DNA from: Patescibacteria group bacterium
GTDB taxonomy: Bacteria > Patescibacteriota > Minisyncoccia > Moranbacterales > GWC2-37-73
Direction: 5' to 3'
Length of the DNA stretch: 60,528 nt
Assembly (NCBI GenBank): GCA_036391995.1
Contig: DASVYU010000034.1
Coordinates: 1 to 60,528, forward strand
Notes under the pieces: model-generated
Database searches by the model: none
The model's input: the letters and a program-made list of their open reading frames with translations, nothing else
What the model was told of the DNA's origin: nothing
Position numbers and translations under genes: made by a program
Part shown: positions 1 to 60,528 of the stretch, piece after piece
How positions within the stretch are numbered: the stretch's first letter is position 1
How the letters are laid out: each line of letters starts with the position of its first letter

Positions 1-115
1 GGCCGGTTTTTGGTGTTTACGCGCAAAAACAAAAGCTGCTTTTATCTCAAGTAATTCAAATTACTTTATATAATTTTGATCGGGCTCTTCGCCCAATCAA
101 TGCTCATTTGTTACT

Positions 116-1567
116 ATGAAAACAATGAAAAAAAAGCCAGCAAGGAAGGTGCAGCAAAACCGCAACAGCAAAAGCGTTAAGAAAGTCGCGGTGAAAAAAG
201 CGCCAAAGAAATCCGCTTCCAAAAGCGTAGCAAAGAAGGCAACAAAAACTTCCAAATCTAAATCTTCTCAAGTGAAAAAAACAGTGAAACAGAAAGCACA
301 GAAAAAAGCAGCATCCAAAAAGGTGGCGCCAAAGAAAGTCGTTGTCTCAAAAAAGAAGGCAGCTGTCAAAAAAGAAGCTCCAAAGGCCAAGAAGCAGGAA
401 AAGAAAGCAGTTGCCAAGGCGCCAGTACAGAAAAAGAAAGTTGTTGAAATTCCTCAAGAAGAAACGCCTGAAAAGATCGATGTAGTGGCGGAGCTTATCG
501 AGCGCGGACGCGTGCGCGGCTTTGTTACTGAGGATGAGATCATCCATCTTATTCCGGAAGTGGAAGAGGAATTGGATGAGTTGGAAAATCTTTACGAGAA
601 ATTGGAAACGGCTGGTATCAAAGTCGTGATTTCCGACGACATGCTCAAGATCGAGGCTGACAAAGAAGTGGAAGCCTACGAGAAGAGCAAGAAGGACAAG
701 ACGACAGACATGATGATTTCGGAAAGCATCGAGGATAGCTCGTCTGATCTGGTGCAGATGTATCTTAGAGAAATCGGCCGCGTGCCACTGCTTAAATCCG
801 AAGAAGAAGTCAGACTGGCCAAGCTTAATGAAAAAGGAGATCTGATGGCCAAGCAGAAATTGACTGAAGCCAATCTTCGCTTGGTTGTAAGTATTGCCAA
901 GAAATATGTAGGCCGCTCACACAACCTTTCGCTTTTGGATCTCATTCAGGAAGGCAACATCGGTCTTTTCCGCGCCGTGGAAAAATTCGATTACAGAAAA
1001 GGTTACAAGTTCTCGACCTATGCCACTTGGTGGATCCGCCAAGCCATCACACGCGCCCTGGCTGACCAATCCAGAACGATCCGCATCCCAGTGCACATGG
1101 TGGAAACGATCAACAAATACACTCAGGTAACAAGAAGATTGGTGCAGGAATTGGGACGCGAGCCATTGCCGGAAGAAATCGCCGCTGAAATGAACATGGA
1201 AGTGGACAAGATCCGTCACATCCAGAAGATTTCCCAAGAAACCGTTTCTTTGGAAACTTCAGTGGGCGACAGCGATGATGACAGCGTGCTGGGAGATTTC
1301 ATTGAGGATACTGAAACTGTCATGCCTCACCAGGTCGCTTCCAGGAAACTCCTCAAAAATCATGTGGGCGAAGTGCTCAGAGAGCTTTCTCCGCGCGAGC
1401 AGAAGATCCTTAAGATACGTTTCGGATTGGAAGATGGTGTGACGCACACTCTGGAAGAAGTCGGCAAGGAATTCGGCGTGACGCGCGAGCGTATCCGTCA
1501 GATCGAAGCCAAAGCGCTCGACAAGATCCGCGCACATCAAGCGATCAGCAAGCTGAAGGATTACTAG
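116..1567 (+). CDS. rpoD: RNA polymerase primary sigma factor RpoD with long Lys/Ala-rich N-terminal extension
   Basis: Region 1.2 [11 protein letters not shown]; region 2 [13 protein letters not shown]...[10 protein letters not shown]...[17 protein letters not shown]; region 4 [21 protein letters not shown]. Confidence 0.97.
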
Positions 1568-1588
1568 GAAATAAAGCAAATTTGATAA

Positions 1589-1620
1589 AATAAAACACAT
1601 CCTCAAAGATGTGTTTTATT
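1589..1620. terminator. Bidirectional intrinsic terminator after rpoD
   Basis: 13-bp perfect stem AATAAAACACATC / GATGTGTTTTATT with 6-nt loop; ends 3 bp before the inferred left att junction. Confidence 0.8.
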
Positions 1621-1621
1621 A

Positions 1622-1714
1622 ATGCTCTCAGTCGTGGATGAAGTTAGAACCGCAATTCAAGAAACTACAGAGCATATCCACATACCAAATCTTACCCCAA
1701 AATCATTATCCTAG
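1622..1714 (+). other. Orphan 30-codon reading frame, probably the detached C-terminal tail of recombinase 1
   Basis: Reads (M)LSVVDEVRTAIQETTEHIHIPNLTPKSLS*; aligns with WLPIVDVFRR (7392) and WLRDQDSN (10627). Confidence 0.65.
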
Positions 1715-2019
1715 CCTTAACATTTTTCTACCACACAATTCTTTCCACATTTTTCAACCCTGTTTTTCGCACTCAGTATCTTACCCTTTCTTTTCAGTAT
1801 ATAAACTGTATCAAAATAACTGCTACATTAGCCCACACTTCTTCAGCCATAACTTTCTACACTTTTACAGGAAAACCCCCTGGACGCTCAAATATGACTT
1901 CCAGCAGTGTATCCTATGACGCTAACTGGGGTGCTTATGTTACCAACAATATCTTTTTTCAAATCTAAACCATTCGCTCCTATAACTGGTTGCCACCCTG
2001 CGACGATATAGACATACTG

Positions 2020-4383
2020 TTAGGATTCAATTTTGCCATTTTTCATTTTCACTGGTAAAGTTGTTTCCAGTTTTTCGTTGAAATTTCTGTCATGGCTGAT
2101 TGATATAAAGGTCACATCCGCATTTCTCTTTTTCTCCACGTTGATTATTTCAGCAATTTTCATGGCAGTTTTCTCATCAACTGAAGCGGTAGGCTCATCC
2201 AAAAAAACAATTCTGGAATTATTCTTCCTCATTTTAAGAATCGCTCGCGCCAATCCAATTCTTGATGTTTCTCCGCCTGAGGTTGTTCCAACATCTCCGC
2301 GACCCCCTTTTAACTTTTCATTCAGATTTGGAAACCTGTCGCTTAGACCCACTTCCTTCAATACTTCTCGAATCTCACTTTCCGAAACATCTCCCGAAAT
2401 TCCAAATACCAGATTTTTCTTGACCGTATCCTCAAGTATATATGGGAACTGTGAAAGGTAGGCTATTTTACTGTAAATCGAATCACTGCCACTCTTTTTT
2501 ATATTTTCCAGTTCAGTTCCACCAACCTCAACTGTTCCCTCAGTAGGTTTGTAGTATCCTGCCAATACTTTAAGTAGGGTGGTTTTCCCCGCACCTGACA
2601 ACCCCTCAAGCGACACCAATGAACCGCCTGGGATTTCCAAATTTATGTTGTCCAGTATCTTTTTATTATCAAATTCAACCCCTACATTTTGCAGCCGTAT
2701 ATCATTACCTTTCAGTTCACCCATTCCAACTCTATCTTTTTCTTTTTCCTTTTCTTCTTCGGCATATCCGTTGAACATCGTTTCCATTTGAACTATATCC
2801 CTAAACGAAGCCATCAAATCCCGCCTAGAACTCAGTATACTAGAAATACCCTGGTTGAAATTTCCCGAATAAAGCAGTGAGGCGATAAATTTATCGGAAG
2901 TTCCACCTGCAAAGTAGGTTGCAATTCCCGCAATTATGAAGTTCAGCATCTTTGTGGATTCCGCAACCTTGTTTCTGACAACTTTTATGAAAGTTTTGTC
3001 TGACATTGCCACCCGCTCTTTGGATAACAATTCTTCAATTTCATCGGCAAATTTTTCTTTTTCCCCTGAAAGTATGACCTCCATGTGAGCATTAAGGAGT
3101 TCTTCCATTTTTTGCGCCATTTTCTCTGCCTCATTTTCAGCCCTACTTTGTTTTTCCCAGAATTTACCCTTTTTGTGAACATACCTATCAATTATCATCA
3201 TGGCTCCCGCTCCTACGGCGGTTCCTGCTGCCAATACGGGACTTTTTTCGTAAAGCATGGCAGCACTTGTAGCCAAGGTGACAGTCGCAGGCAACACACT
3301 AAAACTTATCGTCCTCAGTATTTCCTCATAACTGGATTTTGCGTTGGCAATTCTACCCTTTATTCTCTCCATACCAAATTTACCCACTTCATCACCAGGG
3401 AATTCTGATATATTTTCTGACAAATAATCGGCATACCCTTCTTTTTTCTGAAAGTTCTGGTCGAGAAAATCCTTAAACTGTCTTTCAATCAATGCGGAGC
3501 CTCCAGCTGAAGCCGCTGAGAGTAGGGCAAACAGTCCTATTTGAGCCATTTCAATCTTGTCTCCCTTAAACGCATTAGCGAGAAACATTGGGGCGTATCC
3601 CTCCAAAAAAGCAGGAACCATCAGAGCGGCTGACAGGCCGACATATTTAGTTTTGTCGCCTGACATAAATCTTGAAAAAATATCCCTCACTTTTGATAAC
3701 ACCTTTATGTCATGGATTTCAAGACTATCCAATTTTTCTATATTACAAGTTTGTATCAATTCCTCGATTTCTTTCCGTTCAAATCCAGCCTGTTCATATT
3801 TTCCATACACTTTTTCCACCAATGCGCCCTTCTTTTCGTCCTTGGAATAAAAATTCAACTTTCTAGCCTGGTTTTCCTTGATGATTAAATCTTCTGCCTC
3901 TCCCACATTATTTCTGAATTGTGCGGCGTTGTGTGCCAATCTATATGAATCGAAATATGCACGCAATTCTTCAAACAGTTCTTTTTCAGCAGGTTCAATT
4001 TTTTCCACAGACTCATCATCAAAAACAACCACCATGTTCCCCTCGGGGTCTTCACTAAAACTTTCAATTTTTTTCGTATCTTTCCCATAGTGAGCCATGT
4101 CAAACATCAACTGCTTTATTTTCTGTTCAGTTTTTGTATCAATTCCATCCACATACTCGCTCGCTACGATTTTCCCTTTTATTTCTCTCCTTATTTCAAG
4201 CATGTCCAAAACCAGTTCTTTCGGTAGTTCTTCCGTGCCAAACATTTCCCTAACTGAACCTTTGACGGATTCTAAATATTGTTTTTTTGAATCCATTAAC
4301 TCACCCCTTTCGGTGCCTAGTTCTTTTTTGGGTTCTAGTTTTGGTTTTTCTGAAACAGGCATTGGCATATATTGCTCTTTCAT
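2020..4383 (-). CDS. ABC transporter, fused permease/ATPase, with about 240-aa acidic N-terminal extension
   Basis: Hydrophobic TM block; Walker A GLSGAGKTT; signature-like TSGGE; Walker B VFLDEPT; H-loop SHD. Confidence 0.88.
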   Translation of the reverse strand: MKEQYMPMPVSEKPKLEPKKELGTERGELMDSKKQYLESVKGSVREMFGTEELPKELVLDMLEIRREIKGKIVASEYVDGIDTKTEQKIKQLMFDMAHYGKDTKKIESFSEDPEGNMVVVFDDESVEKIEPAEKELFEELRAYFDSYRLAHNAAQFRNNVGEAEDLIIKENQARKLNFYSKDEKKGALVEKVYGKYEQAGFERKEIEELIQTCNIEKLDSLEIHDIKVLSKVRDIFSRFMSGDKTKYVGLSAALMVPAFLEGYAPMFLANAFKGDKIEMAQIGLFALLSAASAGGSALIERQFKDFLDQNFQKKEGYADYLSENISEFPGDEVGKFGMERIKGRIANAKSSYEEILRTISFSVLPATVTLATSAAMLYEKSPVLAAGTAVGAGAMMIIDRYVHKKGKFWEKQSRAENEAEKMAQKMEELLNAHMEVILSGEKEKFADEIEELLSKERVAMSDKTFIKVVRNKVAESTKMLNFIIAGIATYFAGGTSDKFIASLLYSGNFNQGISSILSSRRDLMASFRDIVQMETMFNGYAEEEKEKEKDRVGMGELKGNDIRLQNVGVEFDNKKILDNINLEIPGGSLVSLEGLSGAGKTTLLKVLAGYYKPTEGTVEVGGTELENIKKSGSDSIYSKIAYLSQFPYILEDTVKKNLVFGISGDVSESEIREVLKEVGLSDRFPNLNEKLKGGRGDVGTTSGGETSRIGLARAILKMRKNNSRIVFLDEPTASVDEKTAMKIAEIINVEKKRNADVTFISISHDRNFNEKLETTLPVKMKNGKIES

Positions 4384-4493
4384 ATAGTTTGCAGTGTATT
4401 ATATTATTTCCATTGTGCTATATAGTTCGTTTTGATATATTTAGTATATAAATTTACCTGTAAAATAGCAATGATTGCAGGGAAAACAAAAAC

Positions 4494-5321
4494 ATGGAAG
4501 AAAAAGACATTGAAGAACAGGCTGGCGATACCATGAAACTTATCCTGGACCAAATTTGGCTCCATTTTTTACAGTCGCGCCAGGGTAGTGATGAAACATG
4601 GTATGAACTTGTTGACCCTGAAAAAAATCCTGTGGCAGGCTCACATAACGAACAGGAAGGTCTTTTAGATAAAATTGAACACTGGAATCCTCCCATTATT
4701 CAAGGCAGAAAATACAATTCTGAAAAGAACAGGACGGAATTTACCATTGTCCACCCACATTTTGAAAAGTTTTACAAAACTTTTGCCAATCCGCGGGAAG
4801 CCTATGCAAGATACAGAATCGGAATGGTTATCCCTATTCAGCTTCCCGACGGAACTACCTGGGAGCATATCACGGTAAAATTCCTCAATGGCAATGATGT
4901 AAAAATTACTCTGCTCAATCACCCTGAATTTTCCCACCAAACTTCCTACAACGAAATGGGGTTCAGAAACAACAAGAATCAAGCCCCAAACAAGCAATGG
5001 GAACTTCTCCTAGCATTAGCACAAAACAGCGGTTCCATATTTTGGAGTAGCACTTCCAATCTCCCTCAGAAAATGATAAACAACCTCAAATCTCAGAAAA
5101 TGCTTTTGTCCAAGAAACTTGAGGCATATTTCCAACTCAAAGATGACCCATTTTTTGATTACAATACGCAAGACGGATACAAAATCAAAATGACACTTGT
5201 TCCAGAGAAAGCAGAGAGCAAAGCACCTAAGAGCAAAGATGATGACCTCGGCATAGTTGAAGCCTACAATGAGCAAGCAACTCAAGCCTGGGAGGATGAG
5301 CCTCGAGAGGAGCAATGGTAA
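4494..5321 (+). CDS. Hypothetical protein, possible C-terminal winged-helix DNA-binding domain
   Basis: 275-aa ORF; C-terminal KQWELLLALAQ...KMLLSKKLEAYF...GYKI resembles an OmpR-type wHTH by eye. Confidence 0.65.
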   Translation: MEEKDIEEQAGDTMKLILDQIWLHFLQSRQGSDETWYELVDPEKNPVAGSHNEQEGLLDKIEHWNPPIIQGRKYNSEKNRTEFTIVHPHFEKFYKTFANPREAYARYRIGMVIPIQLPDGTTWEHITVKFLNGNDVKITLLNHPEFSHQTSYNEMGFRNNKNQAPNKQWELLLALAQNSGSIFWSSTSNLPQKMINNLKSQKMLLSKKLEAYFQLKDDPFFDYNTQDGYKIKMTLVPEKAESKAPKSKDDDLGIVEAYNEQATQAWEDEPREEQW

Positions 5322-5363
5322 AATTTAGCCTTCGGTGAATTCACCCACCAATATTTTTTTCGC

Positions 5364-5390
5364 AAAAGCCTTTTTTCAAGGGCTTTTTTG
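5364..5390 (+). terminator. Intrinsic terminator
   Basis: AAAAGCC / GGCTTTT stem followed by a T tract after the 4494-5321 ORF. Confidence 0.55.
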
Positions 5391-5443
5391 TTTTTCTCAG
5401 TTATTTTTCACCATATAGAAATAGAGAACTAAACCCTATTTCT

Positions 5444-5722
5444 ATGCAACTAACTGACAAACAAATTGAAGATTTCCAACTTCTTTGGAAAAATCGCTTC
5501 GGCTATGACCTTCCTCGCAAAGAGGCTTTTGAGCAAGGAACTAAACTTGTCCGTCTTATGGAACTTATCTATCAGCCTATGACTGTTTCCGATTATGAGA
5601 TTATCCAGAAAATGCGTGCTGAAAGAATCAATAAGTCTGAAAGGCTAAACAACACAGAAAATTCCACAGGGGGCAGACAATATGTCGTAAAGCGTATCAA
5701 GTCGGGAGCAGAAAAACAGTGA
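5444..5722 (+). CDS. Small recombinase-associated hypothetical protein (92 aa)
   Basis: Directly upstream of recombinase 1; homologous by eye to 8780-8947. Confidence 0.75.
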   Translation: MQLTDKQIEDFQLLWKNRFGYDLPRKEAFEQGTKLVRLMELIYQPMTVSDYEIIQKMRAERINKSERLNNTENSTGGRQYVVKRIKSGAEKQ

Positions 5723-5795
5723 AATTATAGGTGTGAATAAGTGCCTAAATATGGCTTGTTTTAGCCAAATTATGTGATATACTCCATCCAAACAA

Positions 5796-7490
5796 ATGAA
5801 CGAAAACAACCAAAAAATAGGATATATTGTCTATACCAGGAAGTCCACGGAAGGTGATGAGAAACAGGCTTTGAGTATAGATAGCCAGAGGGAAAAAGCC
5901 ATGGAGATTTTTCCTGATTTGCGTATTGTCGATGTTGTGGAAGAAAAAAAGAGTGCGTTCACCCCATACAATCGCCCAGTTTTTGCTGAAATGCTAACAC
6001 GGATTAAGCGCGGAGAGGCGCAAGGTATCATTGCTTGGCATCCTGACAGACTTTCCCGCAATGAAATTGACGGCGGTTTGATTACTTTCATGCTTCGCCA
6101 AAAAGAAATTTTGGATTTGAAGTTCTGTTCCTATACTTTCGACAATTCTCCTGAAGGTATCATGTTTTTGCAACTAGCACTTTCGCAGTCTCAGTATTCT
6201 TCCGCTAAATTGAGCAAGGATGTGAAACGGGGTTTGGAAAAGAAGCTAAAAATGGGGTGGCTTCCTGGGGTTGCTCCGTCTGGATATTTGAACAATAAAC
6301 TGGCACAAAAAGGTGAAAAAGAAATACTGGTTGACCCTAACAGATTTCCCCTGATACGCAAAGCCTGGGATTTGCTTTTGACAGGCAGTTATACTGTCCC
6401 TCAAATTCTCTACAAACTAAACCACGAATGGGGTTATCGAACTATCAAGCGAACTAAAGAAGGTGGCAACCCCATGTCTCGCAGTGCTTTGTATAAAATT
6501 TTCACTAATAGTTTCTACGCTGGACCCTTCGAATACAGCGGTAAGATATATCAGGGTAAGCACGACCCCATGATAACACTCGAAGAATTTGACCATGCTC
6601 AAATCATACTTGGCCGCAGTGGAAAACCTCGACCACAAAAATACTCATTTTCTTTTTCTGGAACTTTTCGTTGTGCTGAATGTGGTTGCTTGTATGTGGC
6701 TGAAAAAAAGCACAAGGTTATCAAAGGCACTGGCGAAGTCCGTTCCTATATCTATTATCATTGTTCCCATTCTAAGCCAAATTATCGTTGCTCTCAGCGT
6801 TCAAGTATAACGCAAGAGAGACTAGAACTATTAGTATCTACGGAATTAGAAAACTGGACAATTCTTCCTGAATTCAGACAGTGGGCTGTAGACGCTCTAA
6901 GTAGCTCACATAAGAAAGAGGTTGAGGCTAGGAGCAAGATATATGAAACTCTACACAAAGAACTTGTATCCCTTCAGTCAAAAGAGGATAAATTGATTGA
7001 TATGCGTTGTTCAGGACTCATTGATGACGACAAATACACGGAAAGAGCCGCTGAAATGCAAAAGAGAAAGAAAGAGGTGCAGGAACTACTACGCGACACT
7101 GAGAATCGTGCTGACAAGTGGGTTGCTCTCACTGAAAAGACTTTTGATTTCGTCACCTATGCTCTTCAGTCTTTCGTTTCTGGCGACGCTCAAATTAAAA
7201 AGGAGATTATATTAGCTCTATCATCGAACCAGAAAATAAAGGACGGAAAACTCTTTGTTTCAGCTAACAAATGGTTGCAGCCTATTGGAAACAGCTATCC
7301 TGCCCTCAAAGAAGAATATCTTACACTAGAACCGCTGGAAACAGTATCAAATAAAGCAAAAACGGAGGCTTTGGATGCTCTCCGTCTACGATGGCTCCCA
7401 ATAGTTGATGTATTCAGAAGGCTTGGACAAAGGAAAATGGAAGAATCGTTTGCAATCTTGGAAATGAATTTTGCTCAATATGCCATATAG
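5796..7490 (+). CDS. Large serine recombinase 1 (resolvase + recombinase + zinc ribbon + coiled coil)
   Basis: Catalytic YTRKST; HPDRLSRN; alpha-E LSKDVKRGL; zinc ribbon CAECG...YYHC. Confidence 0.95.
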   Translation: MNENNQKIGYIVYTRKSTEGDEKQALSIDSQREKAMEIFPDLRIVDVVEEKKSAFTPYNRPVFAEMLTRIKRGEAQGIIAWHPDRLSRNEIDGGLITFMLRQKEILDLKFCSYTFDNSPEGIMFLQLALSQSQYSSAKLSKDVKRGLEKKLKMGWLPGVAPSGYLNNKLAQKGEKEILVDPNRFPLIRKAWDLLLTGSYTVPQILYKLNHEWGYRTIKRTKEGGNPMSRSALYKIFTNSFYAGPFEYSGKIYQGKHDPMITLEEFDHAQIILGRSGKPRPQKYSFSFSGTFRCAECGCLYVAEKKHKVIKGTGEVRSYIYYHCSHSKPNYRCSQRSSITQERLELLVSTELENWTILPEFRQWAVDALSSSHKKEVEARSKIYETLHKELVSLQSKEDKLIDMRCSGLIDDDKYTERAAEMQKRKKEVQELLRDTENRADKWVALTEKTFDFVTYALQSFVSGDAQIKKEIILALSSNQKIKDGKLFVSANKWLQPIGNSYPALKEEYLTLEPLETVSNKAKTEALDALRLRWLPIVDVFRRLGQRKMEESFAILEMNFAQYAI

Positions 7491-7589
7491 AGCCTGCTCT
7501 ACTTATAAAAATATAGATATGAAATTTATAAAAAAAGTCGCCACAGGTTTCCCTAATGACGACTTGAAGGTCTTTGACTGCCAACTTCG

Positions 7590-8153
7590 TTATTCAACGA
7601 TTTCAACAGTCGGACATATTTTTTGCTTCTTAGCTTTTGCGAATTCAACAAACATCTTGTATGTTTCCGATTTTTTTACAGCTTTCGTCATACAGAGGAG
7701 TATTACAAACACCGCAACGCCTGCCACCCAGCTCCAAAAAAATCCTGAGAAGACAGTGTGCTTTGCAATGCCCACAATGGTTGACCTTCCCACCATCATC
7801 GTGTCTTTTGGGTTAAAAAGGATGAAAGCCACAGCCACCCCGTATATAGGGTATACTCTCCAGCCTTTTATCGTGGGCCACTTGTCATAAGGAATGAGTG
7901 AATCACCTTTGTAGTCACCCTTGAATACTGGTGGCCTGTGCGCTATCCAAAAACCCAAAGTATAGCCGATGGCGGGAAAGAAGATATAGAAAATAAAATG
8001 TATCGCGCAGTAGGCAATTCCTACAATAGGCCAGCCAATGAAAAACATAAGCAAAAAACGCCAGAACAGTTTGCACAGATTTGTTTTTCTTGGACACCCA
8101 CCTGACAATCCATACGCAACCTTGTAAACGAAGCCCTCTTTCTTTATTTTCAT
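7590..8153 (-). CDS. Hypothetical membrane protein (probable start 8153, MKIKKEG)
   Basis: SD AAAGGAG upstream of ATG 8153; several hydrophobic segments; cargo of element 2. Confidence 0.75.
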   Translation of the reverse strand: MKIKKEGFVYKVAYGLSGGCPRKTNLCKLFWRFLLMFFIGWPIVGIAYCAIHFIFYIFFPAIGYTLGFWIAHRPPVFKGDYKGDSLIPYDKWPTIKGWRVYPIYGVAVAFILFNPKDTMMVGRSTIVGIAKHTVFSGFFWSWVAGVAVFVILLCMTKAVKKSETYKMFVEFAKAKKQKICPTVEIVE

Positions 8154-8779
8154 AATCTGCTCCTTTCCGCCAAAGGCGAGTTTGATTTTGTAGCTACAGT
8201 AAAGCAAAAATGGAAGCGAATTGTCAAATAAACTGATGTTTGAGTATACATCCATTTTATAAAATTGTCAAGTATTGAAAATGGCTGAAATAAGCCTTTT
8301 TCAAAAAGTATATCAACAATGAGCAACAGTTTTGGCAAATTTTTTGCACAAAGCAGCTTCTTTTATGTAAAAAATGGCTTATGTAAAGCATTTCATTATC
8401 TTTCAGTGCATAAAATAGGTGCAAAATGATGAGAAAAATGTTGCTCATTCGCACTTTTGCGCTGTTCATTCGTGCTCATTCAGGGTTTATAGGGATTTTT
8501 TGACCACAAATGTCGGTTATTTCAAAAAGGGTGGCAACCTTTACAAGAGGGTCATTTCCTGCTATCATAGGGTATAGTAATTAAGCCAATTTCATAAGTT
8601 TTGGAGAACACTTGGCGTAAATCCAGGAAACAGATAGGCTCTTGAGCCAAATATCCAGCCCTGCAGTAGCTGAGGATAACAAAGCGAACGTATCATCAAC
8701 TTTAGGTTGAGGGCTTTTGTTATCATTTTTCCAAAATTCATATCTCAGAAACCAGCAACCTCAAAGTTCGCTGGTTTTT

Positions 8780-8947
8780 ATGTTATTTGATGAAAAGATA
8801 TTTTATGAAAAATTAAGCAAAAAAGAACTTTCAGGGCAGGAAGTTTTTGCAGCCAAGAGTAACTTGGTCGGCTTTTTTGATTTGCTCTACCAAATTGACA
8901 AGAAAAAGAAGGAGGATAAATCTTCAAGTTCAGCAGGCTCTACATAA
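8780..8947 (+). CDS. Small recombinase-associated protein (55 aa from ATG 8780; 76 aa from TTG 8717)
   Basis: ELSGQEVFAAKSNLVGFFDLLYQ aligns with DLPRKEAFEQGTKLVRLMELIYQ of 5444-5722. Confidence 0.7.
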   Translation: MLFDEKIFYEKLSKKELSGQEVFAAKSNLVGFFDLLYQIDKKKKEDKSSSSAGST

Positions 8948-8995
8948 TAAAAACTTGGAACGGCAGTAGAAAATAATTTTATAAATTCCAAAACA

Positions 8996-9181
8996 ATGAG
9001 TAAAGAGCAACCAATGATAAAATCCAAAAAGGAATTAGAGGCGGCAATAATGGAACTACTAAACGACTATTACAGACTTGAAATTTCAGGAAGAATAAAA
9101 AGAGGCTTGGCTAAGCGAAAAATAGTTTTAGAAAACGCCAAAAGGTCATATAATACACGCAACATTAAGACCAAAAAATGA
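8996..9181 (+). CDS. 61-aa peptide resembling the serine-recombinase alpha-E helix
   Basis: YYRLEISGRIKRGLAKR matches YSSAKLSKDVKRGLEKK of recombinase 1; ATGA overlap with the start of recombinase 2. Confidence 0.7.
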   Translation: MSKEQPMIKSKKELEAAIMELLNDYYRLEISGRIKRGLAKRKIVLENAKRSYNTRNIKTKK

Positions 9182-10668
9182 AAGCGATATTGTTGGCAAG
9201 AGTCTCGGACAAAAAACAAGACTCCAATGAAGCACAAGTTTCCAAAGTGTCAGAATATGCAAAAATCAAAAGCCTGGAAACTTGGAAGACATATGAACTG
9301 GAAGAATCTTCCACCAGAGGCGACAGGAAGAGGTTTCAGGAAATAATCAGGGACATTGAAAATTCAAAAGAACCCGTAGCCTTAGTGGTGGACACAGTAG
9401 ATAGGCTTCAGCGAAGTTTCAAGGATTCAATTATTTTGGATGACTTCAGAAAAGCTGGAAAGCTGGAAATACACTTTTGTCGTGAAAATCTAGTCCTACA
9501 CAAAGATTCAAATAGTTCTGATTTGCTTCGCTGGGATATGGCGGTTATGTTTGCTAGAAGCTATGTCCTCCAGCTTAGCGACAATGTCAAAAGAAAAATT
9601 GACCAAAAGCTAAGAAACAAAGAATGGATAGGACAAGCGTATGTAGGATATAAAAACATAACGCTGACTGACGGAAGCAAAGATGTCGTGCCAGACGAAG
9701 ACAGAGCACATCACATTCAGAAGATGTTTGAAATGTATGCCACGGGAGGATATTCAATGAAGCAATTATCAAAAGAAATGTATGCCAAAGGACTTAGGAG
9801 CAGAAGCGGGGTTAAGGTATCCACAAGTCAGATTCACAATATGCTGCGAAATCCATTTTACTATGGTCAGATGAAAGTCAAAGGAAAGCTATATGACCAT
9901 AAGTATAGACCTCTCATCCAAAAACTTCTTTTTGACAAAGTGCAGGACACAATCAATGGCTATAATAGACAAAATTTCAAAAGGAGCAATAAGCCTTATG
10001 TTTTCAGGGGACTCATAAAATGCTCCCACTGCGGTTGTTCCATAACTCCAGAGCTTCAAAAGGAATATGTCTATTATCACTGCACGAACTTTCACGGCAA
10101 TTGCCCCAACAAAAAAGTCTGGCTCAGAGAAAAGGATTTGCTGGAACAAATAAAAGTCGTGTTTCAGAGCTTGAAGCTAGAGCCTGACGCACTTGAAAAA
10201 TTGAAGGGCGAGCTAAGAGCCGCGCACGCATCAGAAAAAGAATACTATGAGCAAAACATCAATGGACTCAAAAGACAGTTGGGACAAATTGATTCCAAGC
10301 TCAAGATTATGTATAACGACAGATTGGTTGGAAGAATTACAACTGACGAATATGATGAGTTGGTCAAAGGCTATAAAGAGGAACAGCAAGACCTCCTCCG
10401 CCAATATGAGGAACATTCTGAGGCTGATAAAAATTTCTACATTACAGCCAACAAAGTATTAGACTTAACTCAGAGGGCTTGGGAGCTATTTGAAAATTCT
10501 GAACCAAAAGAAAAAACCCAACTAGTGAGTTTTCTACTTCAGAACCTTTCGCTAGAAGGGAGAAACCTTTTATTTGAGGTTAAAACTCCCTTCAATGGCA
10601 TAGTGGAATATGCCAAAACTAAAGAATGGCTCCGCGACCAGGATTCGAACCTGGAACCAATTGGTTAA
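9178..10668 (+). CDS. Large serine recombinase 2; last 13 codons are antisense to tRNA-Asn
   Basis: Catalytic ARVS; TVDRLQRS; LSDNVKR; zinc ribbon CSHCG...YYHC...C; ends WLRDQDSNLEPIG* inside the tRNA. Confidence 0.95.
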   Translation: MKAILLARVSDKKQDSNEAQVSKVSEYAKIKSLETWKTYELEESSTRGDRKRFQEIIRDIENSKEPVALVVDTVDRLQRSFKDSIILDDFRKAGKLEIHFCRENLVLHKDSNSSDLLRWDMAVMFARSYVLQLSDNVKRKIDQKLRNKEWIGQAYVGYKNITLTDGSKDVVPDEDRAHHIQKMFEMYATGGYSMKQLSKEMYAKGLRSRSGVKVSTSQIHNMLRNPFYYGQMKVKGKLYDHKYRPLIQKLLFDKVQDTINGYNRQNFKRSNKPYVFRGLIKCSHCGCSITPELQKEYVYYHCTNFHGNCPNKKVWLREKDLLEQIKVVFQSLKLEPDALEKLKGELRAAHASEKEYYEQNINGLKRQLGQIDSKLKIMYNDRLVGRITTDEYDELVKGYKEEQQDLLRQYEEHSEADKNFYITANKVLDLTQRAWELFENSEPKEKTQLVSFLLQNLSLEGRNLLFEVKTPFNGIVEYAKTKEWLRDQDSNLEPIG

Positions 10669-10701
10669 CAGCCAACTGCTCTACCGTTGAGCTATCGCGG
10701 A
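10627..10701 (-). tRNA. tRNA-Asn (GTT), CCA encoded
   Basis: TCCGCGATAGCTCAACGGTAGAGCAGTTGGCTGTTAACCAATTGGTTCCAGGTTCGAATCCTGGTCGCGGAGCCA folds into a full cloverleaf. Confidence 0.97.
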
Positions 10702-10875
10702 ATATGTAGTTTTCAAAAAATTGCCTTTTCAAGCAACAAAAACAGTATAGCAGAAGCTTTTTTGCTTGGCAAGGGCAAAATGATTGACTATGAGCATTGA
10801 CAAATAGCATTCGGAGTGCTATTTTTGTTTGTTGTTTAAAAATACTGAGCTGACGAGCCAAAACATGGAGGGCTT

Positions 10876-11172
10876 ATGCCTGGTAGTGCTGACAATGCAA
10901 CGCTTCGTAGAGTATTTGGCTATGTGGAGATGCCTGCCACAATTGAACAGCTTGAGGATAGTGCATCTCCTGCCTTTATGGGTATGGTATCTCGAGTAAT
11001 ATATACGAGATTGGGCAATGGTGTTATTAAAGACGGAGATGCATTCTGGATATCTGAGGAAGTTCTTGCTGAAGGCATTGCCTATTGGGAAGAGGATCTC
11101 AAAAAAACACAGCGGTATCTTGATTATTTGAAGGCGCAACGAGATAAACTTGAGTTGCGCAATGTCAAGTAG
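10876..11172 (+). CDS. Hypothetical protein (98 aa)
   Basis: SD GGAGG upstream; protein-like composition; downstream hairpin. Confidence 0.7.
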   Translation: MPGSADNATLRRVFGYVEMPATIEQLEDSASPAFMGMVSRVIYTRLGNGVIKDGDAFWISEEVLAEGIAYWEEDLKKTQRYLDYLKAQRDKLELRNVK

Positions 11173-11373
11173 TTTGACAGCCCACCACGGAAAACCTTCC
11201 GTCTCGGTGGGTTTTCTGTTTTTGGATAAGACATGTAATAAAGCATGTTAAGCGGTTGTATCAATGGTATGCAAATGGAAGCTAAAGGCGGGAGAGCCTA
11301 ATTATTTTTTTCAGGATCGGCTATTGCAATTGCTTTATATAATATGCACATAGGGCCGGTATCCCTCGATTAT

Positions 11374-13224
11374 ATGCCCAAAAAAATCAAAAGACAGCAA
11401 AAAAACAGCATCGTCCCAAAGACGGTTTTATTTACTGTTCTGCTTCTGCTTGCAGCTTATTTTGTTTATCACTCCGTCCGTCCAGTTCGAGATTTTGTAG
11501 ATTATCGCTTTGCTGTCATGTTTTCAAAAAAAATCAACAAGCCTTCGGGGGACACGAAGTTCTCTCAAAATCAGAATCAGATGCAAAGCGGGGCAGCAAA
11601 CATGGCTTCTTCGGAAGCGTATCTTGCCGAAAATACCAATGCTTCTGTGCAACGCGAATTCAAACATGACCAGCTGGATCCCCAAAGCTTGCAGAAATTC
11701 GTTGATCCTCTGCCGTTGCCGAGCGTTTTGAAACCGACCGGGCAAATGGGCGGGAAAGATTATTATGAAATTTCCATGAGTGAAGCCAAGCAGAAACTGC
11801 ATCGCGATATGCCAGAGACGACCATATGGGGTTATAATGGGCTTTTCCCTGGACCGACCATCGAGGCTCGCAGCGGAGTACCGATCAAAGTAAAGTGGCT
11901 GAACAATCTTCCTTACAAGCATTTTCTTCCTATAGATACTTCCGTAGATGGCGCTGAAAATCCTAATGACCCACAAGTCAGGACAGTCATCCATTTGCAT
12001 GGAGGGCACGTGCCTCCTGAAAGCGATGGGTATCCTATGGATTGGTTCGCTTCAGGTGGTTCTTCGTCTGTTATTGATTATCCCAACAATCAAGCGTCTT
12101 CAATGCTTTGGTATCATGATCATGCTATGGGAATCACGCGTCTCAATGTAGAAGCTGGCTTGGAAGGCTTGTATTTCATACGTGATTCCGTGGAAGAAAG
12201 CATGAATCTGCCCAGGGGTGATTACGAAGTTCCGCTTGTCATTCAGGACAGATCTTTCAACAAAGACGGATCGCTAGATTATCCTTCTGAGGGCAGTGGC
12301 AGCATGCAGACTAGTTCTTCAAAGATCGCGGCAGAAATGCCTAAACCTTCGATCGTGCCGGAGTTTTTTGGAGATTTCAATCTGGTAAATGGAAAGATGT
12401 GGCCGTTTTTGGAAGTAGAGCCTCGCAAATATCGCTTCAGGATTTTGAATGGTTCCAATGCACGTTTTTATGATATAAATCTTTCCAATGGCGCATCATT
12501 CTATCAGATCGGAAGCGAGGCTGGCTTTCTTAGCGCACCAGTGAAGGTCAATAGATTATTGCTTGCTCCTGCTGAGCGTGCAGATGTGATAATTGATTTC
12601 AGCAAATTCAAAGGTGCCGCAATAACCCTCAATAATGACGCATCGGCGCCGTATCCATCCGGTAGCAAGGTTGATGCAAACACTGGCAAAATCATGCGGT
12701 TCGTTGTCAAAAAAACGCTCACCGGAAACGATTCAAGTGTGTTGCCGCAAGCATTGCCCGCAGTTGAGAGATTGCAAGAAAAAGATGCTGTGACAGAAAG
12801 GAATATAGCGCTTATAGAAAAAACTGACAATTTCGGGCGTCTAATGTTGACGATCGATGGTAAGCGTTGGAATGATCAAGCTACGGAGACGCCGAAATTA
12901 GGAACGACTGAGATATGGAACATAATAAACACCACGCCTGATACGCATCCGATCCATCTGCATCTGGACTATTTCCAGATATTGGACAGGCGCTCATTCA
13001 ATGTTGCTCAATATGATAAGACGGGCAAAGTCATATTCACTGGAAAGGCTAGAAAACCGGATCCTAACGAAGCTGATTGGAAAGACACATTCAGAGCCAA
13101 TCCGGGGGAAGTTTCAAGGATAATCGTGCGTTTCACGGATTATTCAGGGAGATATTTGTGGCATTGCCACATTCTGGAGCATGAGGAATATGAAATGATG
13201 CGTCCGCTTGAAATAATGCCTTGA
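11374..13224 (+). CDS. Multicopper oxidase (CotA/bilirubin oxidase-like) with N-terminal membrane anchor; start may be 11344
   Basis: All four Cu motifs: HLHG, WYHDH, HPIHLH, HCHILEHEEYEM. Confidence 0.93.
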   Translation: MPKKIKRQQKNSIVPKTVLFTVLLLLAAYFVYHSVRPVRDFVDYRFAVMFSKKINKPSGDTKFSQNQNQMQSGAANMASSEAYLAENTNASVQREFKHDQLDPQSLQKFVDPLPLPSVLKPTGQMGGKDYYEISMSEAKQKLHRDMPETTIWGYNGLFPGPTIEARSGVPIKVKWLNNLPYKHFLPIDTSVDGAENPNDPQVRTVIHLHGGHVPPESDGYPMDWFASGGSSSVIDYPNNQASSMLWYHDHAMGITRLNVEAGLEGLYFIRDSVEESMNLPRGDYEVPLVIQDRSFNKDGSLDYPSEGSGSMQTSSSKIAAEMPKPSIVPEFFGDFNLVNGKMWPFLEVEPRKYRFRILNGSNARFYDINLSNGASFYQIGSEAGFLSAPVKVNRLLLAPAERADVIIDFSKFKGAAITLNNDASAPYPSGSKVDANTGKIMRFVVKKTLTGNDSSVLPQALPAVERLQEKDAVTERNIALIEKTDNFGRLMLTIDGKRWNDQATETPKLGTTEIWNIINTTPDTHPIHLHLDYFQILDRRSFNVAQYDKTGKVIFTGKARKPDPNEADWKDTFRANPGEVSRIIVRFTDYSGRYLWHCHILEHEEYEMMRPLEIMP

Positions 13225-13255
13225 TAATTAAGCTGCCATAAAATGCAAAGCTTAT

Positions 13256-13284
13256 GAAAAACCCGCCATTTTGGGGGTTTTTTC
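13256..13284. terminator. Bidirectional terminator
   Basis: AAAAACCC...GGGGGTTTTTT between convergent genes. Confidence 0.55.
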
Positions 13285-13290
13285 ATGTTT

Positions 13291-14577
13291 TCATCCTCCT
13301 GCATTTGTCGCGCTTTGGGAAAATTGCTCAAGCGTGTTTTTGCCGGCCAGAATACTATTGATCGTATTTTCATCTTTGCACGTATATGCCATGTCGGGAG
13401 AGTAGAATTTTCTTTTAGGCCCGCGGCAACCGCCATTGTGCTCATCAAGTACGCCGAACATGGGCATCAGGAACCCCATGTTTTGCGAAGTGAATTTTCG
13501 ATAAAGATTTTGTAGTGTCTCCGTTCGAAGTTCAGGTGTCATACGCGCGAAAATATCCAAATCATCGCTGGGGATGCCTGACCAGTCCAAGTGCAGCAAA
13601 ACATTGTTGGCTTTGGAAGCGAATTGTTGATTCCAAAGCAGGGCCCAGCAGCTGCCCCTAGTTGAAAGGCAAGGGCCGTTTTCCACACTGCCGTCGGTTG
13701 CTAGTCCAACTCCGCCTTCTATGTAATCGAAAAGTTTCAGATATTTCTCGTCCGTGATGGCTCCTGTTTGTGCGCCGATAACGATACTTACGCCTTTTTG
13801 TTTGGCATAAGAACGGATGTCGGACACGATCTGCGGAGCATAATCCTTTTTGTCGCTTTCTTGATAATATATCTGCCCGAACTCGAAACTCTGCACGCCC
13901 AGATCGATGGCTTTGTGCGTTATGTAGCTCACATAGTCGCGATATTCCTGGCTGCCGAAATCCGGCTTGCAGGTATGTGCTCCCCAGGCATTTTCGCTGC
14001 CAGCTCGGCACATGGCGGAGAAGTCGAATTTGTGCTGGCGATCCATGTCGTAATAATCGGCTTTTTCGTCGATGGCTTCCGCAATGAACATGCCATAAGC
14101 CACGTCGGGCTTTTTTATCTGTCCCATGACATAGTTGATGGCATTGAAATCGGGAGGTTGGAGCCATGTTTCAATCGCTCTGTGCATGTAGTAACACTGT
14201 GAGCGGTTGATAAGGTCCACAAACTGATTGTTTTTGGGATTATATTCCGTCAGAAGACCATCAGTAATGCAGCCCTGATTCTTCATTTTTTCCATAGAAA
14301 TTGGTTGTGGTGTGGGACGCTTGTTTGCTACAAGCGGTTCGGGTAATTTTTCTTCCTGCTGCGATGAGGGATTTTCCACAATAGGGGACTGGTTTTTTGA
14401 GAGAAAAATTTTATGTGCCAGAAAATAGCCAGCAATAGAAGCAGTTGCCAGCGATCCAAAGAGAAATAAAAGTGTTTTTTTGCGGCCTTTGTCCAATCGC
14501 TTGTTTCTTTTAAGGCTTAATGCTTGCAATTGAATAATACGCTCAAACGCGTAAGAGTATTGCGGAAAATCTTTCAA
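13291..14577 (-). CDS. Membrane-anchored hypothetical protein, possibly a TIM-barrel glycoside hydrolase (TTG start)
   Basis: 428-aa ORF; N-terminal TM (LLFLFGSLATASIAGYFLA), Pro-rich linker, Cys-containing globular domain. Confidence 0.7.
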   Translation of the reverse strand: MKDFPQYSYAFERIIQLQALSLKRNKRLDKGRKKTLLFLFGSLATASIAGYFLAHKIFLSKNQSPIVENPSSQQEEKLPEPLVANKRPTPQPISMEKMKNQGCITDGLLTEYNPKNNQFVDLINRSQCYYMHRAIETWLQPPDFNAINYVMGQIKKPDVAYGMFIAEAIDEKADYYDMDRQHKFDFSAMCRAGSENAWGAHTCKPDFGSQEYRDYVSYITHKAIDLGVQSFEFGQIYYQESDKKDYAPQIVSDIRSYAKQKGVSIVIGAQTGAITDEKYLKLFDYIEGGVGLATDGSVENGPCLSTRGSCWALLWNQQFASKANNVLLHLDWSGIPSDDLDIFARMTPELRTETLQNLYRKFTSQNMGFLMPMFGVLDEHNGGCRGPKRKFYSPDMAYTCKDENTINSILAGKNTLEQFSQSATNAGG

Positions 14578-14641
14578 ATAGGCGTCGGGATTGAAATAAT
14601 CCTAAATTTAACATGTTATTACATAACATCCTTGTCATTTT

Positions 14642-15139
14642 ATGTTTAAAAATATGCAAAAAATAACGCCTTTTTTATGGTTTGAAAAAGATGCTGAAAA
14701 AGCGGCTGATTTCTATGTTTCGCTGTTCAAGAATTCAAAAATCGTGAGCATGACCCATTATGATGCAGCTGGGGCCAAAGCCTCTGGTCAACCTGAAGGC
14801 AGCATTATGACTGTTGAATTTGATCTGGATGGCCAGAGATTTGCTGCCATAAATGGCGGGCCATTTTTCAAGATGAGTGGCGCGGTCTCCTTTGTCATCA
14901 ATTGTGAAAGTCAGCAAGAAGTCGATTATTTTTGGGAGAGGCTGTCTGAGGACGGGGAAGCCGGTGTTTGCGGATGGATCAATCGCGACAAATTCGGTGT
15001 CACCTGGCAAGTTGTGCCGACGATTCTGGGAAAATATTTGAGCGATCCCGACAAGCAAAGATCGCAAAAAGTTATGGAGGCGATGCTCAAGATGACAAAA
15101 CTCGATATTTCAGAGCTAGAAAAAGCTTATAATCAATAA
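14642..15139 (+). CDS. VOC family protein (3-demethylubiquinone-9 3-methyltransferase/PhnB-like)
   Basis: QKITPFLWF...AADFYVSLF...INGGP...CGWINRDKFGVTWQVVP. Confidence 0.9.
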   Translation: MFKNMQKITPFLWFEKDAEKAADFYVSLFKNSKIVSMTHYDAAGAKASGQPEGSIMTVEFDLDGQRFAAINGGPFFKMSGAVSFVINCESQQEVDYFWERLSEDGEAGVCGWINRDKFGVTWQVVPTILGKYLSDPDKQRSQKVMEAMLKMTKLDISELEKAYNQ

Positions 15140-15150
15140 ATTTCAATTGT

Positions 15151-15594
15151 ATGGAAAAATTATTCATCGACAAGACGATTGAGATCGAGGCGCCTATTCG
15201 AAAGGTTTGGGATGTGCTGGTAAAGCGCGAATTTACCGACGTTTGGACCAATGAATTTTCGCCAGACATGATCGTAGAGTCTGACTGGGAATTAGGCGAT
15301 CCGGTGCTATGGAAGCAGCTGGACGGCAAAGTAGTTGTGGAAGGGAATGTGACAAAGGCGGAGCCACCAAAATTCCTGCGCTACACAGTGTTCGATGTGG
15401 AAATGGGCAGGATGACAGTAGGTGAAGATGATGGTATCACATTCGAGCTGACTGAAAATGATGGAAAAACGAAACTGCATGTGCTGCATGGAGATTTCGC
15501 AGCAATGCCTGAGGGGCAGAAATATTATGACATGACTATGGATGCATGGAACAAAATTTTGCCTAAAATGAAAGAATTAGCAGAGAAAAATTGA
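15151..15594 (+). CDS. SRPBCC/AHSA1-like domain protein
   Basis: IEIEAPIRKVWDVL...W...EPPKFLRYT...TKLHVLH pattern. Confidence 0.85.
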   Translation: MEKLFIDKTIEIEAPIRKVWDVLVKREFTDVWTNEFSPDMIVESDWELGDPVLWKQLDGKVVVEGNVTKAEPPKFLRYTVFDVEMGRMTVGEDDGITFELTENDGKTKLHVLHGDFAAMPEGQKYYDMTMDAWNKILPKMKELAEKN

Positions 15595-15950
15595 CCGACA
15601 TGGACATCAGGATAAAAAGAATTTATGAAAAACCCTCTAAAGACGACGGAAAAAGAATCTTAGTCGATCGTTTGTGGCCGCGCGGAATTTCCAAAGCGGA
15701 TGCTGGGATCGACCTTTGGCTAAAAGACGCAGCACCGTCCTCCGAGTTGCGCAAGTTTCTGCATGAGAATCCGCAAAAGAATTACAAGAATTTTGCTCAA
15801 AAATACGCTGTCGAACTCAGAAAAAATAAAGTCGAAATAGTAGAAACCTTAGGGAAAACAAACAGAAATATCACACTGATTACGTCTGTTAAGGAAATAG
15901 AGCATTCGCATATTCCGACACTGGTTGAATTTATGAAAAAAATAATCTGA
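15591..15950 (+). CDS. DUF488/YeaO-family protein (TTG start)
   Basis: IKRIYEKPSKDDGKRILVDRLWPRGISK...WLKDAAPSSELRK. Confidence 0.9.
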   Translation: MTDMDIRIKRIYEKPSKDDGKRILVDRLWPRGISKADAGIDLWLKDAAPSSELRKFLHENPQKNYKNFAQKYAVELRKNKVEIVETLGKTNRNITLITSVKEIEHSHIPTLVEFMKKII

Positions 15951-15955
15951 AAAAT

Positions 15956-16264
15956 ATGGAAGAAGACATCAAGATCCTGGATCATGAAGAGATACAGGAA
16001 AAACTCAAGGATTTGCCGGGATGGATTTTTGAGAATGACAAGATAAAAAAACAATTCGTTTTTGACAGTTTCATGCAAGGCTTGGGGCTCGTAAACAACT
16101 TGGCACCTTTTTGTGAAAGGATTGATCATCATCCCGATATCCACATCTTCTACAAAAAGATCCTCTTTGAACTGCAACGCTACAGCGCGGGAGGGAAAGT
16201 GACTGATAGGGATTTCGAGGTAGCTAAGGAAATTGAAAGACTGTATGCTAAGGCAAAAGGTTGA
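15956..16264 (+). CDS. phhB: Pterin-4-alpha-carbinolamine dehydratase
   Basis: DHHPDI motif, GW...IKKQFVF, and TDRDFEVAKEI. Confidence 0.85.
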   Translation: MEEDIKILDHEEIQEKLKDLPGWIFENDKIKKQFVFDSFMQGLGLVNNLAPFCERIDHHPDIHIFYKKILFELQRYSAGGKVTDRDFEVAKEIERLYAKAKG

Positions 16265-16375
16265 TTTTTTGCTTCAATAGGGCTATTATTGAACAGGCAA
16301 AAATTATTGCCTATGTTGCGTATATCCTTTTAGATTGGGATTGGAAGAAATTAACAAGACTCAGCAATTTTTTCA

Positions 16376-17554
16376 ATGAAAAAAATATCCTATCTTGACG
16401 GGCTGCGCGGTTTGGCAGCCTTTGTTGTAGTTTTCCATCATTATATCTTGGCGTTCTATCCGGCACTGTTTTTCGGGGAAAATGCAACCAAGCATCTTCC
16501 TGGCAGTGAGGAAGTATTCGCTTCCGGCTCCTTTTTGAATCTTTTCTATAATGGCAATTTCGCGGTTGCCATCTTTTTTGTGCTTAGCGGCTATGTGCTT
16601 TCGCACAAATTCTTCCTGCAAAAGGACTATGAGATAGTTAGATCCAGTGCTTTTAAAAGATATTTGCGCCTAGTGATTCCGGTTGCGGTTTCTGTGCTTT
16701 TTGCTTTCGTGCTGATGAAAGCATCTCTTTTTGACAATAAACAAGCTGCAGCCCTGTCAGGATCTGATTGGTTGGGTTCTTTTTGGACTTTCAGTCCCAC
16801 TTTGCAAGATGCAGTAAAGCAAGCTTTTTTCGGAACTTTTTTTGTAGGAGGCAATGATTACGATGTGGTGCTTTGGACAATAGCTTACGAATTCTTCGGC
16901 TCAATGCTGGTTTTTGCTTTTCTGGCGCTTTTTGGAAAAATGAAAAACAGATACATTTTCTATATTGCTGCCATTGTTTTTTTCTTCCAGACTTATTATC
17001 TGGCTTTCGCGCTGGGGATGCTTCTCAGCGATATGATCGCGCATAACAAGCATCTCTTCAGGAAAATAGACAAAACAAAAATCATGCGTACGGCCATTCT
17101 GCTGGTTGGTTTGTTTTTGGGTTCACACCCAAATGGTCGTCCGATAGACGGAACAGCTTATGCTTTTTTGAATAGCGATCTGATAAAAGCTACGGTCGGA
17201 GATCCTTCGGTTTTTTTCCATATAATCGGAGCTTTTGCTGTCATGGCAGTTGTCTTGGAGTCCGGAAAACTGCAACGCTTCTTCTCGCACAAATATTTCT
17301 TGTTTTTAGGCGAGATTTCCTTTGCTATGTACCTGCTTCATTTTTTGGTACTCGGATCGTTCTCCAGCTTCGTGTTCGTAAAATTGGTGCCGCTCTTGCC
17401 ATATGCGGATGCGACGGCGATTTCCTTTATGCTCTCAATGGTGCTGCTCTTCGGGTTGTCTTATCTGGTGTGTATTTATGTAGACAAAAAAGCAGTCCGC
17501 TTCTCGCACCTGGTTTATGAAAAGATGTTCCCAAAGGAACACCTTGCTTCATAG
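16376..17554 (+). CDS. Acyltransferase-3 (OafA-like) membrane O-acyltransferase
   Basis: LDGLRGLAAFVVVFHH; AVAIFFVLSGYVL; LGEISFAMYLLH. Confidence 0.92.
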   Translation: MKKISYLDGLRGLAAFVVVFHHYILAFYPALFFGENATKHLPGSEEVFASGSFLNLFYNGNFAVAIFFVLSGYVLSHKFFLQKDYEIVRSSAFKRYLRLVIPVAVSVLFAFVLMKASLFDNKQAAALSGSDWLGSFWTFSPTLQDAVKQAFFGTFFVGGNDYDVVLWTIAYEFFGSMLVFAFLALFGKMKNRYIFYIAAIVFFFQTYYLAFALGMLLSDMIAHNKHLFRKIDKTKIMRTAILLVGLFLGSHPNGRPIDGTAYAFLNSDLIKATVGDPSVFFHIIGAFAVMAVVLESGKLQRFFSHKYFLFLGEISFAMYLLHFLVLGSFSSFVFVKLVPLLPYADATAISFMLSMVLLFGLSYLVCIYVDKKAVRFSHLVYEKMFPKEHLAS

Positions 17555-17576
17555 CATTTTTTGCAATCCGTTCGGT

Positions 17577-18764
17577 TTATTGCTTTGAGGAATTATTTTC
17601 CTTTAAAACAGAAAAGATCGAAGGATCTCCTTGTCCGTCCAATTTGAAAAGGCTGATGCCTTCGAGATGGTATTTTTTGGCAAGATTTATTTTTTCCTTC
17701 ACTGCTTCGCTGTCTGAAAAGGTGACAATATGTTGTCCGTCGGGGGCTTTGTAGACAAATGACATTTCTCCGCCTTTGGTGTGCTCGCGTTCAACGCCAG
17801 CATTTTGGGCTTCTTGAATGGCTTTTGGATAGCTTACACTTTGGAATCTCGTGTAGCGAAAACCACTAGCTGTTTTTTCCACCTGGAATTCCCAGCCGTA
17901 GGTTGGGATGCCAAGAACCAGCTTGGTAGGAGATATATATTTCAGAGCATATTTGACCACGTCTTCGACCCAGCGACTGTCTGCATTGGGAGCATAGGGC
18001 TGTGCTTCCTGGTTTTCAAAAACGCTTTTGGTTCCATATTGCTGGAATACTTGGTCATAGGCCATGATACGTACGCTGTCGCATTCGTTGTTGAGTGTTT
18101 TGAAATCATTGGTCCAAGCCATGGCACGCGTACCGCTCCAGCCAGTTGGAACATCATCTTGAGTTCGCGCTTCTACTGTACAACTCAGAGTCTTGTTTTC
18201 TGCCTTAAGTTTTCCATGAAGAACTCGCAGGAAATTGCTGAAATTGTCGCGATCAGTCACGTCCTTGCCTTCATAGTCGATGTCGACTCCTGAAAAATCG
18301 TGCTGCCTTAGAAAAGCGACGATTGCGTTGATGTGGCTGTCTAGGAGTCTTTGATTGGAAAAAACTTTGTGCATGGCCTTGGCGTCTCCCCAAAGAATCG
18401 TGGGCATGATTGCAATCTTGTTTTTGACCGCATTTTCTTCGAGCTGAGGCCATGGCGCTTGGCTTAATTTCAGATTGTCACTCAGGCTGCCGTCAGGATT
18501 CACTCCGAGTGCAAATGGGTTTATTTCATCAAATAGGGAGAAATTGTTTTCCAAGGCTGCTGCACCTTCAGTTTTGCTCCAATAGGGGAGCCAGGCAGTT
18601 ACGTATAAGTGACTCTGATTACCGTTGCTTGCGGGATTGTTTTGTGGTGTCGGGACTTGGACTTCAACTGATGCAAGTCTCTTTTCTGAGTGAGTTTTGA
18701 AAAAAACAAAGCCTGCGAGCGCTGTTAGGATTGAAAAAGCGATCAAAAAGAGGTTTCTTTTCAT
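17577..18764 (-). CDS. Glycoside hydrolase family 18, exported
   Basis: Signal/TM segment; FSGVDIDYE catalytic motif; IMAYD; LVLGIPTYG. Confidence 0.9.
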   Translation of the reverse strand: MKRNLFLIAFSILTALAGFVFFKTHSEKRLASVEVQVPTPQNNPASNGNQSHLYVTAWLPYWSKTEGAAALENNFSLFDEINPFALGVNPDGSLSDNLKLSQAPWPQLEENAVKNKIAIMPTILWGDAKAMHKVFSNQRLLDSHINAIVAFLRQHDFSGVDIDYEGKDVTDRDNFSNFLRVLHGKLKAENKTLSCTVEARTQDDVPTGWSGTRAMAWTNDFKTLNNECDSVRIMAYDQVFQQYGTKSVFENQEAQPYAPNADSRWVEDVVKYALKYISPTKLVLGIPTYGWEFQVEKTASGFRYTRFQSVSYPKAIQEAQNAGVEREHTKGGEMSFVYKAPDGQHIVTFSDSEAVKEKINLAKKYHLEGISLFKLDGQGDPSIFSVLKENNSSKQ

Positions 18765-19016
18765 GAAATTATTTGCTAGGTCTTATTAAGCTTGCTTTTA
18801 TTATACTCCAAAAGCGGTCTTAAAAATTCCAGATCGTTAAATTTTATTTTCGAGTATTGACTTTCGTCATTTTTTCGTGTATACTGATATGGTGTGCTAA
18901 AAACAATATAAGTTTGCTTGGCCTGCAAAAATCGGAGCAGGCAGGAAATATTTTATTTTTCAATAAGGTATTTTTTTGTTGCCAAAAATTAAATTTTTTA
19001 AATAAAAAGAAGCGTT

Positions 19017-19166
19017 ATGTCAAAGTTGGAGATGATCAAAAAGCTGGAATATCTGGTCGCATTCCAGTCTAATTGCTTGGAAAAGGGTGACTGGGAAAAT
19101 TTCGATCATCTTGAGAATGCTATCAAGAGTTTAGAATCTCAGATTCTGCGGGCAGCTAGCGAATAA
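19017..19166 (+). CDS. Small hypothetical protein, 49 aa (not in ORF track)
   Basis: MSKLEMIKKLEYLVAFQSNCLEKGDWENFDHLENAIKSLESQILRAASE*; amphipathic helical pattern; fills the gap before msrA. Confidence 0.6.
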   Translation: MSKLEMIKKLEYLVAFQSNCLEKGDWENFDHLENAIKSLESQILRAASE

Positions 19167-19217
19167 TGATGGTCTTTCGATAGTACTAGATTTAGGACAA
19201 ATAAATCCAGTACGCAT

Positions 19218-19769
19218 ATGATAAAGAAGATAAGCAAAACCGAAGAAATCGTTTTAGGAGGAGGGTGCTTTTGGTGTCTGGATGCCGTTTATTCGCGCAT
19301 CAAAGGGGTAGAAGATGTGATTGCGGGTTATGCGGGAGGCTGGCTTATGAGCCCGACTTATGAGCAAGTGTGTTCAAGTGAAACGGGTCATGCTGAGGTT
19401 GTGAAATTGGCTTTCGATCCCGACGCCATTTCTCTCGATGATATTCTGCATATCTTTTTTCTGATCCATGATCCTACGACGGCAGATAGGCAAGGCAATG
19501 ACGTGGGACCGCAATATCGTTCTATTATCCTCTATGCCAATGAAAAGCAAAAGGAAACCGCAGAAAAAGTGATACAGGAGATAACTATGCAGAAAGCATA
19601 TGAAAATCCGATCGTGACAGAGGTTGTGCCATTGGAATCGTTCTTTGGGGCCGAGGAATATCATCAGAAATATTTTGAGAAAAATCCCGAAAAGGCATAT
19701 TGCCAGATCATAATTGCTCCGAAAATAGCCAAAATGAGGGAAAAATACAAAGATTTGTATAAAAATTAA
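19218..19769 (+). CDS. msrA: Peptide-methionine (S)-S-oxide reductase
   Basis: GGGCFWC; GHAEVV; QGNDVGPQYRS; AEEYHQKY. Confidence 0.97.
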   Translation: MIKKISKTEEIVLGGGCFWCLDAVYSRIKGVEDVIAGYAGGWLMSPTYEQVCSSETGHAEVVKLAFDPDAISLDDILHIFFLIHDPTTADRQGNDVGPQYRSIILYANEKQKETAEKVIQEITMQKAYENPIVTEVVPLESFFGAEEYHQKYFEKNPEKAYCQIIIAPKIAKMREKYKDLYKN

Positions 19770-19843
19770 GCACAAAAAGACGCCTTGGCAAAAAAGGTGT
19801 TTTTCGTGTTAGAATTTAAACGATCAATTAATGAAAAAACGCC

Positions 19844-20317
19844 ATGGAAAAACTCATTATTTTTGGAGCCAAATATCTCATCTATGTCTTGATCATCATT
19901 GCCATTATCTTTTTCTTAAGACAGCAAAGAAAAAGACGGAAGGAGATCCTGATTTTTGCCATCATAACCTTGCCGCTTGCATATGTTGTTGCCAAGCTTG
20001 CTTCATTTTTTTATTTCAACCCTCGTCCATTTGTGGCAGAGCACTTTGTGCCGCTCATTGCGCATGATGCGGACAATGGTTTTCCTTCCGATCACACACT
20101 CTTGAGTAGTGCAATTGCAGCTTCGGTGTATGTTTTCAACAAGAAATGGGGAGTCGCATTATTCATTTTGGCTGTTTTGATTGGAGCTGCACGGGTCTTG
20201 GCAGGCGTGCATCACGCTGTTGATATCGTAGGTGCTTTGATCATTTCAGCTTTGGCTGCCTGGGCAGTGGCTCGATGGATTTTTCATAAAGTAATTTACA
20301 AAATTGCTTTAAAATGA
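19844..20317 (+). CDS. PAP2-family phosphatase (undecaprenyl-diphosphatase-like)
   Basis: FNPRPF; FPSDHT; ARVLAGVHHAVDI. Confidence 0.9.
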   Translation: MEKLIIFGAKYLIYVLIIIAIIFFLRQQRKRRKEILIFAIITLPLAYVVAKLASFFYFNPRPFVAEHFVPLIAHDADNGFPSDHTLLSSAIAASVYVFNKKWGVALFILAVLIGAARVLAGVHHAVDIVGALIISALAAWAVARWIFHKVIYKIALK

Positions 20318-21453
20318 TTTTTTTCTTCCAGAAAAACATAAAGAAACATCCTTTGTTCTGGATGGTAGGCGCTTGGCTCTTAGTGCTTCTTTTGATCGGT
20401 ATTTTCAGTCAGAATCTTTCTTCTTACTCAGGACTCAGGACTTGCTATAGCCGCTTGTATTCTCCATATTATCGCTGGGATTCTTCATGGTACACCCAGA
20501 TTGCGCAAAAGGGCTATTCTTTTTCAACTGAAAAAAATTCCAGTATCGCCTATTGGCCTTTGTATCCTGCAACGATCAAATTTTTCCACGCCCTTAATTT
20601 TACGAGCTTCGCACAGAGCGGCCCGATCCTGAGCATCGCGTATGCGATCGGAGCTTTTCTGATGCTTTACAAGCTTGTGCTGATCGACTATTCAAAAAAA
20701 ACAAGCTTGTACATCCTGGCTGTTGTCATGCTTTTCCCGCCGGCTTATTTTTTCGTGTCAGGCTATCCAGAATCACTATTCTTGCTATTAGTCGTCCTGA
20801 GTTTTTATTTTGCCCGAAAGCAAAGATGGCTTCTGGCTGGAATTTTTTCTGCACTTCTTTCTCTCGTAAAACCTTACGGAATTTTGATGATGCCTGCTTT
20901 ATTGTTTGAATATGTTATTGCAAATGATTGGGATTGGAAAATATTTTTTAAAAAAATTTCTTGGACTGCGCTGCTTCTGCCGCTTGCAACATTTGGATCA
21001 TTTGTGCTGTATAACTATCTGAAATTCAACAACGCTTTGGCGTTTTTAGCTACGCAAAAATCATGGGGAAGAAGTTTGGGAAATCCGATTTCAAATCTTT
21101 TGGCTGAAGCCAAGGACTATGTAACGCCGCCAGCTAAATTGCTGACTGGCTATGGTTTTCCCTATGTCATATATGTGGCCAGTTTTTTCTTTTTCCTTTG
21201 GGCGATGTATATTTCTTGGAGTCGTGTAAGGAAATCATATCTGCTGTTTACTTTTTTGGTGATGCTGGCGGCTTTTCTTACTGGGACGCTAACGAGTTGG
21301 GATCGTTATATGATGACCTCACTAGCTTCGCTCATCGGGGTAGGAGTCTATTTTTCCGAAAAGAAATATTGGAATTGGGCATATCTCATCGCTTCAGGAA
21401 TTCTTTTTTTGAGCCTAGCCAGTCTCTTTGTCCGCTGTTTTCCAGTGGAATAA
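20314..21453 (+). CDS. GT-C membrane glycosyltransferase (PIG-V/mannosyltransferase-like)
   Basis: RWDSSWYTQIAQKGY; AYWPLYP; YPESLFL; multiple TM segments. Confidence 0.85.
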   Translation: MIFFFQKNIKKHPLFWMVGAWLLVLLLIGIFSQNLSSYSGLRTCYSRLYSPYYRWDSSWYTQIAQKGYSFSTEKNSSIAYWPLYPATIKFFHALNFTSFAQSGPILSIAYAIGAFLMLYKLVLIDYSKKTSLYILAVVMLFPPAYFFVSGYPESLFLLLVVLSFYFARKQRWLLAGIFSALLSLVKPYGILMMPALLFEYVIANDWDWKIFFKKISWTALLLPLATFGSFVLYNYLKFNNALAFLATQKSWGRSLGNPISNLLAEAKDYVTPPAKLLTGYGFPYVIYVASFFFFLWAMYISWSRVRKSYLLFTFLVMLAAFLTGTLTSWDRYMMTSLASLIGVGVYFSEKKYWNWAYLIASGILFLSLASLFVRCFPVE

Positions 21454-21549
21454 ATTTAATTAAAATTGAAAAATGGCTTAACAAAACTCTCTTTTAGAGG
21501 GCTGTTATAATATTCTAGTTAATAATATTCTGGTTTTTAACAACAGCTA

Positions 21550-21581
21550 TCTCAAATATTTGCAATTGCAACAAGTTGAGA
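21550..21581. repeat. 32-bp palindrome copy 1
   Basis: TCTCA-AATAT-TTGCAATTGCAA-CAAGT-TGAGA. Confidence 0.85.
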
Positions 21582-21594
21582 CAGTTGATATAAT
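21566..21594 (+). promoter_or_regulatory. Sigma70 promoter of the PaaX-like gene, with -35 inside the palindrome
   Basis: TTGCAA (21566-71), 17 bp, TATAAT (21589-94). Confidence 0.7.
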
Positions 21595-21628
21595 ATCAAT
21601 AAGTATTATTTCTAAAAAAGAGAAAGTA

Positions 21629-21661
21629 TCTCACAAAGTTGCAATTGCAACAAATATGAGA
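21629..21661. repeat. Palindrome copy 2
   Basis: TCTCA-CAAAG-TTGCAATTGCAA-CAAATA-TGAGA (N5/N6), 11 bp before ATG 21673. Confidence 0.85.
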
Positions 21662-21672
21662 CAAAAATAAAA

Positions 21673-22287
21673 ATGGGCAAAAAAACTGAAAAGAGAAGCA
21701 CTTTTGAGAAGCTGGAAGATTTTTATAACTCAGATAGTGCTTCAGCTACGGCCACGAAATTCATTCTAGGAGCTTTGATTGCTGGACCATTGCTGTTTGT
21801 CGGTGCTGCCTTGCCTGGAATTATTACCATGGCAAATGAATTTGATGGTTCAAGGAAATATTCCAAAAAACAGTTTCAAAACTCTTTTCGAAATTTGAAA
21901 TATAGGAAGCTTATTGAGATCATTCAGGAAAAAGACGGGAAAGTGAGGGTGCAACTGACAAACAAAGGAAAAAAGCGCATCAAGGAATTCCAATTCGAGA
22001 ATCTTTCGATCGCAAAACCCAAGAAATGGGATGGGAAGTGGCGGATCCTGATTTTCGACATTCCGTCGAGACCGAAAATAAACAACCAGGCGCGAGAGGC
22101 TCTCAGGGGAAAAATAAAGGAATTGGAATTCTATCAGATGCAGAAGAGCGTCTGGGTTTACCCCTATGAATGTGAAGACGAAATCCTTCTGATTGCGGAA
22201 GTTTTCGGGGTGCAAAAGCATATAGAAATAATCACGGCGGAAAAATTGCTTCATGAAGGAAAAATAAAACACGCATTCGGCTTATAA
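21673..22287 (+). CDS. PaaX-like protein (wHTH + Cas2-like central domain)
   Basis: wHTH end VQLTNKG; WDGKWRILIFDIP...REALRGKIKELEFYQMQKSVWVYP. Confidence 0.85.
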   Translation: MGKKTEKRSTFEKLEDFYNSDSASATATKFILGALIAGPLLFVGAALPGIITMANEFDGSRKYSKKQFQNSFRNLKYRKLIEIIQEKDGKVRVQLTNKGKKRIKEFQFENLSIAKPKKWDGKWRILIFDIPSRPKINNQAREALRGKIKELEFYQMQKSVWVYPYECEDEILLIAEVFGVQKHIEIITAEKLLHEGKIKHAFGL

Positions 22288-22337
22288 AGTGTTTTTTGAT
22301 ATAAATATGCAATAAGCATGCATTTATGTGCAAATCA

Positions 22338-22369
22338 TCTCAATATTTTGCAATTGCAAATATCTGAGA
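22338..22369. repeat. Palindrome copy 3
   Basis: TCTCA-ATATT-TTGCAATTGCAA-ATATC-TGAGA, 50 bp after the PaaX-like stop. Confidence 0.85.
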
Positions 22370-22451
22370 CGGCTTTGGTTTATAGGATGCTGGGTGTGGA
22401 GCATGTAATACAAATAAAAAAGGCGGTGCCGTGATAGGCTCCGCCTTAAAG

Positions 22452-22676
22452 TCATTCTCGTCCCTTTTCTAGAAAAATTTCACCCCTTACATAAATAAAG
22501 GAATCTAGCTCGGCCGAAAGATTGATTTGGTCTAAAAGTTGGACTAACCAACCAGATTCTTCATAAATGTCTGGGATGGAAAATCCTTTTTCTTTTGCGC
22601 TGGCTAGCGCCCGCTCTACGCAATGGAAAAGAGAAGGTTTCATTCCTACGCATGCGGACACTTCAATGCGTTCCAT
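22452..22676 (-). CDS. Small hypothetical protein (74 aa)
   Basis: SD AAAAGGAG upstream; last gene of a leftward three-gene run. Confidence 0.65.
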   Translation of the reverse strand: MERIEVSACVGMKPSLFHCVERALASAKEKGFSIPDIYEESGWLVQLLDQINLSAELDSFIYVRGEIFLEKGRE

Positions 22677-22739
22677 AATATGTCTCCTTTTCTACTGATC
22701 TTTTCTGATCTAAATATATACGCCAATATACCAAGATCA

Positions 22740-22985
22740 CTAGCCGCAATCAACATCAACACCATTAACTTTCATTTTTCCTTGAAGGACAGTGAAGATT
22801 CTGCCATTCAGAACATAGAACTCAGTCTCTTCAATTAAAATATTGTCCCCAATTTTGAGATGTATGTCGATTTCGGTATTGCAATCGATAAATGCGTCTC
22901 CAAATTCGGTTGTTACGATTGCAGCAGTTTTGTTCTTGATAAAAGCTGCGATTTTTCCTTCCAGCGTTGATACTTTTGGATACAT
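22740..22985 (-). CDS. Small hypothetical beta-rich protein (81 aa)
   Basis: SD AAGGAGG upstream of ATG. Confidence 0.7.
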   Translation of the reverse strand: MYPKVSTLEGKIAAFIKNKTAAIVTTEFGDAFIDCNTEIDIHLKIGDNILIEETEFYVLNGRIFTVLQGKMKVNGVDVDCG

Positions 22986-23109
22986 GACAGCCTCCTTTTT
23001 ATTTGAGGTGATTAAATTGTGTAAGAACTTTTCTCCTATAAACCCGCCGCTGCGGTGGGCTCAATGAGAGAGGGAAGAGAAATTGGTTTTTCTCTTCCAT
23101 GATTGTTAA

Positions 23110-23337
23110 TCACCTCTTGGAGGGGTGAAATCGCAGGGTTCTTTCGTCGGTTGTTGTTTTACCACAGATTTCGACTTCGGAGAGAAAGGTGAGGTCCCAG
23201 TAATTATAAAATTGTTCTGCTCTTATGCATTCTGATTTTCCGAATTGGGCTTTGCGGTGCTGAATATATGCCATTACTTCATCCAATTCCGCTAGCTCTT
23301 TCTGCAGTTTTTCTTTTCTTTCCAGTATGGTTTTCAT
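23110..23337 (-). CDS. Small hypothetical protein (75 aa from MKTILERKEK; ORF can extend to 23409)
   Basis: SD-like AAAGGGAG upstream; N-terminal coiled coil. Confidence 0.65.
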   Translation of the reverse strand: MKTILERKEKLQKELAELDEVMAYIQHRKAQFGKSECIRAEQFYNYWDLTFLSEVEICGKTTTDERTLRFHPSKR

Positions 23338-23420
23338 GGCAATCTCCCTTTCTATGTTTGAGGTGATTAATTTATGAATGTACTTGTTAAGAGTGAATCC
23401 GTTATTCATCTTAACACCGT

Positions 23421-23449
23421 AGTATACTCCAAAATAAGTAAAATGTCAA
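23421..23449 (-). promoter_or_regulatory. Leftward sigma70 promoter
   Basis: Minus strand TTGACA, 17 bp, TATACT. Confidence 0.75.
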
Positions 23450-23519
23450 TAATGATGCCTATTAAAATAGCAATAAAATACCTAAAATAAGCCAAATAAA
23501 AAACATGTAGTCAGTATTA

Positions 23520-23548
23520 TTGACATAAATAATAACATAAGATATAAT
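23520..23548 (+). promoter_or_regulatory. Consensus sigma70 promoter; the TrmB-like gene is probably leaderless
   Basis: TTGACA, 17 bp, TATAAT; ATG at 23555, 6 nt after the -10. Confidence 0.8.
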
Positions 23549-23554
23549 AAGAAT

Positions 23555-24274
23555 ATGGAAATGGAAACCGTCTTACAGCATCTGGGACTCAATGAAAAGC
23601 AAGCCAAAGTATACTTGGCTGTTTTGCAGCTGGGCAAAGGCTCTGTGCCAGCCATTTCCATCAAAGCTGGGACCAAAAGGCCGACGACATACCTGCTTTT
23701 AGAGGAACTGCGCATGAAAGGCTTGGTCAATCTGCTGCCACGCGCCCAGAAAGTGCTCTACACTGCCAACTCTCCTGAGCAGCTCTTGGAAGAGCAACAG
23801 GAAAAGGAGCGCTTGATCAAAGCCAACATGCCTGAGCTCATGGCTATGTTCAACGCTAAGAAGGAAAAGCCGAAAGTGACTTATTACCAAGGGGAAGATA
23901 GCGTGGTGAAGCTTTACGATGAGATATTCAAAGAGAAGGAGATCTTTTTTTACGGCTCTATCGGCTCCATAAGTCCAAAAGTGTATAAGCAAGTAGAGAA
24001 ATACTTGCCGCGCATCGAAAAGGATCAGCTGGATGTGCGGGAAATCCTGCAGGCCGACGAGAAATCCATCCAGTTCGCCAAAGACACGGTTTCAGAAACG
24101 CACAGAATCAAGCTGGTGGGCCAGCAATATAAGCTTCCGACCGACAACATGATCTTCGGCAACAAGGTGGCCATCATAACCTACAAAGACGAGCCCATGG
24201 CTGTGGTCATCGAAAGCTCGGATGTGGTTGAGACATATAGGTCCATGTTTGAGATGGTGTGGAACAGCATTTGA
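23555..24274 (+). CDS. TrmB-family transcriptional regulator
   Basis: LGLNEKQAKVYLAVLQLG...TKRPTTYLLLEELRMKGLV; C-terminal IFGNKVAII...AVVIES...YRSMFEMVW. Confidence 0.88.
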   Translation: MEMETVLQHLGLNEKQAKVYLAVLQLGKGSVPAISIKAGTKRPTTYLLLEELRMKGLVNLLPRAQKVLYTANSPEQLLEEQQEKERLIKANMPELMAMFNAKKEKPKVTYYQGEDSVVKLYDEIFKEKEIFFYGSIGSISPKVYKQVEKYLPRIEKDQLDVREILQADEKSIQFAKDTVSETHRIKLVGQQYKLPTDNMIFGNKVAIITYKDEPMAVVIESSDVVETYRSMFEMVWNSI

Positions 24275-24301
24275 CACCATCCGATACTATTTCCGGTATC
24301 G

Positions 24302-24333
24302 TCTCAATATTTTGCAATTGCAAATATCTAAGA
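24302..24333. repeat. Palindrome copy 4
   Basis: TCTCA-ATATT-TTGCAATTGCAA-ATATC-TAAGA; 36/39 identical to copy 3 including flanks. Confidence 0.85.
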
Positions 24334-24400
24334 TGGTCTCATTTTGCTGAACATAGAATATAAAAAATAGGTGCGGCTGCAAAGCTGCGTTTTTTTGTGC

Positions 24401-24440
24401 TTGACAGGAACTAAGAATAATATATACTTAGAACATCTAA
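24401..24440 (+). promoter_or_regulatory. Promoter of the marR-efflux operon with putative MarR operator
   Basis: TTGACA (24401) ... TATACT (24423); imperfect palindrome TTAG-AACAT-CTAA (24428-40) over the expected TSS. Confidence 0.55.
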
Positions 24441-24458
24441 CAATTTTATATTCTAACA

Positions 24459-24869
24459 ATGAGCAAAGATATAGACAGGATTGTTTCCTTGATCTTCGCT
24501 ACTCGCAGGCTTATCCATGAGCAGACTGCGGGAAAAAGCCAGGGAAATTGCTCCTTCATGCATATGGCGACTTTAGTCTTCATTAAGGCAAAAAAGCCGC
24601 TAATGAAGGATATTGCGGACTTTTTGGGGATTGCTCCGCCCTCAGCTACTTCTTTAGTGAATACTCTGACAAAGACGGGACTGGTTAAGCGTGAACAGGA
24701 TATGCATGACCGTCGGATCGTAAGAATTACAGTTACAAAAAAAGGAGAGCAGCGCTTGGCGGGCGGCAAAAAGCATGTCGAAGAAAAAATGCGTAAGCGT
24801 TTGGAAAAACTTAGTTTGAATGAGCAGAAAGAATTAATCAAGATTTTGGAAAAAATCGTAAATGAATAA
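24459..24869 (+). CDS. MarR-family regulator
   Basis: IADFLGIAPPSATSLVNTLTKTGLVKR...DRRIVRITVTKKG. Confidence 0.93.
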   Translation: MSKDIDRIVSLIFATRRLIHEQTAGKSQGNCSFMHMATLVFIKAKKPLMKDIADFLGIAPPSATSLVNTLTKTGLVKREQDMHDRRIVRITVTKKGEQRLAGGKKHVEEKMRKRLEKLSLNEQKELIKILEKIVNE

Positions 24870-24874
24870 AGATT

Positions 24875-25741
24875 ATGAGTAAGAAAACAAGAAACATCGC
24901 ATTGGGAGCAATTATTGCTGCTGGTGTGGCTTCTAGTGCATACATTTGGGTGAGTTTCGGTTATAAGCCGAAAAGCGAAGATGCTTTGGCCATCTCGGGC
25001 GCAAAGGAGGGCAACATGGTTTTGGACGGTAGCGTGGTTGCGGAAAAAAGCGCAGATTTGGGGTTCGTGCTGCCTGCAAAGATCACTTCTATCGCGAAAA
25101 AAGTGGGAGACAGCGTGAAGGGCGGAGAGGTTCTGGCAACTGAAGACAGCAGTGATATGGCGGCGCAGGAGAATGCAGCCCAGGCCAATGTGCAAAGTGC
25201 CCAAGCTGCTTTGGACGGCCTTAGCAGCAATCTTAAGGTGCAGAAGCTGAAACTCAAGGGTTTGGATGGCAATGATCGCAAGATCCAGAAAGCTCAAATC
25301 GAAAGCGTAGAAGCCAGCATTGATGCGCAAAACAGCGCAGTTGCTGCTGCCAAAGACAGTGCCGCAAGTCTCAAAGCCCAGCTTTCCAAAGCTGTTTTGC
25401 TTGCTCCATTCGATGGCATCGTAACTCGTCAGGATGCTGAAATCGGGGAAGTGGCTGGAGCCAGTGTGCCTTCATTCATGACGATTGAATCGAATGGTCC
25501 GATGGATAAGATTGAAGCTTATGCTAGTGATTTGGATGTGGCCAATATTAAAGTTGGAGATGCTGCTCAAGTAAAATTCGATATAACCGGAACAGAAGAA
25601 TTTTCAGGCAAGATCAGTGAGATCGGCCCGGCTGCAGACAGGGGAGCAAAAAAAGGAACATATAAAGTAACTGTGATATTGGATAAAGCCAATGGTGCGC
25701 TTAGGACCGGTATGCATGCCAGTGTGATTTTTGCTAAATAA
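24875..25741 (+). CDS. Efflux membrane-fusion (HlyD/RND adaptor) protein
   Basis: N-terminal TM; VKKVGD-like lipoyl half; coiled coil; LLAPFDGIV; LRTGMHA. Confidence 0.88.
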   Translation: MSKKTRNIALGAIIAAGVASSAYIWVSFGYKPKSEDALAISGAKEGNMVLDGSVVAEKSADLGFVLPAKITSIAKKVGDSVKGGEVLATEDSSDMAAQENAAQANVQSAQAALDGLSSNLKVQKLKLKGLDGNDRKIQKAQIESVEASIDAQNSAVAAAKDSAASLKAQLSKAVLLAPFDGIVTRQDAEIGEVAGASVPSFMTIESNGPMDKIEAYASDLDVANIKVGDAAQVKFDITGTEEFSGKISEIGPAADRGAKKGTYKVTVILDKANGALRTGMHASVIFAK

Positions 25742-25767
25742 TTTCAATAGGACAACAATCAAAACAT

Positions 25768-26424
25768 ATGGAAACAATCAACGAAGAAAAAAAGCCACAG
25801 TTGCCAGCCAAAAGCAAAAGCACTCGCAGTGCGGCTGTGCTCGGAATAACGCTTTTGCTGATGATTGCTGCAATCGGTGCATTCTATCTGCTCGTAACGC
25901 GCAATCAGATCTATACGGACAAGGCGGACATTGAAGCGCCGGCAATTACGATTTCACCAGCAGAAAGCGGAACTTTGCAAAAGCTTTTGGTTGGTGATGG
26001 CGACAAAGTTGCCGCTGACACTGTCGTAGCGCAAGTCGCCGATCAAGTTTTGCGTTCACAGGACAGTGGAATCGTGATTGATGCTCCCAATAATGTGGGC
26101 AAAACAGTCAGCTCCAATGAACCTGTCGTGACAATGATAAATCCCAAAGATTTGCGCGTTGTTGCGCATGTCGATGAAGACAAGGGATTGAGCGGTATTA
26201 AAGTCGGACAATTAGTTTCTTTTACTGTGGATGCATTCGGATCCAAGAAATATGCCGGCACGGTTGATGAGATAAGTCCGACATCGCGTCAGTCAGGAGT
26301 CGTGTTCAACATTTCTGATCAAAGGGAGGTTAAGCAATTCGATGTGAAGATCAAATTCGATATCAACAAATATCCAGAACTCAAGAATGGCATGTCTGCT
26401 AAGGTGACGATCTACAAAAACTAA
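25768..26424 (+). CDS. EmrA-like HlyD-family secretion protein
   Basis: TM anchor; LLVGDGDKV; VKVGQ-type motif; TVDAFG; LKNGMSAKV. Confidence 0.88.
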   Translation: METINEEKKPQLPAKSKSTRSAAVLGITLLLMIAAIGAFYLLVTRNQIYTDKADIEAPAITISPAESGTLQKLLVGDGDKVAADTVVAQVADQVLRSQDSGIVIDAPNNVGKTVSSNEPVVTMINPKDLRVVAHVDEDKGLSGIKVGQLVSFTVDAFGSKKYAGTVDEISPTSRQSGVVFNISDQREVKQFDVKIKFDINKYPELKNGMSAKVTIYKN

Positions 26425-26435
26425 GATAAGGATTT

Positions 26436-26574
26436 TGAGAGCAGCATATTTTTTGATTTCTTTCTTTAGCCAATCCCTAAAGCCACAAAAATGTACAAGG
26501 CGAGAAACTTTTTGACAAAAGAAAACTTTAACTTGCCACGCGGCTTAAGAAATCAAAAAAATATGCTGCTCTCA
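26436..26574. repeat. About 140-bp intergenic element with 26-bp terminal inverted repeats
   Basis: TGAGAGCAGCATATTTTTTGATTTCT / AGAAATCAAAAAAATATGCTGCTCTCA (one indel). Confidence 0.75.
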
Positions 26575-26599
26575 TTTTAAAAAAAAGAAAGACTCTGCA

Positions 26600-28087
26600 A
26601 TGATAAAAAAACACGTAAACAATGACAATTTGAAGTGGTGGGTGCTTTTCACGGTGATCGTGGGAACTTTTTTGGGACGTCTGGATCAGACGATTGTGAA
26701 TCTGGCGTTGCCCAAAATCATCAGCGATTTCGGCATCACTGTTTCGTCAGCTGGTTGGATCGCGACGGCTTATATTTTGGCCAACGCAGTTTTTGTGCCG
26801 GTTTGGGGAAAATTAGGGGATGTATACGGGCAAAAAAAAGTCTACATCCTAGGTTTCAGCCTTTTCATTTTCGGTTCTATTCTGGCTGGAATTGCTTGGA
26901 ATCTGAGCTCCATGATTGTTTTCCGTGTGATCCAGGCAATCGCTGGCAGCGCTGATTATCCGACAGCCATGGCTATTTTGGCCTACACTTTCAAACCCGG
27001 CAAAGAAAGGGCGCAAGCGCTGGGCATATGGTCATCTTCATTTGCGGCAGCTTCAGTCTTTGGGCCGCTTTTAGGCGGCCCATTGATTGATAATTTCGGC
27101 TGGCGCAGCGTGTTTTTGATCAATTTGCCGATCGGTATTCTTGGAGTGTTGCTGGCAATGACATTTGTGCATGAAGGCGGCAGACATTTCAAGGAACACG
27201 CCTTTGATTGGTGGGGAGCTATCACGCTTGGGATGTCTCTCAGCTCCTTTGTTTTGGTTTTGGACAAGGGTCTGGAATGGGGATGGCTGAGTTCCAATAG
27301 CATGATCGCATATTTTGTCACTTTATTTTTCGGCTATGTTTTCGTGCGTATTGAGCAAGGACATCATGATGCCATTGTGGATCTGAAATTCTTCCGTAAT
27401 AAGATTTTTGTAAATGTGCTGGCCAATAACTTCTTGGTGTTCATGACCATGATGGGCAGCGTGTTTTTGATTCCTATTTTCGCTCAGACATACTTGGGTT
27501 ATGATGCGACGCAAACCGGCATGTTGTTCATTCCAATGGCATTCATGATTGTTTTGGCTGCGCCTTTGGGAGGTCGCCTGACTGGCAAGGTGGAGCCTCG
27601 CTGGGTAATAATGGCTAGCACTTTGGTAGCCGGGATAGGATTGTATCTTTTCTCCTTTTTGGACCCTAAGTCTTCAGCCCTGGCTATTATCATACCGCTT
27701 TCAATTATGGCTTTCGGTATGGGGTTCGGAATGGCCCAACGCACCAATATCATCGCTTCAGCCGTACCACAGAATGAGATCGGTGCAGCTTCATCAGTGC
27801 TTGCGTTGGCACGTAACATTGCGGGAGCTTTCGGTATTGCCGTGTTTGGAACCATTCTGCAGAACGTTACGAACAGCAAAGTTTTGGAAATCGCCAGAAA
27901 CAGCATTATTCACTCCGCAAACCCTGTTGATTTCAAGGTTGGCACTTCGCTCGTCATCTTGAAAGCACAGGTCGCATCCTATGATTATGTGTTTGTGGTA
28001 GCGGGAATAATGGCGATAATCGGGGCTCTGGGTTCTTATTGGATAAAGGTACAGCACGTTTCAACAGAAAAAGTCCATGTTGAATAG
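26600..28087 (+). CDS. DHA2 (EmrB/QacA) MFS efflux transporter
   Basis: 14-TM pattern; LDQTIVNLALP; GKLGDVYGQKK; GPLLGG...WRSVFLINLPIG. Confidence 0.93.
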   Translation: MIKKHVNNDNLKWWVLFTVIVGTFLGRLDQTIVNLALPKIISDFGITVSSAGWIATAYILANAVFVPVWGKLGDVYGQKKVYILGFSLFIFGSILAGIAWNLSSMIVFRVIQAIAGSADYPTAMAILAYTFKPGKERAQALGIWSSSFAAASVFGPLLGGPLIDNFGWRSVFLINLPIGILGVLLAMTFVHEGGRHFKEHAFDWWGAITLGMSLSSFVLVLDKGLEWGWLSSNSMIAYFVTLFFGYVFVRIEQGHHDAIVDLKFFRNKIFVNVLANNFLVFMTMMGSVFLIPIFAQTYLGYDATQTGMLFIPMAFMIVLAAPLGGRLTGKVEPRWVIMASTLVAGIGLYLFSFLDPKSSALAIIIPLSIMAFGMGFGMAQRTNIIASAVPQNEIGAASSVLALARNIAGAFGIAVFGTILQNVTNSKVLEIARNSIIHSANPVDFKVGTSLVILKAQVASYDYVFVVAGIMAIIGALGSYWIKVQHVSTEKVHVE

Positions 28088-28113
28088 CGTATTAACGCCT
28101 ATGGAAATAACAG

Positions 28114-28143
28114 AAAATACTCGCCTCAAGGGGCGAGTATTTT
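28114..28143. terminator. Bidirectional terminator
   Basis: 12-bp stem AAAATACTCGCC / GGCGAGTATTTT. Confidence 0.8.
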
Positions 28144-28968
28144 TGCAAAGCTTGTATCATTTGTGATTCTGAGTCGAGTTAATTCTAGGGATGGAGATTT
28201 TTCATCATCAATGCCGGAGTGTGTCGTGGTTGCTGTGATGTAACCGGCTCTCTTTACGGCTTCCAATGTTAGTTTGTCATATTTTCCTCCTGGATAGCAG
28301 AAATCATTCACTGGCCTGCCTAGCTCTTTTTCAAGTATGTTTTTGCTGGTGAAAACTTCATCCTTCAATCTCGCTGGAGAAAGATTTTGGAGTTCCACGT
28401 GATTCATCGTGTGGGAGCCGAAAATCATGCCGGCAGCTTGCATTTCTCTGATCTCATCCCAACTCAGATAACTAGGTTTATTGACGTTGTTTATGATTAT
28501 GTAGAAAACGCCGATAAAACCATGCTGTTTAAGGAGTGGAAAAGCCTCATCATAAGCATCTTGATATCCATCATCAAAAGTGAGCACAACAGGTTTTTTG
28601 TCCATGGCAACCGGATTGCTGAAGTAATCAAGTCCCACGGTCGCATAGTTGTTATCTTGTAGCCATTGCAGCTGCTTGGAAAGCGTGTCTGGGGCCACGG
28701 AAAGATTCGTGCCGATCGGATCAGCCGGATTGTTGTAGCTGCGAATAAAATGATACATCATGACCGGCAGCGAGAAAGAGGAAATTTTTTGTTCTGCGGT
28801 AGCGTTTGCCGTTGGTTTGGACTCTGAAAGAGTCTGTGACTCCTGCGCGACATAATTTTGCACAGCTATTACTTGCGGATTGCGCGAAGAAAAGAAAAGG
28901 ACTGCCGCAATGGATCCCAAAACACTGATAGTTGCAAATAATATCAAAAATTTGATTCTCATAAGCAT
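28126..28968 (-). CDS. Polysaccharide deacetylase (CE4/NodB), membrane-anchored; probable start 28968 or 28962
   Basis: PVMMYH; VLTFDDGY; GSHTMNH; FCYPGG. Confidence 0.9.
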   Translation of the reverse strand: MLMRIKFLILFATISVLGSIAAVLFFSSRNPQVIAVQNYVAQESQTLSESKPTANATAEQKISSFSLPVMMYHFIRSYNNPADPIGTNLSVAPDTLSKQLQWLQDNNYATVGLDYFSNPVAMDKKPVVLTFDDGYQDAYDEAFPLLKQHGFIGVFYIIINNVNKPSYLSWDEIREMQAAGMIFGSHTMNHVELQNLSPARLKDEVFTSKNILEKELGRPVNDFCYPGGKYDKLTLEAVKRAGYITATTTHSGIDDEKSPSLELTRLRITNDTSFAKILAP

Positions 28969-29007
28969 ATTATACAATAATAGTCGCATCACGCTAATGG
29001 ATGGATA

Positions 29008-29080
29008 TTGACTTTTGGCTCCGGATGGTGTATAATGGACATATGAAGATGAAAAAAACGGGTGAACAAAGCCCGTTTTT
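29008..29080 (+). promoter_or_regulatory. Promoter plus GGGUGA-loop leader hairpin (copy A)
   Basis: TTGACT, 17 bp, TATAAT, then AAAAACGGG-TGAACAAAG-CCCGTTTTT. Confidence 0.65.
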
Positions 29081-29157
29081 ATTATTTTCTTCAAACTACC
29101 AAGTTAATTAATTTAATTGCCAAGCTGTAGGGGCAGCTGGTACAAAAACAAAAAAAT

Positions 29158-29301
29158 ATGCAGCAGACACAACACAAGTGTCCTCATTGCACAAAACGTG
29201 CAAATGAAGAAAAGCAGCAGGAGGAAATGCACTTTGCAGTGCTTGTCTCCCTGGTCCCACTTCTAGTGTTCACGCTTTTCGGCCAAATGGGCCTCTTCTA
29301 A
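29158..29301 (+). CDS. 47-aa protein with CxxC and C-terminal TM (not in ORF track)
   Basis: MQQTQHKCPHCTKRANEEKQQEEMHFAVLVSLVPLLVFTLFGQMGLF*; has its own promoter and terminator. Confidence 0.75.
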   Translation: MQQTQHKCPHCTKRANEEKQQEEMHFAVLVSLVPLLVFTLFGQMGLF

Positions 29302-29309
29302 AAACAGAA

Positions 29310-29332
29310 TACCGCCGCGAGGCGGTTTTTGT
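29310..29332 (+). terminator. Intrinsic terminator
   Basis: ACCGCC-GCGA-GGCGGT followed by a T tract. Confidence 0.75.
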
Positions 29333-29418
29333 TTTGGTCAAATTAGAAGTTAAGCACCTAAAATGCGTATTAATAAAGTAATAATAAAGGATATTAAAAT
29401 AATGAAAGGAGGTGTTAT

Positions 29419-29697
29419 ATGATGTACGGTTACTATCCTCATATGGGATATTTAGGCTATGGCTTCGGTCTGGGCTGGATTTTCATGCTTATTTTCTGGA
29501 TATTGGTCATTTGGGCAATTATTGCGTTGGTAAGAGGTTTCAGTGGCGGGCACTGGCATGACAGACACTGCACGCATTGCGGGGAAGGCATGGAGGATTC
29601 GGCCATGAAAACTCTCAGGGAGCGCTATGCTAAAGGTGAGATCAATAAGGAGGAGTTTGAGTCCAAGAAGAAGGATCTGATGGGTAAGACTGAATAA
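29419..29697 (+). CDS. SHOCT-domain membrane protein
   Basis: Gly/Tyr-rich N-terminus, TM, then AMKTLRERYAKGEINKEEFE; SD AAGGAGG. Confidence 0.9.
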   Translation: MMYGYYPHMGYLGYGFGLGWIFMLIFWILVIWAIIALVRGFSGGHWHDRHCTHCGEGMEDSAMKTLRERYAKGEINKEEFESKKKDLMGKTE

Positions 29698-29757
29698 GTA
29701 ACGTGCCAAGCAACTCACAGGCTGCTATACTGAAAAAGGAAAAATTAACAAAAAACT

Positions 29758-29928
29758 ATGATTCCAAAATGGTTCGTTTGGTTTTGTGTCATTATTGGAT
29801 CCACAGCAGGCGCCTATTTGCCGATGCTGTGGGGGAGTGACGTCTTGTCCGTGTCCTCAGTTATATTCAGCGGTATAGGCGGGCTGCTTGGCATCTGGGT
29901 GGCTGTTAAGGTGGGAAATTTTATCTGA
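29758..29928 (+). CDS. 56-aa two-TM membrane protein (not in ORF track)
   Basis: MIPKWFVWFCVIIGSTAGAYLPMLWGSDVLSVSSVIFSGIGGLLGIWVAVKVGNFI*. Confidence 0.7.
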   Translation: MIPKWFVWFCVIIGSTAGAYLPMLWGSDVLSVSSVIFSGIGGLLGIWVAVKVGNFI

Positions 29929-30120
29929 CCGATCATTATATATTGTTATATTTGACAAGTAATGAAATTTTTCAAGAGCTGCATGTTTGAGAATCCGCAT
30001 TTCCTCTGAAATTCTTTGTTTCTTGTGTTGGGCGCACAAAGAATTTCAGTCAGAAAATGCAGGGTTAGAGTTCAGCTCGCAGAAAAATTTGCATTACTTG
30101 TCTTACAGCGCAGAGGCTTT

Positions 30121-31332
30121 ATGGCCAAAGAAAAAATAAAAACCCAATATGTTCCTTTGGCTGATCGTATGCGGCCGCAAAAACTGGCTGATTTTTTCGG
30201 GCAGCAGGAATTGGTTGGCGAAAAATCCTTTCTGCGCAAAGCTATTTTGGATGATTATGTGCCTTCGCTTATTTTGTGGGGACCTCCAGGCAGTGGCAAG
30301 ACGACTTTAGCTACGATTATTGCCAATGAGACTAATGCTGAATTTTTGCAGCTCAGCGGCGTTGTGAGCGGCAAAAAGGACTTACTTGCTGTCATCAAAG
30401 AAGCGGAAGAGAACAAAAAGCTTGGCAAGAAAACAATTCTTTTCATCGATGAAATCCATCGATGGAACAAGGCTCAGCAAGATGCGCTGCTGCCGCATGT
30501 CGAACACGGCACTGCTACTTTGATCGGAGCGACGACTGAGAATCCGAGCTTTGAAATCATCTCGCCATTGGTGTCGCGTTCGCGTGTTTTCGTGCTGAAT
30601 AAATTGGAAGCCGAAGATATTGAGAAAATATTAAGGCACGCTCTTGCTGACAAGGAAAACGGACTGGGCAAGAAAAAAATAAAAATTTCCAAGGAAATTA
30701 TTTCTGAAATAAGCAAATTGGCCAATGGCGATGCCAGGATGGCACTCAACACCTTGGAAGCAGCAGCGGAGCAGAGCTCCAATGTGACACATGATCTCAT
30801 TAAACAGGTGCTGCAAAAATCGCATCTTTATTACGATAAGACAGGTGAGGAGCATTACAACATAATCAGCGCATTGCACAAATCCATGCGCGGCGGTGAT
30901 GCTGATGCGGCTCTATATTGGCTCTCGCGTATGCTGGAAGGCGGGGAAGATCCTCTTTATGTAGCGCGCAGACTGCTGCGCTTTGCCAGCGAAGACGTGG
31001 GTTTAGCGGACAATTTCGCACTTGTGCTTGCAAACAGTGTTTTTGATTCTTGCCACAAGATCGGCATGCCCGAATGCTCTGTGCATCTGGCGCAGCTCGT
31101 TGTCTATCTTTCTCAGGCTAAGAAAAGCGTGAGCGCTTACTTGGCATACGGCAAAGCCAAAAAAGATGTGCAGGAATACGGCAACTTGCCGGTGCCTATG
31201 CATATAAGAAACGCGCCGACCAAGCTGATGGAAAAGCTGGGTTACGGCAAGGGCTACAAATACACGCCGCTTGAAGACAGCAGTGGGCAGGAATATTTTC
31301 CAGACGAGTTAGAAGGAAGAAAATATATTTAA
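30121..31332 (+). CDS. rarA: Replication-associated recombination protein A (MgsA/RarA); probable start 30121
   Basis: PLADRMRP; GPPGSGKTT; FIDEIHRWNKAQQD; SALHKSMRG; ASEDVG. Confidence 0.95.
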   Translation: MAKEKIKTQYVPLADRMRPQKLADFFGQQELVGEKSFLRKAILDDYVPSLILWGPPGSGKTTLATIIANETNAEFLQLSGVVSGKKDLLAVIKEAEENKKLGKKTILFIDEIHRWNKAQQDALLPHVEHGTATLIGATTENPSFEIISPLVSRSRVFVLNKLEAEDIEKILRHALADKENGLGKKKIKISKEIISEISKLANGDARMALNTLEAAAEQSSNVTHDLIKQVLQKSHLYYDKTGEEHYNIISALHKSMRGGDADAALYWLSRMLEGGEDPLYVARRLLRFASEDVGLADNFALVLANSVFDSCHKIGMPECSVHLAQLVVYLSQAKKSVSAYLAYGKAKKDVQEYGNLPVPMHIRNAPTKLMEKLGYGKGYKYTPLEDSSGQEYFPDELEGRKYI

Positions 31333-31350
31333 CTTGCAAATGTTTAGCTG

Positions 31351-33645
31351 TTAGATCTTTTTGCCTGGTCTTCTGCCCACAAAAGGATTGGTTAGCGGCC
31401 ATTCAATTTCCGGAAAAGCTTTCTTGAGGTGGTTTATTTGATGCCCTGTGTATATTTGCAAAGCAGAAGCACCCATATGCTGTTCAATGAAGTTTTTAAC
31501 GCCTTCTTCTCTTAGTTTTTTTAATATAATAAGCTTTGCATTGTCATAATCTCTTCGTTCCAAAAATTCACGTACGCCACCTATGTTTTTAAGTATCGTA
31601 TCCCTATAATTTCTTTCAGTAGCGGACAGATTGGACAATACGTCTTCCGGTGTTGTTTTTGGGACATTCCGCTTTCTAGAGCCGCTTTTGCTGTAGGGAA
31701 GATTGTCTGGCCAATTTATCTCTGGTAATGCTCCTTTGAGCATGTCTATCTGCTTGTTGAAAAGTCCACTGCCAGTTATTGACTTGAGGTGTTTATTTAC
31801 AAAGTTAGAAGAACCGAATTCCAGCAGATGTCCCATAATTATTTCACGCGCCTTCTCAAATTGACCATCGGCTATCAATTCTTTGGTTCCAGGAATATTT
31901 TCCAGAACCACGTTCCTGTATTTTTGACTCCAAGAAGCCTTTTTATCCTCAATGCTTGAAAATACAGTTCGGCCTCCTTTTTTTGCCAATTTTAATTCGC
32001 TTTCAGGCATCTCCGGCATGAGAGCTTTTATGATAGCTTCCTTATTGGGTAATTCCTGATCCTTTCCGTCGACTATATATTTGAGACCTATTTTATAAAA
32101 CTCTTCCGTATTGAATTGGCTGAACCACTCTGCTGCTGTAGGGTAGTCTTTTTCTTCGACAGCTTTTTCTATTTCGGGGTAATTACTGAAAATAGCATCG
32201 CGTATGTTGTCAATTTTTTCTTCTAATGGTCTATTTTTCCAATGATATTTTTTCATTCGCAATTCTTTGGCTGTAAATGAAAATTCGGGGAATATTTCCG
32301 CATAAAGCTCCTTCAAATTGCTGAAATGTCTTACGATCATTTGAATAATATTCGGAGGAAAATCGCTATGTTGCAGCTTGGCAATCAGCTCGTGGGCTTG
32401 TTCGCTGTTGCCGCTTTGCATGGCTCCGTCTATTTCAGGAAATTTTTTTAATATATATTTTTTAATTAAATCACAGAATTTTTCTTTATTTTGAAGCCAT
32501 TTTTCCATGGATACAATTTCTTCCGTATAATGCTGAAAAGGATCAGAGGCCATCAGATCAGTCAATCTTTGTTGCCAACTATCCGTACGCATAATACGAA
32601 CACAACCCATGTCTCTTAATGAACCTTTTGTTTCTCTGGCCAGTTCCTGCCAGTTTTCAGTTCGGGGCAGAACATACAGAGCATTGTTTGACCAGGGTGA
32701 AGCTATAATAACCAATTTTTCGAAAACATAAGCCCTGTATTCATTTTTATCCCCATTGCCTTCGCTTCCATTTCTGGAAATGAAGATTTTTTCTGGCTTT
32801 AAATTCTCAATAAAGGCTATTCTTTCTTCGTCAATGTAGGTTTCTCTGTGTCTTGTTTCTTTTGAACCATTTCCGTTCCTGGGCGATCCTTCGCCGGCAG
32901 GTAACATTTCCCATTGCAGGGTACTTATCTGTTGTTCTGTTCGTCCGCTTTTCAATAGTTCATTTCTTATTTTTTCAAGTTCCGGAAGATATCTTGCGTG
33001 CTGGGTGGTTTCTGAGAGCAGTTCCAGTGCTTTGTTTATGCGCAAAATATTGCGTTGCGCCATCCTGGCATCCAAGGCCTCGCTGGCATTGTTTAAAGGA
33101 TCGATATAAGCCTCGGCAAACTCTTGGTCGGCGCTCAAGAGATCTTGCAGTTTTTCTACAATATCCTGCTGTTTTTTTATTTCTGATTCTACGGATGATA
33201 ATGCTACGTCTAATTCTTTTGAGATCTCATAATATTGGCGAGATGAATCAGTCCCATATTGATTTTCATGAGGTCCTATTTTGGCGTACAGATCGGCAAT
33301 GTAGGAATCAAGATCATTGTGCAGATTTTCGGCAAAGGGTATGTCTTTAAGAAATTTTCCCGCAAGTCTGGTTTTGATGTAATTGTCTACGCCTCGTTCG
33401 AAATTTAAAGTTTTAATGCTTTCAAGTATTCTTTCTATTTTTTCTCTTATTTCGCTATAACGCTTTTCATATACTGCCGTGTTTTCCGTTGAGCTTATGT
33501 CTTGTTGAATAAGGAAATCCAAATTCTCCAATATTTTGGAGTTTTTTTCTTTTTCTTTGCCTAATTCTTTCACTTGTTCACGTTTTTGCTCAGTGGAATT
33601 TTCGAAAGTTGAAGACATAATTGATGGATTCATATTATGCTCCAA
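31351..33645 (-). CDS. Large hypothetical protein: coiled coil, central globular domain, four C-terminal repeats
   Basis: 764-aa ORF; about 90-aa repeats each ending L...[F/L/M]PE. Confidence 0.8.
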   Translation of the reverse strand: MEHNMNPSIMSSTFENSTEQKREQVKELGKEKEKNSKILENLDFLIQQDISSTENTAVYEKRYSEIREKIERILESIKTLNFERGVDNYIKTRLAGKFLKDIPFAENLHNDLDSYIADLYAKIGPHENQYGTDSSRQYYEISKELDVALSSVESEIKKQQDIVEKLQDLLSADQEFAEAYIDPLNNASEALDARMAQRNILRINKALELLSETTQHARYLPELEKIRNELLKSGRTEQQISTLQWEMLPAGEGSPRNGNGSKETRHRETYIDEERIAFIENLKPEKIFISRNGSEGNGDKNEYRAYVFEKLVIIASPWSNNALYVLPRTENWQELARETKGSLRDMGCVRIMRTDSWQQRLTDLMASDPFQHYTEEIVSMEKWLQNKEKFCDLIKKYILKKFPEIDGAMQSGNSEQAHELIAKLQHSDFPPNIIQMIVRHFSNLKELYAEIFPEFSFTAKELRMKKYHWKNRPLEEKIDNIRDAIFSNYPEIEKAVEEKDYPTAAEWFSQFNTEEFYKIGLKYIVDGKDQELPNKEAIIKALMPEMPESELKLAKKGGRTVFSSIEDKKASWSQKYRNVVLENIPGTKELIADGQFEKAREIIMGHLLEFGSSNFVNKHLKSITGSGLFNKQIDMLKGALPEINWPDNLPYSKSGSRKRNVPKTTPEDVLSNLSATERNYRDTILKNIGGVREFLERRDYDNAKLIILKKLREEGVKNFIEQHMGASALQIYTGHQINHLKKAFPEIEWPLTNPFVGRRPGKKI

Positions 33646-33747
33646 TTATAACAAAAATAAGTCATTTTATAAAATTGGTTAAGTTGAAATCTCCTTATGT
33701 TCTGCGCAGCAGAGTTCAAAGGCAAAAAACACTGGTTGCCGGAAGTT

Positions 33748-34179
33748 TTATTGTTGATTGTTTGCGCGCATGATTAGGTTTATGAGGAATTGAATGAAAG
33801 TGCCAAACCCTGCGACAGAAAGAAAGATGATGAACGGATATGCCAAAGGTGTCAGGAAAAAGAAGAATGAGATCAGCAATGCTGCCCATATGCCTGTGCA
33901 CCAAGGACAATCCAAAAGATCGTGCATGGATTTTTTGGGTCCGCTTTGAGTCTCAGAAAAATAATCGCGAATGAAATCAGCGACTGTGTCATAGACAAAT
34001 AGGCGCGTGAGACGGAATGTGGCCAAGGAAAGAAGTGAGAAGTTAAAAACGGAAATATGCGTCGGCAATTTTCCTAGAGCCCAGAGCGTGAAAACCATTG
34101 CCACGGAAATAATGGCGTATGCTGACATGGAAACGAAGTGCCAGAAATGCTGATTGTTTTTTATGTAAGTTTCATCCAT
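33748..34179 (-). CDS. DUF1360-family membrane protein
   Basis: LATFRLTRLFVYD; LLDCPWCTGIWAA. Confidence 0.88.
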   Translation of the reverse strand: MDETYIKNNQHFWHFVSMSAYAIISVAMVFTLWALGKLPTHISVFNFSLLSLATFRLTRLFVYDTVADFIRDYFSETQSGPKKSMHDLLDCPWCTGIWAALLISFFFFLTPLAYPFIIFLSVAGFGTFIQFLINLIMRANNQQ

Positions 34180-34252
34180 AGGTTTTAATTAGCTGTTCAG
34201 ATGTAATACTTTGCAATATTTTATAAATTACGTTTCCATGGTCTTGCCCCTC

Positions 34253-34331
34253 TTGATTTTTTCTCGGATTGGGTGTATAATGAAGTTAGCAAAATAGATA
34301 GAGCAAAAACGGGTGACTGCCCGTTTTTGCT
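34253..34331 (+). promoter_or_regulatory. Promoter plus GGGUGA-loop leader hairpin (copy B)
   Basis: TTGATT, 17 bp, TATAAT, then AGCAAAAACGGG-TGACTG-CCCGTTTTTGCT. Confidence 0.65.
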
Positions 34332-34346
34332 TTAATTAAGACAAAA

Positions 34347-35102
34347 ATGCCTAAAAAAACCCAAAACAAAAGAACAAAAAGCTCTCCCAAGAAGTCCAAA
34401 AAGACTTCTGTCTCCAAAAAGACTGCTGGAAAGGAGGTTGTCAAAAAGGCTGCCAAAAGGATTGCCAAAAAGACTACAAGAACCATGGCACTTGCTCGCA
34501 GGAAAAAGGAAGCCCTTTTCCATTTCGGAAATATTTCAAAGGAAAACTCACGCATCCTTGTTTTGGTCGTCATGATCATTTTTGTCTGTACGATGCTGAT
34601 CATTACCCAAATGACGCAGGCAAATGATTCAGGTGCTTCTGCAAATGTTCAGATTGTTCAGATCAAAAAAGAAACACCAATCCAAAAAGAGATCAAAGAG
34701 ATGGTTCAAGGTTATCCGATTCAGGATATGACGCCTTTCATTCTGCAGCAGGATCCGAAAGTCGCAGCTTTTCTTATTGCGATTGCCAAAAAGGAAAGTG
34801 CTTGGGGGCTCCATCATCCAGTACTTAATGGCCAAGATTGCTATAATTATTGGGGCTTCCGCTTGAAGAGCGATAAGATGGGTAGCGGAGGACACACTTG
34901 TTTTGATTCCCCTAAGGATGCTGTCGACACAGTGGCGGCTCGCCTCAATGAACTGGTGAAGGTTGAGAACATCGATTCACCTAAAGAAATGATCGTTTGG
35001 AAATGCGGCTATGGCTGCCAAGACAAGACCAAGACTGCTGAAGAGCAGAAATGGATCAAAGATGTTAATATCTATTACAGCACCCTGACGCAGAATTTAT
35101 AA
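34347..35102 (+). CDS. Membrane-anchored GH73/lysozyme-like protein, paralog 1
   Basis: Lys-rich N-terminus, TM, IAKKESAWG...YNYWGFR...CFDSP. Confidence 0.7.
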   Translation: MPKKTQNKRTKSSPKKSKKTSVSKKTAGKEVVKKAAKRIAKKTTRTMALARRKKEALFHFGNISKENSRILVLVVMIIFVCTMLIITQMTQANDSGASANVQIVQIKKETPIQKEIKEMVQGYPIQDMTPFILQQDPKVAAFLIAIAKKESAWGLHHPVLNGQDCYNYWGFRLKSDKMGSGGHTCFDSPKDAVDTVAARLNELVKVENIDSPKEMIVWKCGYGCQDKTKTAEEQKWIKDVNIYYSTLTQNL

Positions 35103-35123
35103 GAAATTCAATAGAGAAAAACC

Positions 35124-35150
35124 CGCCTGCGCTAAAGCTACGGCGAGGCG
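35124..35150. repeat. Small GC-rich palindrome (REP-like or terminator)
   Basis: CGCCT-GCGCTAAAGCTACGGCG-AGGCG. Confidence 0.45.
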
Positions 35151-35365
35151 AGTAAAAACAAAAACAAAAACAAAAACATGGTGCGCGCAAAATATCTGCG
35201 GCACCGTTTTTGTATCTAGAGCGAACGCTTGCGTGATCCCATGAATACTGATATATTTGCATGGCAATGCCAAGCCCGAAGGTTTGGTTTTTTGTTACAT
35301 TGTTGTTTCACAATTTGCTGTAAAAATATCAACGGAGTCAAAACCAGGAAAGGGAGGAAGGAAAG

Positions 35366-36847
35366 ATGACGGAAAAGTATGTGTTTAGTGAAGAGGCCGT
35401 GATGCTGCTTAATCAGAACATGACCTACAGGCATGTCCTTTCAGAGCGGTATCCATCGAAAGAGATGAAAGAGTGGTTTTCTGGCATGGCTATCATAAGC
35501 CGTTGGAGGCAGATGTGGATTGAAATTGCCAGGGGCCAGATGAATCTCGGCATAGAGAGGATTCGGCCTGAGATGCTCGAAGAGATGCAGCGCAATAAGA
35601 TGCTCATCGACTTCGTGCTAGCCAAAAAGGAAGAGGCCGCTCGCAAGCATGATGTGATGGCCCATGTGCACACCTTCGGCGCTATTTGCCCGACAGCTGC
35701 TCCGATCATTCATCTGGGCTGCACGTCATGCGAGATTACTGACAACTCTGAACTCATCGCGATGAGGGACGGCCTGCAGATGATCGCTGTCCAGCTGGCA
35801 CGTGCCATCAATTATCTCAAGAAGATAGCATTGCAATGGAAAGATCAGCCGACGCTAGCTTGGACTCATTTCCAATTCGCTCAGCCTACCACTGTCGGCA
35901 AACGGATTTGCATCTGGATCCAGGATCTCATGCTCGACCTCATGGAAATCGAAAGACTCATTGAAGAGCTGCGGTTCCGCGGCATCCAAGGGACGACCGG
36001 CACACAGGCTAGCTTCTTGGAACTCTTTGAAGGGGACCATGCCAAAGTGAAGGAATTGAACAGGATGGTCACAAAAGCTTGCGGTTTCAAAAAGTCCTTC
36101 ATCATCACAGGGCAGACATACACTCGAAAGCAGGATGCCATGATTCTTTCGCGCTTGGCTTCACTGGCGGCATCGCTGCACAAGATCGGCACGGACATCA
36201 GGTTGCTGGCCAACAAGATGGAGATGGAAGAGCCTAGTACTGAGGGCCAGGACGGCTCAAGTGCTATGCCGTTCAAGCGCAACCCCATGTTAAATGAGCG
36301 GTTGTGTTCCTTGGCTAGGTATCTCTGGAATCTTCTTCCGAATGCCAATGAGACGCATGCGCTGCAGTGGCTTGAAAGAACGTTGGATGACAGCGCTGGA
36401 AGGCGCATGTACATTTCAGAAGCGTTCCTTACGGCTGATGCGGCTTTGATCATCCTGCAGAAGATAGCTGGCGGCCTGATCGTTTATCCGAAAATGATCG
36501 AGCGCAACATGCAGGAACCCCTGCAATTTCTTGCTTCCGAAGAGATACTCATGGATGTAGTGAGAGCTGGCGGCAGCAGGCAGGAGGCGCATGAGAAGGT
36601 TAAACTGCACAGTTTGGCTGCGGGCAGGAGAATCAAGCAGGAAGGACTTCCTTGTGACCTGTTCGAACGCATCAGAAGCGATGATTTCTTTGCTCCCGTG
36701 CATGACAAGCTGGATTCTTTCCTCGACCCGAGTAGGTTTATCGGCAGAGCTCCTTTTCAAGTCGAGGAGTTCATTGAGGAAGAAATAAACCCGCTGCTTG
36801 CGAAGTATGAAGGTCAGCTCGAGAAGGAAGTGGTCATCAATGTCTGA
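35366..36847 (+). CDS. purB: Adenylosuccinate lyase
   Basis: HDVMAHV; IHLGCTS; THFQFAQPTTVGKR; GTTGT; signature SSAMPFKRNP. Confidence 0.93.
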   Translation: MTEKYVFSEEAVMLLNQNMTYRHVLSERYPSKEMKEWFSGMAIISRWRQMWIEIARGQMNLGIERIRPEMLEEMQRNKMLIDFVLAKKEEAARKHDVMAHVHTFGAICPTAAPIIHLGCTSCEITDNSELIAMRDGLQMIAVQLARAINYLKKIALQWKDQPTLAWTHFQFAQPTTVGKRICIWIQDLMLDLMEIERLIEELRFRGIQGTTGTQASFLELFEGDHAKVKELNRMVTKACGFKKSFIITGQTYTRKQDAMILSRLASLAASLHKIGTDIRLLANKMEMEEPSTEGQDGSSAMPFKRNPMLNERLCSLARYLWNLLPNANETHALQWLERTLDDSAGRRMYISEAFLTADAALIILQKIAGGLIVYPKMIERNMQEPLQFLASEEILMDVVRAGGSRQEAHEKVKLHSLAAGRRIKQEGLPCDLFERIRSDDFFAPVHDKLDSFLDPSRFIGRAPFQVEEFIEEEINPLLAKYEGQLEKEVVINV

Positions 36848-36879
36848 AAGGACTGTATGATTGAAAGGAGGCGATTGAT

Positions 36880-37050
36880 TTGAGTCTCAAAAATGCACGT
36901 GAGGATGGCTTTTCCGGACAGGATAAATGTGAATTCTGCGGGGATTGGTTTGTTAGAAATTCCGTGACGTGCGACGATGAATTCAAGAAGCATTTGATGA
37001 AATGCCTCTTGAGACCGAAGGATTCCATGGGTTGGCATGATGATTGCTGA
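36880..37050 (+). CDS. 56-aa putative C2HC zinc-finger protein (TTG start; not in ORF track)
   Basis: SD AAGGAGG 8 nt upstream; CEFC-x17-H-x3-C; followed by a 12-bp terminator stem. Confidence 0.7.
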   Translation: MSLKNAREDGFSGQDKCEFCGDWFVRNSVTCDDEFKKHLMKCLLRPKDSMGWHDDC

Positions 37051-37090
37051 CTCTGCTGTTGCTAGCTGCTCGGCGAGTGGCTATAAAAGC

Positions 37091-37127
37091 AAGCACTACC
37101 ACATGTAAATGTGTGGTAGTGCTTTTT
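37091..37127 (+). terminator. Intrinsic terminator
   Basis: AAGCACTACCAC / GTGGTAGTGCTT followed by Ts. Confidence 0.75.
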
Positions 37128-37257
37128 CTTACTCTTTTTAAAATTTTTTTAATGTGCTATGATGAAAAACGCCTGTCCTGTTAAATAATTTTGCTCTGCA
37201 AAATTGCCCGCAGGGCATTTAACAGGATAAATAACTAATAAACAAAAAAGCAAAAAT

Positions 37258-37629
37258 ATGCAGAACATCCAGGAAATTTTTAATCAGATCAGGGAGATGA
37301 AGAAGGAGCAGAAGGATCTTAAGGAAATGTATAAGGACGCGCTGGCGCAAGCTGACAAATACGATGAGATCGTGGAGGAAATCAAGGTGCTGCGCGAGAA
37401 GAAAAAAGAGATCGAGACCCGCATCCAAGGGGAACTCGGCAGAGCCTGGGAGAAACTGGATGATCTCAAGCGGGAAGTGGACATGCAGAAAGAAATGATG
37501 AATGATATTGCGCTGACGACGCTCATGAAAGGGGAGACTGTGGAAGTGAAAGACGAATTCGACAACGCCTATGAGCCGACTTGGAAAGTCAATTTCAAGA
37601 AGACAAACATGGGCAAGACGACTGAATAA
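37258..37629 (+). CDS. Coiled-coil hypothetical protein (123 aa)
   Basis: Charged helical ORF with a short beta-rich C-terminus. Confidence 0.8.
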   Translation: MQNIQEIFNQIREMKKEQKDLKEMYKDALAQADKYDEIVEEIKVLREKKKEIETRIQGELGRAWEKLDDLKREVDMQKEMMNDIALTTLMKGETVEVKDEFDNAYEPTWKVNFKKTNMGKTTE

Positions 37630-37647
37630 CATTTTTTCAGCTCACTT

Positions 37648-37747
37648 AAAGGGCCACATGAAAACTTTTTGCTTGCCTTTCCCTCGCCAATAAATGATGG
37701 GACATGGCATCGGCCGGACGGCGCAAAAAGCATTCATGTGGTCCTTT
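37648..37747. repeat. 100-bp long-stem intergenic element
   Basis: AAAGGGCCACATGAA / TTCATGTGGTCCTTT, then CTTTTTGC / GCAAAAAG, with a 50-nt interior. Confidence 0.65.
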
Positions 37748-37807
37748 TGCATAGATGGTAAGGTTTTGTCTTGCTTAAATCACAAAATTATAGGATAATT
37801 CCAATCT

Positions 37808-38767
37808 ATGGAAAATTTCTGGCAACAACTGAAAAAACCTTTTTTTGTGCTGGCGCCTATGGCGGATGTGACTGATTTTGCCCAGCGGCAGATGCTGGCC
37901 AAATATGGCAAGCCGGATGTGACCTACACGGAATTCGTCAGTGCTGATGGTCTTATGCATGAAAAGGGTAGGCAAGCTCTGCTTAAAGATCTCAAATTTG
38001 CCGAAAATGAGCGTCCTATCGTGGCGCAGATTTTCGGTGCTGATCCTGAAAATATCAAAAAGGCCGCAGCTCTGATAAGAGAGCTCGGTTTTGATGGCGT
38101 GGACATTAATATGGGTTGCCCTGACAAAGCTGTCATTAAGCAAGGAGCGGGCAGTGCGTTGATTAAAAATCCCAAATTGGCACGTGAGATTATTCGTGCC
38201 GCCAAAGAGGGAGCAGGGGACATGCCTGTCAGTGTGAAGACAAGAATTGGTTTCAATAAGAATGAGATGGAAACATGGCTGCCTGAAATTTTGGCGGAAA
38301 AACCAGTAGCATTGACTGTGCATCTGCGCACTAAAAAAGAAATGTCAGAAGTGGATGCGCATTGGGAGCTTATGCCTAGGATCGTGGAAATGGCCAGAAA
38401 GGAAGGCGTTATCATTATTGGCAATGGCGATGTGAAAAATCTTGCTGATGGTTTGCAAAAAGCTCAGGAATCAGGAGCTGACGGCATCATGGTGGGCAGG
38501 GGGGTATTCGGCAACCCTTGGTTTTTCAATAAACAGGAAGATGTCAGCGGTAAGACATTGCCAGAAAAATTGGCTGCCATGCTTGAGCATACCAAGTTTT
38601 TTGAAAAAGAAATTTCTTCTAAAAAAATCAAAGGTTTCCATGTCATGAAAAAGCATTTCAAGGCTTATATTAGCGGCTTTGACGGCGCCAAAGAAATGCG
38701 CGCCGCTTTCATGGAAGCGGAAAATGCAGAAGAAGTGGAAAGACTTGTGAAGAAATATTTGTCCTGA
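37808..38767 (+). CDS. tRNA-dihydrouridine synthase
   Basis: LAPMADVTD; TEFVS; QIFG; DINMGCP; VSVKTRIG; GNGD; IMVGRG. Confidence 0.93.
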   Translation: MENFWQQLKKPFFVLAPMADVTDFAQRQMLAKYGKPDVTYTEFVSADGLMHEKGRQALLKDLKFAENERPIVAQIFGADPENIKKAAALIRELGFDGVDINMGCPDKAVIKQGAGSALIKNPKLAREIIRAAKEGAGDMPVSVKTRIGFNKNEMETWLPEILAEKPVALTVHLRTKKEMSEVDAHWELMPRIVEMARKEGVIIIGNGDVKNLADGLQKAQESGADGIMVGRGVFGNPWFFNKQEDVSGKTLPEKLAAMLEHTKFFEKEISSKKIKGFHVMKKHFKAYISGFDGAKEMRAAFMEAENAEEVERLVKKYLS

Positions 38768-38806
38768 TGTTGTATAATAAAGTAGGTAACTTTTAAAGAA
38801 ACAAAA

Positions 38807-39169
38807 ATGAAAATTCTTATCCATTGGCTTCTTTCAGCTTTAGCGGTTGTGATCGCAGCATACCTGTTGCCGCAGGGAATATTTGTGAAAAGTTTTTTTG
38901 TGGCGTTGGTGGTCGCGGTGGTGCTGGGATTTCTCAATGCTGTCATCCGGCCGATTCTTATCGTGCTGACACTGCCGATTGAGATCCTGACGCTCGGGCT
39001 TTTCACTTTTGTCATAAATGCTGGATTAGTTATGCTGGCAAGCGCTGTCGTGCCTGGTTTCCAAGTGGCCAGCTTCTGGTGGGCGTTGGCTTTCAGCTTG
39101 ATTCTTTCAATTATCAACGCGGTGTTGCATCATTTTGAACCGCATGGAAACAGCGAGTCGGAAAAGTAG
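38807..39169 (+). CDS. YvlD/DUF360 'phage holin family' membrane protein
   Basis: LGFLNAVIRPILIVLTLPIEILTLGLFTFVINA. Confidence 0.9.
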   Translation: MKILIHWLLSALAVVIAAYLLPQGIFVKSFFVALVVAVVLGFLNAVIRPILIVLTLPIEILTLGLFTFVINAGLVMLASAVVPGFQVASFWWALAFSLILSIINAVLHHFEPHGNSESEK

Positions 39170-39188
39170 AAATTAAAAATGTAGATCA

Positions 39189-39394
39189 AAAAAGCAGGAG
39201 ATGATTTTTTGTTTTCCTAGTCTTCTTCGGACTGGACTACAAAAATGAATTCTAAACAAAAAACAGAGGTTTCATTTTTGTTCGCCTAGACTCCTTCGGA
39301 CCGGACTCCAAAAAAATCATCCCTTGCTTTTTGCGAAAGCATTCCTTTAGTCTTCTTCTGACAGGACTCCAAAAATAATCCCCTTGCTGTTTTT
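39189..39394. repeat. Three degenerate 30-bp direct repeats nested in inverted repeats
   Basis: Units at 39216, 39285 and 39346 (consensus CCTAGTCTTCTTCGGACxGGACTCCAAAAA); outer and inner inverted repeats. Confidence 0.75.
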
Positions 39395-39417
39395 AAGTGA
39401 AGCTTTATTGTTGTTTC

Positions 39418-40389
39418 TTACTTCTGCAGCTTATCATTCTCGATCTCATTGAGAATCTTCTTTATCTTCTCGATGCTATCCCAATCGTGGATGGAAATGA
39501 CCTGAACGTCGCCGCTTATCTTCTTGGCTTGCTTTATTTTCTCTTTCAATTCTTTTTCGCTTACCATGTCGCTACGGGAAATGATGATGTATTCAGGTTT
39601 TTCCAGTAGCTCCTGGTTGTATGAGTCCAGTTCTTCGCGAATAGTTTCATAGTCTTGCAGGATGTTCTCACTGTCAGCGGCTAGAAAATGGAAAAGTATT
39701 TTTGTGCGTTCAACGTGCTTGAGGAATTTGATGCCCAAGCCTTTGCCCTCGGAAGCGCCTTCGATGAGTCCTGGAATATCAGCCAGAATCAAGCCATAAT
39801 ATGCACCCAGATTGGGTTCCAAGGTGGTGAATTGGTAGTTGGCCACTTTGGCGCTGGCGTTGGTGAGCTCATTGAGCAGTGATGATTTTCCCACGTTGGG
39901 CAGACCAACGAAACCGATGTCTGCAATCATCTTGAGCTCCAATCTTATCTCGAACTCTTCGCCGGGTTTGCCTTCCTCAAATTCGGTAGGAGTGGTATTT
40001 TTGGATGAGCGGAAAAGGAAATTGCCGCGTCCACCGCGTCCACCTTTGGCGGCCACTATTTGCTGGCCATTCTTGGTTATTTCGCTGTCAACGCCAGTCT
40101 TTAGATTGTGGATTACAGTGCCGACTGGCACTTTCAAAACAAGGTCTTGTCCATCGGGTCCGTCGCAGAATTGGCCTTTGCCGTCGCGTCCATTTTGAGC
40201 GCCTAGCTGCTTTTTGTGGCGGAATTGACCCAGGGCTCCCAGGTCGTCGACACCCTCAAAAATGACGCTGCCGCCTCTGCCTCCGCTGCCTCCGGCTGGT
40301 CCAAGGCTCATTAGGTTCTTATTGAAAGCAGCAGAGCCTCTGCCGCCATGACCGGCTGTTATTTGGATTTTGACATCATCTATAAGCAT
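39418..40389 (-). CDS. obgE: GTPase ObgE/CgtA (probable start MLIDDVKI, 40389)
   Basis: Gly-rich Obg fold (GGSGGRGG); GLPNVGKS; YQFTTLEP; DIPG. Confidence 0.95.
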   Translation of the reverse strand: MLIDDVKIQITAGHGGRGSAAFNKNLMSLGPAGGSGGRGGSVIFEGVDDLGALGQFRHKKQLGAQNGRDGKGQFCDGPDGQDLVLKVPVGTVIHNLKTGVDSEITKNGQQIVAAKGGRGGRGNFLFRSSKNTTPTEFEEGKPGEEFEIRLELKMIADIGFVGLPNVGKSSLLNELTNASAKVANYQFTTLEPNLGAYYGLILADIPGLIEGASEGKGLGIKFLKHVERTKILFHFLAADSENILQDYETIREELDSYNQELLEKPEYIIISRSDMVSEKELKEKIKQAKKISGDVQVISIHDWDSIEKIKKILNEIENDKLQK

Positions 40390-40442
40390 AGGTGTGAAGC
40401 ATAACACAAAGGAGGGAAAATATCAAGAGGTCAGGGTTTTCA

Positions 40443-40490
40443 GAGGTTCAACCTTGGGCAAAGCTAAGGCGATTCAAAAGGTTGAACCTC
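40443..40490. repeat. REP-like inverted pair
   Basis: GAGGTTCAACCTT ... AAGGTTGAACCTC, a perfect 13-bp IR; each arm is self-palindromic. Confidence 0.7.
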
Positions 40491-40525
40491 GGCATAGCAG
40501 AACTATGGACATCAACTAAAATTTG

Positions 40526-40580
40526 TGCTATACTTAAGCTATAGAAACAGAGAGACGGGTGAAAGCCACGTCTTTTTGTC
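40526..40580 (+). promoter_or_regulatory. Extended -10 promoter plus GGGUGA-loop leader hairpin (copy C)
   Basis: TGc-TATACT, then AGACGGG-TGAAAG-CCACGTCT-TTTT. Confidence 0.6.
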
Positions 40581-40586
40581 TTTTTT

Positions 40587-40625
40587 ACCCCGTTAAATTC
40601 GCTTTGCGACATATTTAACTGGGGT
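40587..40625. repeat. REP-like hairpin
   Basis: ACCCCGTTAAAT-TCGC-TTT-GCGA-CAT-ATTTAACTGGGGT. Confidence 0.6.
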
Positions 40626-40655
40626 TAAGCCAAATAATAAATAAAAAACAAAAGC

Positions 40656-41240
40656 ATGAGTGAGCATAGATTTATTCCATCTATTGACGCTGGACCCGAA
40701 GAGATAAAAAAGCAGAAAGAAATAATAAACAGAGAGGGGAGTGAAGGCTCACTGGCTGTTCAAATTGGAAATGAAAGTGAGCAGGAGAAGCTTTATTTTG
40801 AGCGTAGAAATGAGGGCAAATATTTGAATTTGGAATCTTATATACGCGCGAATAAGATCATAATTGCTTCAGCTGAGGAAATCGGTACTGAGCCGTTTAT
40901 GAAAAATTTGCCGGCAGGAACAGGAGTTCTCTTGAATGGTAATTTTCTTACATGTGAGGATATAAACAAAGGTCCGAAGGAATATCAGGGGCATACTGTG
41001 ATATATGTGGATGGTCAAAAGAACCTCTCGCTCGCTTACATTAAAGAGCAAGGCATTGCATCCTTGCAGTCTAATAATCTTTCGAGAAGGAAAGAGGTAG
41101 TTGAGGAATTGAAATCGCTCAATTTCATTTTGCAAGATTATGATTCTATAGTGAAGCCTTTCGCCCATGAGGTTATCAAATATGTGAAAAGCAATAAGGA
41201 GGCGCAGGAAAAGGAAAAGAGGGACTCATTTGATTTCTAA
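40656..41240 (+). CDS. Hypothetical protein (194 aa)
   Basis: Long ORF with its own promoter; no recognisable motif. Confidence 0.75.
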   Translation: MSEHRFIPSIDAGPEEIKKQKEIINREGSEGSLAVQIGNESEQEKLYFERRNEGKYLNLESYIRANKIIIASAEEIGTEPFMKNLPAGTGVLLNGNFLTCEDINKGPKEYQGHTVIYVDGQKNLSLAYIKEQGIASLQSNNLSRRKEVVEELKSLNFILQDYDSIVKPFAHEVIKYVKSNKEAQEKEKRDSFDF

Positions 41241-41310
41241 GTGAGTTTTATGATAAGCACGCTAGGCGTGCTTTTTGCATTTTATTCGGTTATGTGTAAA
41301 GATAGGCTTT

Positions 41311-42585
41311 ATGAAAAAAATTATATCTGAACAATTCGATGTGCTAGTTATCGGCGGGGGAGCTGCTGGCCTTATGGCGGCTGGCAGAGCAGCTGAAAAG
41401 GGCGCTCGCGTGGCCTTGGTTGAGAAGAACGACCGCTATGGGATCAAGGTTCTCATGACGGGAAACGGCCGCTGCAACGTGACACAGGACGCTGACAATA
41501 TGGTGGAATTTTCCAAAGCCTACAAGAATGGCCTGCCCGAAGGCCGCGGCCAGGGTAGATTTTTGCTGTCTGCTTTCAATGCTTTTGCTCCATCCGATAT
41601 GCGGGCCTTTTTGGCAAAGCGCGGCGTGGCAACCAAGGTGGAGAAAAATGGCAAAGTTTATCCAGCCAGTGACCAAAGCAAAGACATCGTGAAAACGCTC
41701 TATCAATATTGCCGTGAGAACATGGTTACTTTTTTCAATACTGAAGATGTGCTTGATGTGGTGAGGAATGGAAATGCTATTGATAGAATAATCACCAAGA
41801 AAAAAGAGATCTCCGCTGAGAAATATATCTTGGCTACAGGCGGAAAATCCTATCCGCATACAGGTTCCAATGGGGAAGGATTCAAATGGGCGCACAAGCT
41901 TGGCCACACGATCATTGAACCTCAGCCGTGCCTGGTGCCAATCAAGGTTTCGGAAGCTTGGATTGAAAAAGCGCAAGGTATTTCTGCACACAATGTAACG
42001 CTGAATGTTTTCCAGAATAATAAGAAAATCGCCAGCGAAAATGGGGACATCATGTTAGCGCACTATGGCCTGAGTGGTCCGGCCGCGCTTAATATAAGCA
42101 GAGAAATAAGAAAGATTTTGAGTAATGGAGGGGTTAAGCTTGAAATAGATCTTAAGCCAGAACTTTCCTTTGAAAAACTGGATGAGATTATCCGCAAAGA
42201 TTTCGAATCAAACAGCAACAAGAATCTGGGCAATTGCCTCAAGGATTTCGCCAGCCCCAAAATGCTGGAGCTTATCATTGAATTGTCTGGAATCGATGAA
42301 CAATTGCACGCCAGCAGAATAAGCAAGGAGGACCGCAGGAAAATCGCGCATCTTTTCAAGAACATGACACTGACCGTTCAGGAGCTTTTCGGCTTCGAGA
42401 AAGCCATGGTGACGAGTGGAGGAATTTCCACTAAGGAAATAGACTCAAGAACAATGAAATCCAAATTGATTGAAAACCTTTTCTTTGCTGGTGAGGTTAT
42501 TGATGCCGATGGTCCGACTGGCGGATATAATCTTCAAATGTGCTGGTCTACAGGCTTTCTGGCTGGCCAGAGCGCTGCCGAATAA
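41311..42585 (+). CDS. HI0933/YhiN(BaiN)-family flavoprotein; probable start 41311
   Basis: GGGAAG; KVLMTGNGRCNVT; ATGGKSYP; VTSGG; GEVIDADGPTGGYNLQ. Confidence 0.93.
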   Translation: MKKIISEQFDVLVIGGGAAGLMAAGRAAEKGARVALVEKNDRYGIKVLMTGNGRCNVTQDADNMVEFSKAYKNGLPEGRGQGRFLLSAFNAFAPSDMRAFLAKRGVATKVEKNGKVYPASDQSKDIVKTLYQYCRENMVTFFNTEDVLDVVRNGNAIDRIITKKKEISAEKYILATGGKSYPHTGSNGEGFKWAHKLGHTIIEPQPCLVPIKVSEAWIEKAQGISAHNVTLNVFQNNKKIASENGDIMLAHYGLSGPAALNISREIRKILSNGGVKLEIDLKPELSFEKLDEIIRKDFESNSNKNLGNCLKDFASPKMLELIIELSGIDEQLHASRISKEDRRKIAHLFKNMTLTVQELFGFEKAMVTSGGISTKEIDSRTMKSKLIENLFFAGEVIDADGPTGGYNLQMCWSTGFLAGQSAAE

Positions 42586-42636
42586 ACATCTTTTGATATT
42601 TGTAGTATGTTACGTAACGATTAACGTAACAAAACT

Positions 42637-43045
42637 ATGCTTAACTTTTGGGCCGTGCTTGTTGCTGCCATCATCACTATGGTTATTGGAGGCCTTTGGT
42701 ATTCCACTGCATTGTTTGGAAAAATGTGGATGGAACATTCCGGCATGACCAGGATGAAAATAGAACAGGCCAAAAAAGAAGGCATGGGTAGCGCCTACGT
42801 GACGCTTTTTATTGGTGCCATCATCATGGCTTATATGTTGGCATATGTTATTCAAGTCGCTGCTGCAGTTACTGTCAGTCAGGGATTACTGGTGGCTTCC
42901 GGTTTATGGCTGGGTTTTGTTGCGACAACTTTTTTGGGCAGCGTGCTGTTTGAAAAAAAAGCCTTTGGGATATTATTGGATACACACATTGCATTATTTG
43001 GTGGTTCTTTTGATAGACAGCATAATCTTGATCCTTTGGAAATAA
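42637..43045 (+). pseudogene. DUF1761-family membrane protein frameshifted at an A8 run (42953-42960)
   Basis: N-part (IGGLWYS...FGKMWM...WLGFVA) runs to FEKK. The family-like C-terminus PLGYYWIHTLHYLVVLLIDSIILILWK* is in another frame; deleting one A restores a 135-aa ORF. Confidence 0.75.
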
Positions 43046-43241
43046 TAAAAATGTGCTCGATAGAGCCCAATTGTCTGCTTTATTGGATCCAGCCCAATAT
43101 CTATGTTAATGATTGACAAAGCAAGAGAATTGGCGTATACTGGGCTTAGTTGTAAGTGTCTTACTGGTTTTCGCCTTTTGTGCAGAAAATTAAGAGAAGA
43201 GGTCGCCTTACAAAGTTAACAAGTTCACAAAAGCGAAAACT

Positions 43242-43535
43242 ATGGCAACAAAGCTATACGTGGGAGGTCTTCCGTATTCAACTACGGATGCTGAGCTCCA
43301 AGAGCACTTCTCACAAGCAGGAAATGTGACTTCAGCCATCATTATCATGGATAAGATGACTGGCCGCTCGAAAGGTTTCGGATTCGTTGAGATGTCTTCT
43401 GATGAAGAAGCTCAGAAAGCGATCGAAATGTTCGACAAGAAGGAATTCGGCGGACGCACATTGACTGTCAACGAAGCTCGCCCAATGGAAGCTCGTCCTC
43501 CAAGACGTGATTTCAACGGCGGAAATAGATACTAG
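43242..43535 (+). CDS. RRM RNA-binding protein
   Basis: RNP2 LYVGGL; RNP1 KGFGFVEM; TVNEARP. Confidence 0.96.
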   Translation: MATKLYVGGLPYSTTDAELQEHFSQAGNVTSAIIIMDKMTGRSKGFGFVEMSSDEEAQKAIEMFDKKEFGGRTLTVNEARPMEARPPRRDFNGGNRY

Positions 43536-43556
43536 TCTCAGACTGATTTCTATAAC

Positions 43557-43585
43557 AAAAAACACTCCCTTGGGGAGTGTTTTTT
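43557..43585 (+). terminator. Intrinsic terminator
   Basis: AAAAAACACTCC / GGAGTGTTTTTT. Confidence 0.8.
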
Positions 43586-43608
43586 GTGTGGACAAATGCT
43601 CGAAAAAA

Positions 43609-43660
43609 TGCTAAAATAGAAGCAGATATTTGAAAAGACAGGGTGAGCTCTGTCTTTTTG
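43609..43660 (+). promoter_or_regulatory. Extended -10 promoter plus GGGUGA-loop leader hairpin (copy D)
   Basis: TGc-TAAAAT, then AAAAGACAGGG-TGAG-CTCTGTCTTTT. Confidence 0.6.
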
Positions 43661-43686
43661 TCTTTTAAATCGATTAAAACAAAAAT

Positions 43687-43968
43687 ATGATCAGAGTAGA
43701 CGGGCACACATTTTGGCGCGGAGGCGAGAAAGTCGGTTTCATTGAGGACAATCACATCAAGAATTATGATGGCGACAGGGTGGGATATTATATCGACGAG
43801 CATATTTACAACAGCCGCGATCATAAAGTCGCCTATCTTCTGGATGATTACATCTGTTTCACTGATTCTTCCAAGAAGATCAGGATTGAAGACAATAACA
43901 AAGATGTTTATGGCGGCAGCTTGAACAATGTTCAAAGAGCAGCTGTCAGAGTTTTGCTGGGGGAATAA
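43687..43968 (+). CDS. Small beta-repeat hypothetical protein (93 aa)
   Basis: Repeated G.KVG[FY]I...I / KVAYL hairpin units. Confidence 0.75.
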   Translation: MIRVDGHTFWRGGEKVGFIEDNHIKNYDGDRVGYYIDEHIYNSRDHKVAYLLDDYICFTDSSKKIRIEDNNKDVYGGSLNNVQRAAVRVLLGE

Positions 43969-43990
43969 TATCTTCAAATCTCTTAGAGTT

Positions 43991-44737
43991 ATGGGAGGTG
44001 TGGATTTCAAAAACAAAAGGCTTAATCAGAAGGTTTTTTCAAAAAAAGCCGTTAGAGCAGAATCGAAGCTTAGAAGCCGTGCCTATCGTGAGATAATGCA
44101 GGACAAAGTCACTGCGCATGTCATTGATAAGGCTGCGGAAAAGAGGGTTTTTTATGATGCGCTGCGCAAAAGAGGACTGGCCTCAGGCAAAGGTATTACC
44201 AAGAAAGTAATGAAGCAGGTCTTGGGAGACATTGAACATAGCGGTGAGTTCAGTCACAAGGAAATGCATACTTTGGGAGAGCATTTGATTGGTGGTCCAG
44301 CTTCAGGACGCATCATACGTGAACACAAGCCGCAACCTTCTCATGAGTCAAAAGAAACAGCAAAGCCACGGGTGGACATGCGTAAAATAATCGATGAAAT
44401 AAGATCAAAAAGCCCTTATGGATCGAAAGCTGTTTCAGGAAGTGAAGGCAATACTTCAAGTGCGAGCAGTAATGTATCTAAGTCTAGAATAAATACATCT
44501 TTTGGTGTTAGTGACAAAAATATTCGCGCCGCCGAAGAGCGTAAAATTTTCAAAAGTTTTGAGCCAAGAAGAGAAAGCATGGAAAACAATAGTCAGGCTT
44601 TTGGGCATATCCCCAAAACGCTGCGCAACTTCAATGATCATGCTGACATTAGTGAAGTGAGATCCATGCTTGCTAAGATCCAAGACAAGGCGGATAATTA
44701 TGACGAAGATGACGAAGACCTTAAACAAGCAGTCTAA
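43991..44737 (+). CDS. Basic hypothetical protein (probable start 43991, 248 aa)
   Basis: Long ORF following 43968; low-complexity C-terminal half. Confidence 0.7.
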   Translation: MGGVDFKNKRLNQKVFSKKAVRAESKLRSRAYREIMQDKVTAHVIDKAAEKRVFYDALRKRGLASGKGITKKVMKQVLGDIEHSGEFSHKEMHTLGEHLIGGPASGRIIREHKPQPSHESKETAKPRVDMRKIIDEIRSKSPYGSKAVSGSEGNTSSASSNVSKSRINTSFGVSDKNIRAAEERKIFKSFEPRRESMENNSQAFGHIPKTLRNFNDHADISEVRSMLAKIQDKADNYDEDDEDLKQAV

Positions 44738-44766
44738 AACTCAAAAAATAAAATAACAAAAAACAA

Positions 44767-45816
44767 ATGTTGGATAAAATTTTCTTAGCGATGTTGGTTT
44801 TCATTCCGGTCACGGCAATCGGAAGTTTTTTGCATCTTTCTCCTTCCATTTTGTTTTTTCTTTCAGCTTTAGCAATTGTGCCACTGGCCAAATATATCGG
44901 TGAGGGAACAGAGGAATTGGCAGTCTACACTGGTCCAGCGGTTGGTGGTCTGCTTAATGCGACCTTCGGCAATGCGACCGAATTCATTATCAGCATCTTT
45001 GCTTTGCAGGCTGGTTTGGTGGAAGTAGTGAAAGCTTCAATTACCGGTGCTATTATTGGCAATCTTCTTTTAGTGCTGGGAACAGCAATGTTTGTGGGTG
45101 GGTGGAACAGAAAAAAACAAGAGTTCAACAAGACTGCTTCCATGGCCACGGGATCGACGCTTTTACTAGCCGTGATTGCGCTTGTGATCCCTGCAATTTT
45201 TCTGCTGACAGCTCCCAAAGCGGGCAGCATGGTTATTGAAGAGCTAAGCATCTTCGTTTCCGTTTTCATGATCGTGCTGTACATTGCTAGCATTTTCTTT
45301 ACTCTCGTGACGCATAAGCATTTGTATGCCGAAGAAGTTGGAAAGGCGGAGGCTAATTGGAGTAAAGCAAAAAGCCTTTTGGTGCTCATTTTTGCCACTG
45401 TTGGAGTAGCTTGGATGTCGGAAATATTAGTTAGTTCGATCGAACCTATTGTGAAAAGCTTAGGATGGACGGAGCTTTTCATTGGTATTGTTGTGGTGGC
45501 TGTGGTTGGTAATGCTGCAGAACACACCAGTGCCATCGTGATGGCGATGAAAAACAAGATGGATCTGGCTATTCAAGTCAGCGTGGGAAGTGCTACGCAG
45601 ATTGTGATGTTTGTAGCGCCGCTACTTGTTATGCTTAGTCTGTTTTTCAGGGAACCTATGAGTCTTATTTTTAACACTTTCGAACTGATCGCCATTGTGC
45701 TTTCTGTGCTGATTGTCAATTTCGTAGTGGAAGATGGTGAAAGCAATTGGCTAGAAGGGTTGCAGCTTATGATGGCATACGCGATCATTGCGGTGGCATT
45801 CTTCTTTCATCCCTAA
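44767..45816 (+). CDS. Ca2+/H+ exchanger (CaCA, cax/ChaA-like)
   Basis: alpha-1 GLLNATFGNATE; alpha-2 GNAAEH...GSATQI. Confidence 0.93.
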   Translation: MLDKIFLAMLVFIPVTAIGSFLHLSPSILFFLSALAIVPLAKYIGEGTEELAVYTGPAVGGLLNATFGNATEFIISIFALQAGLVEVVKASITGAIIGNLLLVLGTAMFVGGWNRKKQEFNKTASMATGSTLLLAVIALVIPAIFLLTAPKAGSMVIEELSIFVSVFMIVLYIASIFFTLVTHKHLYAEEVGKAEANWSKAKSLLVLIFATVGVAWMSEILVSSIEPIVKSLGWTELFIGIVVVAVVGNAAEHTSAIVMAMKNKMDLAIQVSVGSATQIVMFVAPLLVMLSLFFREPMSLIFNTFELIAIVLSVLIVNFVVEDGESNWLEGLQLMMAYAIIAVAFFFHP

Positions 45817-45844
45817 ACGGGACAAAATTGTAATATAAAAATCA

Positions 45845-45870
45845 AGGCTCATGCGCTTGCGCATGAGCCT
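45845..45870. terminator. Bidirectional terminator
   Basis: AGGCTCATGCGC-TT-GCGCATGAGCCT between convergent genes. Confidence 0.75.
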
Positions 45871-45893
45871 CTTATATTTCAGATGAAAAGCAG

Positions 45894-46307
45894 TCATTGT
45901 TTCATGCTGAATTTCCTTTTGCGTGGAAACATTTCCACAACCTTGCATTCTTCTGGGGCAGTGTGTTTCTTATGTGTACATACAAATCTGCCAACGACAA
46001 ACACCCAGGTTTTGTCGCTGATAGCATTGCTGCCGCAGACGCCTCTCGTGAAGAGTCCTGCTTGCGGTGACAAATCGAAAGTGGATCCCGGAAGTATGTT
46101 GTTGATATCTCCTCCGGACGGTGTGAATGTCAAAGGACAACGTGGCAGATTATCGGCGGAGATGTTTACAAAATATATTCCATCGCAGCCTCGGCCATTT
46201 TCGTCGGGTGGCAGTATGGTGAAAACATCTCCGAAGCGCAGTTGTCTGTAGAGGCGACTGTATGCAACAGTGTTCTTGAATCTTTCGAAAGAATAGGTTT
46301 CTGACAT
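45894..46307 (-). CDS. Hypothetical protein (137 aa, Cys-containing)
   Basis: SD AGGAGG upstream. Confidence 0.7.
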   Translation of the reverse strand: MSETYSFERFKNTVAYSRLYRQLRFGDVFTILPPDENGRGCDGIYFVNISADNLPRCPLTFTPSGGDINNILPGSTFDLSPQAGLFTRGVCGSNAISDKTWVFVVGRFVCTHKKHTAPEECKVVEMFPRKRKFSMKQ

Positions 46308-46319
46308 GGCGGAACCTCC

Positions 46320-46541
46320 TTAGGGCAGCTGCGCTTCTTTCAGCGCCTCTGTGTCTATCGCAAGCATGATTTTTATAGTATCGGGAAATTTTTTCCGCAG
46401 ACGAGGATGGTCCTGAAAGATCATCTGCAAGCTTTGCATGCATATTTCAGTAGCTTCCGGATGATGCTGATGGTAATTTTGGTCAAGATTATCGCTCAAG
46501 TATTTCACCAGGACCGCTAGGTTTTCAAGGTTCTTTGACAT
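46320..46541 (-). CDS. Small hypothetical protein (73 aa)
   Basis: SD GGAGG upstream; operonic with 45894-46307. Confidence 0.65.
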   Translation of the reverse strand: MSKNLENLAVLVKYLSDNLDQNYHQHHPEATEICMQSLQMIFQDHPRLRKKFPDTIKIMLAIDTEALKEAQLP

Positions 46542-46662
46542 AACAATCCTCCCCTATGTTTTTTGGGATGCATATATATATCATAGCAGAATATGGGAAA
46601 AGGCAAGCTGCGTCAAGGCAGATGAACCCAAGGTTGATTAATATCTCTTTGTGCGTTAGGAT

Positions 46663-47238
46663 ATGGCTTATATGGAAAATATCAAATCAGCACAATTCGT
46701 GAAAGGCGTGATCGGCACAGATCCGCTTTTGGGGGACACTAGGCCGCAAATCGCATTTGTGGGCCGTTCCAACGTGGGCAAGTCCAGTGTGATAAATGCC
46801 CTGACAGGAGTGAAAGGTTTGGCAATCTCATCCTCCACGCCGGGGCGCACCTTGCAGCTCAATTTCTTTTTGGTAAATGGAAACACCTACTTCGTGGATT
46901 TGCCAGGCTATGGCTACTCCAAGACTTCTCTCAAGCAGGCTGAGAAGATGCGCCGCATGATCATGTGGTATTTGGAACAGAACGAATGCAAGCCTCAAAA
47001 AGTCGTGCTTATCATCGATGCCAATGTGGGACCGACCAAATTCGACATCGAAATGATGGAATTGCTCGAGGAGCATCAATATGAAGTCGTTGTGGTGGCT
47101 AACAAAGTGGATAAAATCAAAAGCAGCGAGTTGGTGAAAAAACAGCGCTCCATTGTGGAAAAGCTGGATACTGAAAATATAGTCTATTTTTCTTCCAAGA
47201 CAGGCAAGGGCAGACAGGAACTTTTGGGAGCCATTTGA
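46663..47238 (+). CDS. engB: Ribosome-biogenesis GTPase EngB/YihA/YsxC
   Basis: GRSNVGKS; SSTPGRT; DLPGYG; NKVD. Confidence 0.95.
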   Translation: MAYMENIKSAQFVKGVIGTDPLLGDTRPQIAFVGRSNVGKSSVINALTGVKGLAISSSTPGRTLQLNFFLVNGNTYFVDLPGYGYSKTSLKQAEKMRRMIMWYLEQNECKPQKVVLIIDANVGPTKFDIEMMELLEEHQYEVVVVANKVDKIKSSELVKKQRSIVEKLDTENIVYFSSKTGKGRQELLGAI

Positions 47239-47412
47239 AACAAAGATCATTGCATTGCGTATGAACTTTGAAGGCAAATAATGGTTCTTTTGAGAAAAAC
47301 AAACAGTCCGGAGAGCGGCTCTTTAGAAGGAAAATTTCTTCCCAAAGGAGAGCTGCCCAGCCGGCCACGTTTTGACCCCACTCGCTAAAAGAGTGGTTTT
47401 TTCAGCTCAATA

Positions 47413-47574
47413 TTGACAAGATGGACGTTTTTTGCTATATTTTGATGTAGCACTGAATGTATTGCTGCCCAGAAGGCAGCGTTTTAATTTGTTTATAATC
47501 GTAGACCTCATCTGTCCTGAGTACAGGACAGCTTCTCCTTGGAAAGGAGAAGAAAATAAGGACTAAAACTTTTT
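47413..47574 (+). promoter_or_regulatory. typA promoter and structured 5' leader
   Basis: TTGACA, 17 bp, TATATT; hairpins at 47464-80, 47512-31 and 47532-52. Confidence 0.55.
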
Positions 47575-49362
47575 ATGGAAATCAGAAACATAGCCATCAT
47601 CGCTCATGTGGACCATGGCAAAACGACACTGACGGATGCGATCATGAAGCAGACTGGCATGGTGGAAGAAGGAGTCAGCATGGACAACAACGCGCTCGAA
47701 CAGGAGCGCGGCATCACCATCTATGCCAAAAACACTTCCATTTTCTATCGTGACACTAAGATCAACATCGTAGACACTCCGGGACATGCCGACTTTGGAT
47801 CAGAAGTGGAACGCGTGCTGCGCTCCATTGATTCCGTGGTCTTGGTTGTTGATGCGCAAGAAGGGCCGATGCCTCAGACTCGCTTCGTACTCAAGAAATC
47901 CTTGGAGCTCGGACTCAAGCCTATGGTGGTCATCAACAAGATAGACAAACCGGCAGCTCAGCCTGACATCGTACAGGAACAAGTGTATGAACTCTTTTTG
48001 GATCTTGGAGCAACCGACGAGCAGCTGGATTTTACCACGCTTTATGCAATCGGACGCGAAGGCATTGCCAAGGAACATCTGACTGATGAATCCAGCAATC
48101 TGGAACCTCTGTTGGACATGATCCTTTTGAAAGTGCATCCAGCCAAGGCTGACAAGGATGCCCAGTTGCGCATGCAGCCTTTCAATCTGGGCTATGACAA
48201 CTTCTTGGGACGCTTAGCTGTAGGACGCATCCATGAAGGAACTATCAAGATGGGCGGCACATATGTGCTCAAGAAGATGGATGGCACGATTGAAAAATCC
48301 CGTGTGACCAAACTTTACTCTTTCAAGGGAACTGAAAGGGAAGAAGTGCAAGAAGCTTTTGCTGGTGACATCGTCATGGTGGCTGGTTTTCCGAAGATCG
48401 ACATCGGTGAGACGATTTGCGAAAGTGAAGATCAGGAAGCTTTGCCAGCGATCAACATCGACGAGCCGACAATCTCTTTGCGCTTCTTGGTCAATGATTC
48501 GCCGTTCGCAGGACGCGAAGGAAAATTCGTAACGAACAAGCAGATCCGCGAAAGACTGGAAAAGGAATTGGAAGTGAATGTGGGACTCAAGATCGATTTT
48601 TCCTCATCTGAATATTACATGGTTTATGGTCGTGGAGAATTGCACATTGCGGTGCTGCTTGAAAACATGCGCCGAGAGGGATATGAAATCCAGGTCTCGC
48701 AGCCTCAGGTTATCATCAAGGAAATAGACGGCGTGAAGAGTGAGCCGTTTGAGGAAGTGACTGTGGATGTGCCGAGCGAATTGGCTGGAACGGTTATTGA
48801 AACTCTGGGCAAAAGAAAAGGTATCATGACTGATATGCAGATTCATGGCTCGCAGACGCGTCTGCTTTTCGAAGCGCCAACGCGTGGTATGTTGGGTTAT
48901 CGCGGACAGTTCGTGGTGGACACCAAAGGCGAAGGTATTATGTCTTCTCGCGTGATCGGTTTCAAGCCGTATGTCGGAGACATCAAGAAACGCGAAGTGG
49001 GATCCATGATCTCGAATGGTACTGGAAAAGCTTTGGGATTCTCTTTGGCCAATCTTCAGGAGCGCGGCGTGCTCTATATTCCTGCTGCTACTGAAGTATA
49101 CGAGGGACAGGTGATTGGTAATGTATCCAAGGGTGAAGAGATGACCGTGAATCCTCTCAAGGGCAAGCAGCTCACCAACATGCGCGCCAGCGGAACTGAT
49201 GATGCGATCAACTTGACTCCACCGTGGGAACTTTCCATCGAGCGCGGATTGGAAATCATCAACGATGACGAATATCTGGAAGTCACCCCGCAGTCTGTTC
49301 GTCTCAGAAAGCAATTCCTTAAGGAAACAGACCGCGTAAAGGCAGCAAGAAAGAAAAACTAG
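47575..49362 (+). CDS. typA: Translational GTPase TypA/BipA
   Basis: AHVDHGKTT; ERGITI; DTPGHADF; NKID; GRGELH; [11 protein letters not shown]. Confidence 0.97.
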
Positions 49363-49395
49363 CTTATAGCTTCATTAGCTGCATTAGCTTTTAGG

Positions 49396-49424
49396 AAAAA
49401 TCCCGGCATAAAGTCGGGATTTTT
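49396..49424 (+). terminator. typA terminator
   Basis: AAAAATCCCGGC / GTCGGGATTTTT. Confidence 0.75.
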
Positions 49425-49515
49425 TGTTACGTAGCAAGGTACGTAACACTTTAATGTAAGATTATACACTTACAATGCGGCCGTAGATTAAGTGTATAAA
49501 ATATCTTTTCCCCTC

Positions 49516-49559
49516 AAAGAGTGTCAATTTGTTGCATATGCGTATTTTTGACACTCTTT
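49516..49559. repeat. Variant of the 32-bp palindrome
   Basis: TGTCA-N5-TTGCATATGCGT-N5-TGACA inside the 12-bp IR AAAGAGTGTCAA / TTGACACTCTTT. Confidence 0.65.
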
Positions 49560-49588
49560 TGTTTTCTCGGTTTTTTGTATTTGATCAT

Positions 49589-49628
49589 ATCGTCTCAAGA
49601 TATTGCAATTGCGTAATTTTGAGACGAT
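49589..49628. repeat. Palindrome copy 5
   Basis: ATCG-TCTCA-AGATA-TTGCAATTGCGT-AATTT-TGAGA-CGAT. Confidence 0.8.
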
Positions 49629-49686
49629 TTTTTTGTGGCATTTTGTGAAACAAAAAACCAAGGCTATGCTTGGCTGAAAAAGATGC

Positions 49687-49718
49687 GAGCCCCGACGCTG
49701 CGATGCAGGTCGGGGCTC
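49687..49718 (-). terminator. Terminator of the 49766-50206 gene
   Basis: GAGCCCCGAC / GTCGGGGCTC. Confidence 0.65.
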
Positions 49719-49765
49719 TTGAGGTTGTGGAGAATTACTGGGCGGCGTAGGGTGTCGATGTGATT

Positions 49766-50206
49766 TTACCCGGCGCCGGAAGTCTCGCTGGAATTCTTCT
49801 TGGCCTTGTTTGGCTGGAGGCAGCTGACATTTGTGGCAGTTGCTTTGCTTCCTCCGTTTCCGAACTGCACTGCGTGGCCGTTTACCATTGCAAAAGAGGA
49901 AGCGGGTTGTACGAAACAGATTTTCTCACTCCTCAAAGGGGTCACCTCGCTTCGGGTCGTCGCGGCCAGGATGGGCGTAATCCCTTTTTCACGCCGGTTG
50001 ATGTTCGAGGCAATCGCAATTCCATCCCCATTGGGGCGAGAAGTGGCGATCGCCGGCATCTGTACTTCGGGTGTTACCATGGCGGGGTAAAGTGCTGTGA
50101 GGGACTGCACCGATGCGGTCCCGTCGCGGGCGAGGGCCAAGGGCGATGCGAGTGCTCCGAGCCCGATGGACAGAGCCAGTGCAAGCAGAGTCAGCAATGT
50201 CTTCAT
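49766..50206 (-). CDS. Secreted hypothetical protein (146 aa)
   Basis: SD AAAGGAG; signal peptide MKTLLTLLALALSIGLGALASPLALA. Confidence 0.75.
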   Translation of the reverse strand: MKTLLTLLALALSIGLGALASPLALARDGTASVQSLTALYPAMVTPEVQMPAIATSRPNGDGIAIASNINRREKGITPILAATTRSEVTPLRSEKICFVQPASSFAMVNGHAVQFGNGGSKATATNVSCLQPNKAKKNSSETSGAG

Positions 50207-50541
50207 GTTGGCTCCTTTGCGTGTTGGGCCCCTGTTTGATTCTTTCTCCTTTCTCCACGTGCGGGGCGTTGTTGTGGGTATTTAAGAACTGGTTGCTGCC
50301 ATTATATATGGATTATTTTGGATATGCAATAGTTGCGGTTAAAAAACAAAAACAGGCCTAAAAGACCTGTTTTTGTTTACCCTAAAGAACTGAAGAACTT
50401 TTCAAAACATTTGCTTTCCAATTTGTTTTAATTGCTAGCGTCGTTTTGTTTTTGTGCGATGCGTTGCACCGGTGCCGCTTATCTTGGGGCACGGGGTATA
50501 CTACGTTGCGACACAAAATGTTCTTTCAATATTTTTTTTAT

Positions 50542-50934
50542 TTAATTTTTTGTGGTAACTTCTTTGGTTGAAGAAACGTCGGAGAATTTTTCGCCGTTCT
50601 TGTTCTTCTTTACTTGTACGCTGAAATCATATTTCGCGTTAGCTGAAAGACCTTTGAGAGTCACCGTGGCATCTCCGTTGGAATCTAGTGTTTTCACGAA
50701 AGTTTTGGTCTTCGTTTTTCCGTTTTTCTCGTTGGTAAAGGTAATCTTGATCTTCACTTGCGTGTTTTTGAGACTGGTGTCTTCCACTGGAATGGAAATG
50801 GAGGTCCTGGTTTCGCTGATGCCCGATTTGATAGCAGGCTTTTCTGCAGCCATTACTGGCAGAATCAGTCCGCTAGCTCCAATTGTCAGGGTTATGCCTG
50901 AGATAGCCAGGGCTTTTCTTACGGTTTGTTTCAT
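50542..50934 (-). CDS. Secreted protein with FN3/Ig-like domain (probable start 50934)
   Basis: Signal peptide; beta-rich; LKGLSANAKYDFSVQ resembles the FN3 L.P...Y strand. Confidence 0.75.
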   Translation of the reverse strand: MKQTVRKALAISGITLTIGASGLILPVMAAEKPAIKSGISETRTSISIPVEDTSLKNTQVKIKITFTNEKNGKTKTKTFVKTLDSNGDATVTLKGLSANAKYDFSVQVKKNKNGEKFSDVSSTKEVTTKN

Positions 50935-51087
50935 AGTTGGCATTTTAAGAATTAAATGCATTTTTTGTGCGCACACCCTGTGATACGCACTTGTAATATA
51001 TTTCATTCATGTACGTATTCACAATATATGGAATGATTCGAATAAGATTAATTTTTATCTTTATGGAATTTGGAGTATAATTTCAGC

Positions 51088-51900
51088 ATGCCAAAAAAGA
51101 AAATGGAAAAAGAAAAAATAATCAGCATAGAAAATCTCTACAAGAAATTCGATGGTTTCACTGCGGTCAGTGGGATTTCTTTTGAAGTTGAAAGAGGGGA
51201 AATATTCGCTTTTCTGGGTCCTAATGGTGCAGGCAAGACAACGACCATCAAGATTTTGACGACGCTTCTCAAACCCACAAGCGGTAAAATAAGAATAGAT
51301 GGACATGATCCATCTGAGAATCAACATGAAGTGCGCAAGACTTTCGGGATTGTTTTTCAGGATCCGAGTCTGGATGACGAGCTGACTGCCTACGAGAACA
51401 TGGAATTCCATGCTGTGCTTTATGGTGTGCCAAGGAAAACATATAAGCAGCGTATTAAGCAGCTTTTGGAAATCGTGGAGCTTTGGGATCGCAAAGACAG
51501 CTTGGTGAAGGAATTTTCCGGCGGTATGAAGAGGCGCTTGGAAATTGCGCGTGGTTTGGTGCATCATCCCAAGATCCTTTATTTGGATGAGCCGACCGTG
51601 GGTCTGGATCCGCAGACACGCAATCACATCTGGAACTACATCAAAGAGCTCAACAGGAAGGAAAAAATTACGGTGTTCCTCACAACGCACTACATGGAAG
51701 AAGCGGAGAAGATGGCCCACAGGATCGCTATCATGGATCATGGCAAGATAATCGCTGAAGGCAATGCTGAGCAACTCAAGAAACAAACCAAGACAGCGTC
51801 ATTGGAAGATGCCTTCTTGGCTCTTACAGGCAAGGTAATCCGTGAGCAGAAAGCGGAAAAAGGCGCCCGAATGAGACGTTTTCATGGCGCAAGAAGATAG
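51088..51900 (+). CDS. ABC transporter ATP-binding protein (DrrA-like)
   Basis: GPNGAGKTT; FSGGMKRR; LYLDEPT; TTHYMEEA. Confidence 0.95.
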   Translation: MPKKKMEKEKIISIENLYKKFDGFTAVSGISFEVERGEIFAFLGPNGAGKTTTIKILTTLLKPTSGKIRIDGHDPSENQHEVRKTFGIVFQDPSLDDELTAYENMEFHAVLYGVPRKTYKQRIKQLLEIVELWDRKDSLVKEFSGGMKRRLEIARGLVHHPKILYLDEPTVGLDPQTRNHIWNYIKELNRKEKITVFLTTHYMEEAEKMAHRIAIMDHGKIIAEGNAEQLKKQTKTASLEDAFLALTGKVIREQKAEKGARMRRFHGARR

Positions 51901-51954
51901 GGAAGACCTCATTCGTCCCTTGGGCGCTTTATCCTCAAAAAGGAGGAGAGAGTA

Positions 51955-52716
51955 ATGAAGAACAATCATATGCAAGCAATATATATTCTTTGGCTGAGAC
52001 AACTTAAAAGATATTTGCGCTCCAGGGCGCGCATCGTCGGCTCTTTGGGTCAACCGCTGCTTTTTCTGGTTGCTTTAGGTTTCGGTTTTGGTCCGATCTA
52101 TCAAAAAGCAGGTGGGGGAAATTATATTCAATTCTTGGCGCCGGGTGTTATTGCTATGGGTGTTCTTTTTACGGCCATCTTTTCTGGCATTGAAGTCATT
52201 TGGGATAGGCAATTCGGCTTTCTGAAGGAGACGCTGGTGGCACCAGTCTCGCGTTTGCAGATCATGTTAGGTAGGACTTTGGGCGGAGCAACGGTGGCAA
52301 CCATTCAAGGTCTCATTGTTTTGATTATCTCGACTTTGGTCGGCTTTCGTCCTGTGAATCCTTGGATGATTCCCTTGGCTTTGCTGGCGATATTTTTGAT
52401 AGCCCTGCTTTTTACGGCTCTGGGAACTGCCATCGCTTCTGTTTTGGAGGATATGCAAGGCTTCCAGCTTATTATGAATTTTTTGGTGATGCCGCTCTTC
52501 TTCCTATCAGGTTCGCTTTTTCCTTTGGACAGTGCGCCTAAAATTTTGGGTATCATTGCCAGATTTGATCCGCTTACCTATGGCATAGATGCGCTGCGCG
52601 GAACGCTTATCAATGCTGCGCATATCGGAGTAGCGCATGATTTTGCCGTCTTAACCATTTGCGTGGCTATTTTTCTGGCGATCGGCAGCTATCTTTTTTC
52701 CAAAATAGAGATATAG
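51955..52716 (+). CDS. ABC-2 type permease
   Basis: DRQFGFLKETLVAP; PLFFLSGSLFP; DPLTYGIDALR. Confidence 0.93.
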   Translation: MKNNHMQAIYILWLRQLKRYLRSRARIVGSLGQPLLFLVALGFGFGPIYQKAGGGNYIQFLAPGVIAMGVLFTAIFSGIEVIWDRQFGFLKETLVAPVSRLQIMLGRTLGGATVATIQGLIVLIISTLVGFRPVNPWMIPLALLAIFLIALLFTALGTAIASVLEDMQGFQLIMNFLVMPLFFLSGSLFPLDSAPKILGIIARFDPLTYGIDALRGTLINAAHIGVAHDFAVLTICVAIFLAIGSYLFSKIEI

Positions 52717-52782
52717 AAAATATTGCAATTATTGCCTGAGGAGTTTTGTAATATAGGAATAACAAGCTTTAACACAAGCAAT

Positions 52783-53172
52783 ATGGGTAAGATAATCACA
52801 GCTGTGATAGTAGTTATCTTGATAGCGCTGGGCATATATTATATTTATGGCAGGGGAAGCTATCCCTATCAGCAGCCAGCCGCGCAGCAACCTGCTTTGG
52901 AGCAATCCGCAATCTCTTCTGGGCAAAATCAGGGAGTTTCTGTTACGATAAAAAATTTCTCCTTCAGTCCCGCTTCGCTGACCATCAAAGCTGGCACAAC
53001 GGTGGTTTGGACAAACCAGGATTCCGTTGCGCATACCGTTACATTCGCATCCTTTGATTCAGGAAATATTGCTCCAGGGCAAACATTCAAGCATACTTTC
53101 ACAGCAAATGGAACGTTCAGCTACCATTGCGGCATTCATCCTGGCATGATTGGCACGATCGTTGTTCAATAA
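52783..53172 (+). CDS. Cupredoxin (plastocyanin/azurin-like) with N-terminal anchor; probable start 52783
   Basis: FSPASL...GTTVVWTN...HTV; YHCGIHPGM type-1 Cu site. Confidence 0.9.
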   Translation: MGKIITAVIVVILIALGIYYIYGRGSYPYQQPAAQQPALEQSAISSGQNQGVSVTIKNFSFSPASLTIKAGTTVVWTNQDSVAHTVTFASFDSGNIAPGQTFKHTFTANGTFSYHCGIHPGMIGTIVVQ

Positions 53173-53234
53173 TTTTTTTCCAAGTTGATACATGGAAGCA
53201 GAGGGCGCCTCACTCTTTGTTTCTTGGCAAACCT

Positions 53235-53462
53235 ATGGTGCACACCCTGGCTTATACGCTTGTTTTCGGCAAGCCGCTGGTTATGTATATGGGAATCGCG
53301 ACCCTATTTCTTTTTCTGTGTGCCGCGACCATTCCGCTGCTAACCGATGTTTTCCAAGTGCATGTTGTGCCGTTTCGTTGGCATCCGCGGATCGCAATCA
53401 CAGCATTGGTTTTCGGCGTTCTGCATGGCATCTTGGGGCTTTCGCTTTATTTAAATTTTTAG
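53235..53462 (+). CDS. Small membrane protein (75 aa)
   Basis: Two TM segments with His residues (RWHP, VLHG). Confidence 0.65.
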   Translation: MVHTLAYTLVFGKPLVMYMGIATLFLFLCAATIPLLTDVFQVHVVPFRWHPRIAITALVFGVLHGILGLSLYLNF

Positions 53463-53507
53463 AAACAAAAAACAGCCCTAGGGCTGTTTTGTTTGAAACT
53501 TTGCCGG

Positions 53508-54248
53508 TTAGAAATACTTTTTAACCCTTACGAAATCATTGGCTAGTTCTGGATGACAAGCGATTTCTAATGTGCCTTCCGGCAGATTGTTCAAAAACTT
53601 GTCTACATTTTTGATCCAATCCAGGCTTATGAGTGAATTGGAAGAAACGCATCCTGAGCGCAAACAAGCTTTCATGTTGATGATTCTGAGCCAGTGCAGG
53701 ATATGCGCTACCATCGTGTGGTGAGGCATGGAGACGCTGTCTCCGAAACGGATATAGGGAATGGAATAGTCGTTTTGCATTGCTAGGGCAATCTTGAAAA
53801 AAGGTGGGAAAAAGTGCACATGTTCGTGAGAATTGATGCCATCCGGATATTTGCCGAAAATATCATGGAATTTCTCGATCTGATTTTTCCAATCGGCAGC
53901 TACTTTTTTTGAAGAGAGCTTTCTGGTTAGGATATCGGTTATGAATTCCAAGACTCTCTTGGATGAACTGGTGCGTTTCCTGCGATTGTCATGAAATTCA
54001 TTCAGGATATCCAAGTGGATGTCGATTTTTACTCCGCTGCGCATGAGTTCATCAACTTCCTTTTCGGATATTTGCCCGTGGACCATGACTGAAACGCGAT
54101 CCAGTTTGCCTAAATCTACCAAATAAAGAATGTTGCGATTGGCGCGCGGACTCACGCCGAAATCATCAGCAGCCACAGAAATGCGGCTCCTGTGCGAGTT
54201 ATAATAACCATCCAAAGGCGTTTCCATATATTTTTGCGATTCCGACAA
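53508..54248 (-). CDS. ChbG/YdjC-family carbohydrate deacetylase
   Basis: ADDFG; IHL; DGINSHEHVHF; EIACHP. Confidence 0.88.
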   Translation of the reverse strand: MSESQKYMETPLDGYYNSHRSRISVAADDFGVSPRANRNILYLVDLGKLDRVSVMVHGQISEKEVDELMRSGVKIDIHLDILNEFHDNRRKRTSSSKRVLEFITDILTRKLSSKKVAADWKNQIEKFHDIFGKYPDGINSHEHVHFFPPFFKIALAMQNDYSIPYIRFGDSVSMPHHTMVAHILHWLRIINMKACLRSGCVSSNSLISLDWIKNVDKFLNNLPEGTLEIACHPELANDFVRVKKYF

Positions 54249-54343
54249 ACTGCTTAATTTTGAGCAAATTTTGCTACATGGTATAATTTTATCAAATTAA
54301 CGCGCAAAATCAACGCCAAGGGCATTGATATTGCGGAAAACAT

Positions 54344-55405
54344 ATGCAGCTAAAAAATTATAACGTCTATTTCTTTTTCGCAGTCCTGGTTTTTGTCAGT
54401 GTGATTACGTTTTTCATTTTCCAGCCTTTTTTGATGGCTATTGTCTTGGCTGCGATTTTGGCCACGCTTTTCCATGGCATGTATGGATTCTTGCTGAGAA
54501 TCACAAGGCAACATGAAGGCTTGAGCGCGCTTTTGACTTCTGTGGTTGCCCTTTTGGTGTTTGTAATTCCACTAACTGTTGTTATTGGTCTTGTCAGTAG
54601 CGAAATCATGACAGCTTATAATAATTCCATGGCGACAGGGGATTTTTATCAGCGCTCAATTGCTCCAATCGTGAACAAATTCGAGGCTTCAGGTCTGTAC
54701 AAAACTCCGCTGGCTCAGCAAGCCTTAAGCAAGGATGCTTTCACGCAATATTCTTCCCAAGCGGGAAAATTTCTGCTTTCGGTTGCTCAAAGCACTTACC
54801 AAAGCATAGCCAATCTCCTATTTCTTATTTTTGTGACATTCTTCTCTCTCTATTATTTCCTGAAAGATGGAAAAAAATTGGTGGAGAAGATTATGTACAT
54901 CAGTCCTCTTAAAAATGCTCATGAAAAATTGCTGCTGGAAAAATTCACCTCTATCAGCTTGGCTACAGTCAAGGGTTCTCTGGCGATCGCCGTGGTGGAG
55001 GGAGTGATCGGCGCTGTGGCTTTCCGCATTGGAGGCATTCCTTCGGTTGCGACTTGGGGCGTGGCAATCGGACTTTTTTCGCTGATTCCTTTGGTGGGAA
55101 GCGGCATTATCTGGATGCCTGCCGCTTTAATATTGCTGCTTACCGGCCATATTTGGCAGGGAATTTTCTTAGTGGCCATCGGCTTTGGAATCTTGTCTAC
55201 TATTGATAATGTCCTTAGGCCGCGCTTTGTGGGAAAAAATGTGCAGCTGCATCCTTTGCTGGTGTTTTTCGCGACCTTGGGAGGCTTGACGATGTTTGGT
55301 CCGATCGGGTTCATTGTTGGTCCGATCGTGGTTGCACTTTTTGTTTCGCTGTGGGATATTTATGGGGTAGAATTCAGGACGCAGCTAAAAAAATACAATG
55401 TTTGA
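54344..55405 (+). CDS. AI-2E family transporter
   Basis: FFSLYYFLKDG; LIPLVGS; IDNVLRP; HPLLVFFATLGG...GFIVGP. Confidence 0.92.
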   Translation: MQLKNYNVYFFFAVLVFVSVITFFIFQPFLMAIVLAAILATLFHGMYGFLLRITRQHEGLSALLTSVVALLVFVIPLTVVIGLVSSEIMTAYNNSMATGDFYQRSIAPIVNKFEASGLYKTPLAQQALSKDAFTQYSSQAGKFLLSVAQSTYQSIANLLFLIFVTFFSLYYFLKDGKKLVEKIMYISPLKNAHEKLLLEKFTSISLATVKGSLAIAVVEGVIGAVAFRIGGIPSVATWGVAIGLFSLIPLVGSGIIWMPAALILLLTGHIWQGIFLVAIGFGILSTIDNVLRPRFVGKNVQLHPLLVFFATLGGLTMFGPIGFIVGPIVVALFVSLWDIYGVEFRTQLKKYNV

Positions 55406-56261
55406 TTGGTATCAACATATTCCAAGCCATATTGATCCGGTCGCCATTGCGATCGGTTCTTTTTCTGTCCGCTGGTACGGCTTGTCATATCTGACGGGCT
55501 TGATTGTCGTTCTGGGACTTTTGCTTTGGAGGATAAAGAAAGGCGAATCGGATCATTTGCTGGCTGAAAACAAGAATTTTGGAAATCAGGCGCTGAAGAA
55601 AAAACTTGCTGATGTGACTTTTGATCTTATTTTGGTGGTTTTTTTTGCGGCCTTGATCGGTGGAAGGTTGGGGTATGTGATTTTCTACAATCCTGCTTTT
55701 TTCTTTGCTCATCCTCTGGCTATCGTTTCGCCCTATGACAGCGCGAGCGGTTTGCTGATAGGAATATACGGCATGAGTTATCATGGCGCCTTGTTGGGCG
55801 CCTTGTTTGGTGGCTGGGCATATGCCAAAAGAAGGAAGCTCGATTTTTTGCGCTGGGCTGATTTTTTGGTGAGTGCTTTGCCGCTTGGTTATTTTTTTGG
55901 GCGCATCGGCAATTTTCTCAACGGTGAACTTTATGGGCGTGCGACTTATTCTCCTTTGGGAATGTATTTTGTGAATGATCCGAAGGTGCTGCGTCACCCT
56001 TCGCAGCTCTACGAAGCAGTGTTGGAAGGTCTGGTCATTTTTTGCGTGCTTTGGCTGCTGCGTAACGGGACGCAAAAACCTGGTTTGCTGCTGAATCTTT
56101 ATATTATTTTATATGCCTGTGCCAGAATAATTGCTGAGCAGTGGCGCCAACCTGATCCGCAACTCGGTTTTTTGATGTTTGGTTTGACTATGGGGCAATT
56201 GCTCTCCATCCTCATGTTTCTTGTTGGAGCTATTTTTTTCTTTAAAGTAAGGAAAAAATAA
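55398..56261 (+). CDS. lgt: Prolipoprotein diacylglyceryl transferase
   Basis: VRWYG; GGRLGY; GMSYHG; GRIGNFLNGELYGR; HPSQLYE. Confidence 0.96.
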   Translation: MFDWYQHIPSHIDPVAIAIGSFSVRWYGLSYLTGLIVVLGLLLWRIKKGESDHLLAENKNFGNQALKKKLADVTFDLILVVFFAALIGGRLGYVIFYNPAFFFAHPLAIVSPYDSASGLLIGIYGMSYHGALLGALFGGWAYAKRRKLDFLRWADFLVSALPLGYFFGRIGNFLNGELYGRATYSPLGMYFVNDPKVLRHPSQLYEAVLEGLVIFCVLWLLRNGTQKPGLLLNLYIILYACARIIAEQWRQPDPQLGFLMFGLTMGQLLSILMFLVGAIFFFKVRKK

Positions 56262-56407
56262 TTTCTGATATTGCTAAAAATAAATCGGCTGTGAATAAAT
56301 TTCTTTCTTGAAAGTGTCACGTGTGATATAGTGTACATGACGCGTGCTTGAGATGTGGCAGCAAAAATGAAAAAAGAAGCGCGTCGTTGATTCTTTGAAT
56401 CTATCAA

Positions 56408-57430
56408 ATGAAACTGCAAAAAAAATCTTTAGATATCAGACAAAAACAAAAAAACATTCGTGATCTGAGTGGCATCAAAGCTGCGGCGTCTTCTTGCAAA
56501 TCGACGCTTTTTTCACGCGGCAGACGCAGTGAGGCTTTTTTCACTGAAGACTCGAAGCTTTATATAACCCCACGTGAGTACTCCTTGCTACGTCAAGGTG
56601 TTAAGCTTGATCGTGGAACTCACAAATGGGATAGTCTTAGTTCGCGTATCGAAAGGAATTTTCAGTATTATCAGCCGAGCAGGGCGAGCATTCTTTTGGA
56701 AGCCCTGGAAAAACGCAAGCAGCTTCTTGGTGAGTCTGTTTCCGAAGCCTCTCGAAATTTTGTCGGACAATTCACTTTGGTGCGACTTTGGAACATGTCG
56801 ATTGTTGGGGCAATCCTGTTTGGAATGGTGACGATGACGTTTGTCTACAAATATCTGGGACAGGGTGCCAGTGCGCAGCTGCGTACTGATGTAACGGAGC
56901 AGCAAGCTGAGCAGCAGATCGCTGCAATCCCTCAAGTGCTCGGAGTTGAAACAAGCAGCAATGACAAACAATCGACCCAAAATGTTTCCACAGCTTCAAA
57001 GGATACGGACCGAAAACAATTGGAGAAAGATATCCGTGCAATGCTGAAAGATTATCCGATGGAAAAGATGGCGCCCTACATTGCCAAATATGATCGCACT
57101 GTTGCTGCTTATATTGTCGGTATTGCTAAGCAAGAAAGCGGTTGGGGAGAACATCATCCCGTGCTGAATGGACAAGATTGCTACAATTACTGGGGCTATC
57201 GCGGCCAAAGGAAACTCATGGGTACAGGAGGGCACACTTGCTTCAATAGTCCTCAGGATGCCGTGGACACAGTGGCCAAGCGCATCCAATATCTTGTGGA
57301 GACAGAAGGACTCACGACTGCCAAACAATTGGTCATTTGGAAATGCGGCACTGAGTGCGCTGCTGACAAGAACGCTTCTAATTGGATTCAGAATGTCAAT
57401 GCTTATTCGCAGGAGCTGAGTGATAAGTGA
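56408..57430 (+). CDS. Membrane-anchored GH73/lysozyme-like protein, paralog 2
   Basis: TM; IAKQESGWG...YNYWGYR...CFNSP...WKCG. Confidence 0.7.
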   Translation: MKLQKKSLDIRQKQKNIRDLSGIKAAASSCKSTLFSRGRRSEAFFTEDSKLYITPREYSLLRQGVKLDRGTHKWDSLSSRIERNFQYYQPSRASILLEALEKRKQLLGESVSEASRNFVGQFTLVRLWNMSIVGAILFGMVTMTFVYKYLGQGASAQLRTDVTEQQAEQQIAAIPQVLGVETSSNDKQSTQNVSTASKDTDRKQLEKDIRAMLKDYPMEKMAPYIAKYDRTVAAYIVGIAKQESGWGEHHPVLNGQDCYNYWGYRGQRKLMGTGGHTCFNSPQDAVDTVAKRIQYLVETEGLTTAKQLVIWKCGTECAADKNASNWIQNVNAYSQELSDK

Positions 57431-57679
57431 TTCAAAAAAGCCAATGGAATTACCCCATAAATACTGCAAAAAAACAAATATATCTGAAAAAAAGCCTTAA
57501 ATTAAGGCTTTTTTTGATGCCGATGTGAGAAATAGTGATAAATAAAGGAAATAAAAGCCATAGGGTTTTGTAAAAATGTGGATAAGTGGTTTGACCCAAG
57601 GGGTTATTTTTGCTACCATAGAATGCGTGTCTTTAGTGAATAGTCCATTAAAGACATTTTAATTTTGTAAGTATACCTT

Positions 57680-58435
57680 ATGAGTGATCCCTTGTTACAT
57701 GGGGGAAAAAGGATTGCTGCGCTGGAAAATCAGGCGCGTCAAACCGTGTACGTTATCAAGCATAATCACGTTCTCTTCGCTTTGGTGTCTTTGACCATTC
57801 TGGCAGCACTGATGAGAGTATGGAACAGCCAACCGGTATTCTATGCGCATGCATATGGCGATGATGAAGCTGCTGGCAGTGCCGTACAATCGCCGCTCCT
57901 TACGCAGCCTAATTTATTCGATGGCAAACAGGGGCAAAAAAAGGACATGCCCATAAGCGTTCTGGCGGCAAAATCCGCTGCCCAGGAAGCTCAGCAACAG
58001 GCAGATTCTAATATGGGACAAAAGATTTCAGAGGTGGTCGGGGACACCCCCATCAAGGAAATGGTTCCTTATATAGAAAAAAGAGATTCTCGCGTAGCTG
58101 CTTTTTTGGTCGGAATAGCCAAAAAGGAAAGCAGTTTCGGTCTGGCCTCGCCGGCCAAGAATGGGCAGGATTGCTACAACTATTGGGGATTCAAAAGCTA
58201 TGCTGGACGCGGAGATGTGGCTGGAGGATATGCGTGCTTTGCAAGTCCTGAAGAAGCTGTGGAGAAGGTGGGTGACAGGATTCAAAAACTGACCCAAAAG
58301 AACATACTGACTCCTTCACGTATGGTTGACACCTGGAAGTGCGGCGGCAGCTGTGCAGGTGATCCAGGTGCTGACAGTTGGATTTCGACAGTATCACTCT
58401 ATTTCAATAAAATAGCTGATAGTAATAACGGCTAG
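57680..58435 (+). CDS. Membrane-anchored GH73/lysozyme-like protein, paralog 3
   Basis: TM; IAKKESSFG...YNYWGFK...CFASP...WKCG. Confidence 0.7.
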   Translation: MSDPLLHGGKRIAALENQARQTVYVIKHNHVLFALVSLTILAALMRVWNSQPVFYAHAYGDDEAAGSAVQSPLLTQPNLFDGKQGQKKDMPISVLAAKSAAQEAQQQADSNMGQKISEVVGDTPIKEMVPYIEKRDSRVAAFLVGIAKKESSFGLASPAKNGQDCYNYWGFKSYAGRGDVAGGYACFASPEEAVEKVGDRIQKLTQKNILTPSRMVDTWKCGGSCAGDPGADSWISTVSLYFNKIADSNNG

Positions 58436-58449
58436 CAGCATATGCAAAC

Positions 58450-58477
58450 AAAAGCGAGTCTTCCGGGCTCGCTTTTT
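58450..58477 (+). terminator. Intrinsic terminator
   Basis: AAAAGCGAGTC / GGCTCGCTTTT. Confidence 0.7.
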
Positions 58478-58512
58478 GTTATGCTTCAAGGGGTGTATAA
58501 TGGAGAAAATAT

Positions 58513-59445
58513 ATGACATGGATTCTGATTGCAAGCGGAGCCTATTTTTTGGGCGCTATCGCTAACATCCTGGATAAATTCTTGCTGGGTTCCAAACGCA
58601 TTTCATCAGCGGTAGTTTATGCTTTCTATGTAGGAATTTTTTCTTTGGCGGCTTTCATGTTTGCACCCTTTGGGCTCAAAATTCCTGCTGCTGACTTTTT
58701 GCTGCTTTGCCTGGTTGGAGGCGCTTTGTTTCTGTTGGGTATATTGCTGCTTTATTTTGCCATAGAGCGCGCTCAAGCCAGCAGGGTGGTGCCTGTGATT
58801 GGTGCTGTTATTCCTATTGTCACTTTTGCAATAGCTGCTGCCACAGGCATGGAGAGATTGCCAGCTATGGGCGTTGCAGGCGTCTTTTTGTTGATAATCG
58901 GTGGCTTGCTTATTTCATTTGATTTGCCATTCAAAATAGGCAAGAAGAAATTCTTCGCGGGCTTTCCTTTTGCTTTGTGGGCTGGAGTGTTTTTGGCGCT
59001 TTCATATATTGTTTTCAAATATGTTTCAGCGCATGAAAATTTCATTACCTGGTATGTGTGGACGCGTGTTGGCGGGGCTTTGGCTGTGGGCTTGTTTTTT
59101 CTTGTACCATCCTGGCGCAGCTCAATTTTGAAAAGTTTTACGCATGTTAAGGCTAAAAAAAATCGGCGCAAAGCATTTTCTACGGGGAGTATTTTTGTAG
59201 CTAATAAGATTGTGGGAGGTGCCAGCACTTTGATGCTTAATTACGCAATCGCTTTAGGTAGCGTTACTTTGCTCAATGCTATGGTTTCTTTGCAATATGT
59301 TTTCGTTTTTATTTTGGCTGTGGCGCTTTCGCATAGGAACAAAAAAATATTCGAAGAAAACCTTTATTTTTGGGATTGGGCGCAAAAGATCATGGCAATA
59401 GCTATCATAGGTGCAGGCGTTTTCTTGATATCAAATATTCAATAA
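58513..59445 (+). CDS. EamA/DMT-family membrane protein
   Basis: Ten-TM two-repeat pattern; ASRVVP; VTLLNAM. Confidence 0.85.
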   Translation: MTWILIASGAYFLGAIANILDKFLLGSKRISSAVVYAFYVGIFSLAAFMFAPFGLKIPAADFLLLCLVGGALFLLGILLLYFAIERAQASRVVPVIGAVIPIVTFAIAAATGMERLPAMGVAGVFLLIIGGLLISFDLPFKIGKKKFFAGFPFALWAGVFLALSYIVFKYVSAHENFITWYVWTRVGGALAVGLFFLVPSWRSSILKSFTHVKAKKNRRKAFSTGSIFVANKIVGGASTLMLNYAIALGSVTLLNAMVSLQYVFVFILAVALSHRNKKIFEENLYFWDWAQKIMAIAIIGAGVFLISNIQ

Positions 59446-59451
59446 ATAAAA

Positions 59452-60528
59452 ATGAAAAAGAAAAAACTGCAAATATTCAGCAAGGAAAAAAACCTAGCTG
59501 TCTTGCGCGTCATTGGGAAAATATTGGCTTGGGCGCTTGGTGTGGTTGTGGCAGTGGTAGTTGCATTGTTCATTTATGTCAATTTGCCTGTCAGTTCAGC
59601 TAGTGGCGCTGACGCGAAGCTAGGTGTGACATTTTCCTCGCGCTATGCGAGTGACATTGGGCTTGATTGGAAGCAGGCCTATGTCTCCATGTTGGATGAT
59701 CTCAAAGTGCGCAACATCCGCGTCCCTGTGTATTGGGATTTGGCAGAACCGGCGGAAGGGCAATATGATTTTTCCGACATTGACTGGCAATTGGAGCAAG
59801 CAAGGCAAAGAGATGCTAAGATTATTTTGGTGGTGGGAAGAAAAGTGCCACGCTGGCCGGAATGCTTTATTCCGAAATGGGCAGGTGATAATACGGATGT
59901 GCAACAGCAGAAACTCTTGGATTTTGAAGACGTGGTCATTCGTCGCTACAAAGATGGCCATCCTGAAATTGCTAACTGGCAGGTGGAAAACGAGCCTTTC
60001 TTGGATTTCGGAATATGTCCGACTGTCGATAATGCCAAACTTTTGGACGCGGAGATTGCCAAAGTGAAAAGCATCGACGCTAGCAAGCCGATTATTGTGA
60101 CTGATAGTGGTGAGCTGAGTCTTTGGCTGAATGCTGCCAATCGAGCGGATGTTTTCGGCACTACGATGTATCGCGAAGTATATTCTTCACGCCAGTTTTT
60201 TGGCAAACCGCTTGGACATTGGAATTATCCGATCGGACCGAATTTTTTCAAACTCAAGCAGCTTTTCATCAGGCTTTTTGCTCATCAGAACAACGCCATC
60301 GTAATCGAGCTGCAAGGCGAGCCTTGGGTGCAGGGTTGGACCACTTCAGCTCCGATCGACACTCAGCTGGCTTCCATGAATGCGGCCAAGCTTGCTGACA
60401 ATGTGCAATTCGCCAAAGAGACCGGCATGAAGGAAATATTTCTCTGGGGCGTGGAATGGTGGTACTGGATGAAAGTGCAGCAGAACAACCCAACCCTTTG
60501 GGAGCAAGCTAAAACGCTCTTTCAGCAG
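59452..60528 (+). CDS. Clan GH-A glycoside hydrolase (beta-galactosidase/GH42/GH5-like), membrane-anchored; truncated by the window end and not in ORF track
   Basis: Open frame MKKKKLQIFS...TM...IRVPVYWDLAEPAEGQYDF...WQVENEP. Confidence 0.82.
   Translation, partial: MKKKKLQIFSKEKNLAVLRVIGKILAWALGVVVAVVVALFIYVNLPVSSASGADAKLGVTFSSRYASDIGLDWKQAYVSMLDDLKVRNIRVPVYWDLAEPAEGQYDFSDIDWQLEQARQRDAKIILVVGRKVPRWPECFIPKWAGDNTDVQQQKLLDFEDVVIRRYKDGHPEIANWQVENEPFLDFGICPTVDNAKLLDAEIAKVKSIDASKPIIVTDSGELSLWLNAANRADVFGTTMYREVYSSRQFFGKPLGHWNYPIGPNFFKLKQLFIRLFAHQNNAIVIELQGEPWVQGWTTSAPIDTQLASMNAAKLADNVQFAKETGMKEIFLWGVEWWYWMKVQQNNPTLWEQAKTLFQQ

Follow-up and report, generated by a model that had tools for sequence, protein, structure and literature searches.

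Two tandem elements at a tRNA-Asn gene probably carry attP within the ends of their own serine recombinase genes

We conclude, with a probability of about 0.85, that positions 1624-10632 of the window (the whole stretch of 60,528 nucleotides that was analysed) are a tandem pair of integrative elements at the 3' end of a tRNA-Asn gene, each brought in by its own large serine recombinase (LSR). These mobile elements, of 5,770 bp and 3,235 bp, lie head to tail, and because attP falls within the end of the LSR gene itself, insertion and excision alter the last 10-30 amino acids of the enzyme. Hundreds of relatives have the same layout. The features of the locus are as follows.

116-1567, plus strand: rpoD (sigma-70), host gene of the left flank (Pfam Sigma70 regions 1.1-4)
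1589-1620, no strand: hairpin between rpoD and the original tRNA-Asn 3' end (13-bp stem, dG -14.2 kcal/mol, z -6.5)
1624-1627, plus strand: GCTC core of junction J1, attL of element 1 (host B arm and P'1 arm; from the empty-site joint)
1624-7393, plus strand: element 1, 5,770 bp (from the empty-site joint, the L001 attP and similarity breaks against relatives)
1625-1714, plus strand: orphan LSR1 C-terminal tail, LSVVDEVRTAIQETTEHIHIPNLTPKSLS and stop (tail profile match, 38.3 bits, E 4e-9)
2020-4383, minus strand: 787-aa ABC_tran/SMC_N ATPase, cargo of element 1 (Pfam)
4494-5321, plus strand: 275-aa conserved core protein of element 1 (48% identity to L085_256)
5444-5722, plus strand: 92-aa small protein upstream of LSR1 (66% identity to L085_66)
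5796-7490, plus strand: LSR1, 564 aa (Pfam Resolvase, Recombinase, Zn_ribbon_recom)
7394-7397, plus strand: GCTC core of J2, P arm of element 1 joined to P' arm of element 2 (from the L001 attP)
7394-10628, plus strand: element 2, 3,235 bp (from the empty-site joint and the L001 attP)
7395-7490, plus strand: LSR2 free-form tail fused to LSR1, LPIVDVFRRLGQRKMEESFAILEMNFAQYAI and stop (family-2 tail profile)
7590-8255, minus strand: 221-aa predicted membrane protein, cargo of element 2 (PHROG 944, E 1e-7)
8717-8947, plus strand: 76-aa conserved small protein of element 2 (65% identity to L001_84)
8996-9181, plus strand: 61-aa lysine-rich ORF overlapping the LSR2 start by 4 nt (ORF list)
9178-10668, plus strand: LSR2, 496 aa (Pfam Resolvase, Recombinase, Zn_ribbon_recom)
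10627-10701, minus strand: tRNA-Asn(GTT), the integration target, CCA encoded (ARAGORN)
10629-10632, plus strand: GCTC core of J3, attR (element 2 P arm and tRNA B' arm; from the empty-site joint)

An earlier note on this DNA had placed the three junctions in a common register, and its readings hold: J1 reads ATG CTC TCA GTC GTG GAT from 1622, 3 nt past the 1589-1620 hairpin, J2 reads TGG CTC CCA ATA GTT GAT from 7392, and J3 reads TGG CTC CGC GAC CAG GAT from 10627. The hairpin is the host B arm of attB/attL. From its sequence it also appears terminator-like for both converging genes, rpoD and tRNA-Asn; a simple consensus terminator scan did not flag it. At the other end of the pair, the tRNA-Asn has its 3' end at position 10627 and the GCTC core of J3 corresponds to tRNA positions 71-74. 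That the TGG of the element provides the CCA of the tRNA was also borne out, as the empty site encodes ...GGAGC/ATT (reads ...GGAGC/ATTAAT) and has no CCA. The CA of the tRNA CCA (10627-10628) is element-derived, and C74 (10629) is already in the GCTC core of the empty site.

The empty site itself, predicted as ...TTATTAAT[GCTC]CGCGACC..., was found in a metagenome contig of the public run X3. This contig joins 1623 to 10629 and skips 9,005 bases, which are elements 1 and 2 together, with GCTC fitting either side of the joint. Its depth is 3 and its shorter side is 26 nt, and it may represent a never-occupied strain rather than an excision product. Empty and occupied sites with identical flanks were present together in one sample. 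Relatives from other runs gain or lose similarity to the window at 1623, 7398 and 10634: in a contig of X9 similarity begins at 1623, and in a contig of X5 it stops at 7398.

Free forms were seen among relatives. L001 is a circular 6.3-kb relative with a 27-nt terminal overlap and a 545-aa ORF that closes across its ends, and its LSR gene holds the left half of J3 and the right half of J2 as one continuous attP. Joining these halves in the window had been expected to give an LSR2 ending KEWLPIVDVFRRLGQRKMEESFAILEMNFAQYAI, and L001 carries the uninterrupted gene (P0013), ending KEWLPIVYMFRRLELKKMEESLEILKLSLSQYAI. In two further contigs with free-form LSRs, L171 (6.1 kb) and L173 (8.6 kb), the ends overlap in an exact match of 30 nt (k-1), and 3/5 of the Logan free-form contigs tested were circular. 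For the elements of the window, neither a circular junction nor a single-element form was seen in assembled contigs, which drop rare variants. Single elements are found as L085, an orthologue of the element-1 type, and L086, of the element-2 type at the same rpoD/tRNA-Asn locus; tandem arrays occur at L038 and at L102, where a family-1 tail sits on a family-2 LSR.

The right half of J2 is the free-form tail of LSR2, as in L001, so LSR1 currently bears the tail of element 2, just as had been proposed. Positions 7395-7487 scored 39.5 bits (E 1.7e-9) against the family-2 tail profile, although this score is partly circular because the seed set includes that tail as one of its 16 sequences; the occurrence of the same tail in P0013/L001 and at L086 5178 is independent support. 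The native portion of LSR1 is 5796-7394, element 2 providing the codons from 7395, and in its orthologue P0122 the same W-L is followed by tRNA-Asn sequence. LSR2 natively ends with the TGG at 10627-10629, and its last 13 codons (LRDQDSNLEPIG and stop) are antisense tRNA-Asn. At J1, the orphan frame does resemble recombinase C-termini: 1625-1696 matched a profile of free-form LSR1 tails (E 4e-9), and 1625-1714 has a 76% nucleotide match to the attL tail of the orthologous element L085. Joining the left half of J2 to the right half of J1 gives an LSR1 ending RWLSVVDEVRTAIQETTEHIHIPNLTPKSLS, an ending that matches those of free-form LSR1 homologues, among them P0210 (RWLSIVDRVRTAIQEANCYIHISNINAV) and P0171 (...IYIPKLSLE).

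The core module of element 1 consists of the 275-aa and 92-aa proteins and LSR1, which share 48%, 66% and 80% identity with their counterparts in L085, and its cargo is the ABC/SMC-type ATPase, which matches the PADLOC mad3 and mad8 models and PHROG 2392. Element 2 holds the membrane protein, small ORFs and LSR2. Searches of Pfam, PADLOC and PHROG gave no family match for the 275-aa protein or for the 61-aa lysine-rich ORF. By sequence, the 92-aa protein is a candidate accessory factor, RDF or regulator, and it weakly resembles, via its orthologue L085_66, the 76-aa protein of element 2, itself a candidate accessory factor.

Two classes of C-terminus had been predicted, and comparison of homologue tails identified both in each of the two LSR families. 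Across 240 homologues and 160 related loci, integrated-form tails are tRNA-antisense or very short, and conserved free-form peptides make up 13-16%. Family 1 (n=120) comprises 80 tRNA-type, 12 very short, 19 free-form and 9 other tails, and family 2 (n=120) comprises 54, 40, 13 and 13, respectively. The LSR stop codon lies in or adjoins an antisense tRNA at 49/80 genome loci and 44/80 metagenome loci. Most database copies are full-length genes, though they lack the tail. Orphan tails were found upstream of the LSR gene, at the other end of the integrated element and always on the same strand as the LSR (37 matches versus 0), and the tail-profile search of 174 loci gave no match on the opposite strand. 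The microhomology at an orphan tail equals the end of the tRNA concerned: GCTC(C) for Asn, GCTGGG for Gln, GATGGGGT for His and GCACG for Trp. Several free-form LSRs on long chromosomal contigs have neither a tRNA nor a second LSR within 10 kb, a setting for which the mechanism proposed below does not account.

The first ~9 tail codons are the P' half-site of attP, with GTTAGAAC in P'1 and TTCAGAA in P'2. Within this half-site, a motif like that of the T arm is placed 5 bp farther outward than its tRNA counterpart: S-N (TCGAAC) stands at J+6/7 in tRNA tails and R-T (AGA ACN) at J+8/9 in free tails, a 5-nt shift. Such an outward shift of a motif by 5 bp has been described for LSR attP relative to attB (PMC3783163). 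No clear mirror of the P' motif was seen in the P arm. Codon analysis gave pS 0.58 and pN 0.34 for the P' arm, and pS 0.90 and pN 0.23, with synonymous sites saturated, for a distal xIxIPxL motif of family 1 that lies 50-70 bp from the core, outside an LSR half-site. Judged from these codon counts, the distal motif is kept as protein. In an AlphaFold model of the free-form enzyme P0171 (mean pLDDT 87.8; tail blocks 85 and 80), whose fold matches solved LSR structures, the last helix (517-543) passes through the junction residue Trp530.

We propose the following mechanism. In the free circle, attP would lie inside the last ~30 LSR codons, with the P arm encoding up to Trp-Leu (TGG CTC) and the P' arm encoding the start of the C-terminal tail, and crossover would take place somewhere within GCTC, at tRNA positions 71-74. 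Integration would carry the tail away to the opposite end of the element, leaving an orphan frame at attL, and the LSR gene would become fused to the sequence on the right of the core: antisense tRNA for LSR2 and the tail of the next element for LSR1. Element 1 was probably inserted first, after which element 2 would have used the intact tRNA half-site in the attR of element 1, a route open to it since the host-side B arm, being unconserved, would matter little. The [VF]-R-T motif (GTTAGAAC/TTCAGAA) is the putative zinc-ribbon-domain motif of the P' half-site, and appears to copy the tRNA T-arm TTCGAAC, set 5 bp farther away from the crossover. The distal part of the tail may be a true peptide module, which the integrated enzyme would lack. 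We suggest only tentatively that the tail supports an integration-competent enzyme; on that view, a chromosomal copy without it would still encode an intact, though modified, integrase, and the complete gene would return upon excision.

The anatomy could be exactly as described and the swap still have no function, attP overlapping the gene end because the elements are compact and the tail being dispensable for all reactions; we regard this as a serious possibility, at a little under even odds. Some 80% of database copies have no free-form tail and yet keep intact, full-length ORFs, and the sequence that takes the place of the tail after integration is arbitrary, ranging from 2-3 residues to the antisense of a tRNA or of a group I intron. 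DNA-level constraint alone can account for the first ~9 tail codons, and the conserved small ORFs that precede the LSR genes may simply encode ordinary RDFs. Against this reading stand the conservation of xIxIPxL as amino acids 50-70 bp from the core (pS 0.90, pN 0.23), the orphan tails that stay open frames in many genomes, and the modelling of the tail as a continuation of the last helix at pLDDT 80-88.

Alternatively, as the earlier note had considered, the swap could act as a switch, in which the tailed episomal enzyme and the tail-less chromosomal enzyme would differ in directionality, activity or half-life, so that each DNA state encodes the form suited to it. Selection at the peptide level on a module present only in the episomal gene points this way, as does the position of attP, since an element whose enzyme required the tail in both states would be expected to have attP beyond the stop codon. 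The junction also falls inside the last helix of the C-terminal extension, after the coiled coil and zinc ribbon that form the LSR directionality apparatus, and element 2, at just 3.2 kb, has few candidate accessory genes. If true, the tail swap would partly or wholly replace an RDF. However, the two LSR families have different tail sequences, a degradation-tag-like ending is not evident and candidate small accessory proteins are present, and we consider a switch possible but rather doubtful.

Integration could instead be suicidal, as in SSV, with tail loss inactivating the enzyme and trapping the elements in the chromosome. Integration does take away the native C-terminus, and relic tails pile up at L024, L003/L004, L112 and L086 5178. 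This is nevertheless improbable, as the swap covers only 10-30 residues past the last domain and leaves the catalytic, recombinase and zinc-ribbon domains intact, the orphan tails are mainly open and conserved, and one sample has both empty and occupied sites with identical flanks. Finally, although any 4-mer recurs many times by chance in 9 kb, we rejected a chance origin of GCTC and the orphan frame, with one island or a native LSR1 C-terminus, as extremely improbable, given profile matches at E 4e-9 and 1.7e-9 with none on the opposite strand, an empty-site joint exactly at the cores, a continuous attP in L001 and an LSR1 orthologue that continues into tRNA-Asn from the same Trp-Leu.

Our literature search found no published description of this layout, which nonetheless shares features with several known systems. 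LSR1 and LSR2 have the domain order (Resolvase, Recombinase, zinc ribbon with coiled coil) and fold of canonical large serine integrases (phiC31, Bxb1, A118/LI, SPbeta), and both groups use short att sites with few identical crossover bases and a zinc-ribbon motif that in attP is set 5 bp farther out than in attB. The canonical enzymes, however, target a protein-coding gene, whereas these elements target the 3' end of a tRNA gene, downstream of which the attB half-site is not conserved. Here attP also sits in the coding sequence of the integrase, so episomal and integrated elements encode different forms of the protein. Unlike the canonical systems, these elements are non-phage episomes of 3-10 kb; a search of IMG/VR gave only 4 weak matches.

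Archaeal tyrosine integrases of the SSV1 type have attP inside int and are known as 'suicidal' integrases (PMC7253208, PMC8371274). As here, the recombination site lies in the integrase ORF, the target is a tRNA and integration alters the integrase gene, but the chemistry is tyrosine rather than serine. SSV int is broken into two inactive pieces and the identity block is long, whereas here the gene stays full length and only its last 10-30 codons are exchanged, across a core of 4-8 bp. In the integration-dependent immunity of mycobacteriophages BPs, Brujita and Charlie, which have a tyrosine integrase, attP lies in the 3' end of the repressor gene and the repressor tail that is removed is an ssrA-like degradation tag. 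There too, integration replaces the C-terminal residues of the attP-bearing gene and yields two protein forms, but that gene is a repressor and not, as here, a serine integrase whose tail has no evident tag-like ending.

Genomic islands of the Islander/TIGER type that target tRNA genes use tyrosine integrases and identity blocks of tens of bp (PMC4383910). They resemble these elements in inserting at the tRNA 3' end, regenerating the tRNA, forming tandem arrays and displacing a fragment to the far end, but that far-end marker is a tRNA fragment rather than an orphan integrase tail, and since the identity block here is 4-8 bp, repeat-based island finders would miss the boundaries. The SCCmec cassettes, like these elements, are small, use LSR-family enzymes, insert at the 3' end of a conserved gene and form tandem composite arrays. 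Their Ccr serine recombinases target rlmH (orfX) rather than a tRNA, and the Ccr attachment site, unlike attP here, is not known to lie inside the recombinase gene. One of our homologues, P0003, was named 'cassette chromosome recombinase B' by its source.

Two large serine recombinases, LSR1 and LSR2, lie in tandem between rpoD and a tRNA-Asn gene in the window, among the following features.

116 to 1567: rpoD, which precedes the hairpin at the left flank
1589 to 1620: stable hairpin (folding gives a dG of -14.2 kcal/mol, z -6.5)
5796 to 7490: LSR1, 564 aa, with Resolvase, Recombinase and zinc-ribbon domains
9178 to 10668: LSR2, 496 aa, with Resolvase, Recombinase and zinc-ribbon domains
10627 to 10701, minus strand: tRNA-Asn(GTT) with encoded CCA, intact according to ARAGORN, about 9 kb beyond the hairpin

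The rpoD product has a lysine/alanine-rich N-terminal extension of about 120 residues (116-480) ahead of region 1.1. A consensus terminator scan made no call on the 1589-1620 hairpin, which is only terminator-like. The earlier note had proposed that three junctions share a GCTC core in one register, such that integration would exchange the C-terminal tails of the integrases. The sequence reads as claimed at each of them: ATG CTC TCA GTC GTG GAT at 1622 (J1, attL of element 1), TGG CTC CCA ATA GTT GAT at 7392 (J2) and TGG CTC CGC GAC CAG GAT at 10627 (J3, attR at the tRNA), with the GCTC cores at 1624-1627, 7394-7397 and 10629-10632. Within the tRNA-Asn GCTC occupies positions 71-74, and the C-terminus of LSR2, LRDQDSNLEPIG*, is the acceptor and T arms of the tRNA in antisense. 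Identity at the cores extends over 4 nt (GCTC) between J1 and J3 and 8 nt between J2 and J3.

The region is present in four soil-metagenome runs, all from one study. In run X3 a single contig joins 1623 to 10629, skipping 9,005 bases, with GCTC fitting both sides (depth 3; shorter side 26 nt), and its sequence is that of the empty site that had been predicted, ...TTATTAAT[GCTC]CGCGACC.... The joint is not an assembly chimera, since the assembly used k = 31 and a 4-nt overlap is too short to make one. The occupied form is found alongside at a depth of about 4-7, and both states therefore coexist in that run. In the empty site, ATT comes after the ...GGAGC of the tRNA gene and no CCA is encoded, which bears out the proposal that the TGG codon of the element provides the CCA of the tRNA. 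In relatives' contigs from other runs, likeness to the window begins or ends at 1623, 7398 and 10634. An intact tRNA-Asn, an empty-site contig and the circular relatives described below identify these as tRNA-targeting integrative elements. The circles of elements 1 and 2 are predicted to have the junctions CTACGATGGCTCTCAGTCG and AAAGAATGGCTCCCAATAG, respectively, and excision of element 1 or element 2 alone would leave TTATTAATGCTCCCAATAG or CTACGATGGCTCCGCGACC; no circle junction or single-element form of the window's own elements occurs in the assembled contigs of eight runs, a search of contigs alone that is uninformative on this point. Contig 13 of run X2 carries a second rpoD variant (37 differences in 390 nt against window 1213-1602) whose likeness to the window ends at 1602, within the hairpin, suggesting that the sample also contains a related strain whose DNA differs beyond this point.

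The free form of element 2 has a counterpart in a relative. Protein P0013, with 61% identity to LSR2, ends in KEWLPIVYMFRRLELKKMEESLEILKLSLSQYAI, the tail borne by LSR1 in the window; as the earlier note had it, LSR1 currently carries the tail of element 2. Its contig, L001, is circular (27-nt terminal overlap), a 545-aa reading frame closes across the ends, and inside this LSR gene the left side of J3 and the right side of J2 join in frame, as anticipated, with aactccctttaacggcatagtagaatatgccaaaactaaagaatg continuous with GCTCCCGATAGTTTATATGTTCAGAAGGCTTGAA. From this continuous junction we conclude that element 2 (7394-10628, 3,235 bp) represents such a circle after integration and that the attP of the element falls within its integrase gene. 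In L001 the G of GCTC is the centre of a 6-nt inverted repeat, AAACTA/TAGTTT. L086, a related genome, has an LSR2-type element at the same rpoD/tRNA-Asn locus, accompanied by an LSR2-type orphan tail, the tail frame left at attL after integration, directly 3' of the rpoD terminator.

Element 1 begins with the orphan frame at J1, LSVVDEVRTAIQETTEHIHIPNLTPKSLS*. Homologues of LSR1 (family 1) end either in tRNA antisense, for example RWLRGQDSNLQPID or WRRRWDSNPQ, or in a free form with a conserved W-x6-V-R-T ... xIxIPxL pattern, as in P0210 (RWLSIVDRVRTAIQEANCYIHISNINAV) and P0171 (DWRSIVEDVRTAIVNHKGHIYIPKLSLE). A profile built from 20 free-form tails was searched against the six-frame translation of all fetched loci. 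The resemblance to recombinase C-termini that had been suggested for the 1622-1714 frame was recovered at 1625-1696 (38.3 bits, E 4e-9), one of the best two matches, the strongest being the orthologous orphan tail of L085 (41.1 bits). L085 is a single 5.7-kb element whose core genes match those of element 1 at 48%, 66% and 80% identity, the last being the LSR1 orthologue P0122; its orphan tail follows a hairpin at attL, and its LSR runs from the same Trp-Leu into tRNA-Asn. From the orphan-tail match and this layout it follows that element 1 spans 1624-7393 (5,770 bp). In L085 the anticodon loop of the target tRNA-Asn (11596-12223) is interrupted by a group I intron (Rfam RF00028, 60.2 bits; hit at 11645-11886, minus strand), inside which lies a 108-aa ORF. 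Recurrent ...EPIDYTYPKVSxRGGLY endings (P0008, P0016, P0076, P0092, P0122, L092, L094 and L107) arise from LSR frames that run on into such introns.

We next consider how general this arrangement is. Each query had more than 2,000 matches in the protein collection (E <= 0.001, among candidates scored, distant LSRs included), mostly from candidate-phyla (Patescibacteria) bacteria and from other phyla too; the check for a tRNA-targeting layout covered the best 240 homologues and 160 related loci. The two classes of C-terminus that had been predicted, tRNA-derived and free-form, occur in both families among the 240 homologues, and the register after the junction residue J (Trp in the window LSRs) is fixed. 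Family 2, the homologues of LSR2, comprises 54 tails with [DEG][SL]N at J+5, 40 that stop within 5 residues, 13 with [VFI]R[TRN] at J+7 and 13 others; the corresponding numbers for family 1 are 80, 12 (short stop), 19 and 9. An antisense tRNA overlaps or adjoins the LSR stop in 49/80 reference-genome loci, with targets for Asn, His, Ser, Gln, Asp, Trp, Gly, Tyr, Ile, Leu, Lys, Glu and Arg, and in 44/80 family-2 metagenome loci, mostly at tRNA-Asn. Both tail profiles together gave 37 matches on the LSR strand at E < 0.01 and 0 on the opposite strand; about 20 of the 37, the J1 tail included, are orphan tails located 5-10 kb upstream of an LSR that is joined to a tRNA. The bases common to attL and attR are the last bases of the tRNA only (GCTC(C) for Asn, GCTGGG for Gln, GATGGGGT for His, GCACG for Trp), with 5-8 nt of identity in other loci. 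Free-form tails are found on short contigs (2/33 are on contigs >25 kb, against 39/133 of tRNA type; p = 0.006), and of five Logan contigs with a free-form tail that were tested, three (L001, L171 and L173; 6.1-8.6 kb) are circular. Tandem arrays recur: in L038 a free-type-tailed LSR is followed by a second LSR at tRNA-Asn, and in L102 a family-2 LSR with a family-1 tail lies upstream of a family-1 LSR, mirroring the window.

Extra orphan tails, in tandem or downstream of an LSR and with no LSR of their own, are present in L024 (330-410), L003 (3780-3851), L112 (5369 and 6975) and L086 (5178-5255); they resemble remnants left by earlier insertions or by elements whose integrase has been lost. 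Free-form tails also lie on chromosomal contigs of 123 kb to 1.6 Mb from Abditibacteria, Omnitrophota, Acidobacteriota and others (L043, L047, L063, L078 and L083, LSR at 10001-11600), with no tRNA or second LSR within 10 kb downstream. LSRs located by tRNAs in L008, L009, L019, L020, L030, L046 and L054 come from bins labelled Gammaproteobacteria, Klebsiella or archaeon, which may reflect mis-binning or a host range beyond candidate-phyla bacteria.

Large serine integrases recombine attP with attB unaided, and require a recombination directionality factor (RDF) for excision. The Pfam order in both window ORFs, PF00239, PF07508, PF13408 (resolvase, recombinase, zinc ribbon), is that of this class. 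An AlphaFold model of the free-form homologue P0171 (mean pLDDT 87.8) has a long coiled coil in the zinc-ribbon domain (helices 351-398 and 404-454) and matches SPbeta-type, phiC31 and Bxb1 integrase structures in Foldseek (E 2e-17 to 5e-12) as well as the solved LI integrase structure; the junction residue Trp530 falls within its last helix (517-543), and pLDDT is 85 and 80 in the tail blocks. The att sites are short, with identity over a few bases and no long direct repeats. We conclude that the window harbours a serine integrase system in every testable respect.

In attP, the motif bound by the zinc-ribbon domain of LSRs is set 5 bp farther out from the crossover than it is in attB (PMC3783163). 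The tRNA T arm encodes S-N as TCG AAC at J+6/7, and free-form tails encode R-T as AGA ACN at J+8/9, preceded by GTT or TTC; the TTCGAAC-like sequence thus begins 5 nt later in free-form than in tRNA tails, a shift that holds across 32 free-form and 134 tRNA-type tails and that would correspond to the attP/attB spacing. The conserved tail start is therefore most simply read as a putative P' half-site (motif GTTAGAAC/TTCAGAA), a shifted copy of the tRNA arm. No clear T-arm-like mirror of the zinc-ribbon-domain motif was found in the P arms. On the host side, the B arm consists of whatever follows the tRNA at each locus, with no conservation from one locus to another, so that an occupied site still presents the tRNA half-site; element 1 would have inserted first, with element 2 then entering its attR.

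A phage origin is rejected, as the elements have no phage structural genes and the family-2 profile gave four weak matches in IMG/VR. Among the seven cargo and small ORFs, five (275, 92, 70, 76 and 61 aa) had no match in PADLOC, PHROGs or Pfam, and a 221-aa protein matches a PHROG membrane-protein family. The 787-aa ABC/SMC-type ATPase of element 1 (2020-4383, minus strand) matches PADLOC mad3 (E 1e-19) and mad8 (E 3e-9), MADS-type models graded weak, and may be a defence-type cargo gene. Relatives carry a nucleotidyltransferase-like protein, SocA_Panacea, Y-family polymerase, SRAP, methyltransferase and Mrr. The small proteins upstream of LSR2 (8717-8947; 65% to L001_84) and LSR1 (5444-5722; 66% to L085_66) are candidates for a directionality factor or regulator; likeness between the 76-aa and 92-aa types is weak and indirect (76-aa against L085_66, E 0.005).

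Codon analysis of the free-form tails, anchored on the VRT and IP motifs, separates two blocks. Synonymous change is restrained over the eight codons that end in VRT (pS 0.58, pN 0.34), which would agree with a P' half-site at the tail start. Over the seven distal codons, xIxIPxL, it has reached saturation with the amino acids retained (pS 0.90, pN 0.23). Taken with the register, these statistics indicate that the tail is both a DNA site and a peptide found solely in the episomal gene. The motif ends in ...IPDL, IPDF, IPKL or IPNL (for example L012 1217-1285 and L002 4460-4534). The C-terminal tip of SSB is DDDIPF, which the IPDL/IPDF tails recall; 1-8 residues follow in most tails and the likeness may mean nothing.

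A bolder reading, to which we give a probability of about 0.3, is that the tail is an episome-only regulatory module of the integrase, the state of the DNA setting the form of the enzyme. The enzyme encoded by the circular element would be proficient in integration (or differ in stability), and that of the integrated element would be tail-less, with altered directionality or activity. That the overlap of attP and gene is neutral has somewhat less than an even chance of being right; the tail peptide is conserved although the module is lost in every integrated copy, and this peptide-level conservation, with selection on a module that integration removes, favours some episome-specific role. A switch of activity, directionality or stability is less likely than a neutral overlap, and the conserved small proteins encoded upstream of LSR1 and LSR2 may simply be directionality factors of the usual kind. 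An overlap that inactivates the integrase is improbable. If the regulatory module is real, it would provide an RDF-independent or RDF-assisting directionality logic not known from serine integrases, and a C-terminal extension acting on LSR directionality or stability could interest synthetic biologists as a self-contained switch.

Full-text literature searches, in which subscription journals are poorly covered, found no description of an LSR with attP in its own gene, or of tRNA-targeting LSR elements of candidate-phyla bacteria. These enzymes point to a large clade of serine integrases with tRNA 3' ends as targets and attP within their own gene, unlike the textbook LSRs of genome engineering. 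About four in five of their database sequences have chimeric or tRNA-encoded, and hence foreign, C-termini, and unless the orphan tail is first put back, mining LSRs for editing tools would lead to synthesis of an incorrect protein. The orphan tail marks attL and makes boundaries and att sites readable from sequence, where the 4-8 bp identity block eludes repeat-based island finders.

The nearest precedents are two. SSV-type integrases are tyrosine recombinases whose gene is split and inactivated by integration, whereas both window ORFs have serine domains and are full length when integrated (496 and 564 aa). In BPs-type phages attP lies in the repressor gene and integration strips a degradation tag; here attP crosses the integrase gene rather than a repressor gene, and the window and free-form tails, judged from sequence alone, end ...QYAI or ...IPNLTPKSLS with no ssrA-like ending. 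Unusual features of the present system are the tRNA 3'-end target and an attP within the reading frame of the integrase itself.

Follow-up and report, generated by a model that had tools for sequence, protein, structure and literature searches.

The stretch of Patescibacteria DNA analysed here (60,528 nucleotides; hereafter, the window) encodes two large serine recombinases (LSRs), each with a small open reading frame (ORF) upstream. This raises the question of whether the two small ORFs, termed A and B, belong to one protein family and whether this family serves the recombinases as a recombination directionality factor (RDF) or regulator, as the initial annotation had proposed. Serine integrases are prized for genome engineering, but only a few have a known cognate RDF, a protein that stimulates attL × attR recombination and inhibits attP × attB. 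The RDFs of LSRs have no common fold, which makes them hard to find; they bind to the junction of DBD2 (the zinc ribbon domain) and the coiled coil, and many of them come from early or replication modules (PMC12286644; bioRxiv 10.1101/2024.08.21.608926).

Architecture of the Two Recombinase Modules

The first module comprises the genes of small protein A (92 aa; 5444..5722, forward strand) and LSR1 (564 aa; 5796..7490, forward strand), the second those of small protein B (55 aa from the ATG at 8780; 8780..8947, forward strand) and LSR2 (496 aa; 9178..10668, forward strand). Both recombinases carry the Pfam domains Resolvase, Recombinase and Zn_ribbon_recom, and they are 26% identical to each other. 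LSR1 has orthologues with 80% identity downstream of A homologues in loci L001 and L003.

Upstream of A lies a 275-aa ORF without Pfam family (4494..5321, forward strand), which is a conserved upstream partner in the closest relatives, given that 48–56% identical ORFs adjoin the A homologues upstream in L001–L003 (cluster c8 of the module maps). A consensus scan placed a terminator-like hairpin between this ORF and A (5364..5387, forward strand) and zero terminator-like sites between A and LSR1; the hairpin hints at separate transcription of A and LSR1 as one unit. The same type of scan yielded a promoter-like site 212 nt 5′ of B (8540..8568, forward strand), which reads TTTACA-17-TATCAT and is preceded by a TG. 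Between B and LSR2, there is a further, conserved 61-aa ORF (8996..9181, forward strand) outside the family of the small proteins, whose stop codon overlaps the LSR2 start (ATGA). It has 50% identical counterparts in L004–L006 and a 55-aa ORF at the same position in L008, while in L007 no ORF was called at this position. Hence, the statement that each recombinase is preceded by a small protein holds for the window in the sense of an upstream location, but not of direct adjacency in the case of B.

The two modules are separated by a gene on the reverse strand for a 221-aa membrane protein (7590..8255; phrog_944 “membrane protein”, E = 1e-7), which is probably cargo. The final 42 nt of LSR2 overlap a tRNA-Asn (GTT) gene predicted by ARAGORN (10627..10701, reverse strand), the probable integration target marking the right edge of the LSR2 element. 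A search for repeats of tRNA-Asn fragments and for other direct repeats that would place the left borders of the two elements returned none, as is expected for serine recombinases with their 2-bp cores.

Relationship of Small Proteins A and B

Six homologues and 23 genome loci were found for A, and twelve homologues for B, which always lies upstream of an LSR2-type gene. With dN/dS values of 0.09–0.16 for A and 0.09–0.42 for B, and with conserved homologues of its own for each, both ORFs are real genes under purifying selection. The AlphaFold2 (AF2) model of A has a pLDDT above 90 for residues 1–60 and consists of three helices and zero strands, with helices predicted at residues 5–19, 25–42 and 48–72, followed by a disordered tail. 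B has a helical-hairpin core, a Lys-rich tail and a conserved C-terminal SAGST.

The pattern that had been noted in both ORFs is present in residues 22–44 of A (DLPRKEAFEQGTKLVRLMELIYQ) and residues 16–38 of B (ELSGQEVFAAKSNLVGFFDLLYQ). Directly compared, the two match weakly (8/23 identities, 35%; E = 0.002 for one comparison). At the profile level, hhalign aligned the A-only with the B-only alignment at P = 7.7e-5 over 33 columns, and, when the A-only HMM was run over the 22,642 ORFs of the genome, B of the window ranked third (E = 0.064), with the next match at 3.3. Rank two was taken by a third small ORF, located on contig C44 and overlapping the start of a third LSR there. Furthermore, an intermediate sequence (L024, 4400–4561) matches both the A-only (1e-6) and the B-only profile (7e-5). 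Judged from these profile comparisons and intermediates, A and B are distant homologues that represent two subfamilies of one family, here designated S.

The view of the two ORFs as one new family of small proteins is borne out by intermediates that match both and by a lack of annotated relatives: for A and B, Pfam and PHROGs gave zero matches at E ≤ 1, the PDB sequence search and Foldseek nothing significant, and tblastn against annotated phage and plasmid records zero matches. A scan of IMG/VR with B was equally negative, and the only match of A from that source, inside a 1,586-aa phage protein, was taken as false. The S family as a whole is unannotated and amounts to ~3,166 clusters at 50% identity. 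Its members are predicted to be all-helical proteins of 50–95 aa, in which a third helix or a basic tail comes after a helical hairpin. When 40 members were compared with Pfam and PHROGs, matches were scattered, with no plausibly related family and none in more than four members; the same 40 gave zero matches to Pfam HTH_17 and nothing significant by PDB sequence search or Foldseek. The idea that S mimics a part of the recombinase (for example, its C-terminal tail, its coiled coil or helix E) was abandoned upon an empty hhalign comparison of the S profile with an LSR alignment.

Linkage of S to Large Serine Recombinases

In a sample of 401 Patescibacteria genomes, an LSR is present in 79 of the 85 genomes with S versus 172 of the 316 without (odds ratio 11, p = 1.9e-12). 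The link of the family to recombinases is, thus, upheld at the genome level. Fused forms in defence islands lack an adjacent LSR (see below), and orphan copies reside amid housekeeping genes in six S-bearing genomes without any PF07508 match. At the locus level, an unbiased sample of 82 unique S genes was inspected within ±10 kb each. An LSR was found in this range for 45 of them (~45% have none). In 39 of the 45 LSR-holding loci, the LSR is located downstream on the same strand, at a distance of −31 to 6,478 nt, so that 48% of the sampled S genes (39/82) have a same-strand downstream LSR within 6.5 kb, compared with a chance expectation for any LSR within 10 kb that is roughly estimated at ~5%.

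Viewed from the recombinases, the association centres on one clade. Of the 37 LSRs with a score of at least 290 bits against LSR1 (the LSR1 clade), 28 (76%) have S upstream, and at least three of the nine misses are cut by contig ends; among more distant LSRs, this applies to just 9 of 63. All of the four closest LSR2 relatives (4/4) have an S match 4.5–6.5 kb upstream. The distances between S proteins correlate with those between their partner LSRs (Spearman 0.65, Mantel p = 0.001), and, in the source genome, three of the four complete LSRs have a clear S upstream, with a weak S upstream of the fourth. S is, therefore, tied genomically to one LSR clade and co-oriented with the LSR, in agreement with the co-occurrence anticipated in the initial annotation. 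An RDF is expected in the same element as its cognate LSR, which is where S was found (39/45 loci; 28/37 LSR1-clade LSRs).

What did not survive is direct precedence as a general rule, since the LSR is the immediate downstream neighbour of only 15 of 112 S genes (~13%) and the commonest neighbours are DUF5659 and replication genes. S is linked to the backbone of the element and not by strict adjacency to the LSR.

Gene Neighbourhood and a Possible Role in Replication

DUF5659 (PF18903 in Pfam, a family of unknown function) is a protein distinct from S that forms a tight gene pair with it in many elements. Its gene is the immediate upstream neighbour of 33 of 112 S genes, at gaps of 0–10 nt, and 29 of 58 S-to-LSR modules contain it, but the window does not. 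Neither DUF5659 nor Patescibacteria elements with serine recombinases came up in the papers searched. The idea of a toxin-antitoxin pair formed by DUF5659 and S was considered, but nothing speaks in its favour, and S is present without DUF5659 in the window. Immediately downstream of S, genes for Toprim primase-like (11), winged-helix HTH_36/DnaD_N initiator-like (7), Phage_CRI Rep (4) or Phage_rep_org_N (2) proteins are found. DUF5659 upstream and a replication gene downstream are, thus, the commonest setting of S, and XRE regulators occur just upstream in many modules.

With such immediate neighbours, S could belong to a replication or regulation module. It may be a regulator or adaptor of an early replication module, for instance, a small factor that cooperates with DUF5659 and an initiator or primase to control transcription, license the origin or set the copy number, with the LSR link arising indirectly via the shared backbone; we consider this possible, if on the unlikely side. 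The frequency of the DUF5659 pairing and the primase-, initiator- or Rep-type genes directly downstream of S argue for it, as does contig C13 of the source genome, where a 389-aa ORF resembling the Phage_CRI Rep of L013 comes directly after a weak B-like ORF. However, the replication gene beside S varies (Toprim primase, winged-helix initiator, Phage_CRI Rep or none) while S remains constant, and S persists in minimal S–LSR backbones without a recognised replication gene, including both modules of the window, contig C44, L001, L003, L004–L008, L077, L088, L089 and L107. Moreover, in L075, L095 and L103, S is shifted relative to the replication gene and stands directly before the LSR; some elements have the order primase, S and then directly the LSR, and the short form of S is without a detected DNA-binding fold. 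As a separate observation, S and the LSR of L019 lie in the same frame, 45 nt apart.

The Long Form of S and a Possible Role in Transcription

A long form of 170–230 aa consists of an S domain, an RLKKEPKGFH linker, a CxxC...CxxC zinc ribbon and a winged helix. The S profile matches its residues 1–57 at 1e-10 to 1e-16, and the winged helix is predicted in a model with a pLDDT of 87.7 and a pTM of 0.75. The long forms examined occur in defence-island contexts of other genomes, with no adjacent LSR and not in the elements of the short form, which points to a wider role of S, possibly as the part of DNA-binding regulators that mediates dimerisation or partner binding.

This architecture also leads to a reading in which S would be the stand-alone N-terminal hairpin, for oligomerisation or partner binding, of a winged-helix regulator and act as a transcriptional switch or anti-repressor of the backbone operon, much as SinI does on SinR, controlling the expression of the LSR and not its chemistry. 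Such a role is unlikely. While the combination of S domain, zinc ribbon and winged helix in one protein is in its favour, the three S matches of the source genome are all short, without any long form, and the long forms examined and the short forms belong to different elements. Foldseek matches point to winged-helix regulators and P2 Cox, but these are weak and non-significant (E > 0.1). Likewise, S is first in an apparent operon, after a promoter-like site and often with an XRE regulator just upstream, but no operator-like repeats were identified. That the A/B resemblance is due to chance or without functional meaning, the small ORFs being conserved leader peptides or fillers, is very improbable: the similarity is short (23 residues, 35% identity), but thousands of S members keep the hydrophobic pattern, the family is under purifying selection, its fold is predicted confidently, intermediates bridge the two subfamilies and the link of S is specific to one LSR clade.

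S as a Candidate Cofactor of the Recombinase

The reading of S as an RDF or cofactor of the LSR is plausible, albeit tentative, based on its retention in minimal S–LSR backbones and on the way it tracks the LSR clade while replication genes vary; a role as a regulator or adaptor is about as likely. In this model, S would be a backbone gene of tRNA-targeting, plasmid-like integrative elements of Patescibacteria that are moved by the LSR. S heads a co-directional backbone block which is closed by the LSR gene, with the full element following the order XRE regulator, ~250-aa ORF, DUF5659, S, primase or Rep gene, further genes and LSR. In stripped-down elements, including both of those in the window, the backbone is reduced to S and the LSR, in some cases with a micro-ORF. 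S may act by protein–protein contact on its cognate recombinase and, in an RDF-like manner, set the direction or activity of recombination once the backbone operon is on.

Several points weigh on this reading. No similarity of S to known RDFs, solved structures or any LSR segment was detected, and the likely co-transcription of S and LSR means that RDF and integrase would be made at the same time, a difficulty for integration after transfer. The congruence of S with the LSR clade may also come from shared descent of the whole element. The rarity of direct precedence, the sampled S genes without a nearby LSR, the orphan copies and the fused long form count against this reading as well. A more far-reaching version, which we judge rather doubtful, makes S the cognate RDF of a Patescibacteria-wide clade of tRNA-targeting LSRs, a minimal ~45-residue helical hairpin that would sit on the coiled-coil/DBD2 junction of the integrase; S and LSR would constitute a complete, reversible two-gene cassette for integration and excision, and the long form would be a DNA-tethered recombinase-binding module.

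A tiny family that follows one large integrase clade would offer many natural integrase–cofactor pairs to try and, if S is an RDF, its thousands of members would amount to a catalogue of orthogonal LSR–RDF pairs. An RDF-like S would also help to explain the excision and re-insertion of abundant, undescribed plasmid-like integrative elements in candidate-phyla-radiation bacteria. Were S to prove a regulator or replication adaptor instead, it would still be an unannotated family with >3,000 clusters and serve well as a marker gene of these elements.

Comparison with Known Systems

Excisionases of the AlpA/HTH_17 type (MerR-like winged-helix) resemble S in that S is small and located upstream of an integrase, and that its long form has a C-terminal winged helix. 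They are characterised by a helix-turn-helix with a β-hairpin wing and a match to PF12728 or PF05930, neither of which was found in the short form; A and B have no helix-turn-helix plus wing and no HTH_17 or Foldseek match.

In the SinI/SinR system, a DNA-binding regulator has an oligomerisation domain to which a stand-alone helical hairpin is homologous. Similarly, the N-terminal hairpin of the long form, itself a larger DNA-binding protein, is a homologue of S (1e-10 to 1e-16). A SinI-type antagonist would be expected to have its partner in the same genome or element; S has no long-form partner in the source genome or in these elements, and there is no sequence similarity to SinI.

Among the RDFs of large serine integrases, the small all-helical ones, such as Orf7 of TP901-1 and the RDF of phiRv1, come closest to S. 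For the phiRv1 RDF, contacts with the integrase are predicted to be made by helices alone (PMC12286644). S differs from LSR RDFs in that no sequence or fold similarity to them was detected, that it is usually co-oriented and probably co-transcribed with the LSR, and that it has orphan and fused forms. With these RDFs, S shares its small size, its location in the same element as the LSR, its specificity for an LSR clade, a make-up without a DNA-binding fold and, often, a place in the early or replication block.

Two small proteins of one undescribed family

The peptides quoted in the initial annotation for the small proteins A and B were found where it had placed them, in the plus-strand open reading frames (ORFs) 5444-5722 and 8780-8947. 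For A there are six database homologues, plus 23 additional loci among Patescibacteria genomes; for B there are 12 database homologues. Against relatives, the dN/dS of A and B is 0.09-0.42 (Nei-Gojobori). Each is a real gene. Pairwise, the quoted peptides match weakly (8/23 identities, E = 0.002 in a single comparison). The proposed homology nevertheless holds on profile-profile, HMM and intermediate-sequence evidence. In hhalign, the A-only and B-only alignments matched with P = 7.7e-5 over 33 columns (probability 62%), and thinner alignments with P = 3.4e-4. An A-only HMM ranked B third among all 22,642 ORFs of the source genome (E = 0.064; next 3.3); rank two (7e-20) was a 55-aa ORF on contig C44 overlapping the start of a third large serine recombinase (LSR). 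An intermediate ORF of locus L024 (4400-4561, MLSKKLIDEYKQIIKEDYGLELSDEDAHDCATNLVDYFELLMKIDHQ...) scored 1e-6 against the A-only and 7e-5 against the B-only profile, and a B-family member at locus L007 matched the A profile at 3e-5. Because of these four results, A and B are handled as subfamilies of one family, S; chance resemblance is excluded.

At E ≤ 1e-3, a profile of 40 members retrieved 3,166 clusters defined at 50% identity; this threshold passes over very divergent short members, among them a weak B-like ORF of contig C13. At E ≤ 1e-10 the number is 390. With few exceptions, the matches are stand-alone proteins 50-100 aa long. A, B and other members gave no meaningful match to Pfam or PHROGs, and S had no match in annotated phage or plasmid records nor any resemblance to a segment of the recombinase. 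S is an undescribed family. The AlphaFold2 model of A comprises three helices (residues 5-19, 25-42 and 48-72) with pLDDT >90 over residues 1-60 and a disordered tail; Foldseek found nothing for it in the PDB (best E-value 2.6). The conserved core is a hairpin, helix 1-loop-helix 2, with the pattern F/Y-x2-hydrophobic-Y-x3-F-G-x-E/D-hydrophobic-S-x-E-E-A-x-E-x3-L-V-x2-hydrophobic-E-L-hydrophobic-Y. In B, a Lys-rich tail ending in a conserved SAGST takes the place of helix 3.

The recombinase modules

Upstream of A (92 aa) lie a 275-aa ORF (4494-5321, plus strand; no Pfam family), which is one type of ~250-aa backbone ORF, and a terminator-like hairpin (5364-5387, consensus match only). Downstream follows LSR1 (564 aa, 5796-7490, plus strand), and a consensus scan of the window gave no terminator-like site between it and A. 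A minus-strand membrane protein (7590-8255) separates the two recombinase modules. B (55 aa from the ATG at 8780) is preceded by a promoter-like site (8540-8568, consensus match only) and followed by a 61-aa ORF (8996-9181, plus strand), whose stop overlaps the start of LSR2 (ATGA; 496 aa, 9178-10668, plus strand); the final 42 nt of LSR2 overlap a minus-strand tRNA-Asn (10627-10701). Each recombinase has Resolvase, Recombinase and Zn_ribbon_recom domains; identity between the two is 26%.

The G+C content is 0.37-0.41 at 4001-10000 and 0.42-0.48 over most of the remaining window, which is consistent with a foreign origin of both modules. Counterparts of the 61-aa ORF occur at L004-L006 (50% identical), a 55-aa ORF was called at the same position in L008, and none was called in L007; as an LSR2 cofactor, this ORF is a candidate alternative to B.

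The source genome, of Patescibacteria type (~1 Mb, 47 contigs, the window being contig C34), holds further modules. On C44 (47642-49464), the 3' end of the LSR whose start the A-like ORF overlaps enters sequence resembling a tRNA gene, judged from translation alone. C13 (66-3816) presents, in order, the weak B-like ORF, an ORF of 389 aa that is Rep-like and resembles the Phage_CRI Rep of L013, then a 61-aa ORF, a small ORF looking by eye like an HTH_17 excisionase, a membrane ORF and an LSR; contig C22 carries an LSR fragment. At L008, a fragment (1-216) 93% identical to 42 LSR2 residues lies ~4.3 kb upstream of the next element's B gene, which, together with the LSR1/LSR2 tandem, suggests head-to-tail element arrays at one target.

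Linkage to recombinases

Among 401 evenly sampled Patescibacteria genomes, S was found in 85 and an LSR (PF07508) in 251, the latter in 79/85 S-bearing versus 172/316 S-free genomes (odds ratio 11, Fisher p = 1.9e-12). Loci of +/-10 kb around the best 80 S matches yielded 82 unique S genes by our own greedy ORF calling. An LSR of ≥300 aa lay within the fetched stretch for 45 of these; detection, of serine recombinases only, used an HMM built from 25 LSRs, which divergent recombinases may escape. In 39 of the 45 loci, the LSR follows S on the same strand at a distance of -31 to 6,478 nt. From ~2-3 LSRs per 1-Mb genome, we estimate that ~5% of S genes would have an LSR so near by chance.

The association is clade-specific. 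S was sought on the same strand, up to 12 kb upstream. It preceded 28/37 LSRs scoring ≥290 bits against LSR1 (identity of roughly ≥35%); of the nine misses, at least three are at contig ends. Among more distant LSRs (220-290 bits), only 9/63 have S so placed. All four closest LSR2 relatives (≥50% identity) have an S match 4.5-6.5 kb upstream, two of these being weak (E 4e-4 to 9e-4); overall, this holds for six or seven of 21. In five of five metagenomic B loci (three distinct elements), B lies ≤250 nt from a 60%-identical LSR2. Distances among S proteins and among their paired LSRs correlate (Spearman 0.65, Mantel p = 0.001), which could also stem from shared descent of whole elements.

The observation of the initial annotation is confirmed and its interpretation supported in part: the homology stands, as does the link to LSRs, whereas strict precedence is no general rule, the LSR being the next gene in only 15 of 112 unique S genes.

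Place within the element backbone

S is linked to an element backbone rather than by adjacency. A DUF5659 protein lies directly upstream in 33 of the 112 (gaps 0-10 nt); directly downstream are a Toprim primase-like protein of 400-740 aa (11 cases), a winged-helix HTH_36/DnaD_N initiator-like protein (seven), a Phage_CRI rolling-circle Rep (four) or a Phage_rep_org_N protein (two). Module maps give the canonical order XRE regulator, ~250-aa ORF, DUF5659, S, primase or Rep, ~180-aa ORF, ~200-aa '...HRTPCNY' ORF, LSR. The elements are small, plasmid-like and integrative, with neither structural nor conjugation genes.

S may be an adaptor of the replication or early module, a rival only slightly less likely than the reading as a factor like a recombination directionality factor (RDF), which the tight pairing with DUF5659 and replication genes weakens. 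Three features favour grouping S with the recombinase over replication: the replication gene type varies between elements while S is constant, S can follow the primase and directly precede the LSR (L075, L095, L103), and S is retained in minimal backbones where no replication gene can be recognised (both window modules, the C44 module, and loci L001, L003, L004-L008, L077, L088, L089 and L107).

The ~200-aa protein ending '...LHRTPCNYGS' (no Pfam family) directly precedes the LSR in 19/58 S-to-LSR modules, e.g., L011 3522-4130, L014 2723-3331, L023 7038-7628, L029 6901-7491 and L032 6003-6593. It is absent from the window; as a candidate accessory factor of the recombinase, it competes with S.

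Fused and orphan forms

Some S matches sit in a long form of 170-230 aa (29 database relatives), in which a conserved RLKKEPKGFH linker joins the S domain to a zinc ribbon (CxxC...CxxC), with a helix-turn-helix and beta wing at the C-terminus. Its confident model (pLDDT 87.7, pTM 0.75) gave only weak Foldseek matches (E > 0.1), to winged-helix regulators and phage P2 Cox. Members, again of no Pfam family, are L046 203-823, L052 9453-10070, L055, L073, L074 and L078. Four of those examined adjoin Pfam-identified defence-type cargo, the neighbours being a TPR-PIN system, a UvrD/PD-(D/E)XK helicase-nuclease and a type IIG restriction-modification enzyme; no long form examined lies beside an LSR. 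Three near-complete S-bearing genomes (94-100%) have no LSR, and S is there an orphan among housekeeping genes. Fused and orphan copies together make the hairpin a portable module, which can be attached to a DNA-binding domain and can persist alone.

In one complete genome with no LSR (locus L063), near-identical S genes (9854-10060 and 11231-11386) flank a 1.2-kb segment of two opposite-strand ORFs; the pair may be a duplication or a small-cassette remnant.

A possible recombinase cofactor

The data agree with a small protein-binding module within the conserved backbone of LSR elements. An RDF-like recombinase cofactor is tentatively the likeliest reading, though at less than even odds. This reading would explain the clade-specific, co-oriented retention of S beside the LSR in minimal elements and agrees with established traits of LSR RDFs; the orphan and fused forms weaken it. 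So does the likely co-transcription of S with the integrase. A SinI-like or operon regulator is the less likely of the two rivals. Membership in the excisionase/HTH_17 class is rejected, since the short form has no winged helix.

S has no detectable relation to characterised RDFs. LSR RDFs share no common fold, are often early or replication-block proteins, and act through protein-protein contacts where DBD2 joins the coiled coil (PMC12286644; bioRxiv 10.1101/2024.08.21.608926). Were the cofactor reading true, S would be a new member of this heterogeneous class.

Follow-up and report, generated by a model that had tools for sequence, protein, structure and literature searches.

A helix-E-like microprotein gene upstream of a large serine recombinase in Patescibacteria: a candidate regulator of recombination

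Why should a gene for a 61-residue peptide resembling one helix of the serine recombinases stand immediately in front of a complete recombinase gene? Large serine integrases are the leading tools for large-payload DNA insertion, and to our knowledge their only natural control is exerted by recombination directionality factors (RDFs) acting on the coiled-coil. The window analysed here, a stretch of 60,528 nt of Patescibacteria DNA, contains two large serine recombinases (LSRs), recombinase 1 (564 aa; 5796..7490, + strand) and recombinase 2 (496 aa; 9178..10668, + strand), the latter with the Pfam domains Resolvase, Recombinase and Zn_ribbon_recom. The short open reading frame lies directly upstream of recombinase 2 (8996..9181, + strand), and its translation, MSKEQPMIKSKKELEAAIMELLNDYYRLEISGRIKRGLAKRKIVLENAKRSYNTRNIKTKK, has 61 aa, 7.2 kDa and a pI of 10.2. 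An initial annotation had suggested that this peptide mimics the dimerisation helix of the recombinases, helix E, and that, produced in fixed stoichiometry with its integrase, it could poison or remodel synaptic complexes as an inhibitor or directionality switch.

The peptide gene and its surroundings

The stop codon of the peptide gene (TGA, 9179-9181) and the start codon of recombinase 2 (ATG, 9178-9180) share the tetranucleotide ATGA (9178..9181, + strand), as had been annotated. The fixed stoichiometry deduced from this overlap is a different matter: the overlap was found in the window, L008 and L010, that is, in three of the seven LSR-linked lineages examined, but in the other four (L001, L013, L015 and L019) it is replaced by spacers of 11-18 nt. 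The same overlap occurs at the junction of homologue P0010 with a primase gene (L018). The LSR start has an A-rich tract before it and no obvious Shine-Dalgarno sequence. We also considered whether a −1 shift of frame at the A6 run (9173-9178) could join the peptide to the integrase, and discarded the idea as not conserved, since in four lineages the stop codon lies within the spacer.

The first gene of the three-gene module is ORF A (55 aa; 8780..8947, + strand), which shows dN/dS values of 0.07-0.23 and belongs to a much larger family of 136 clusters, made up of small three-helix proteins of Patescibacteria mobile elements; the three-helix fold had no significant match in the PDB. ORF A accompanies the module in most lineages, with a tyrosine integrase gene in its place in L013, and its family also stands first in operons that encode G2P-type replication initiators and a VapE-type primase. 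Since ORF A is found with many other enzymes it is generic, whereas the helix-E-like peptide is essentially confined to LSR modules. A conserved hairpin followed by a T-run (8751..8779, + strand) abuts the ORF A start codon, with 96% of its cells paired, two compensatory double-change pairs and G-U intermediates, and a 19-nt element, AAGTTCAGCAGGCTCTACA (8926..8944, + strand), invariant in the lineage alignment between ORF A and the peptide gene, is kept in L008 even though it is there out of the ORF A frame. The conserved leader also includes a nested inverted repeat beside the hairpin and the 19-mer; an Rfam search of the leader gave no match. A 92-aa ORF situated before recombinase 1 was tried as an ORF A-peptide fusion and rejected, its N-terminal half being ORF-A-like (E 8e-4) and its C-terminal half reaching only E 2.6.

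At the other end of the module a tRNA-Asn(GTT) gene (10627..10701, − strand) lies antisense to the 3′ end of recombinase 2 and is the presumed integration site. L001 and L007 have the same integrase/tRNA-Asn arrangement as the window, and from this overlap, shared by relatives, the module would mark one border of an element that has entered tRNA-Asn. No direct repeats of the tRNA delimiting the element were found, and no excision or empty-site junctions were seen in the contigs of the four metagenome runs in which the locus occurs.

Family extent and selection

Homologues of the peptide were sought in 5.8 billion proteins by a word-indexed search, complemented with an iterated profile search and with an HMM search that covered 1.84 billion representatives exhaustively. 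The whole family found amounts to 14 clusters of 50-63 aa (homologues numbered P0002-P0016), all from metagenome assemblies of the Parcubacteria/Patescibacteria type. Two long repetitive proteins among the HMM-search matches were set aside as artefacts, and scans of viral contigs and metagenome contigs added no new member. The family is rare and taxonomically narrow.

The initial annotation had asked for similar short ORFs upstream of LSRs elsewhere, and these do recur in other elements. The peptide gene lies directly 5′ of an LSR of 487-502 aa in the window, L001, L008, L010, L013, L015 and L019, and a diverged 57-aa member occupies the same place in L028. In L020 the LSR comes later in the operon, preceded by a SpoVG-like gene and a G2P-type replication gene. 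Every lineage with a long enough contig carries an LSR in the peptide operon, and core members whose contigs extend that far have the orthologue downstream. Of two distant members, P0010 precedes a CHC2 primase on a contig (L018) that ends before an LSR could show, and P0015 is followed by a 105-aa ORF and an HTH_17 gene, with no LSR within its 4.4-kb contig, which likewise ends early.

Selection on the peptide gene was estimated by the Nei-Gojobori method in seven lineages with available DNA (21 pairs). Over all pairs with estimable dS, dN/dS was 0.16-0.51, which bears out the purifying selection that the initial annotation had proposed to look for. The distance between the genes, with dS from about 0.37 to saturation (>2), indicates that the homologues are not one recent clone, and the indels are in frame across lineages. 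The two halves of the peptide evolve differently. In the N-terminal half dN is 0.15-0.97. In the C-terminal half dN/dS is 0-0.55, mostly 0-0.3 per pair, while dS is 0.24-1.4, so what is conserved is the amino-acid sequence, not just the underlying DNA. Most constrained are the basic SxRIKRGLAKRK motif and the basic tail, and the interface half is the least conserved. The peptide gene has no nucleotide similarity to LSR genes, and the approximately 50 nt that separate it from ORF A leave no space for adjoining recombinase remnants. Low dN/dS, constant length and position, and absence of nucleotide similarity to LSR genes together show that the ORF is not a decaying fragment: evolution is not neutral, its extent does not vary and no degenerate recombinase sequence flanks it. 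We consider it very safe to say that the peptide ORF is a real, selected gene.

Relation to helix E

The product falls into two parts, an acidic, amphipathic one of residues 1-30 (pI 5.1) and one of residues 31-61 with 12 K/R against a single D/E (pI 11.9). Within the first part, residues 12-30 (9029..9085, + strand), variable among lineages, pair with that half of helix E which is N-terminal and serves oligomerisation. They are followed by a canonical C-terminal helix-E motif, SGRIKRGLAKRK (residues 31-42; 9086..9121, + strand), carrying S31, I34, K35, G37 and K42, which are invariant or near-invariant in the family alignments, and by a basic tail, IVLENAKRSYNTRNIKTKK (residues 43-61; 9122..9178, + strand), which is kept in the core family and has no clear helix-E counterpart. 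In the AlphaFold2 prediction, based on the alignment of the family, residues 7-60 form one uninterrupted helix (pLDDT 92-95 for residues 11-40; mean 82.9). A lone helix of 54 residues with no globular fold must act with a partner, which could be itself, another protein or nucleic acid.

The motif initially noted, YYRLEISGRIKRGLAKR (peptide residues 25-41, nt 9068-9118), was located as quoted, and so were its recombinase counterparts, QYSSAKLSKDVKRGLEKK at residues 133-150 of recombinase 1 and SYVLQLSDNVKRK at residues 128-140 of recombinase 2. Both lie where the Resolvase domain of Pfam ends C-terminally, in helix E (residues 121-154 of recombinase 1, 6156..6257, + strand, the helix that contains QYSSAKLSKDVKRGLEKK; residues 113-150 of recombinase 2, 9514..9627, + strand, the segment that the peptide resembles). 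A solved catalytic domain, 3G13, has the same motif, ISANVKKGLKMKMKRGE, and the helix-E motif S/E-R-[IV]-K-x-G-L is present in the peptide family.

Profile-profile comparison of the peptide family with the catalytic domains of the seven associated LSRs (hhalign) gave P = 4.2e-5 with eight peptide members and P = 6.9e-6, with a probability of 84.5%, with 14. The match always fell on the helix-E columns and covered peptide residues ~7-52. In the controls made with the eight-member alignment, 200 column shuffles scored 10.9 ± 2.2 (maximum 20.8) and the reversed alignment 13.1, against 31.4 for the real one (z about 9). In a six-frame scan of the whole window with the peptide-family HMM (766 segments of at least 40 aa), recombinase 2 and recombinase 1 ranked next after the peptide itself, on helix E. 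Shuffles, reversal and the window-wide scan led us to reject a chance or compositional resemblance. All 14 peptides align at positions ~113-154 of the LSR catalytic-domain HMM, the clearest case being P0014, whose FQNNLKNCFAKYYSKMISERIKRGMARK matches the LSR sequence FQFSMSLGLAKYYSDAISDNVKRAYEQK.

The hhalign pairing sets peptide residues L14, I18, L21, L22, Y26, L28 and I30 against LSR residues L117, M121, M124, F125, Y129, L131 and L133 (L14/L117, I18/M121, L21/M124, L22/F125, Y26/Y129, L28/L131, I30/L133). Nine of the nine helix-E hydrophobic positions are retained, the interface half included, and S31, I34, K35, G37 and K42 coincide with the LSR invariants S134, V137, K138, R139 and K144. 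The helix-E mimicry announced at the outset is thus sustained by the profile match, the single predicted helix and the hydrophobic positions. Like the helix E of the C-terminal end of PF00239 (3G13, γδ resolvase, SPβ integrase), the peptide forms in prediction a continuous helix of ~40 residues with the same hydrophobic periodicity, and it shares the S-x-x-[IV]-K-[RK]-G-L-x-x-x-K motif; unlike it, the peptide is free-standing, carries the extra basic tail, and has no catalytic domain before it and no recombinase or zinc-ribbon domain after it. We looked for a full-length LSR structure alignable for mapping F138, F141, F147 and M154 of the SPβ integrase helix E and found none.

Single-sequence comparisons are weaker. 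The window peptide by itself has no Pfam match and scores 5.9 bits with the LSR HMM, so the significance of the helix-E relation rests on the family. Five of the 14 members match PF00239 (Resolvase) individually, each time in the helix-E part of the profile (positions ~106-142 of 145; best E 0.0067), and other Pfam families are matched by at most one member each. In these per-protein scans the best member reached 14.6 bits, and the PF00239 gathering threshold is 23.3 bits. Read from these scores, the peptide does not qualify as a Resolvase-family member, and the helix-E module appears to be what both have in common. The peptide, with its 61 aa, has neither catalytic serine nor Recombinase or Zn-ribbon domain (Pfam). 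Strand β1 and the catalytic serine nucleophile (Y-x-R-x-S-x-x-x-Q) are lacking in the window peptide, as in 13 of the 14 members; the start of P0009, KYLVYARRSSEAQ, resembles that strand and the catalytic-serine motif, weakly (E 0.005 in one comparison), and hints at a recombinase ancestor that gave rise to the family through an internal deletion. A profile search of the PDB with the peptide family retrieved no recombinase, so the helix-E link needs profile-profile methods; it retrieved basic ribosomal proteins, with non-significant likeness of the peptide to the N-terminus of bL20 and to eL43. Overall, relatedness of the peptide to helix E is likely, and we take the peptide to descend from that helix of the serine recombinases or, at the very least, to show homology with it in pattern.

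Candidate modes of action and significance

In the active tetramer the N-terminal part of helix E builds the flat rotation platform, whereas the C-terminal part enters the minor groove of the DNA at the crossover site (bioRxiv 10.1101/2025.01.03.631226); bending of helix E acts as an allosteric switch (bioRxiv 10.1101/2025.01.03.631226; PMC11795197). Parent proteins are commonly inhibited by their own fragments (PMC9245647). Given these roles in platform and groove, a free copy of helix E could compete for the helix-E contacts or for the groove, and the idea of a decoy is mechanistically sensible and plausible. The peptide is probably a previously undescribed trans-acting regulator of the neighbouring integrase, and we propose a model in which the module formed by ORF A, the helix-E-like microprotein and the LSR is part of Patescibacteria integrative elements at tRNA-Asn. 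The middle gene would be co-transcribed with the recombinase and, in the window, translationally coupled to it, and its product would serve as a decoy of helix E, acting in trans on the complex of recombinase and DNA. The amphipathic N-half would pack in the place of the partner helix E at the dimer/tetramer platform, while the SxRIKRGLAKRK half and the basic tail would lie on the minor groove of the crossover site. The dimer-to-tetramer equilibrium would thereby be shifted, and integration and excision restrained or redirected. The parts of the proposal differ in strength. That the peptide acts on LSR recombination in some way is, to our judgement, somewhat better than an even bet; the whole decoy mechanism on the recombinase-DNA complex, which we rank first among the explanations, is held tentatively and falls short of that mark, as does, a little more guardedly, action as a helix-E decoy specifically; and a natural decoy that gates the dimer-to-tetramer switch is possible, though doubtful.

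Several observations complicate the model. Peptide identity does not covary with the identity of the LSR catalytic domain (r = −0.09) or of its helix E (r = 0.07), and a pair of peptides 79% identical adjoins LSR catalytic domains that are only 35% identical. The LSRs are mosaics in which two types of catalytic domain sit on similar C-terminal bodies, and near-identical peptides serve both helix-E types. This lack of covariation with helix E seems mildly unfavourable to a heteromer or microProtein reading. Against a decoy there stand also the primase that follows P0010, the absence of an LSR from the 4.4-kb contig of P0015, the PDB profile search, which brought up ribosomal proteins and no recombinase, and the presence of the overlap in some lineages only; moreover, synthesis of an inhibitor in step with its enzyme would be a paradox if the two did not differ in stability. 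Absence of covariation, a conserved basic half and a non-universal overlap agree with a partner that is conserved across all elements; candidates are the tRNA-Asn att core, the conserved C-terminal half of helix E in the LSRs (LSDNVKR...GEWIG) and the conserved leader. In addition, the partnered integrases do not have the canonical helix-E KRGL, with VKRAY or VKRKI instead, and the peptide keeps it. Because KRGL has been lost from the integrases and kept in the peptide, the latter might supply the helix-E function in trans; recombination might then be peptide-dependent, the peptide providing a function that the enzyme has given up.

The explanation ranked second is a nucleic-acid-binding regulator or architectural factor that leaves the recombinase helix E uncontacted. 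The peptide would dimerise through its amphipathic N-half and bind with the minor-groove half and the basic tail to the att core in tRNA-Asn, to an operator in the leader or to the structured leader RNA, controlling expression or the architecture of the site. A conserved basic half and a variable interface half appear to fit nucleic-acid binding at least as well as a decoy: the C-half is strongly basic and, by its dN/dS in most pairs, the most conserved part of the peptide, and the missing covariation with helix E is set off by a tRNA-Asn site and a conserved leader common to all elements. The primase and the other genes that follow distant members point the same way, as does the non-significant likeness to the N-terminus of bL20, which is RNA-binding. 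Nevertheless, the peptide retains the entire helix-E hydrophobic pattern, also in the interface half, it is confined to LSR operons wherever the context is visible, and a single helix is no recognised DNA-binding fold. On these grounds we regard nucleic-acid binding as rather unlikely.

Ranked third is a conventional RDF, in which the likeness to helix E would be no more than a trace of the origin of the gene. Known small RDFs, such as SprB of SPβ, Gp44 of A118, Xis of phiRv1 and Orf7 of TP901-1, have 7-9 kDa and are encoded in the same element as their LSR (PMC11795197), features that the peptide shares, and RDFs as a group have no common fold (PMC11795197; bioRxiv 10.1101/2025.01.03.631226). 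They bind the junction of DBD2 with the coiled-coil (bioRxiv 10.1101/2025.01.03.631226; PMC11795197). As with them, control of the reaction is a likely role of the peptide, and the region of the LSR with which peptide identity correlates best is the C-terminal one, weakly and over non-independent pairs (r = 0.42). A xis-before-int gene order is classical, and as a small basic protein encoded just 5′ of an integrase gene the peptide recalls the Xis/HTH_17 excisionases. It differs from them, however, in that AlphaFold2 predicts one continuous long helix and not a winged-helix or HTH fold, and in that it matches neither HTH_17 nor any other HTH family of Pfam. Known RDFs, for their part, show no helix-E likeness and no sequence relation to the peptide, and no similarity to a known RDF or Xis appeared in Pfam, PHROGs, NCBIfam or the PDB, which, RDFs being heterogeneous, is weak evidence. 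The strong purifying selection on the helix-E motif would be left unexplained, and we hold a conventional RDF to be improbable.

A coupling leader ORF, whose translation delivers ribosomes to the Shine-Dalgarno-less start of the integrase while the peptide itself has little function, would account for the overlap or short spacers and for the A-rich tract before the LSR start, yet it does not need a helix-E pattern and is at odds with purifying selection at the amino-acid level alongside many synonymous changes, and with motifs conserved across 30-80% identity; its probability is very low. As for the remnant, in decay, of an older recombinase after tandem insertions at one tRNA, the two tandem LSR modules of the window and, weakly, the start of P0009 could be cited in its favour, but dN/dS is well under 1 in 21 of 21 pairs and the gene, of constant length and position, has neither degenerate recombinase sequence adjacent nor nucleotide similarity to LSR genes, so that it hardly deserves credit.

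To return to the decoy, its closest parallels lie outside the serine recombinases. Tn5 Inh and IS911 OrfA are self-derived transposase inhibitors, and Id and LITTLE ZIPPER are eukaryotic microProteins; these regulators share sequence with their targets via alternative starts, frameshifts or recent paralogy. We know of no self-derived regulator of this kind for serine recombinases. By analogy the peptide would work most like them. As in Tn5 Inh, IS911 OrfA and the microProteins, it corresponds to a small oligomerisation module of a larger enzyme or regulator and is encoded near its presumed target, and, as in the microProteins (defined in PMC4807768), the catalytic and DNA-recognition domains of the target are missing from it. 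In contrast to all of these, it is a separate, old gene that no longer covaries with its neighbour. The initial annotation knew of no described example, and likewise nothing in the literature that we searched describes a stand-alone helix-E protein or the Patescibacteria modules studied here.

On the sequence comparisons, the identity of the peptide as a stand-alone helix-E protein, under selection and linked to an LSR, is well supported. If the peptide targets helix E, it would reveal a second control point of the serine integrases, away from the DBD2/coiled-coil junction, and under the proposed mechanism it would be the first case of control in trans of a serine integrase at the catalytic/oligomerisation core and the crossover minor groove. 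It would then be a compact, genetically encodable switch of 7 kDa, to turn recombination off or to set its direction, and a probe of the dimer-to-tetramer transition, as well as a clear bacterial case in which the helix by which an enzyme family oligomerises has been made into a regulator of that family. Were it a DNA- or RNA-binding regulator instead, it would still represent an enzyme helix exapted into an independent gene. Finally, if the model is true, it would show how mobile elements control their movement in Patescibacteria, a poorly studied group.

Conserved elements at the head of the module

The small gene that opens the three-gene module, ORF A (8780-8947, plus strand), is followed by the 61-aa helix-E-like peptide (8996-9181) and by the large serine recombinase (LSR) recombinase 2 (9178-10668). 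A 19-nt sequence located at 8926-8944, AAGTTCAGCAGGCTCTACA, is identical in all 15 of the 15 loci carrying the core peptide module. In the related locus L008 it lies outside the ORF A reading frame and yet is unchanged, so AAGTTCAGCAGGCTCTACA is an element at the DNA or RNA level. Where the recombinase 1 gene stops there is an inverted copy with three mismatches (7487-7503, minus strand) that covers the stop codon, the chance expectation for such matches being 0.1.

Two further structures are placed upstream of ORF A. The proximal one, at 8751-8779, is formed by ACCAGCAAC and GTTcGCTGG followed by TTTTT, and its 3′ end abuts the ORF A start codon exactly. Comparison across seven loci gave 96% paired cells, with compensatory double changes at two pairs and three changes passing through G-U. 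It has the look of a conserved hairpin in the leader RNA of the operon, of the kind found in terminators or attenuators. The distal one, at 8675-8724, is a nested inverted repeat (GATAACAAAGCG..ATCAAC-TTTAG-GTTGAG..GCTTTTGTTATC) kept in L001, L008, L010 and L015, where the changes preserve the complementarity of the arms. It may serve as an operator or as a site for a recombinase, or fold as an RNA structure; Rfam had no match for it.

ORF A itself, with the pattern FYEKLSKKELSxxEVFEAKxNxVGFFDLLYxIDKR, is a member of a family of three-helix proteins of about 55 aa that comprises at least 136 clusters; neither a Pfam family nor a fold match in the PDB was found for it. In Patescibacteria mobile elements these genes stand first in operons for serine integrases and also head operons for G2P-type rolling-circle replication proteins and a VapE primase. 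The N-terminal half of the 92-aa gene preceding recombinase 1 (5444-5722) is ORF-A-like.

Helix E in the peptide and in its partner integrases

Comparison of recombinase 2 with the LSRs of L001, L013, L015 and L019 showed that the integrases are mosaics. Their catalytic domains are of two types with a mutual identity of only 30-38%, while the recombinase, zinc-ribbon and C-terminal regions are 58-87% identical across both types, a distribution that implies domain-level recombination close to helix E. At the site of the [IV]KRGL motif the peptide-partnered LSRs (9559-9627 in the window; L001, L013, L015, L019 and L020) carry VKRKI, VKRAY or an even more deviant sequence, unlike the peptide and unlike recombinase 1 (5796-7490), which has no peptide beside it; in both of these the motif is canonical. 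In this small number of cases, loss in the enzyme may go with retention in the peptide.

In the family member P0009 (JGI 3300050821, a 1357-nt contig) the N-terminus, MNKYLVYARRSSEAQ, resembles two serine-recombinase features, strand β1 and the motif with the catalytic serine, and is joined straight onto the helix-E part. This start may be a trace of the origin of the family through internal deletion.

Directly 5′ of the TGA/ATG overlap of peptide and integrase there is an A6 run (run and overlap together, 9173-9181), at which a −1 slip would produce a peptide-integrase fusion. The arrangement of run and overlap is missing in four lineages, so such a frameshift is probably not a conserved mechanism.

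Tandem modules at tRNA-Asn and the cargo of related islands

The recombinase 2 gene runs antisense into the 3′ portion of the tRNA-Asn gene with its final 14 codons (10627-10668), an overlap of 42 nt in the window versus 13-15 nt in L001 and L007. Given a crossover inside this overlap, the C-terminus of the integrase could differ between the excised and the integrated form. A tRNA-derived direct repeat was looked for at the element ends and was not found. Two serine-integrase modules lie in tandem beside this one tRNA (5444-10701), which suggests successive insertions; between them a 221-aa membrane protein (phrog_944) is encoded on the minus strand (7590-8255).

The related islands of L014/L015 and L019 carry restriction-modification cargo, one of them a Dcm-type methylase with EcoRII-C and Vsr, the other HpaII with a methylase, Vsr and SocA_Panacea. 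Judged by this gene content, the tRNA-Asn elements serve as small defence islands in Patescibacteria.

Follow-up and report, generated by a model that had tools for sequence, protein, structure and literature searches.

Introduction

Among the described systems closest to the locus considered here are Cas2, known from CRISPR adaptation, and the PaaX repressor of phenylacetate catabolism. The Cas2 dimer touches duplex DNA in Cas1-Cas2 complexes. E. coli PaaX uses a 39-bp site of the form TGATTC-N27-GAATCA and represses its own promoter, Px (PMC9493321). The DNA analysed here, a stretch of 60,528 nucleotides that we call the window, comes from an ultra-small soil bacterium (Patescibacteria) and carries a short PaaX-family gene between copies of a 32-bp palindrome. 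The initial annotation proposed either an autoregulated repressor with a regulon of long operators or a mobile or recombining cassette acted on by the encoded protein. Here we compare this locus with homologous loci (given L numbers) and weigh these two readings against others.

Results

A pattern search of the window for TCTCA-N5-TTGCAATTGCAA-N5-TGAGA located copies at 21550 and 22338 (0 mismatches each), 24302 (1 mismatch) and 49593 (2 mismatches), and none of 100 dinucleotide-preserving shuffles contained a match. A half-site scan of the window added the copy with N5/N6 spacers at 21629-21661, and a geometry-only scan (NNTCA-N6-TGC-N4-GCA-N6-TGANN) recovered the variant TGTCAATTTGTTGCATATGCGTATTTTTGACA at 49522. 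Together, the three scans confirmed the five copies and the variant listed in the initial annotation, and the positions it gave copies 1, 2 and 3 relative to the promoter, the ATG and the stop codon also held (Table 1). The promoter of the PaaX-like gene lies partly inside copy 1, which contains its -35, with the rest 3' of that copy. Of all dispersed repeat families in the window, that of the palindromes is the longest, and identity among the copies reaches only 3-4 bp outside the 32 bp; copies 3 and 4 match at 31 of 32 positions. Judged by its sequence type, the variant at 49522 is the putative site of a different paralog encoded outside the window; TGTCA-type sites are found on both sides of a paralog in locus L008.

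Table 1. Features of the PaaX-like locus and its palindromes (positions in the window)
Feature	Position	Strand	Remarks
Palindrome copy 1, TCTCAAATATTTGCAATTGCAACAAGTTGAGA	21550..21581	.	contains the -35 of the PaaX-like gene's promoter (inner right TTGCAA)
Sigma-70-like promoter, TTGCAA(21566)-17-TATAAT(21594)	21566..21594	+	TG extended -10; 10/12 matches, TG present
Palindrome copy 2, 33 bp, N5/N6 spacers	21629..21661	.	between predicted transcription start and ATG (21673)
Gene for 204-aa short PaaX-family protein	21673..22287	+	profile, fold and alignment evidence
Palindrome copy 3	22338..22369	.	starts 50 bp past stop (22287); faces convergent operon; overlaps no promoter
Three small ORFs (74, 81, 99 aa)	22452..23409	-	no family match; variable 'cargo' between copies 3 and 4
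TrmB-like regulator gene	23555..24274	+	relatives adjoin PaaX-like genes in many Moranbacteria loci
Palindrome copy 4	24302..24333	.	starts 27 bp past TrmB-like stop; 5' of intrinsic terminator 24369-24392
Same-geometry variant, TGTCA...TGCATATGCG...TGACA	49522..49553	.	between convergent genes
Solo palindrome copy 5, 2 mismatches	49593..49624	.	between convergent genes; extended stem ATCGTCTCA...TGAGACGAT, then T-run

The gene product is of the PaaX/Cas2-fold type, as originally annotated: the Cas2-like PaaX_M profile (PF20803) matches residues 117-193 with 69.7 bits (cut-off 24; E = 2.4e-19). This domain is preceded by a hydrophobic helix (residues ~29-54) and a probable helix-turn-helix and wing (~61-105). 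The PaaX model TIGR02277 gives a weak collinear match to residues 86-176 (19.9 bits; cut-off 264.55), and weak matches were also obtained with a phage (PHROG) transcriptional-regulator profile (residues 61-105) and with PADLOC Cas2_II (E = 9e-4). No Pfam HTH or N-terminal PaaX winged-helix model matched the 204-aa protein at E ≤ 0.01. The AF2 model has a helix (65-77) and a beta-hairpin (81-95) followed by a confident beta-alpha-beta-beta-alpha-beta domain, with pLDDT of only 43-66 in the N-terminal DNA-binding region. Its top Foldseek match is a Cas2 structure (9h6t_A, E = 8.8e-4), followed by many more Cas2 chains, and PaaX (8a39) is among the best. A minimal winged HTH in the N-terminal region is probable.

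The protein belongs to a Patescibacteria-specific family of ~3,700 clusters at 50% identity, with many short PaaX-like paralogs per genome; among the best 150 of the ~3,700 related clusters, lengths range from 87 to 282 aa and are mostly 180-240 aa. Among 66 diverse homologs, 91% have a 19-residue window close to the N-terminus whose Kyte-Doolittle hydropathy exceeds 1.6 (median 2.15), and this conserved, transmembrane-like helix stops ~10 residues ahead of the putative recognition helix. In the 66-protein alignment, the fully invariant polar residues (D120, K122, R124, D129, R141, Q157, S159 and E170) all fall in the Cas2-like domain. D129 directly follows the first beta-strand of that domain (123-128) within the motif FDIP, at what we take to be the position of the conserved Asp of Cas2. 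No His reached 80% conservation in this alignment, and searches for HUH, DDE, tyrosine- or serine-recombinase signatures were negative, the family matches being confined to PaaX_M and weak Cas2.

The association between palindrome and PaaX-like gene that the initial annotation envisaged extends across genomes. Matching 32-bp palindromes, one ahead of the gene and one shortly after its stop codon, flank 72 of 90 homologous genes, compared to 4 of 419 control genes from the same loci, making bracketing 81-fold more common around PaaX-like genes. When metagenomes were scanned with the motif only, a PaaX-like gene adjoined it in 9 of 18 loci. Tandem upstream copies, as in the window, are also present in L001, L013, L017, L018, L088 and L091, and downstream copies lie 2-100 bp past the stop codon across the family. 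The geometry is constant family-wide (variable 5-bp arms, A/T spacer, invariant GC-N4-GC core) and the sequence is locus-specific. Each paralog has its own variant, as had been suggested, even where paralogs share a contig (L003/L009, L008/L022, L064, L080). Since site sequence varies by locus on a constant geometry, a universal host factor cannot be the reader. As a family-wide layout, a gene bracketed by its own palindromes appears to be undescribed; we found no description of it in the literature.

Upstream and downstream copies differ in their relation to promoters. Of 66 upstream copies, 30 reached a sigma-70-like promoter score of at least 10 in the sense orientation and 6 in antisense; among 66 downstream copies, 3 did so in either orientation (upstream overlap, Wilcoxon p = 1e-6 to 7e-8). 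The copies past the stop codon are not promoters. In the Nomura/Paceibacteria clade, an extended -10 (TGnTAnnnT) lies within the site, 2-11 bp ahead of the ATG.

Symmetry is limited to half-site positions 1-5 and 13-16. The spacer (6-12) is asymmetric, positions 8-12, adjoining the centre, least symmetric of all, and GC at positions 13-14 and 19-20 is conserved at 88-100%. Mismatches are G:T in 72 cases and A:C in 78, so there is no strand bias and no excess of G:U on the sense strand. Predicted hairpin free energies range from -9.5 to -18 kcal/mol (z-scores -2.7 to -5.4), and no T-run was found 3' of the downstream copies across loci. Symmetry confined to the arms and core indicates double-stranded protein sites rather than hairpins.

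PaaX-like genes neighbour either housekeeping genes (rpoB/C, trmD, recA, ssb, thrS, ftsK and others) or TrmB-like regulators, with no paa catabolic genes among the neighbours. TrmB-like relatives adjoin PaaX-like genes in many Moranbacteria loci, and the palindrome after the TrmB-like gene recurs in the same arrangement in L011, L014, L087 and L104. In L011 and L014, the blocks matching the small-ORF segment of the window contain different genes; in all three loci, the downstream copy and the post-TrmB-like copy differ by 0-1 bases around this unrelated cargo. Synteny is retained within clades and populations, for example trmD-gene-rpoB in Nomurabacteria, and one identical protein occurs in a single context across 20 contigs. 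It should also be noted that the initial annotation mentioned neither the hydrophobic N-terminal helix nor the recurring TrmB-like link, nor the family-wide extent of the bracketing.

Discussion

On balance, these data are best read, in our view, as an autorepressor module that is complete in itself and has an auxiliary operator 3' of the stop codon. We infer that the encoded protein binds the 32-bp palindromes on either side of its gene as duplex DNA. A protein dimer would sit on the dyad, its variable helix-turn-helix and wing regions contacting the variable outer 5-bp arms and its highly conserved Cas2-like dimer lying opposite the invariant GC-N4-GC core, with the A/T-tract spacer contributing shape readout at most. 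Since the -35 or -10 of the gene falls within the upstream copies or overlaps them, the protein would repress transcription from this promoter, in the manner of E. coli PaaX at Px. The downstream copy is most likely an auxiliary operator, which could loop cooperatively with the upstream copies or, alternatively, stop RNA polymerases entering or leaving the gene from its mostly co-directional or convergent neighbours. To our knowledge, placing an operator directly past the stop codon of the repressor gene itself is not an established general design. With operators at both ends, the gene and its two cognate sites would constitute an insulated autoregulatory module, and many mutually orthogonal paralogs could arise because specificity would be encoded inside it. 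The few further copies may be extra targets, such as the 3' end of the TrmB-like regulator gene, and the module may now and then be duplicated or relocated as a unit.

The autoregulated repressor of the initial annotation is well supported by the comparisons, through the co-travel of gene and palindrome, the paralog-specific variants and the promoter overlap. Its regulon is very small and consists mostly of the gene's own flanks, with a few further sites. Nor do the operators have to be tetramer-sized, since the E. coli PaaX site is already 39 bp (PMC9493321). Several observations sit uneasily with autorepression, among them the low-confidence model of the N-terminal DNA-binding region, which matches no Pfam HTH, and the breakpoints at palindromes described below. 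A hydrophobic helix near the putative recognition helix is awkward for a conventional repressor, and imperfect flanking copies are often identical to each other (0 of 32 differences in L016, 1 in L003, 2 in L078), with L065 carrying an exact inverted copy and a 53-bp terminal inverted repeat. Such identity is not predicted from selection for binding alone. In the recognition helix, no protein-DNA covariation was detected above phylogeny.

These identical copies would fit a cassette in which the palindromes are recombination or end sites at which a palindrome-gene-palindrome unit is excised, inserted or exchanged, a reading that we consider unlikely but that several comparisons favour. The Cas2-fold protein might itself promote the reaction or direct a recombination or repair activity of the host; solo copies would be integration targets or scars, and the small ORFs and TrmB-like gene inserted cargo, in keeping with the near-identical copies around unrelated cargo in the window, L011 and L014. 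L005 (6673-7456) and L006 (9867-10650), from different contigs of the same MAG, share a segment of exactly 784 bp at 97% identity, made up of 17 bp, a palindrome, the gene, a second palindrome and 6 bp, between unrelated flanks. L022 shares 82-83% identity with L096 and L103 from palindrome to palindrome only, the flanks lacking homology even at the protein level. L083 and L084 are 99.8% identical until 2 bp beyond a third palindrome; the segment that follows has been replaced and includes one additional PBP gene. Overall, 19 of 206 HSP ends (9.2%) fall near palindromes, compared to 1.5% expected, and the invariant polar residues, D129 included, are concentrated in the Cas2-like domain. However, fragility alone can make long palindromes breakpoints, recognisable recombinase chemistry is absent from the protein, and both the synteny within clades and the single context of one identical protein in 20 contigs argue against mobility, as does the low copy number (5 sites in the 60 kb of the window; 0-2 additional ones in each 20-kb locus). 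The ends follow no uniform architecture, since the flanking copies have a direct-like arrangement in 17 loci but an inverted-like one in 9. We saw no pattern of target duplication, and no joints at palindromes appeared in Logan contigs (contigs, not reads) of four runs. The symmetry pattern also fits a double-stranded operator rather than a hairpin. Of the cassette originally proposed, the near-identical units in unrelated contexts, the breakpoints at palindromes and the identical imperfect copies stand; synteny, protein chemistry and site symmetry tell against it.

The hydrophobic N-terminal window of 91% of the 66 homologs raises the question of a membrane-tethered DNA anchor or organiser, in which the helix pins the protein's own locus and a few others and transcriptional effects are secondary. 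Sites at non-promoter positions, including convergent intergenic regions, would suit such a role, but the upstream copies lie precisely on the gene's own promoter elements, the few sites per paralog are poor for chromosome organisation and the topology is a prediction; we regard this as improbable. Less credible still is an element acting in RNA, with the palindromes forming 5' and 3' UTR hairpins bound or cut by the Cas2/VapD-like domain. There are RNases among Cas2 and VapD relatives, copy 2 falls within the predicted 5' UTR, the downstream copies probably form part of transcripts, and hairpins are predicted with the free energies given above. However, copy 1 and most upstream copies contain a -35 or -10 and so are untranscribed or only partly transcribed, the 6-7 nt spacers on either side are non-complementary, and neither the sense-strand G:U excess nor the T-runs after downstream copies are present. 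Finally, the palindromes could be generic REP-like repeats or terminators unrelated to the enclosed protein: near 49.5 kb, both solo copies resemble terminators in their extended stems and the T-runs after them, and a genuine RAYT gene with flanking REP hairpins exists in related genomes (L072). The 81-fold bracketing excess, the locus-specific variants on a family-wide geometry and the adjoining PaaX-like genes in half of the motif-only loci make this the hardest reading to sustain, and given the association statistics it is strongly disfavoured.

Comparison with known systems

REPIN-RAYT and IS200/IS605 systems likewise place a small ferredoxin-like-fold gene between palindrome copies and have solo intergenic copies, often past gene 3' ends. 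In contrast, the protein described here has no HUH motif or Y1 transposase domain (PF01797), and its palindromes are not continuous hairpins, have low copy number and come in a separate variant for each gene. We rejected membership of these systems since PF01797 is unmatched here while it matches the true RAYT gene (Y1_Tnp) flanked by REP-type hairpins in L072 (2334-2999), which served as positive control. The loxP (13-8-13) and dif (11-6-11) sites and pdif modules share a length of ~32 bp, a dyad around a short palindromic centre and copies that flank gene modules. Unlike these, the palindromes are least symmetric beside the centre, there is no recombinase in or beside the cassette, and the cassettes are single-gene units; a tyrosine-recombinase core site or dif module was rejected on the symmetry and the single-gene units. 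As a recombination site, moreover, the symmetric centre would lack directionality.

Cas2 and VapD share the fold of residues 117-193 and the acidic residue after the first beta-strand (FDIP). Sequence similarity is marginal, however, and here the domain forms one protein with a DNA-binding region and the hydrophobic N-terminal helix; the window has no CRISPR repeat array, and Cas1 was absent from the 19 larger neighbour gene families read.

The PaaX repressors of E. coli and Pseudomonas (PDB 8A39, 3L09) resemble the present protein in having the PF20803 domain, preceded here by a probable winged-helix-type region, and in long operators of widely spaced inverted repeats and repression of their own promoter, both of which we propose here. 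They differ in length (~305-316 aa compared to 204 aa) and in possessing a C-terminal helical ligand-binding domain. The present protein lacks a PF07848 match, falls far below the TIGR02277 cut-off and has a hydrophobic N-terminal helix. Its gene has no paa genes nearby, a second cognate site past the stop codon and many paralogs per genome. For the site past the stop codon, the closest parallels are lambda cI (OR/OL), lac O1/O2/O3 and gal OE/OI, where a promoter operator is paired with an auxiliary operator hundreds of bp away, across coding sequence; the layout here would be compatible with the same cooperative looping. Unlike in those systems, the layout is conserved throughout a protein family, and its auxiliary site is consistently placed just past the stop codon.

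Palindromic sites in the window

A pattern search for TCTCA-N5-TTGCAATTGCAA-N5-TGAGA returned four of the palindromes reported in the initial annotation, two of them exact and two imperfect, and no match at three or fewer mismatches appeared in 100 dinucleotide-preserving shuffles of the window. The longer copy 2 was recovered with a half-site scan, and the variant at 49522 with a geometry-only scan (TCA-N6-TGC-N4-GCA-N6-TGA). The copies form the window's longest dispersed repeat family, with identity reaching only 3–4 bp past the 32 bp.

The placement described for the copies also stands. Copy 1 holds the −35 element of a TTGCAA-17-TATAAT promoter with a TG extended −10, copy 2 lies between this promoter and the ATG of the PaaX-like gene, and copy 3 starts 50 bp past the stop codon, with a convergent operon opposite. 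Copy 4 follows a gene 3′ end, 27 bp past the stop of a TrmB-like gene (PF01978) and upstream of that gene's terminator. Copy 5 and the 49522 variant are flanked by the terminators of two convergent genes; the gene-free stretch of ~260 bp between these terminators might contain a small transcript.

Positions of the palindromes and other features in the window and in comparison loci
Feature	Position	Remarks
15-nt unit ATAATATTCTAGTTA	21507–21535	repeated 1.9 times, directly upstream of copy 1
Palindrome copy 1	21550	exact
Palindrome copy 2	21629	33 bp, N5 and N6 spacers
PaaX-like gene	21673–22287 (+)	204 aa
Palindrome copy 3	22338	exact
Hairpin and T-run	22415–22450	terminator of the minus-strand operon, not of the PaaX-like gene
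Small ORFs (minus strand)	22740–22985; 23110–23409	common conserved leader AATCACCTCAAA... (minus strand) directly before the start codons
Leader AATCACCTCAAA...	23002–23030; 23357–23385	
Segment at ~double depth	23370–24270	covers the TrmB-like gene up to just before its stop codon
TrmB-like gene	23555–24274 (+)	PF01978
Palindrome copy 4	24302	1 mismatch
28-nt unit TAGWCTYCTTCGGACNGGACTMCAAAAA	39218–39375	intergenic, three copies, spacings 69 and 61 bp
Short inverted repeats	49428–49520	TTACGTAGCAAGGTACGTAA; GTAAG...CTTAC; between the typA terminator and the two solo palindromes
Palindrome variant	49522	TGTCA-type
Palindrome copy 5	49593	2 mismatches
L011, copy past TrmB-like stop	12955	
L014, copy past TrmB-like stop	15347	
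L040, TrpR-like HTH gene	3672–4085	Trp_repressor family (PF01371, E = 4.6e-12)
L040, palindromes ATAC-N-TCGATATATCG	3637–3665; 4109–4133	upstream of the start; 24 bp past the stop; each fused to TATAAT
L072, Y1_Tnp gene	2334–2999 (−)	NHFH motif; hairpin TTGTTGGACATCGGAAGTCCAACA on both sides
L081, PaaX-like gene	6001–6636	P0073 population
L081 and L084, inverted segment	4395–4572 (L081); 4559–4751 (L084)	~190 bp, upstream of an Amidase_2 gene
L081, hairpin-rich region	4200–4340	adjoins the inverted segment

Other short repeats are listed alongside. The copies of the 28-nt unit may be stacked terminators, or else hairpin-like elements in a short array, and their region gave no Rfam match at gathering thresholds.

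The PaaX-like protein

The 204-aa product matched PF20803, the Cas2-like middle domain of PaaX (E = 2.4e-19), and no other family at Pfam thresholds. Weak matches, all collinear with PaaX, were seen to TIGR02277 (residues 86–176; 19.9 bits against a cut-off of 264.55), to a phage transcriptional regulator family (residues 61–105) and to Cas2 (residues 122–165). In the AF2 model (mean pLDDT 69.5), a helix (65–77) and a beta-hairpin (81–95) fall in the N-terminal half, where pLDDT is 43–66, and are followed by a beta-alpha-beta-beta-alpha-beta domain, with pLDDT of about 90 for residues 120–204. Foldseek matched this domain best to Cas2 chains (E from 8.8e-4) and to PaaX 8A39; sequence searches of the PDB, whether queried with the family profile or the Cas2-like domain, returned no useful match. 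This protein cannot be counted as a PaaX orthologue: it lacks the C-terminal effector domain, misses the equivalog cut-off by a wide margin and has no paa genes in its vicinity. Nor is it Cas2, given that there is no CRISPR context, and a RAYT or IS200 transposase was likewise rejected as its identity.

More than 1,190 close homologs were found, and all of the named ones are from Moranbacteria, Parcubacteria or Patescibacteria. A profile search gave 3,676 clusters at 50% identity, mostly of 180–240 aa among the matches listed. The single relative seen on viral contigs was weak and fragmentary and had no palindromes; phages therefore do not typically carry this family. Among 66 aligned, diverse members (35–100% identity), W119, D120, K122, W123, R124, D129, R141, Q157, S159, P164 and E170 of the Cas2-like domain are fully conserved, and G99 is the only such residue outside it. 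The region that putatively reads DNA varies between members. Close to the N-terminus, a run of about 25 apolar residues, absent from the initial annotation, reaches a Kyte-Doolittle 19-residue maximum of 2.14 in the window protein; since this maximum exceeds 1.6 in 91% of the aligned homologs, a membrane anchor is predicted.

Palindrome pairs bracket PaaX-like genes across genomes

We collected 80 loci with homologs from species-representative genomes, six from a population series and 18 from a motif scan (numbered with the prefix L), all read as 20-kb pieces. Each gene was then searched de novo for its best pair of similar 32-bp palindromes, one up to 260 bp before it and the other up to 160 bp after it. 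Matched pairs were found around 72 of 90 homologous genes; the same procedure applied to other genes of the same loci gave pairs around 4 of 419. Bracketing by such pairs is thus a trait of the family. One of the four control successes serves as a positive control, being a Y1_Tnp (RAYT/IS200-like) gene with REP-type hairpins. This gene and its hairpins (L072) show that a classical REP-RAYT pair is present beside PaaX-like cassettes in a Paceibacterota genome. Another of the four is a TrpR-like HTH gene with a palindrome of its own, ATAC-N-TCGATATATCG, on both sides (L040); a second regulator family of these genomes may bracket itself or control the next gene.

The geometry of the sites is constant. 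Variable 5-bp outer arms are joined through an A-tract/T-tract spacer to half-site positions 13–14, which are G in 88% and C in 100% and are mirrored at 19–20, around a central 4-mer that is mostly palindromic (ATAT, AATT, GATC, CATG, TATA, CTAG or TGCA). As anticipated, paralogs carry their own variants: on one contig, TCTCA..TGCGATTGCA (L003) and ACTCA..GGCAATTGCA (L009). Sites are likewise unlike in L008/L022, in L027/L030 and between the two genes each of L064 and L080. Because the palindrome sequence is gene-specific and differs even between paralogs of one contig, the reader of a site must be locally encoded. From such gene-specific sites, the TGTCA-type variant at 49522 is most simply explained as the predicted site of another paralog of the same genome. 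Mutual information with APC between the 66 proteins and their half-sites gave clade-level correlation only, with no enrichment in the putative recognition helix.

The exact window motif had no match in JGI metagenome contigs, and an AGTCA-type motif was used instead. In this motif-only scan, 9 of the 18 loci adjoin a PaaX-like gene, two lie after TrmB-like genes, six are solo intergenic sites (one, L101, between convergent genes) and one is a likely chance match.

Symmetry of the sites

Hairpins in RNA or single-stranded DNA require unbroken complementarity, with G:U tolerated on the transcribed strand. In the 66 site pairs, positions 1–5 and 13–16 of the half-site show strong dyad symmetry and positions 6–12 weak symmetry; mismatched pairs are mostly transversions, and G:T (72) and A:C (78) are equally common. 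Symmetric blocks interrupted by an unconstrained spacer are the hallmark of duplex DNA bound by a symmetric protein. The broken symmetry and the lack of G:U bias disfavour REP, IS200/IS605, attC-like and RNA readings. Downstream copies are not followed by T-runs, and extended stems with T-runs occur only at the two solo copies near 49.5 kb, which are terminator-like. Hairpin, terminator and RNA readings were rejected on these three grounds, and integron attC because the sites go with one gene family and not with diverse cassettes.

Upstream and downstream copies differ

Overlap of upstream copies with a sense σ70-like promoter is far above expectation: a score of at least 10 of 13 is reached by 30 of 66 upstream copies in sense, compared with 6 of 66 in antisense, and by 3 of 66 downstream copies whichever way they are read (Wilcoxon p = 1e-6 to 7e-8). 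Which promoter element lies within the site varies by clade: the inner TTGCAA is the −35 in the window, and L006 has its outer arm TTGACT as the −35 of TTGACT-17-TAAAAT. In the Nomura/Paceibacteria clade, the right half holds a TGnTAnnnT extended −10 and the site ends 2–11 bp before the ATG, implying near-leaderless mRNAs. Judged from sequence, promoter-overlapping upstream copies are the classical layout of negative autoregulation. The PaaX protein of E. coli represses its own Px promoter through a long site, TGATTC-N27-GAATCA (PMC9493321).

Downstream copies lie 2–100 bp past the stop codon, are not promoters, and are present whether the next gene is convergent (29) or co-directional (45). 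Upstream neighbours are co-directional in 62 cases versus 14. A role of the downstream copy as operator of the next gene was rejected, since neither direction shows promoter-likeness above background and the downstream neighbour is convergent in 29 of 74 cases. In two separate clades (L081–L086, from the ERZ273135xx series; L033, L036, L040 and L042), the cassette lies just upstream of rpoB-rpoC, with four small ORFs without assigned function between them in the P0073 population and, in Nomurabacteria, directly between trmD and rpoB.

At several loci, the upstream side has two copies spaced 79–139 bp apart, and third copies lie at a distance of a few kb. In the window, L011, L014, L087 and L104, a copy lies 7–27 bp past a TrmB-like stop; in the first three it differs from the downstream copy of the PaaX-like gene at 1, 1 and 0 positions, and the enclosed genes differ. 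In other Moranbacteria (L012, L031, L021, L089 and L102), the TrmB-like gene is directly upstream of the PaaX-like gene, so that the palindrome past its stop doubles as the upstream copy. The TrmB-like protein was rejected as the reader of the palindrome because bracketing tracks the PaaX-like gene, also in clades without a TrmB-like neighbour. It should also be noted that the TrmB-like gene is at roughly double depth in all four public soil-metagenome runs that hold the window. A second, diverged copy departs from the window sequence at both ends of this segment, at the far end just before the stop codon, which places it in another context without this palindrome flank.

Possible roles: operator or mobile cassette

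We put at slightly better than even the reading that the palindromes are duplex sites of the protein they enclose, which would bind on either side of its own gene. Upstream copies would repress its promoter and the copy past the stop codon would act as an auxiliary operator, making gene and sites a self-contained module shielded from the transcription of its neighbours. The variable HTH/wing region may read the variable arms and the invariant Cas2-like dimer may face the invariant GC-N4-GC core at the dyad, a proposal that fits where conservation lies in protein and DNA. That the palindromes are generic repeats unrelated to the enclosed protein is extremely unlikely, as is, to a lesser degree, a role at the RNA level. 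A membrane-anchor or organiser role of the protein, to which the hydrophobic N-terminus would belong, seems quite unlikely.

The rival proposal, that the palindrome-gene-palindrome unit moves or recombines at its palindromes, explains breakpoints and copy identity better than operators do. Two loci of one MAG, L005 and L006, are 97% identical over exactly 784 bp, an interval that starts 17 bp ahead of the upstream palindrome and ends 6 bp past the downstream one, within unrelated flanks (the L005 gene has a nonsense codon). L022 shares 82–83% identity with L096 and L103 from palindrome to palindrome only, and their flanks are unlike even at the protein level. Between L083 and L084, identity is 99.8% as far as 2 bp beyond a third palindrome, drops to 88% across a segment with an extra PBP gene, and then recovers to 99.7%. 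Of 206 ends of blastn matches (at least 80% identity), 19 lay no more than 25 bp from a family-type palindrome, where 1.5% would be expected; this partly reflects mere conservation of gene and sites. Imperfect flanking copies are often identical or nearly so (0 differences in L016, 1 in L003, 1 in L080 and 2 in L078), L065 has an exact inverted copy within a 53-bp terminal inverted repeat, and the two copies stand in direct-like orientation at 17 loci and in inverted-like orientation at 9. Binding selection alone does not predict such concerted evolution. However, the protein has no recognisable recombinase-type chemistry, palindromes may be breakpoints through fragility alone, and the genes sit among housekeeping genes with synteny kept within clades (rpsP-KH-trmD-gene-rpoB-rpoC in Nomurabacteria; gene, four small ORFs and rpoB in the P0073 population). 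One identical protein has a single context across 20 contigs. Logan contigs from the four soil runs showed no joints at palindromes, and contigs cannot reveal rare excision products. With no enzyme and stable synteny against it, we regard this proposal as doubtful. In its stronger form, a membrane-anchored, site-specific Cas2-fold protein would act at its own flanking sites to recombine, nick or copy DNA, with no HUH, DDE, tyrosine or serine recombinase involved; solo sites would be docking points, and genes such as the TrmB-like regulator or the PBP gene would be captured between sites. This form is unlikely, and a categorically new Cas2-fold-driven cassette system is a long shot. The operator and cassette models are not exclusive, as a module with its own specificity can be moved whole by general recombination at its palindromes. 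Between the two close strains L081 and L084, a segment was also found inverted beside a hairpin-rich region.

Significance and comparison with known systems

The genomes of Patescibacteria (candidate phyla radiation) are tiny, and very few of their regulators have been characterised. With ~3,700 clusters at 50% identity and several paralogs per genome, the PaaX-like family may be one of their major DNA-binding families. Two copies of its own site accompany each gene, which makes these genomes rich in natural candidate protein-operator pairs; these could be used directly to work out a recognition code and could furnish orthogonal repressor/operator parts. Standard operator logic does not account for the conserved post-stop site, which could reflect either a gene-insulation principle for compact, co-directional genomes or a novel form of cassette mobility. 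Given its conserved hydrophobic helix, the protein may bind DNA at the membrane, and if the cassette were self-propagating, a Cas2-fold protein would gain a sequence-specific DNA-processing role outside CRISPR.

The searchable literature yielded no description of this family or of the self-bracketing layout. Judged by sequence features, its closest parallel would be a PaaX-type repressor that controls its own gene and also uses an auxiliary operator, like lambda cI (OR/OL) or lac. Three features set it apart: the putative downstream operator is a conserved trait of the family, a membrane helix is predicted in the protein, and radiation within Patescibacteria has given the family many presumably orthogonal paralogs.
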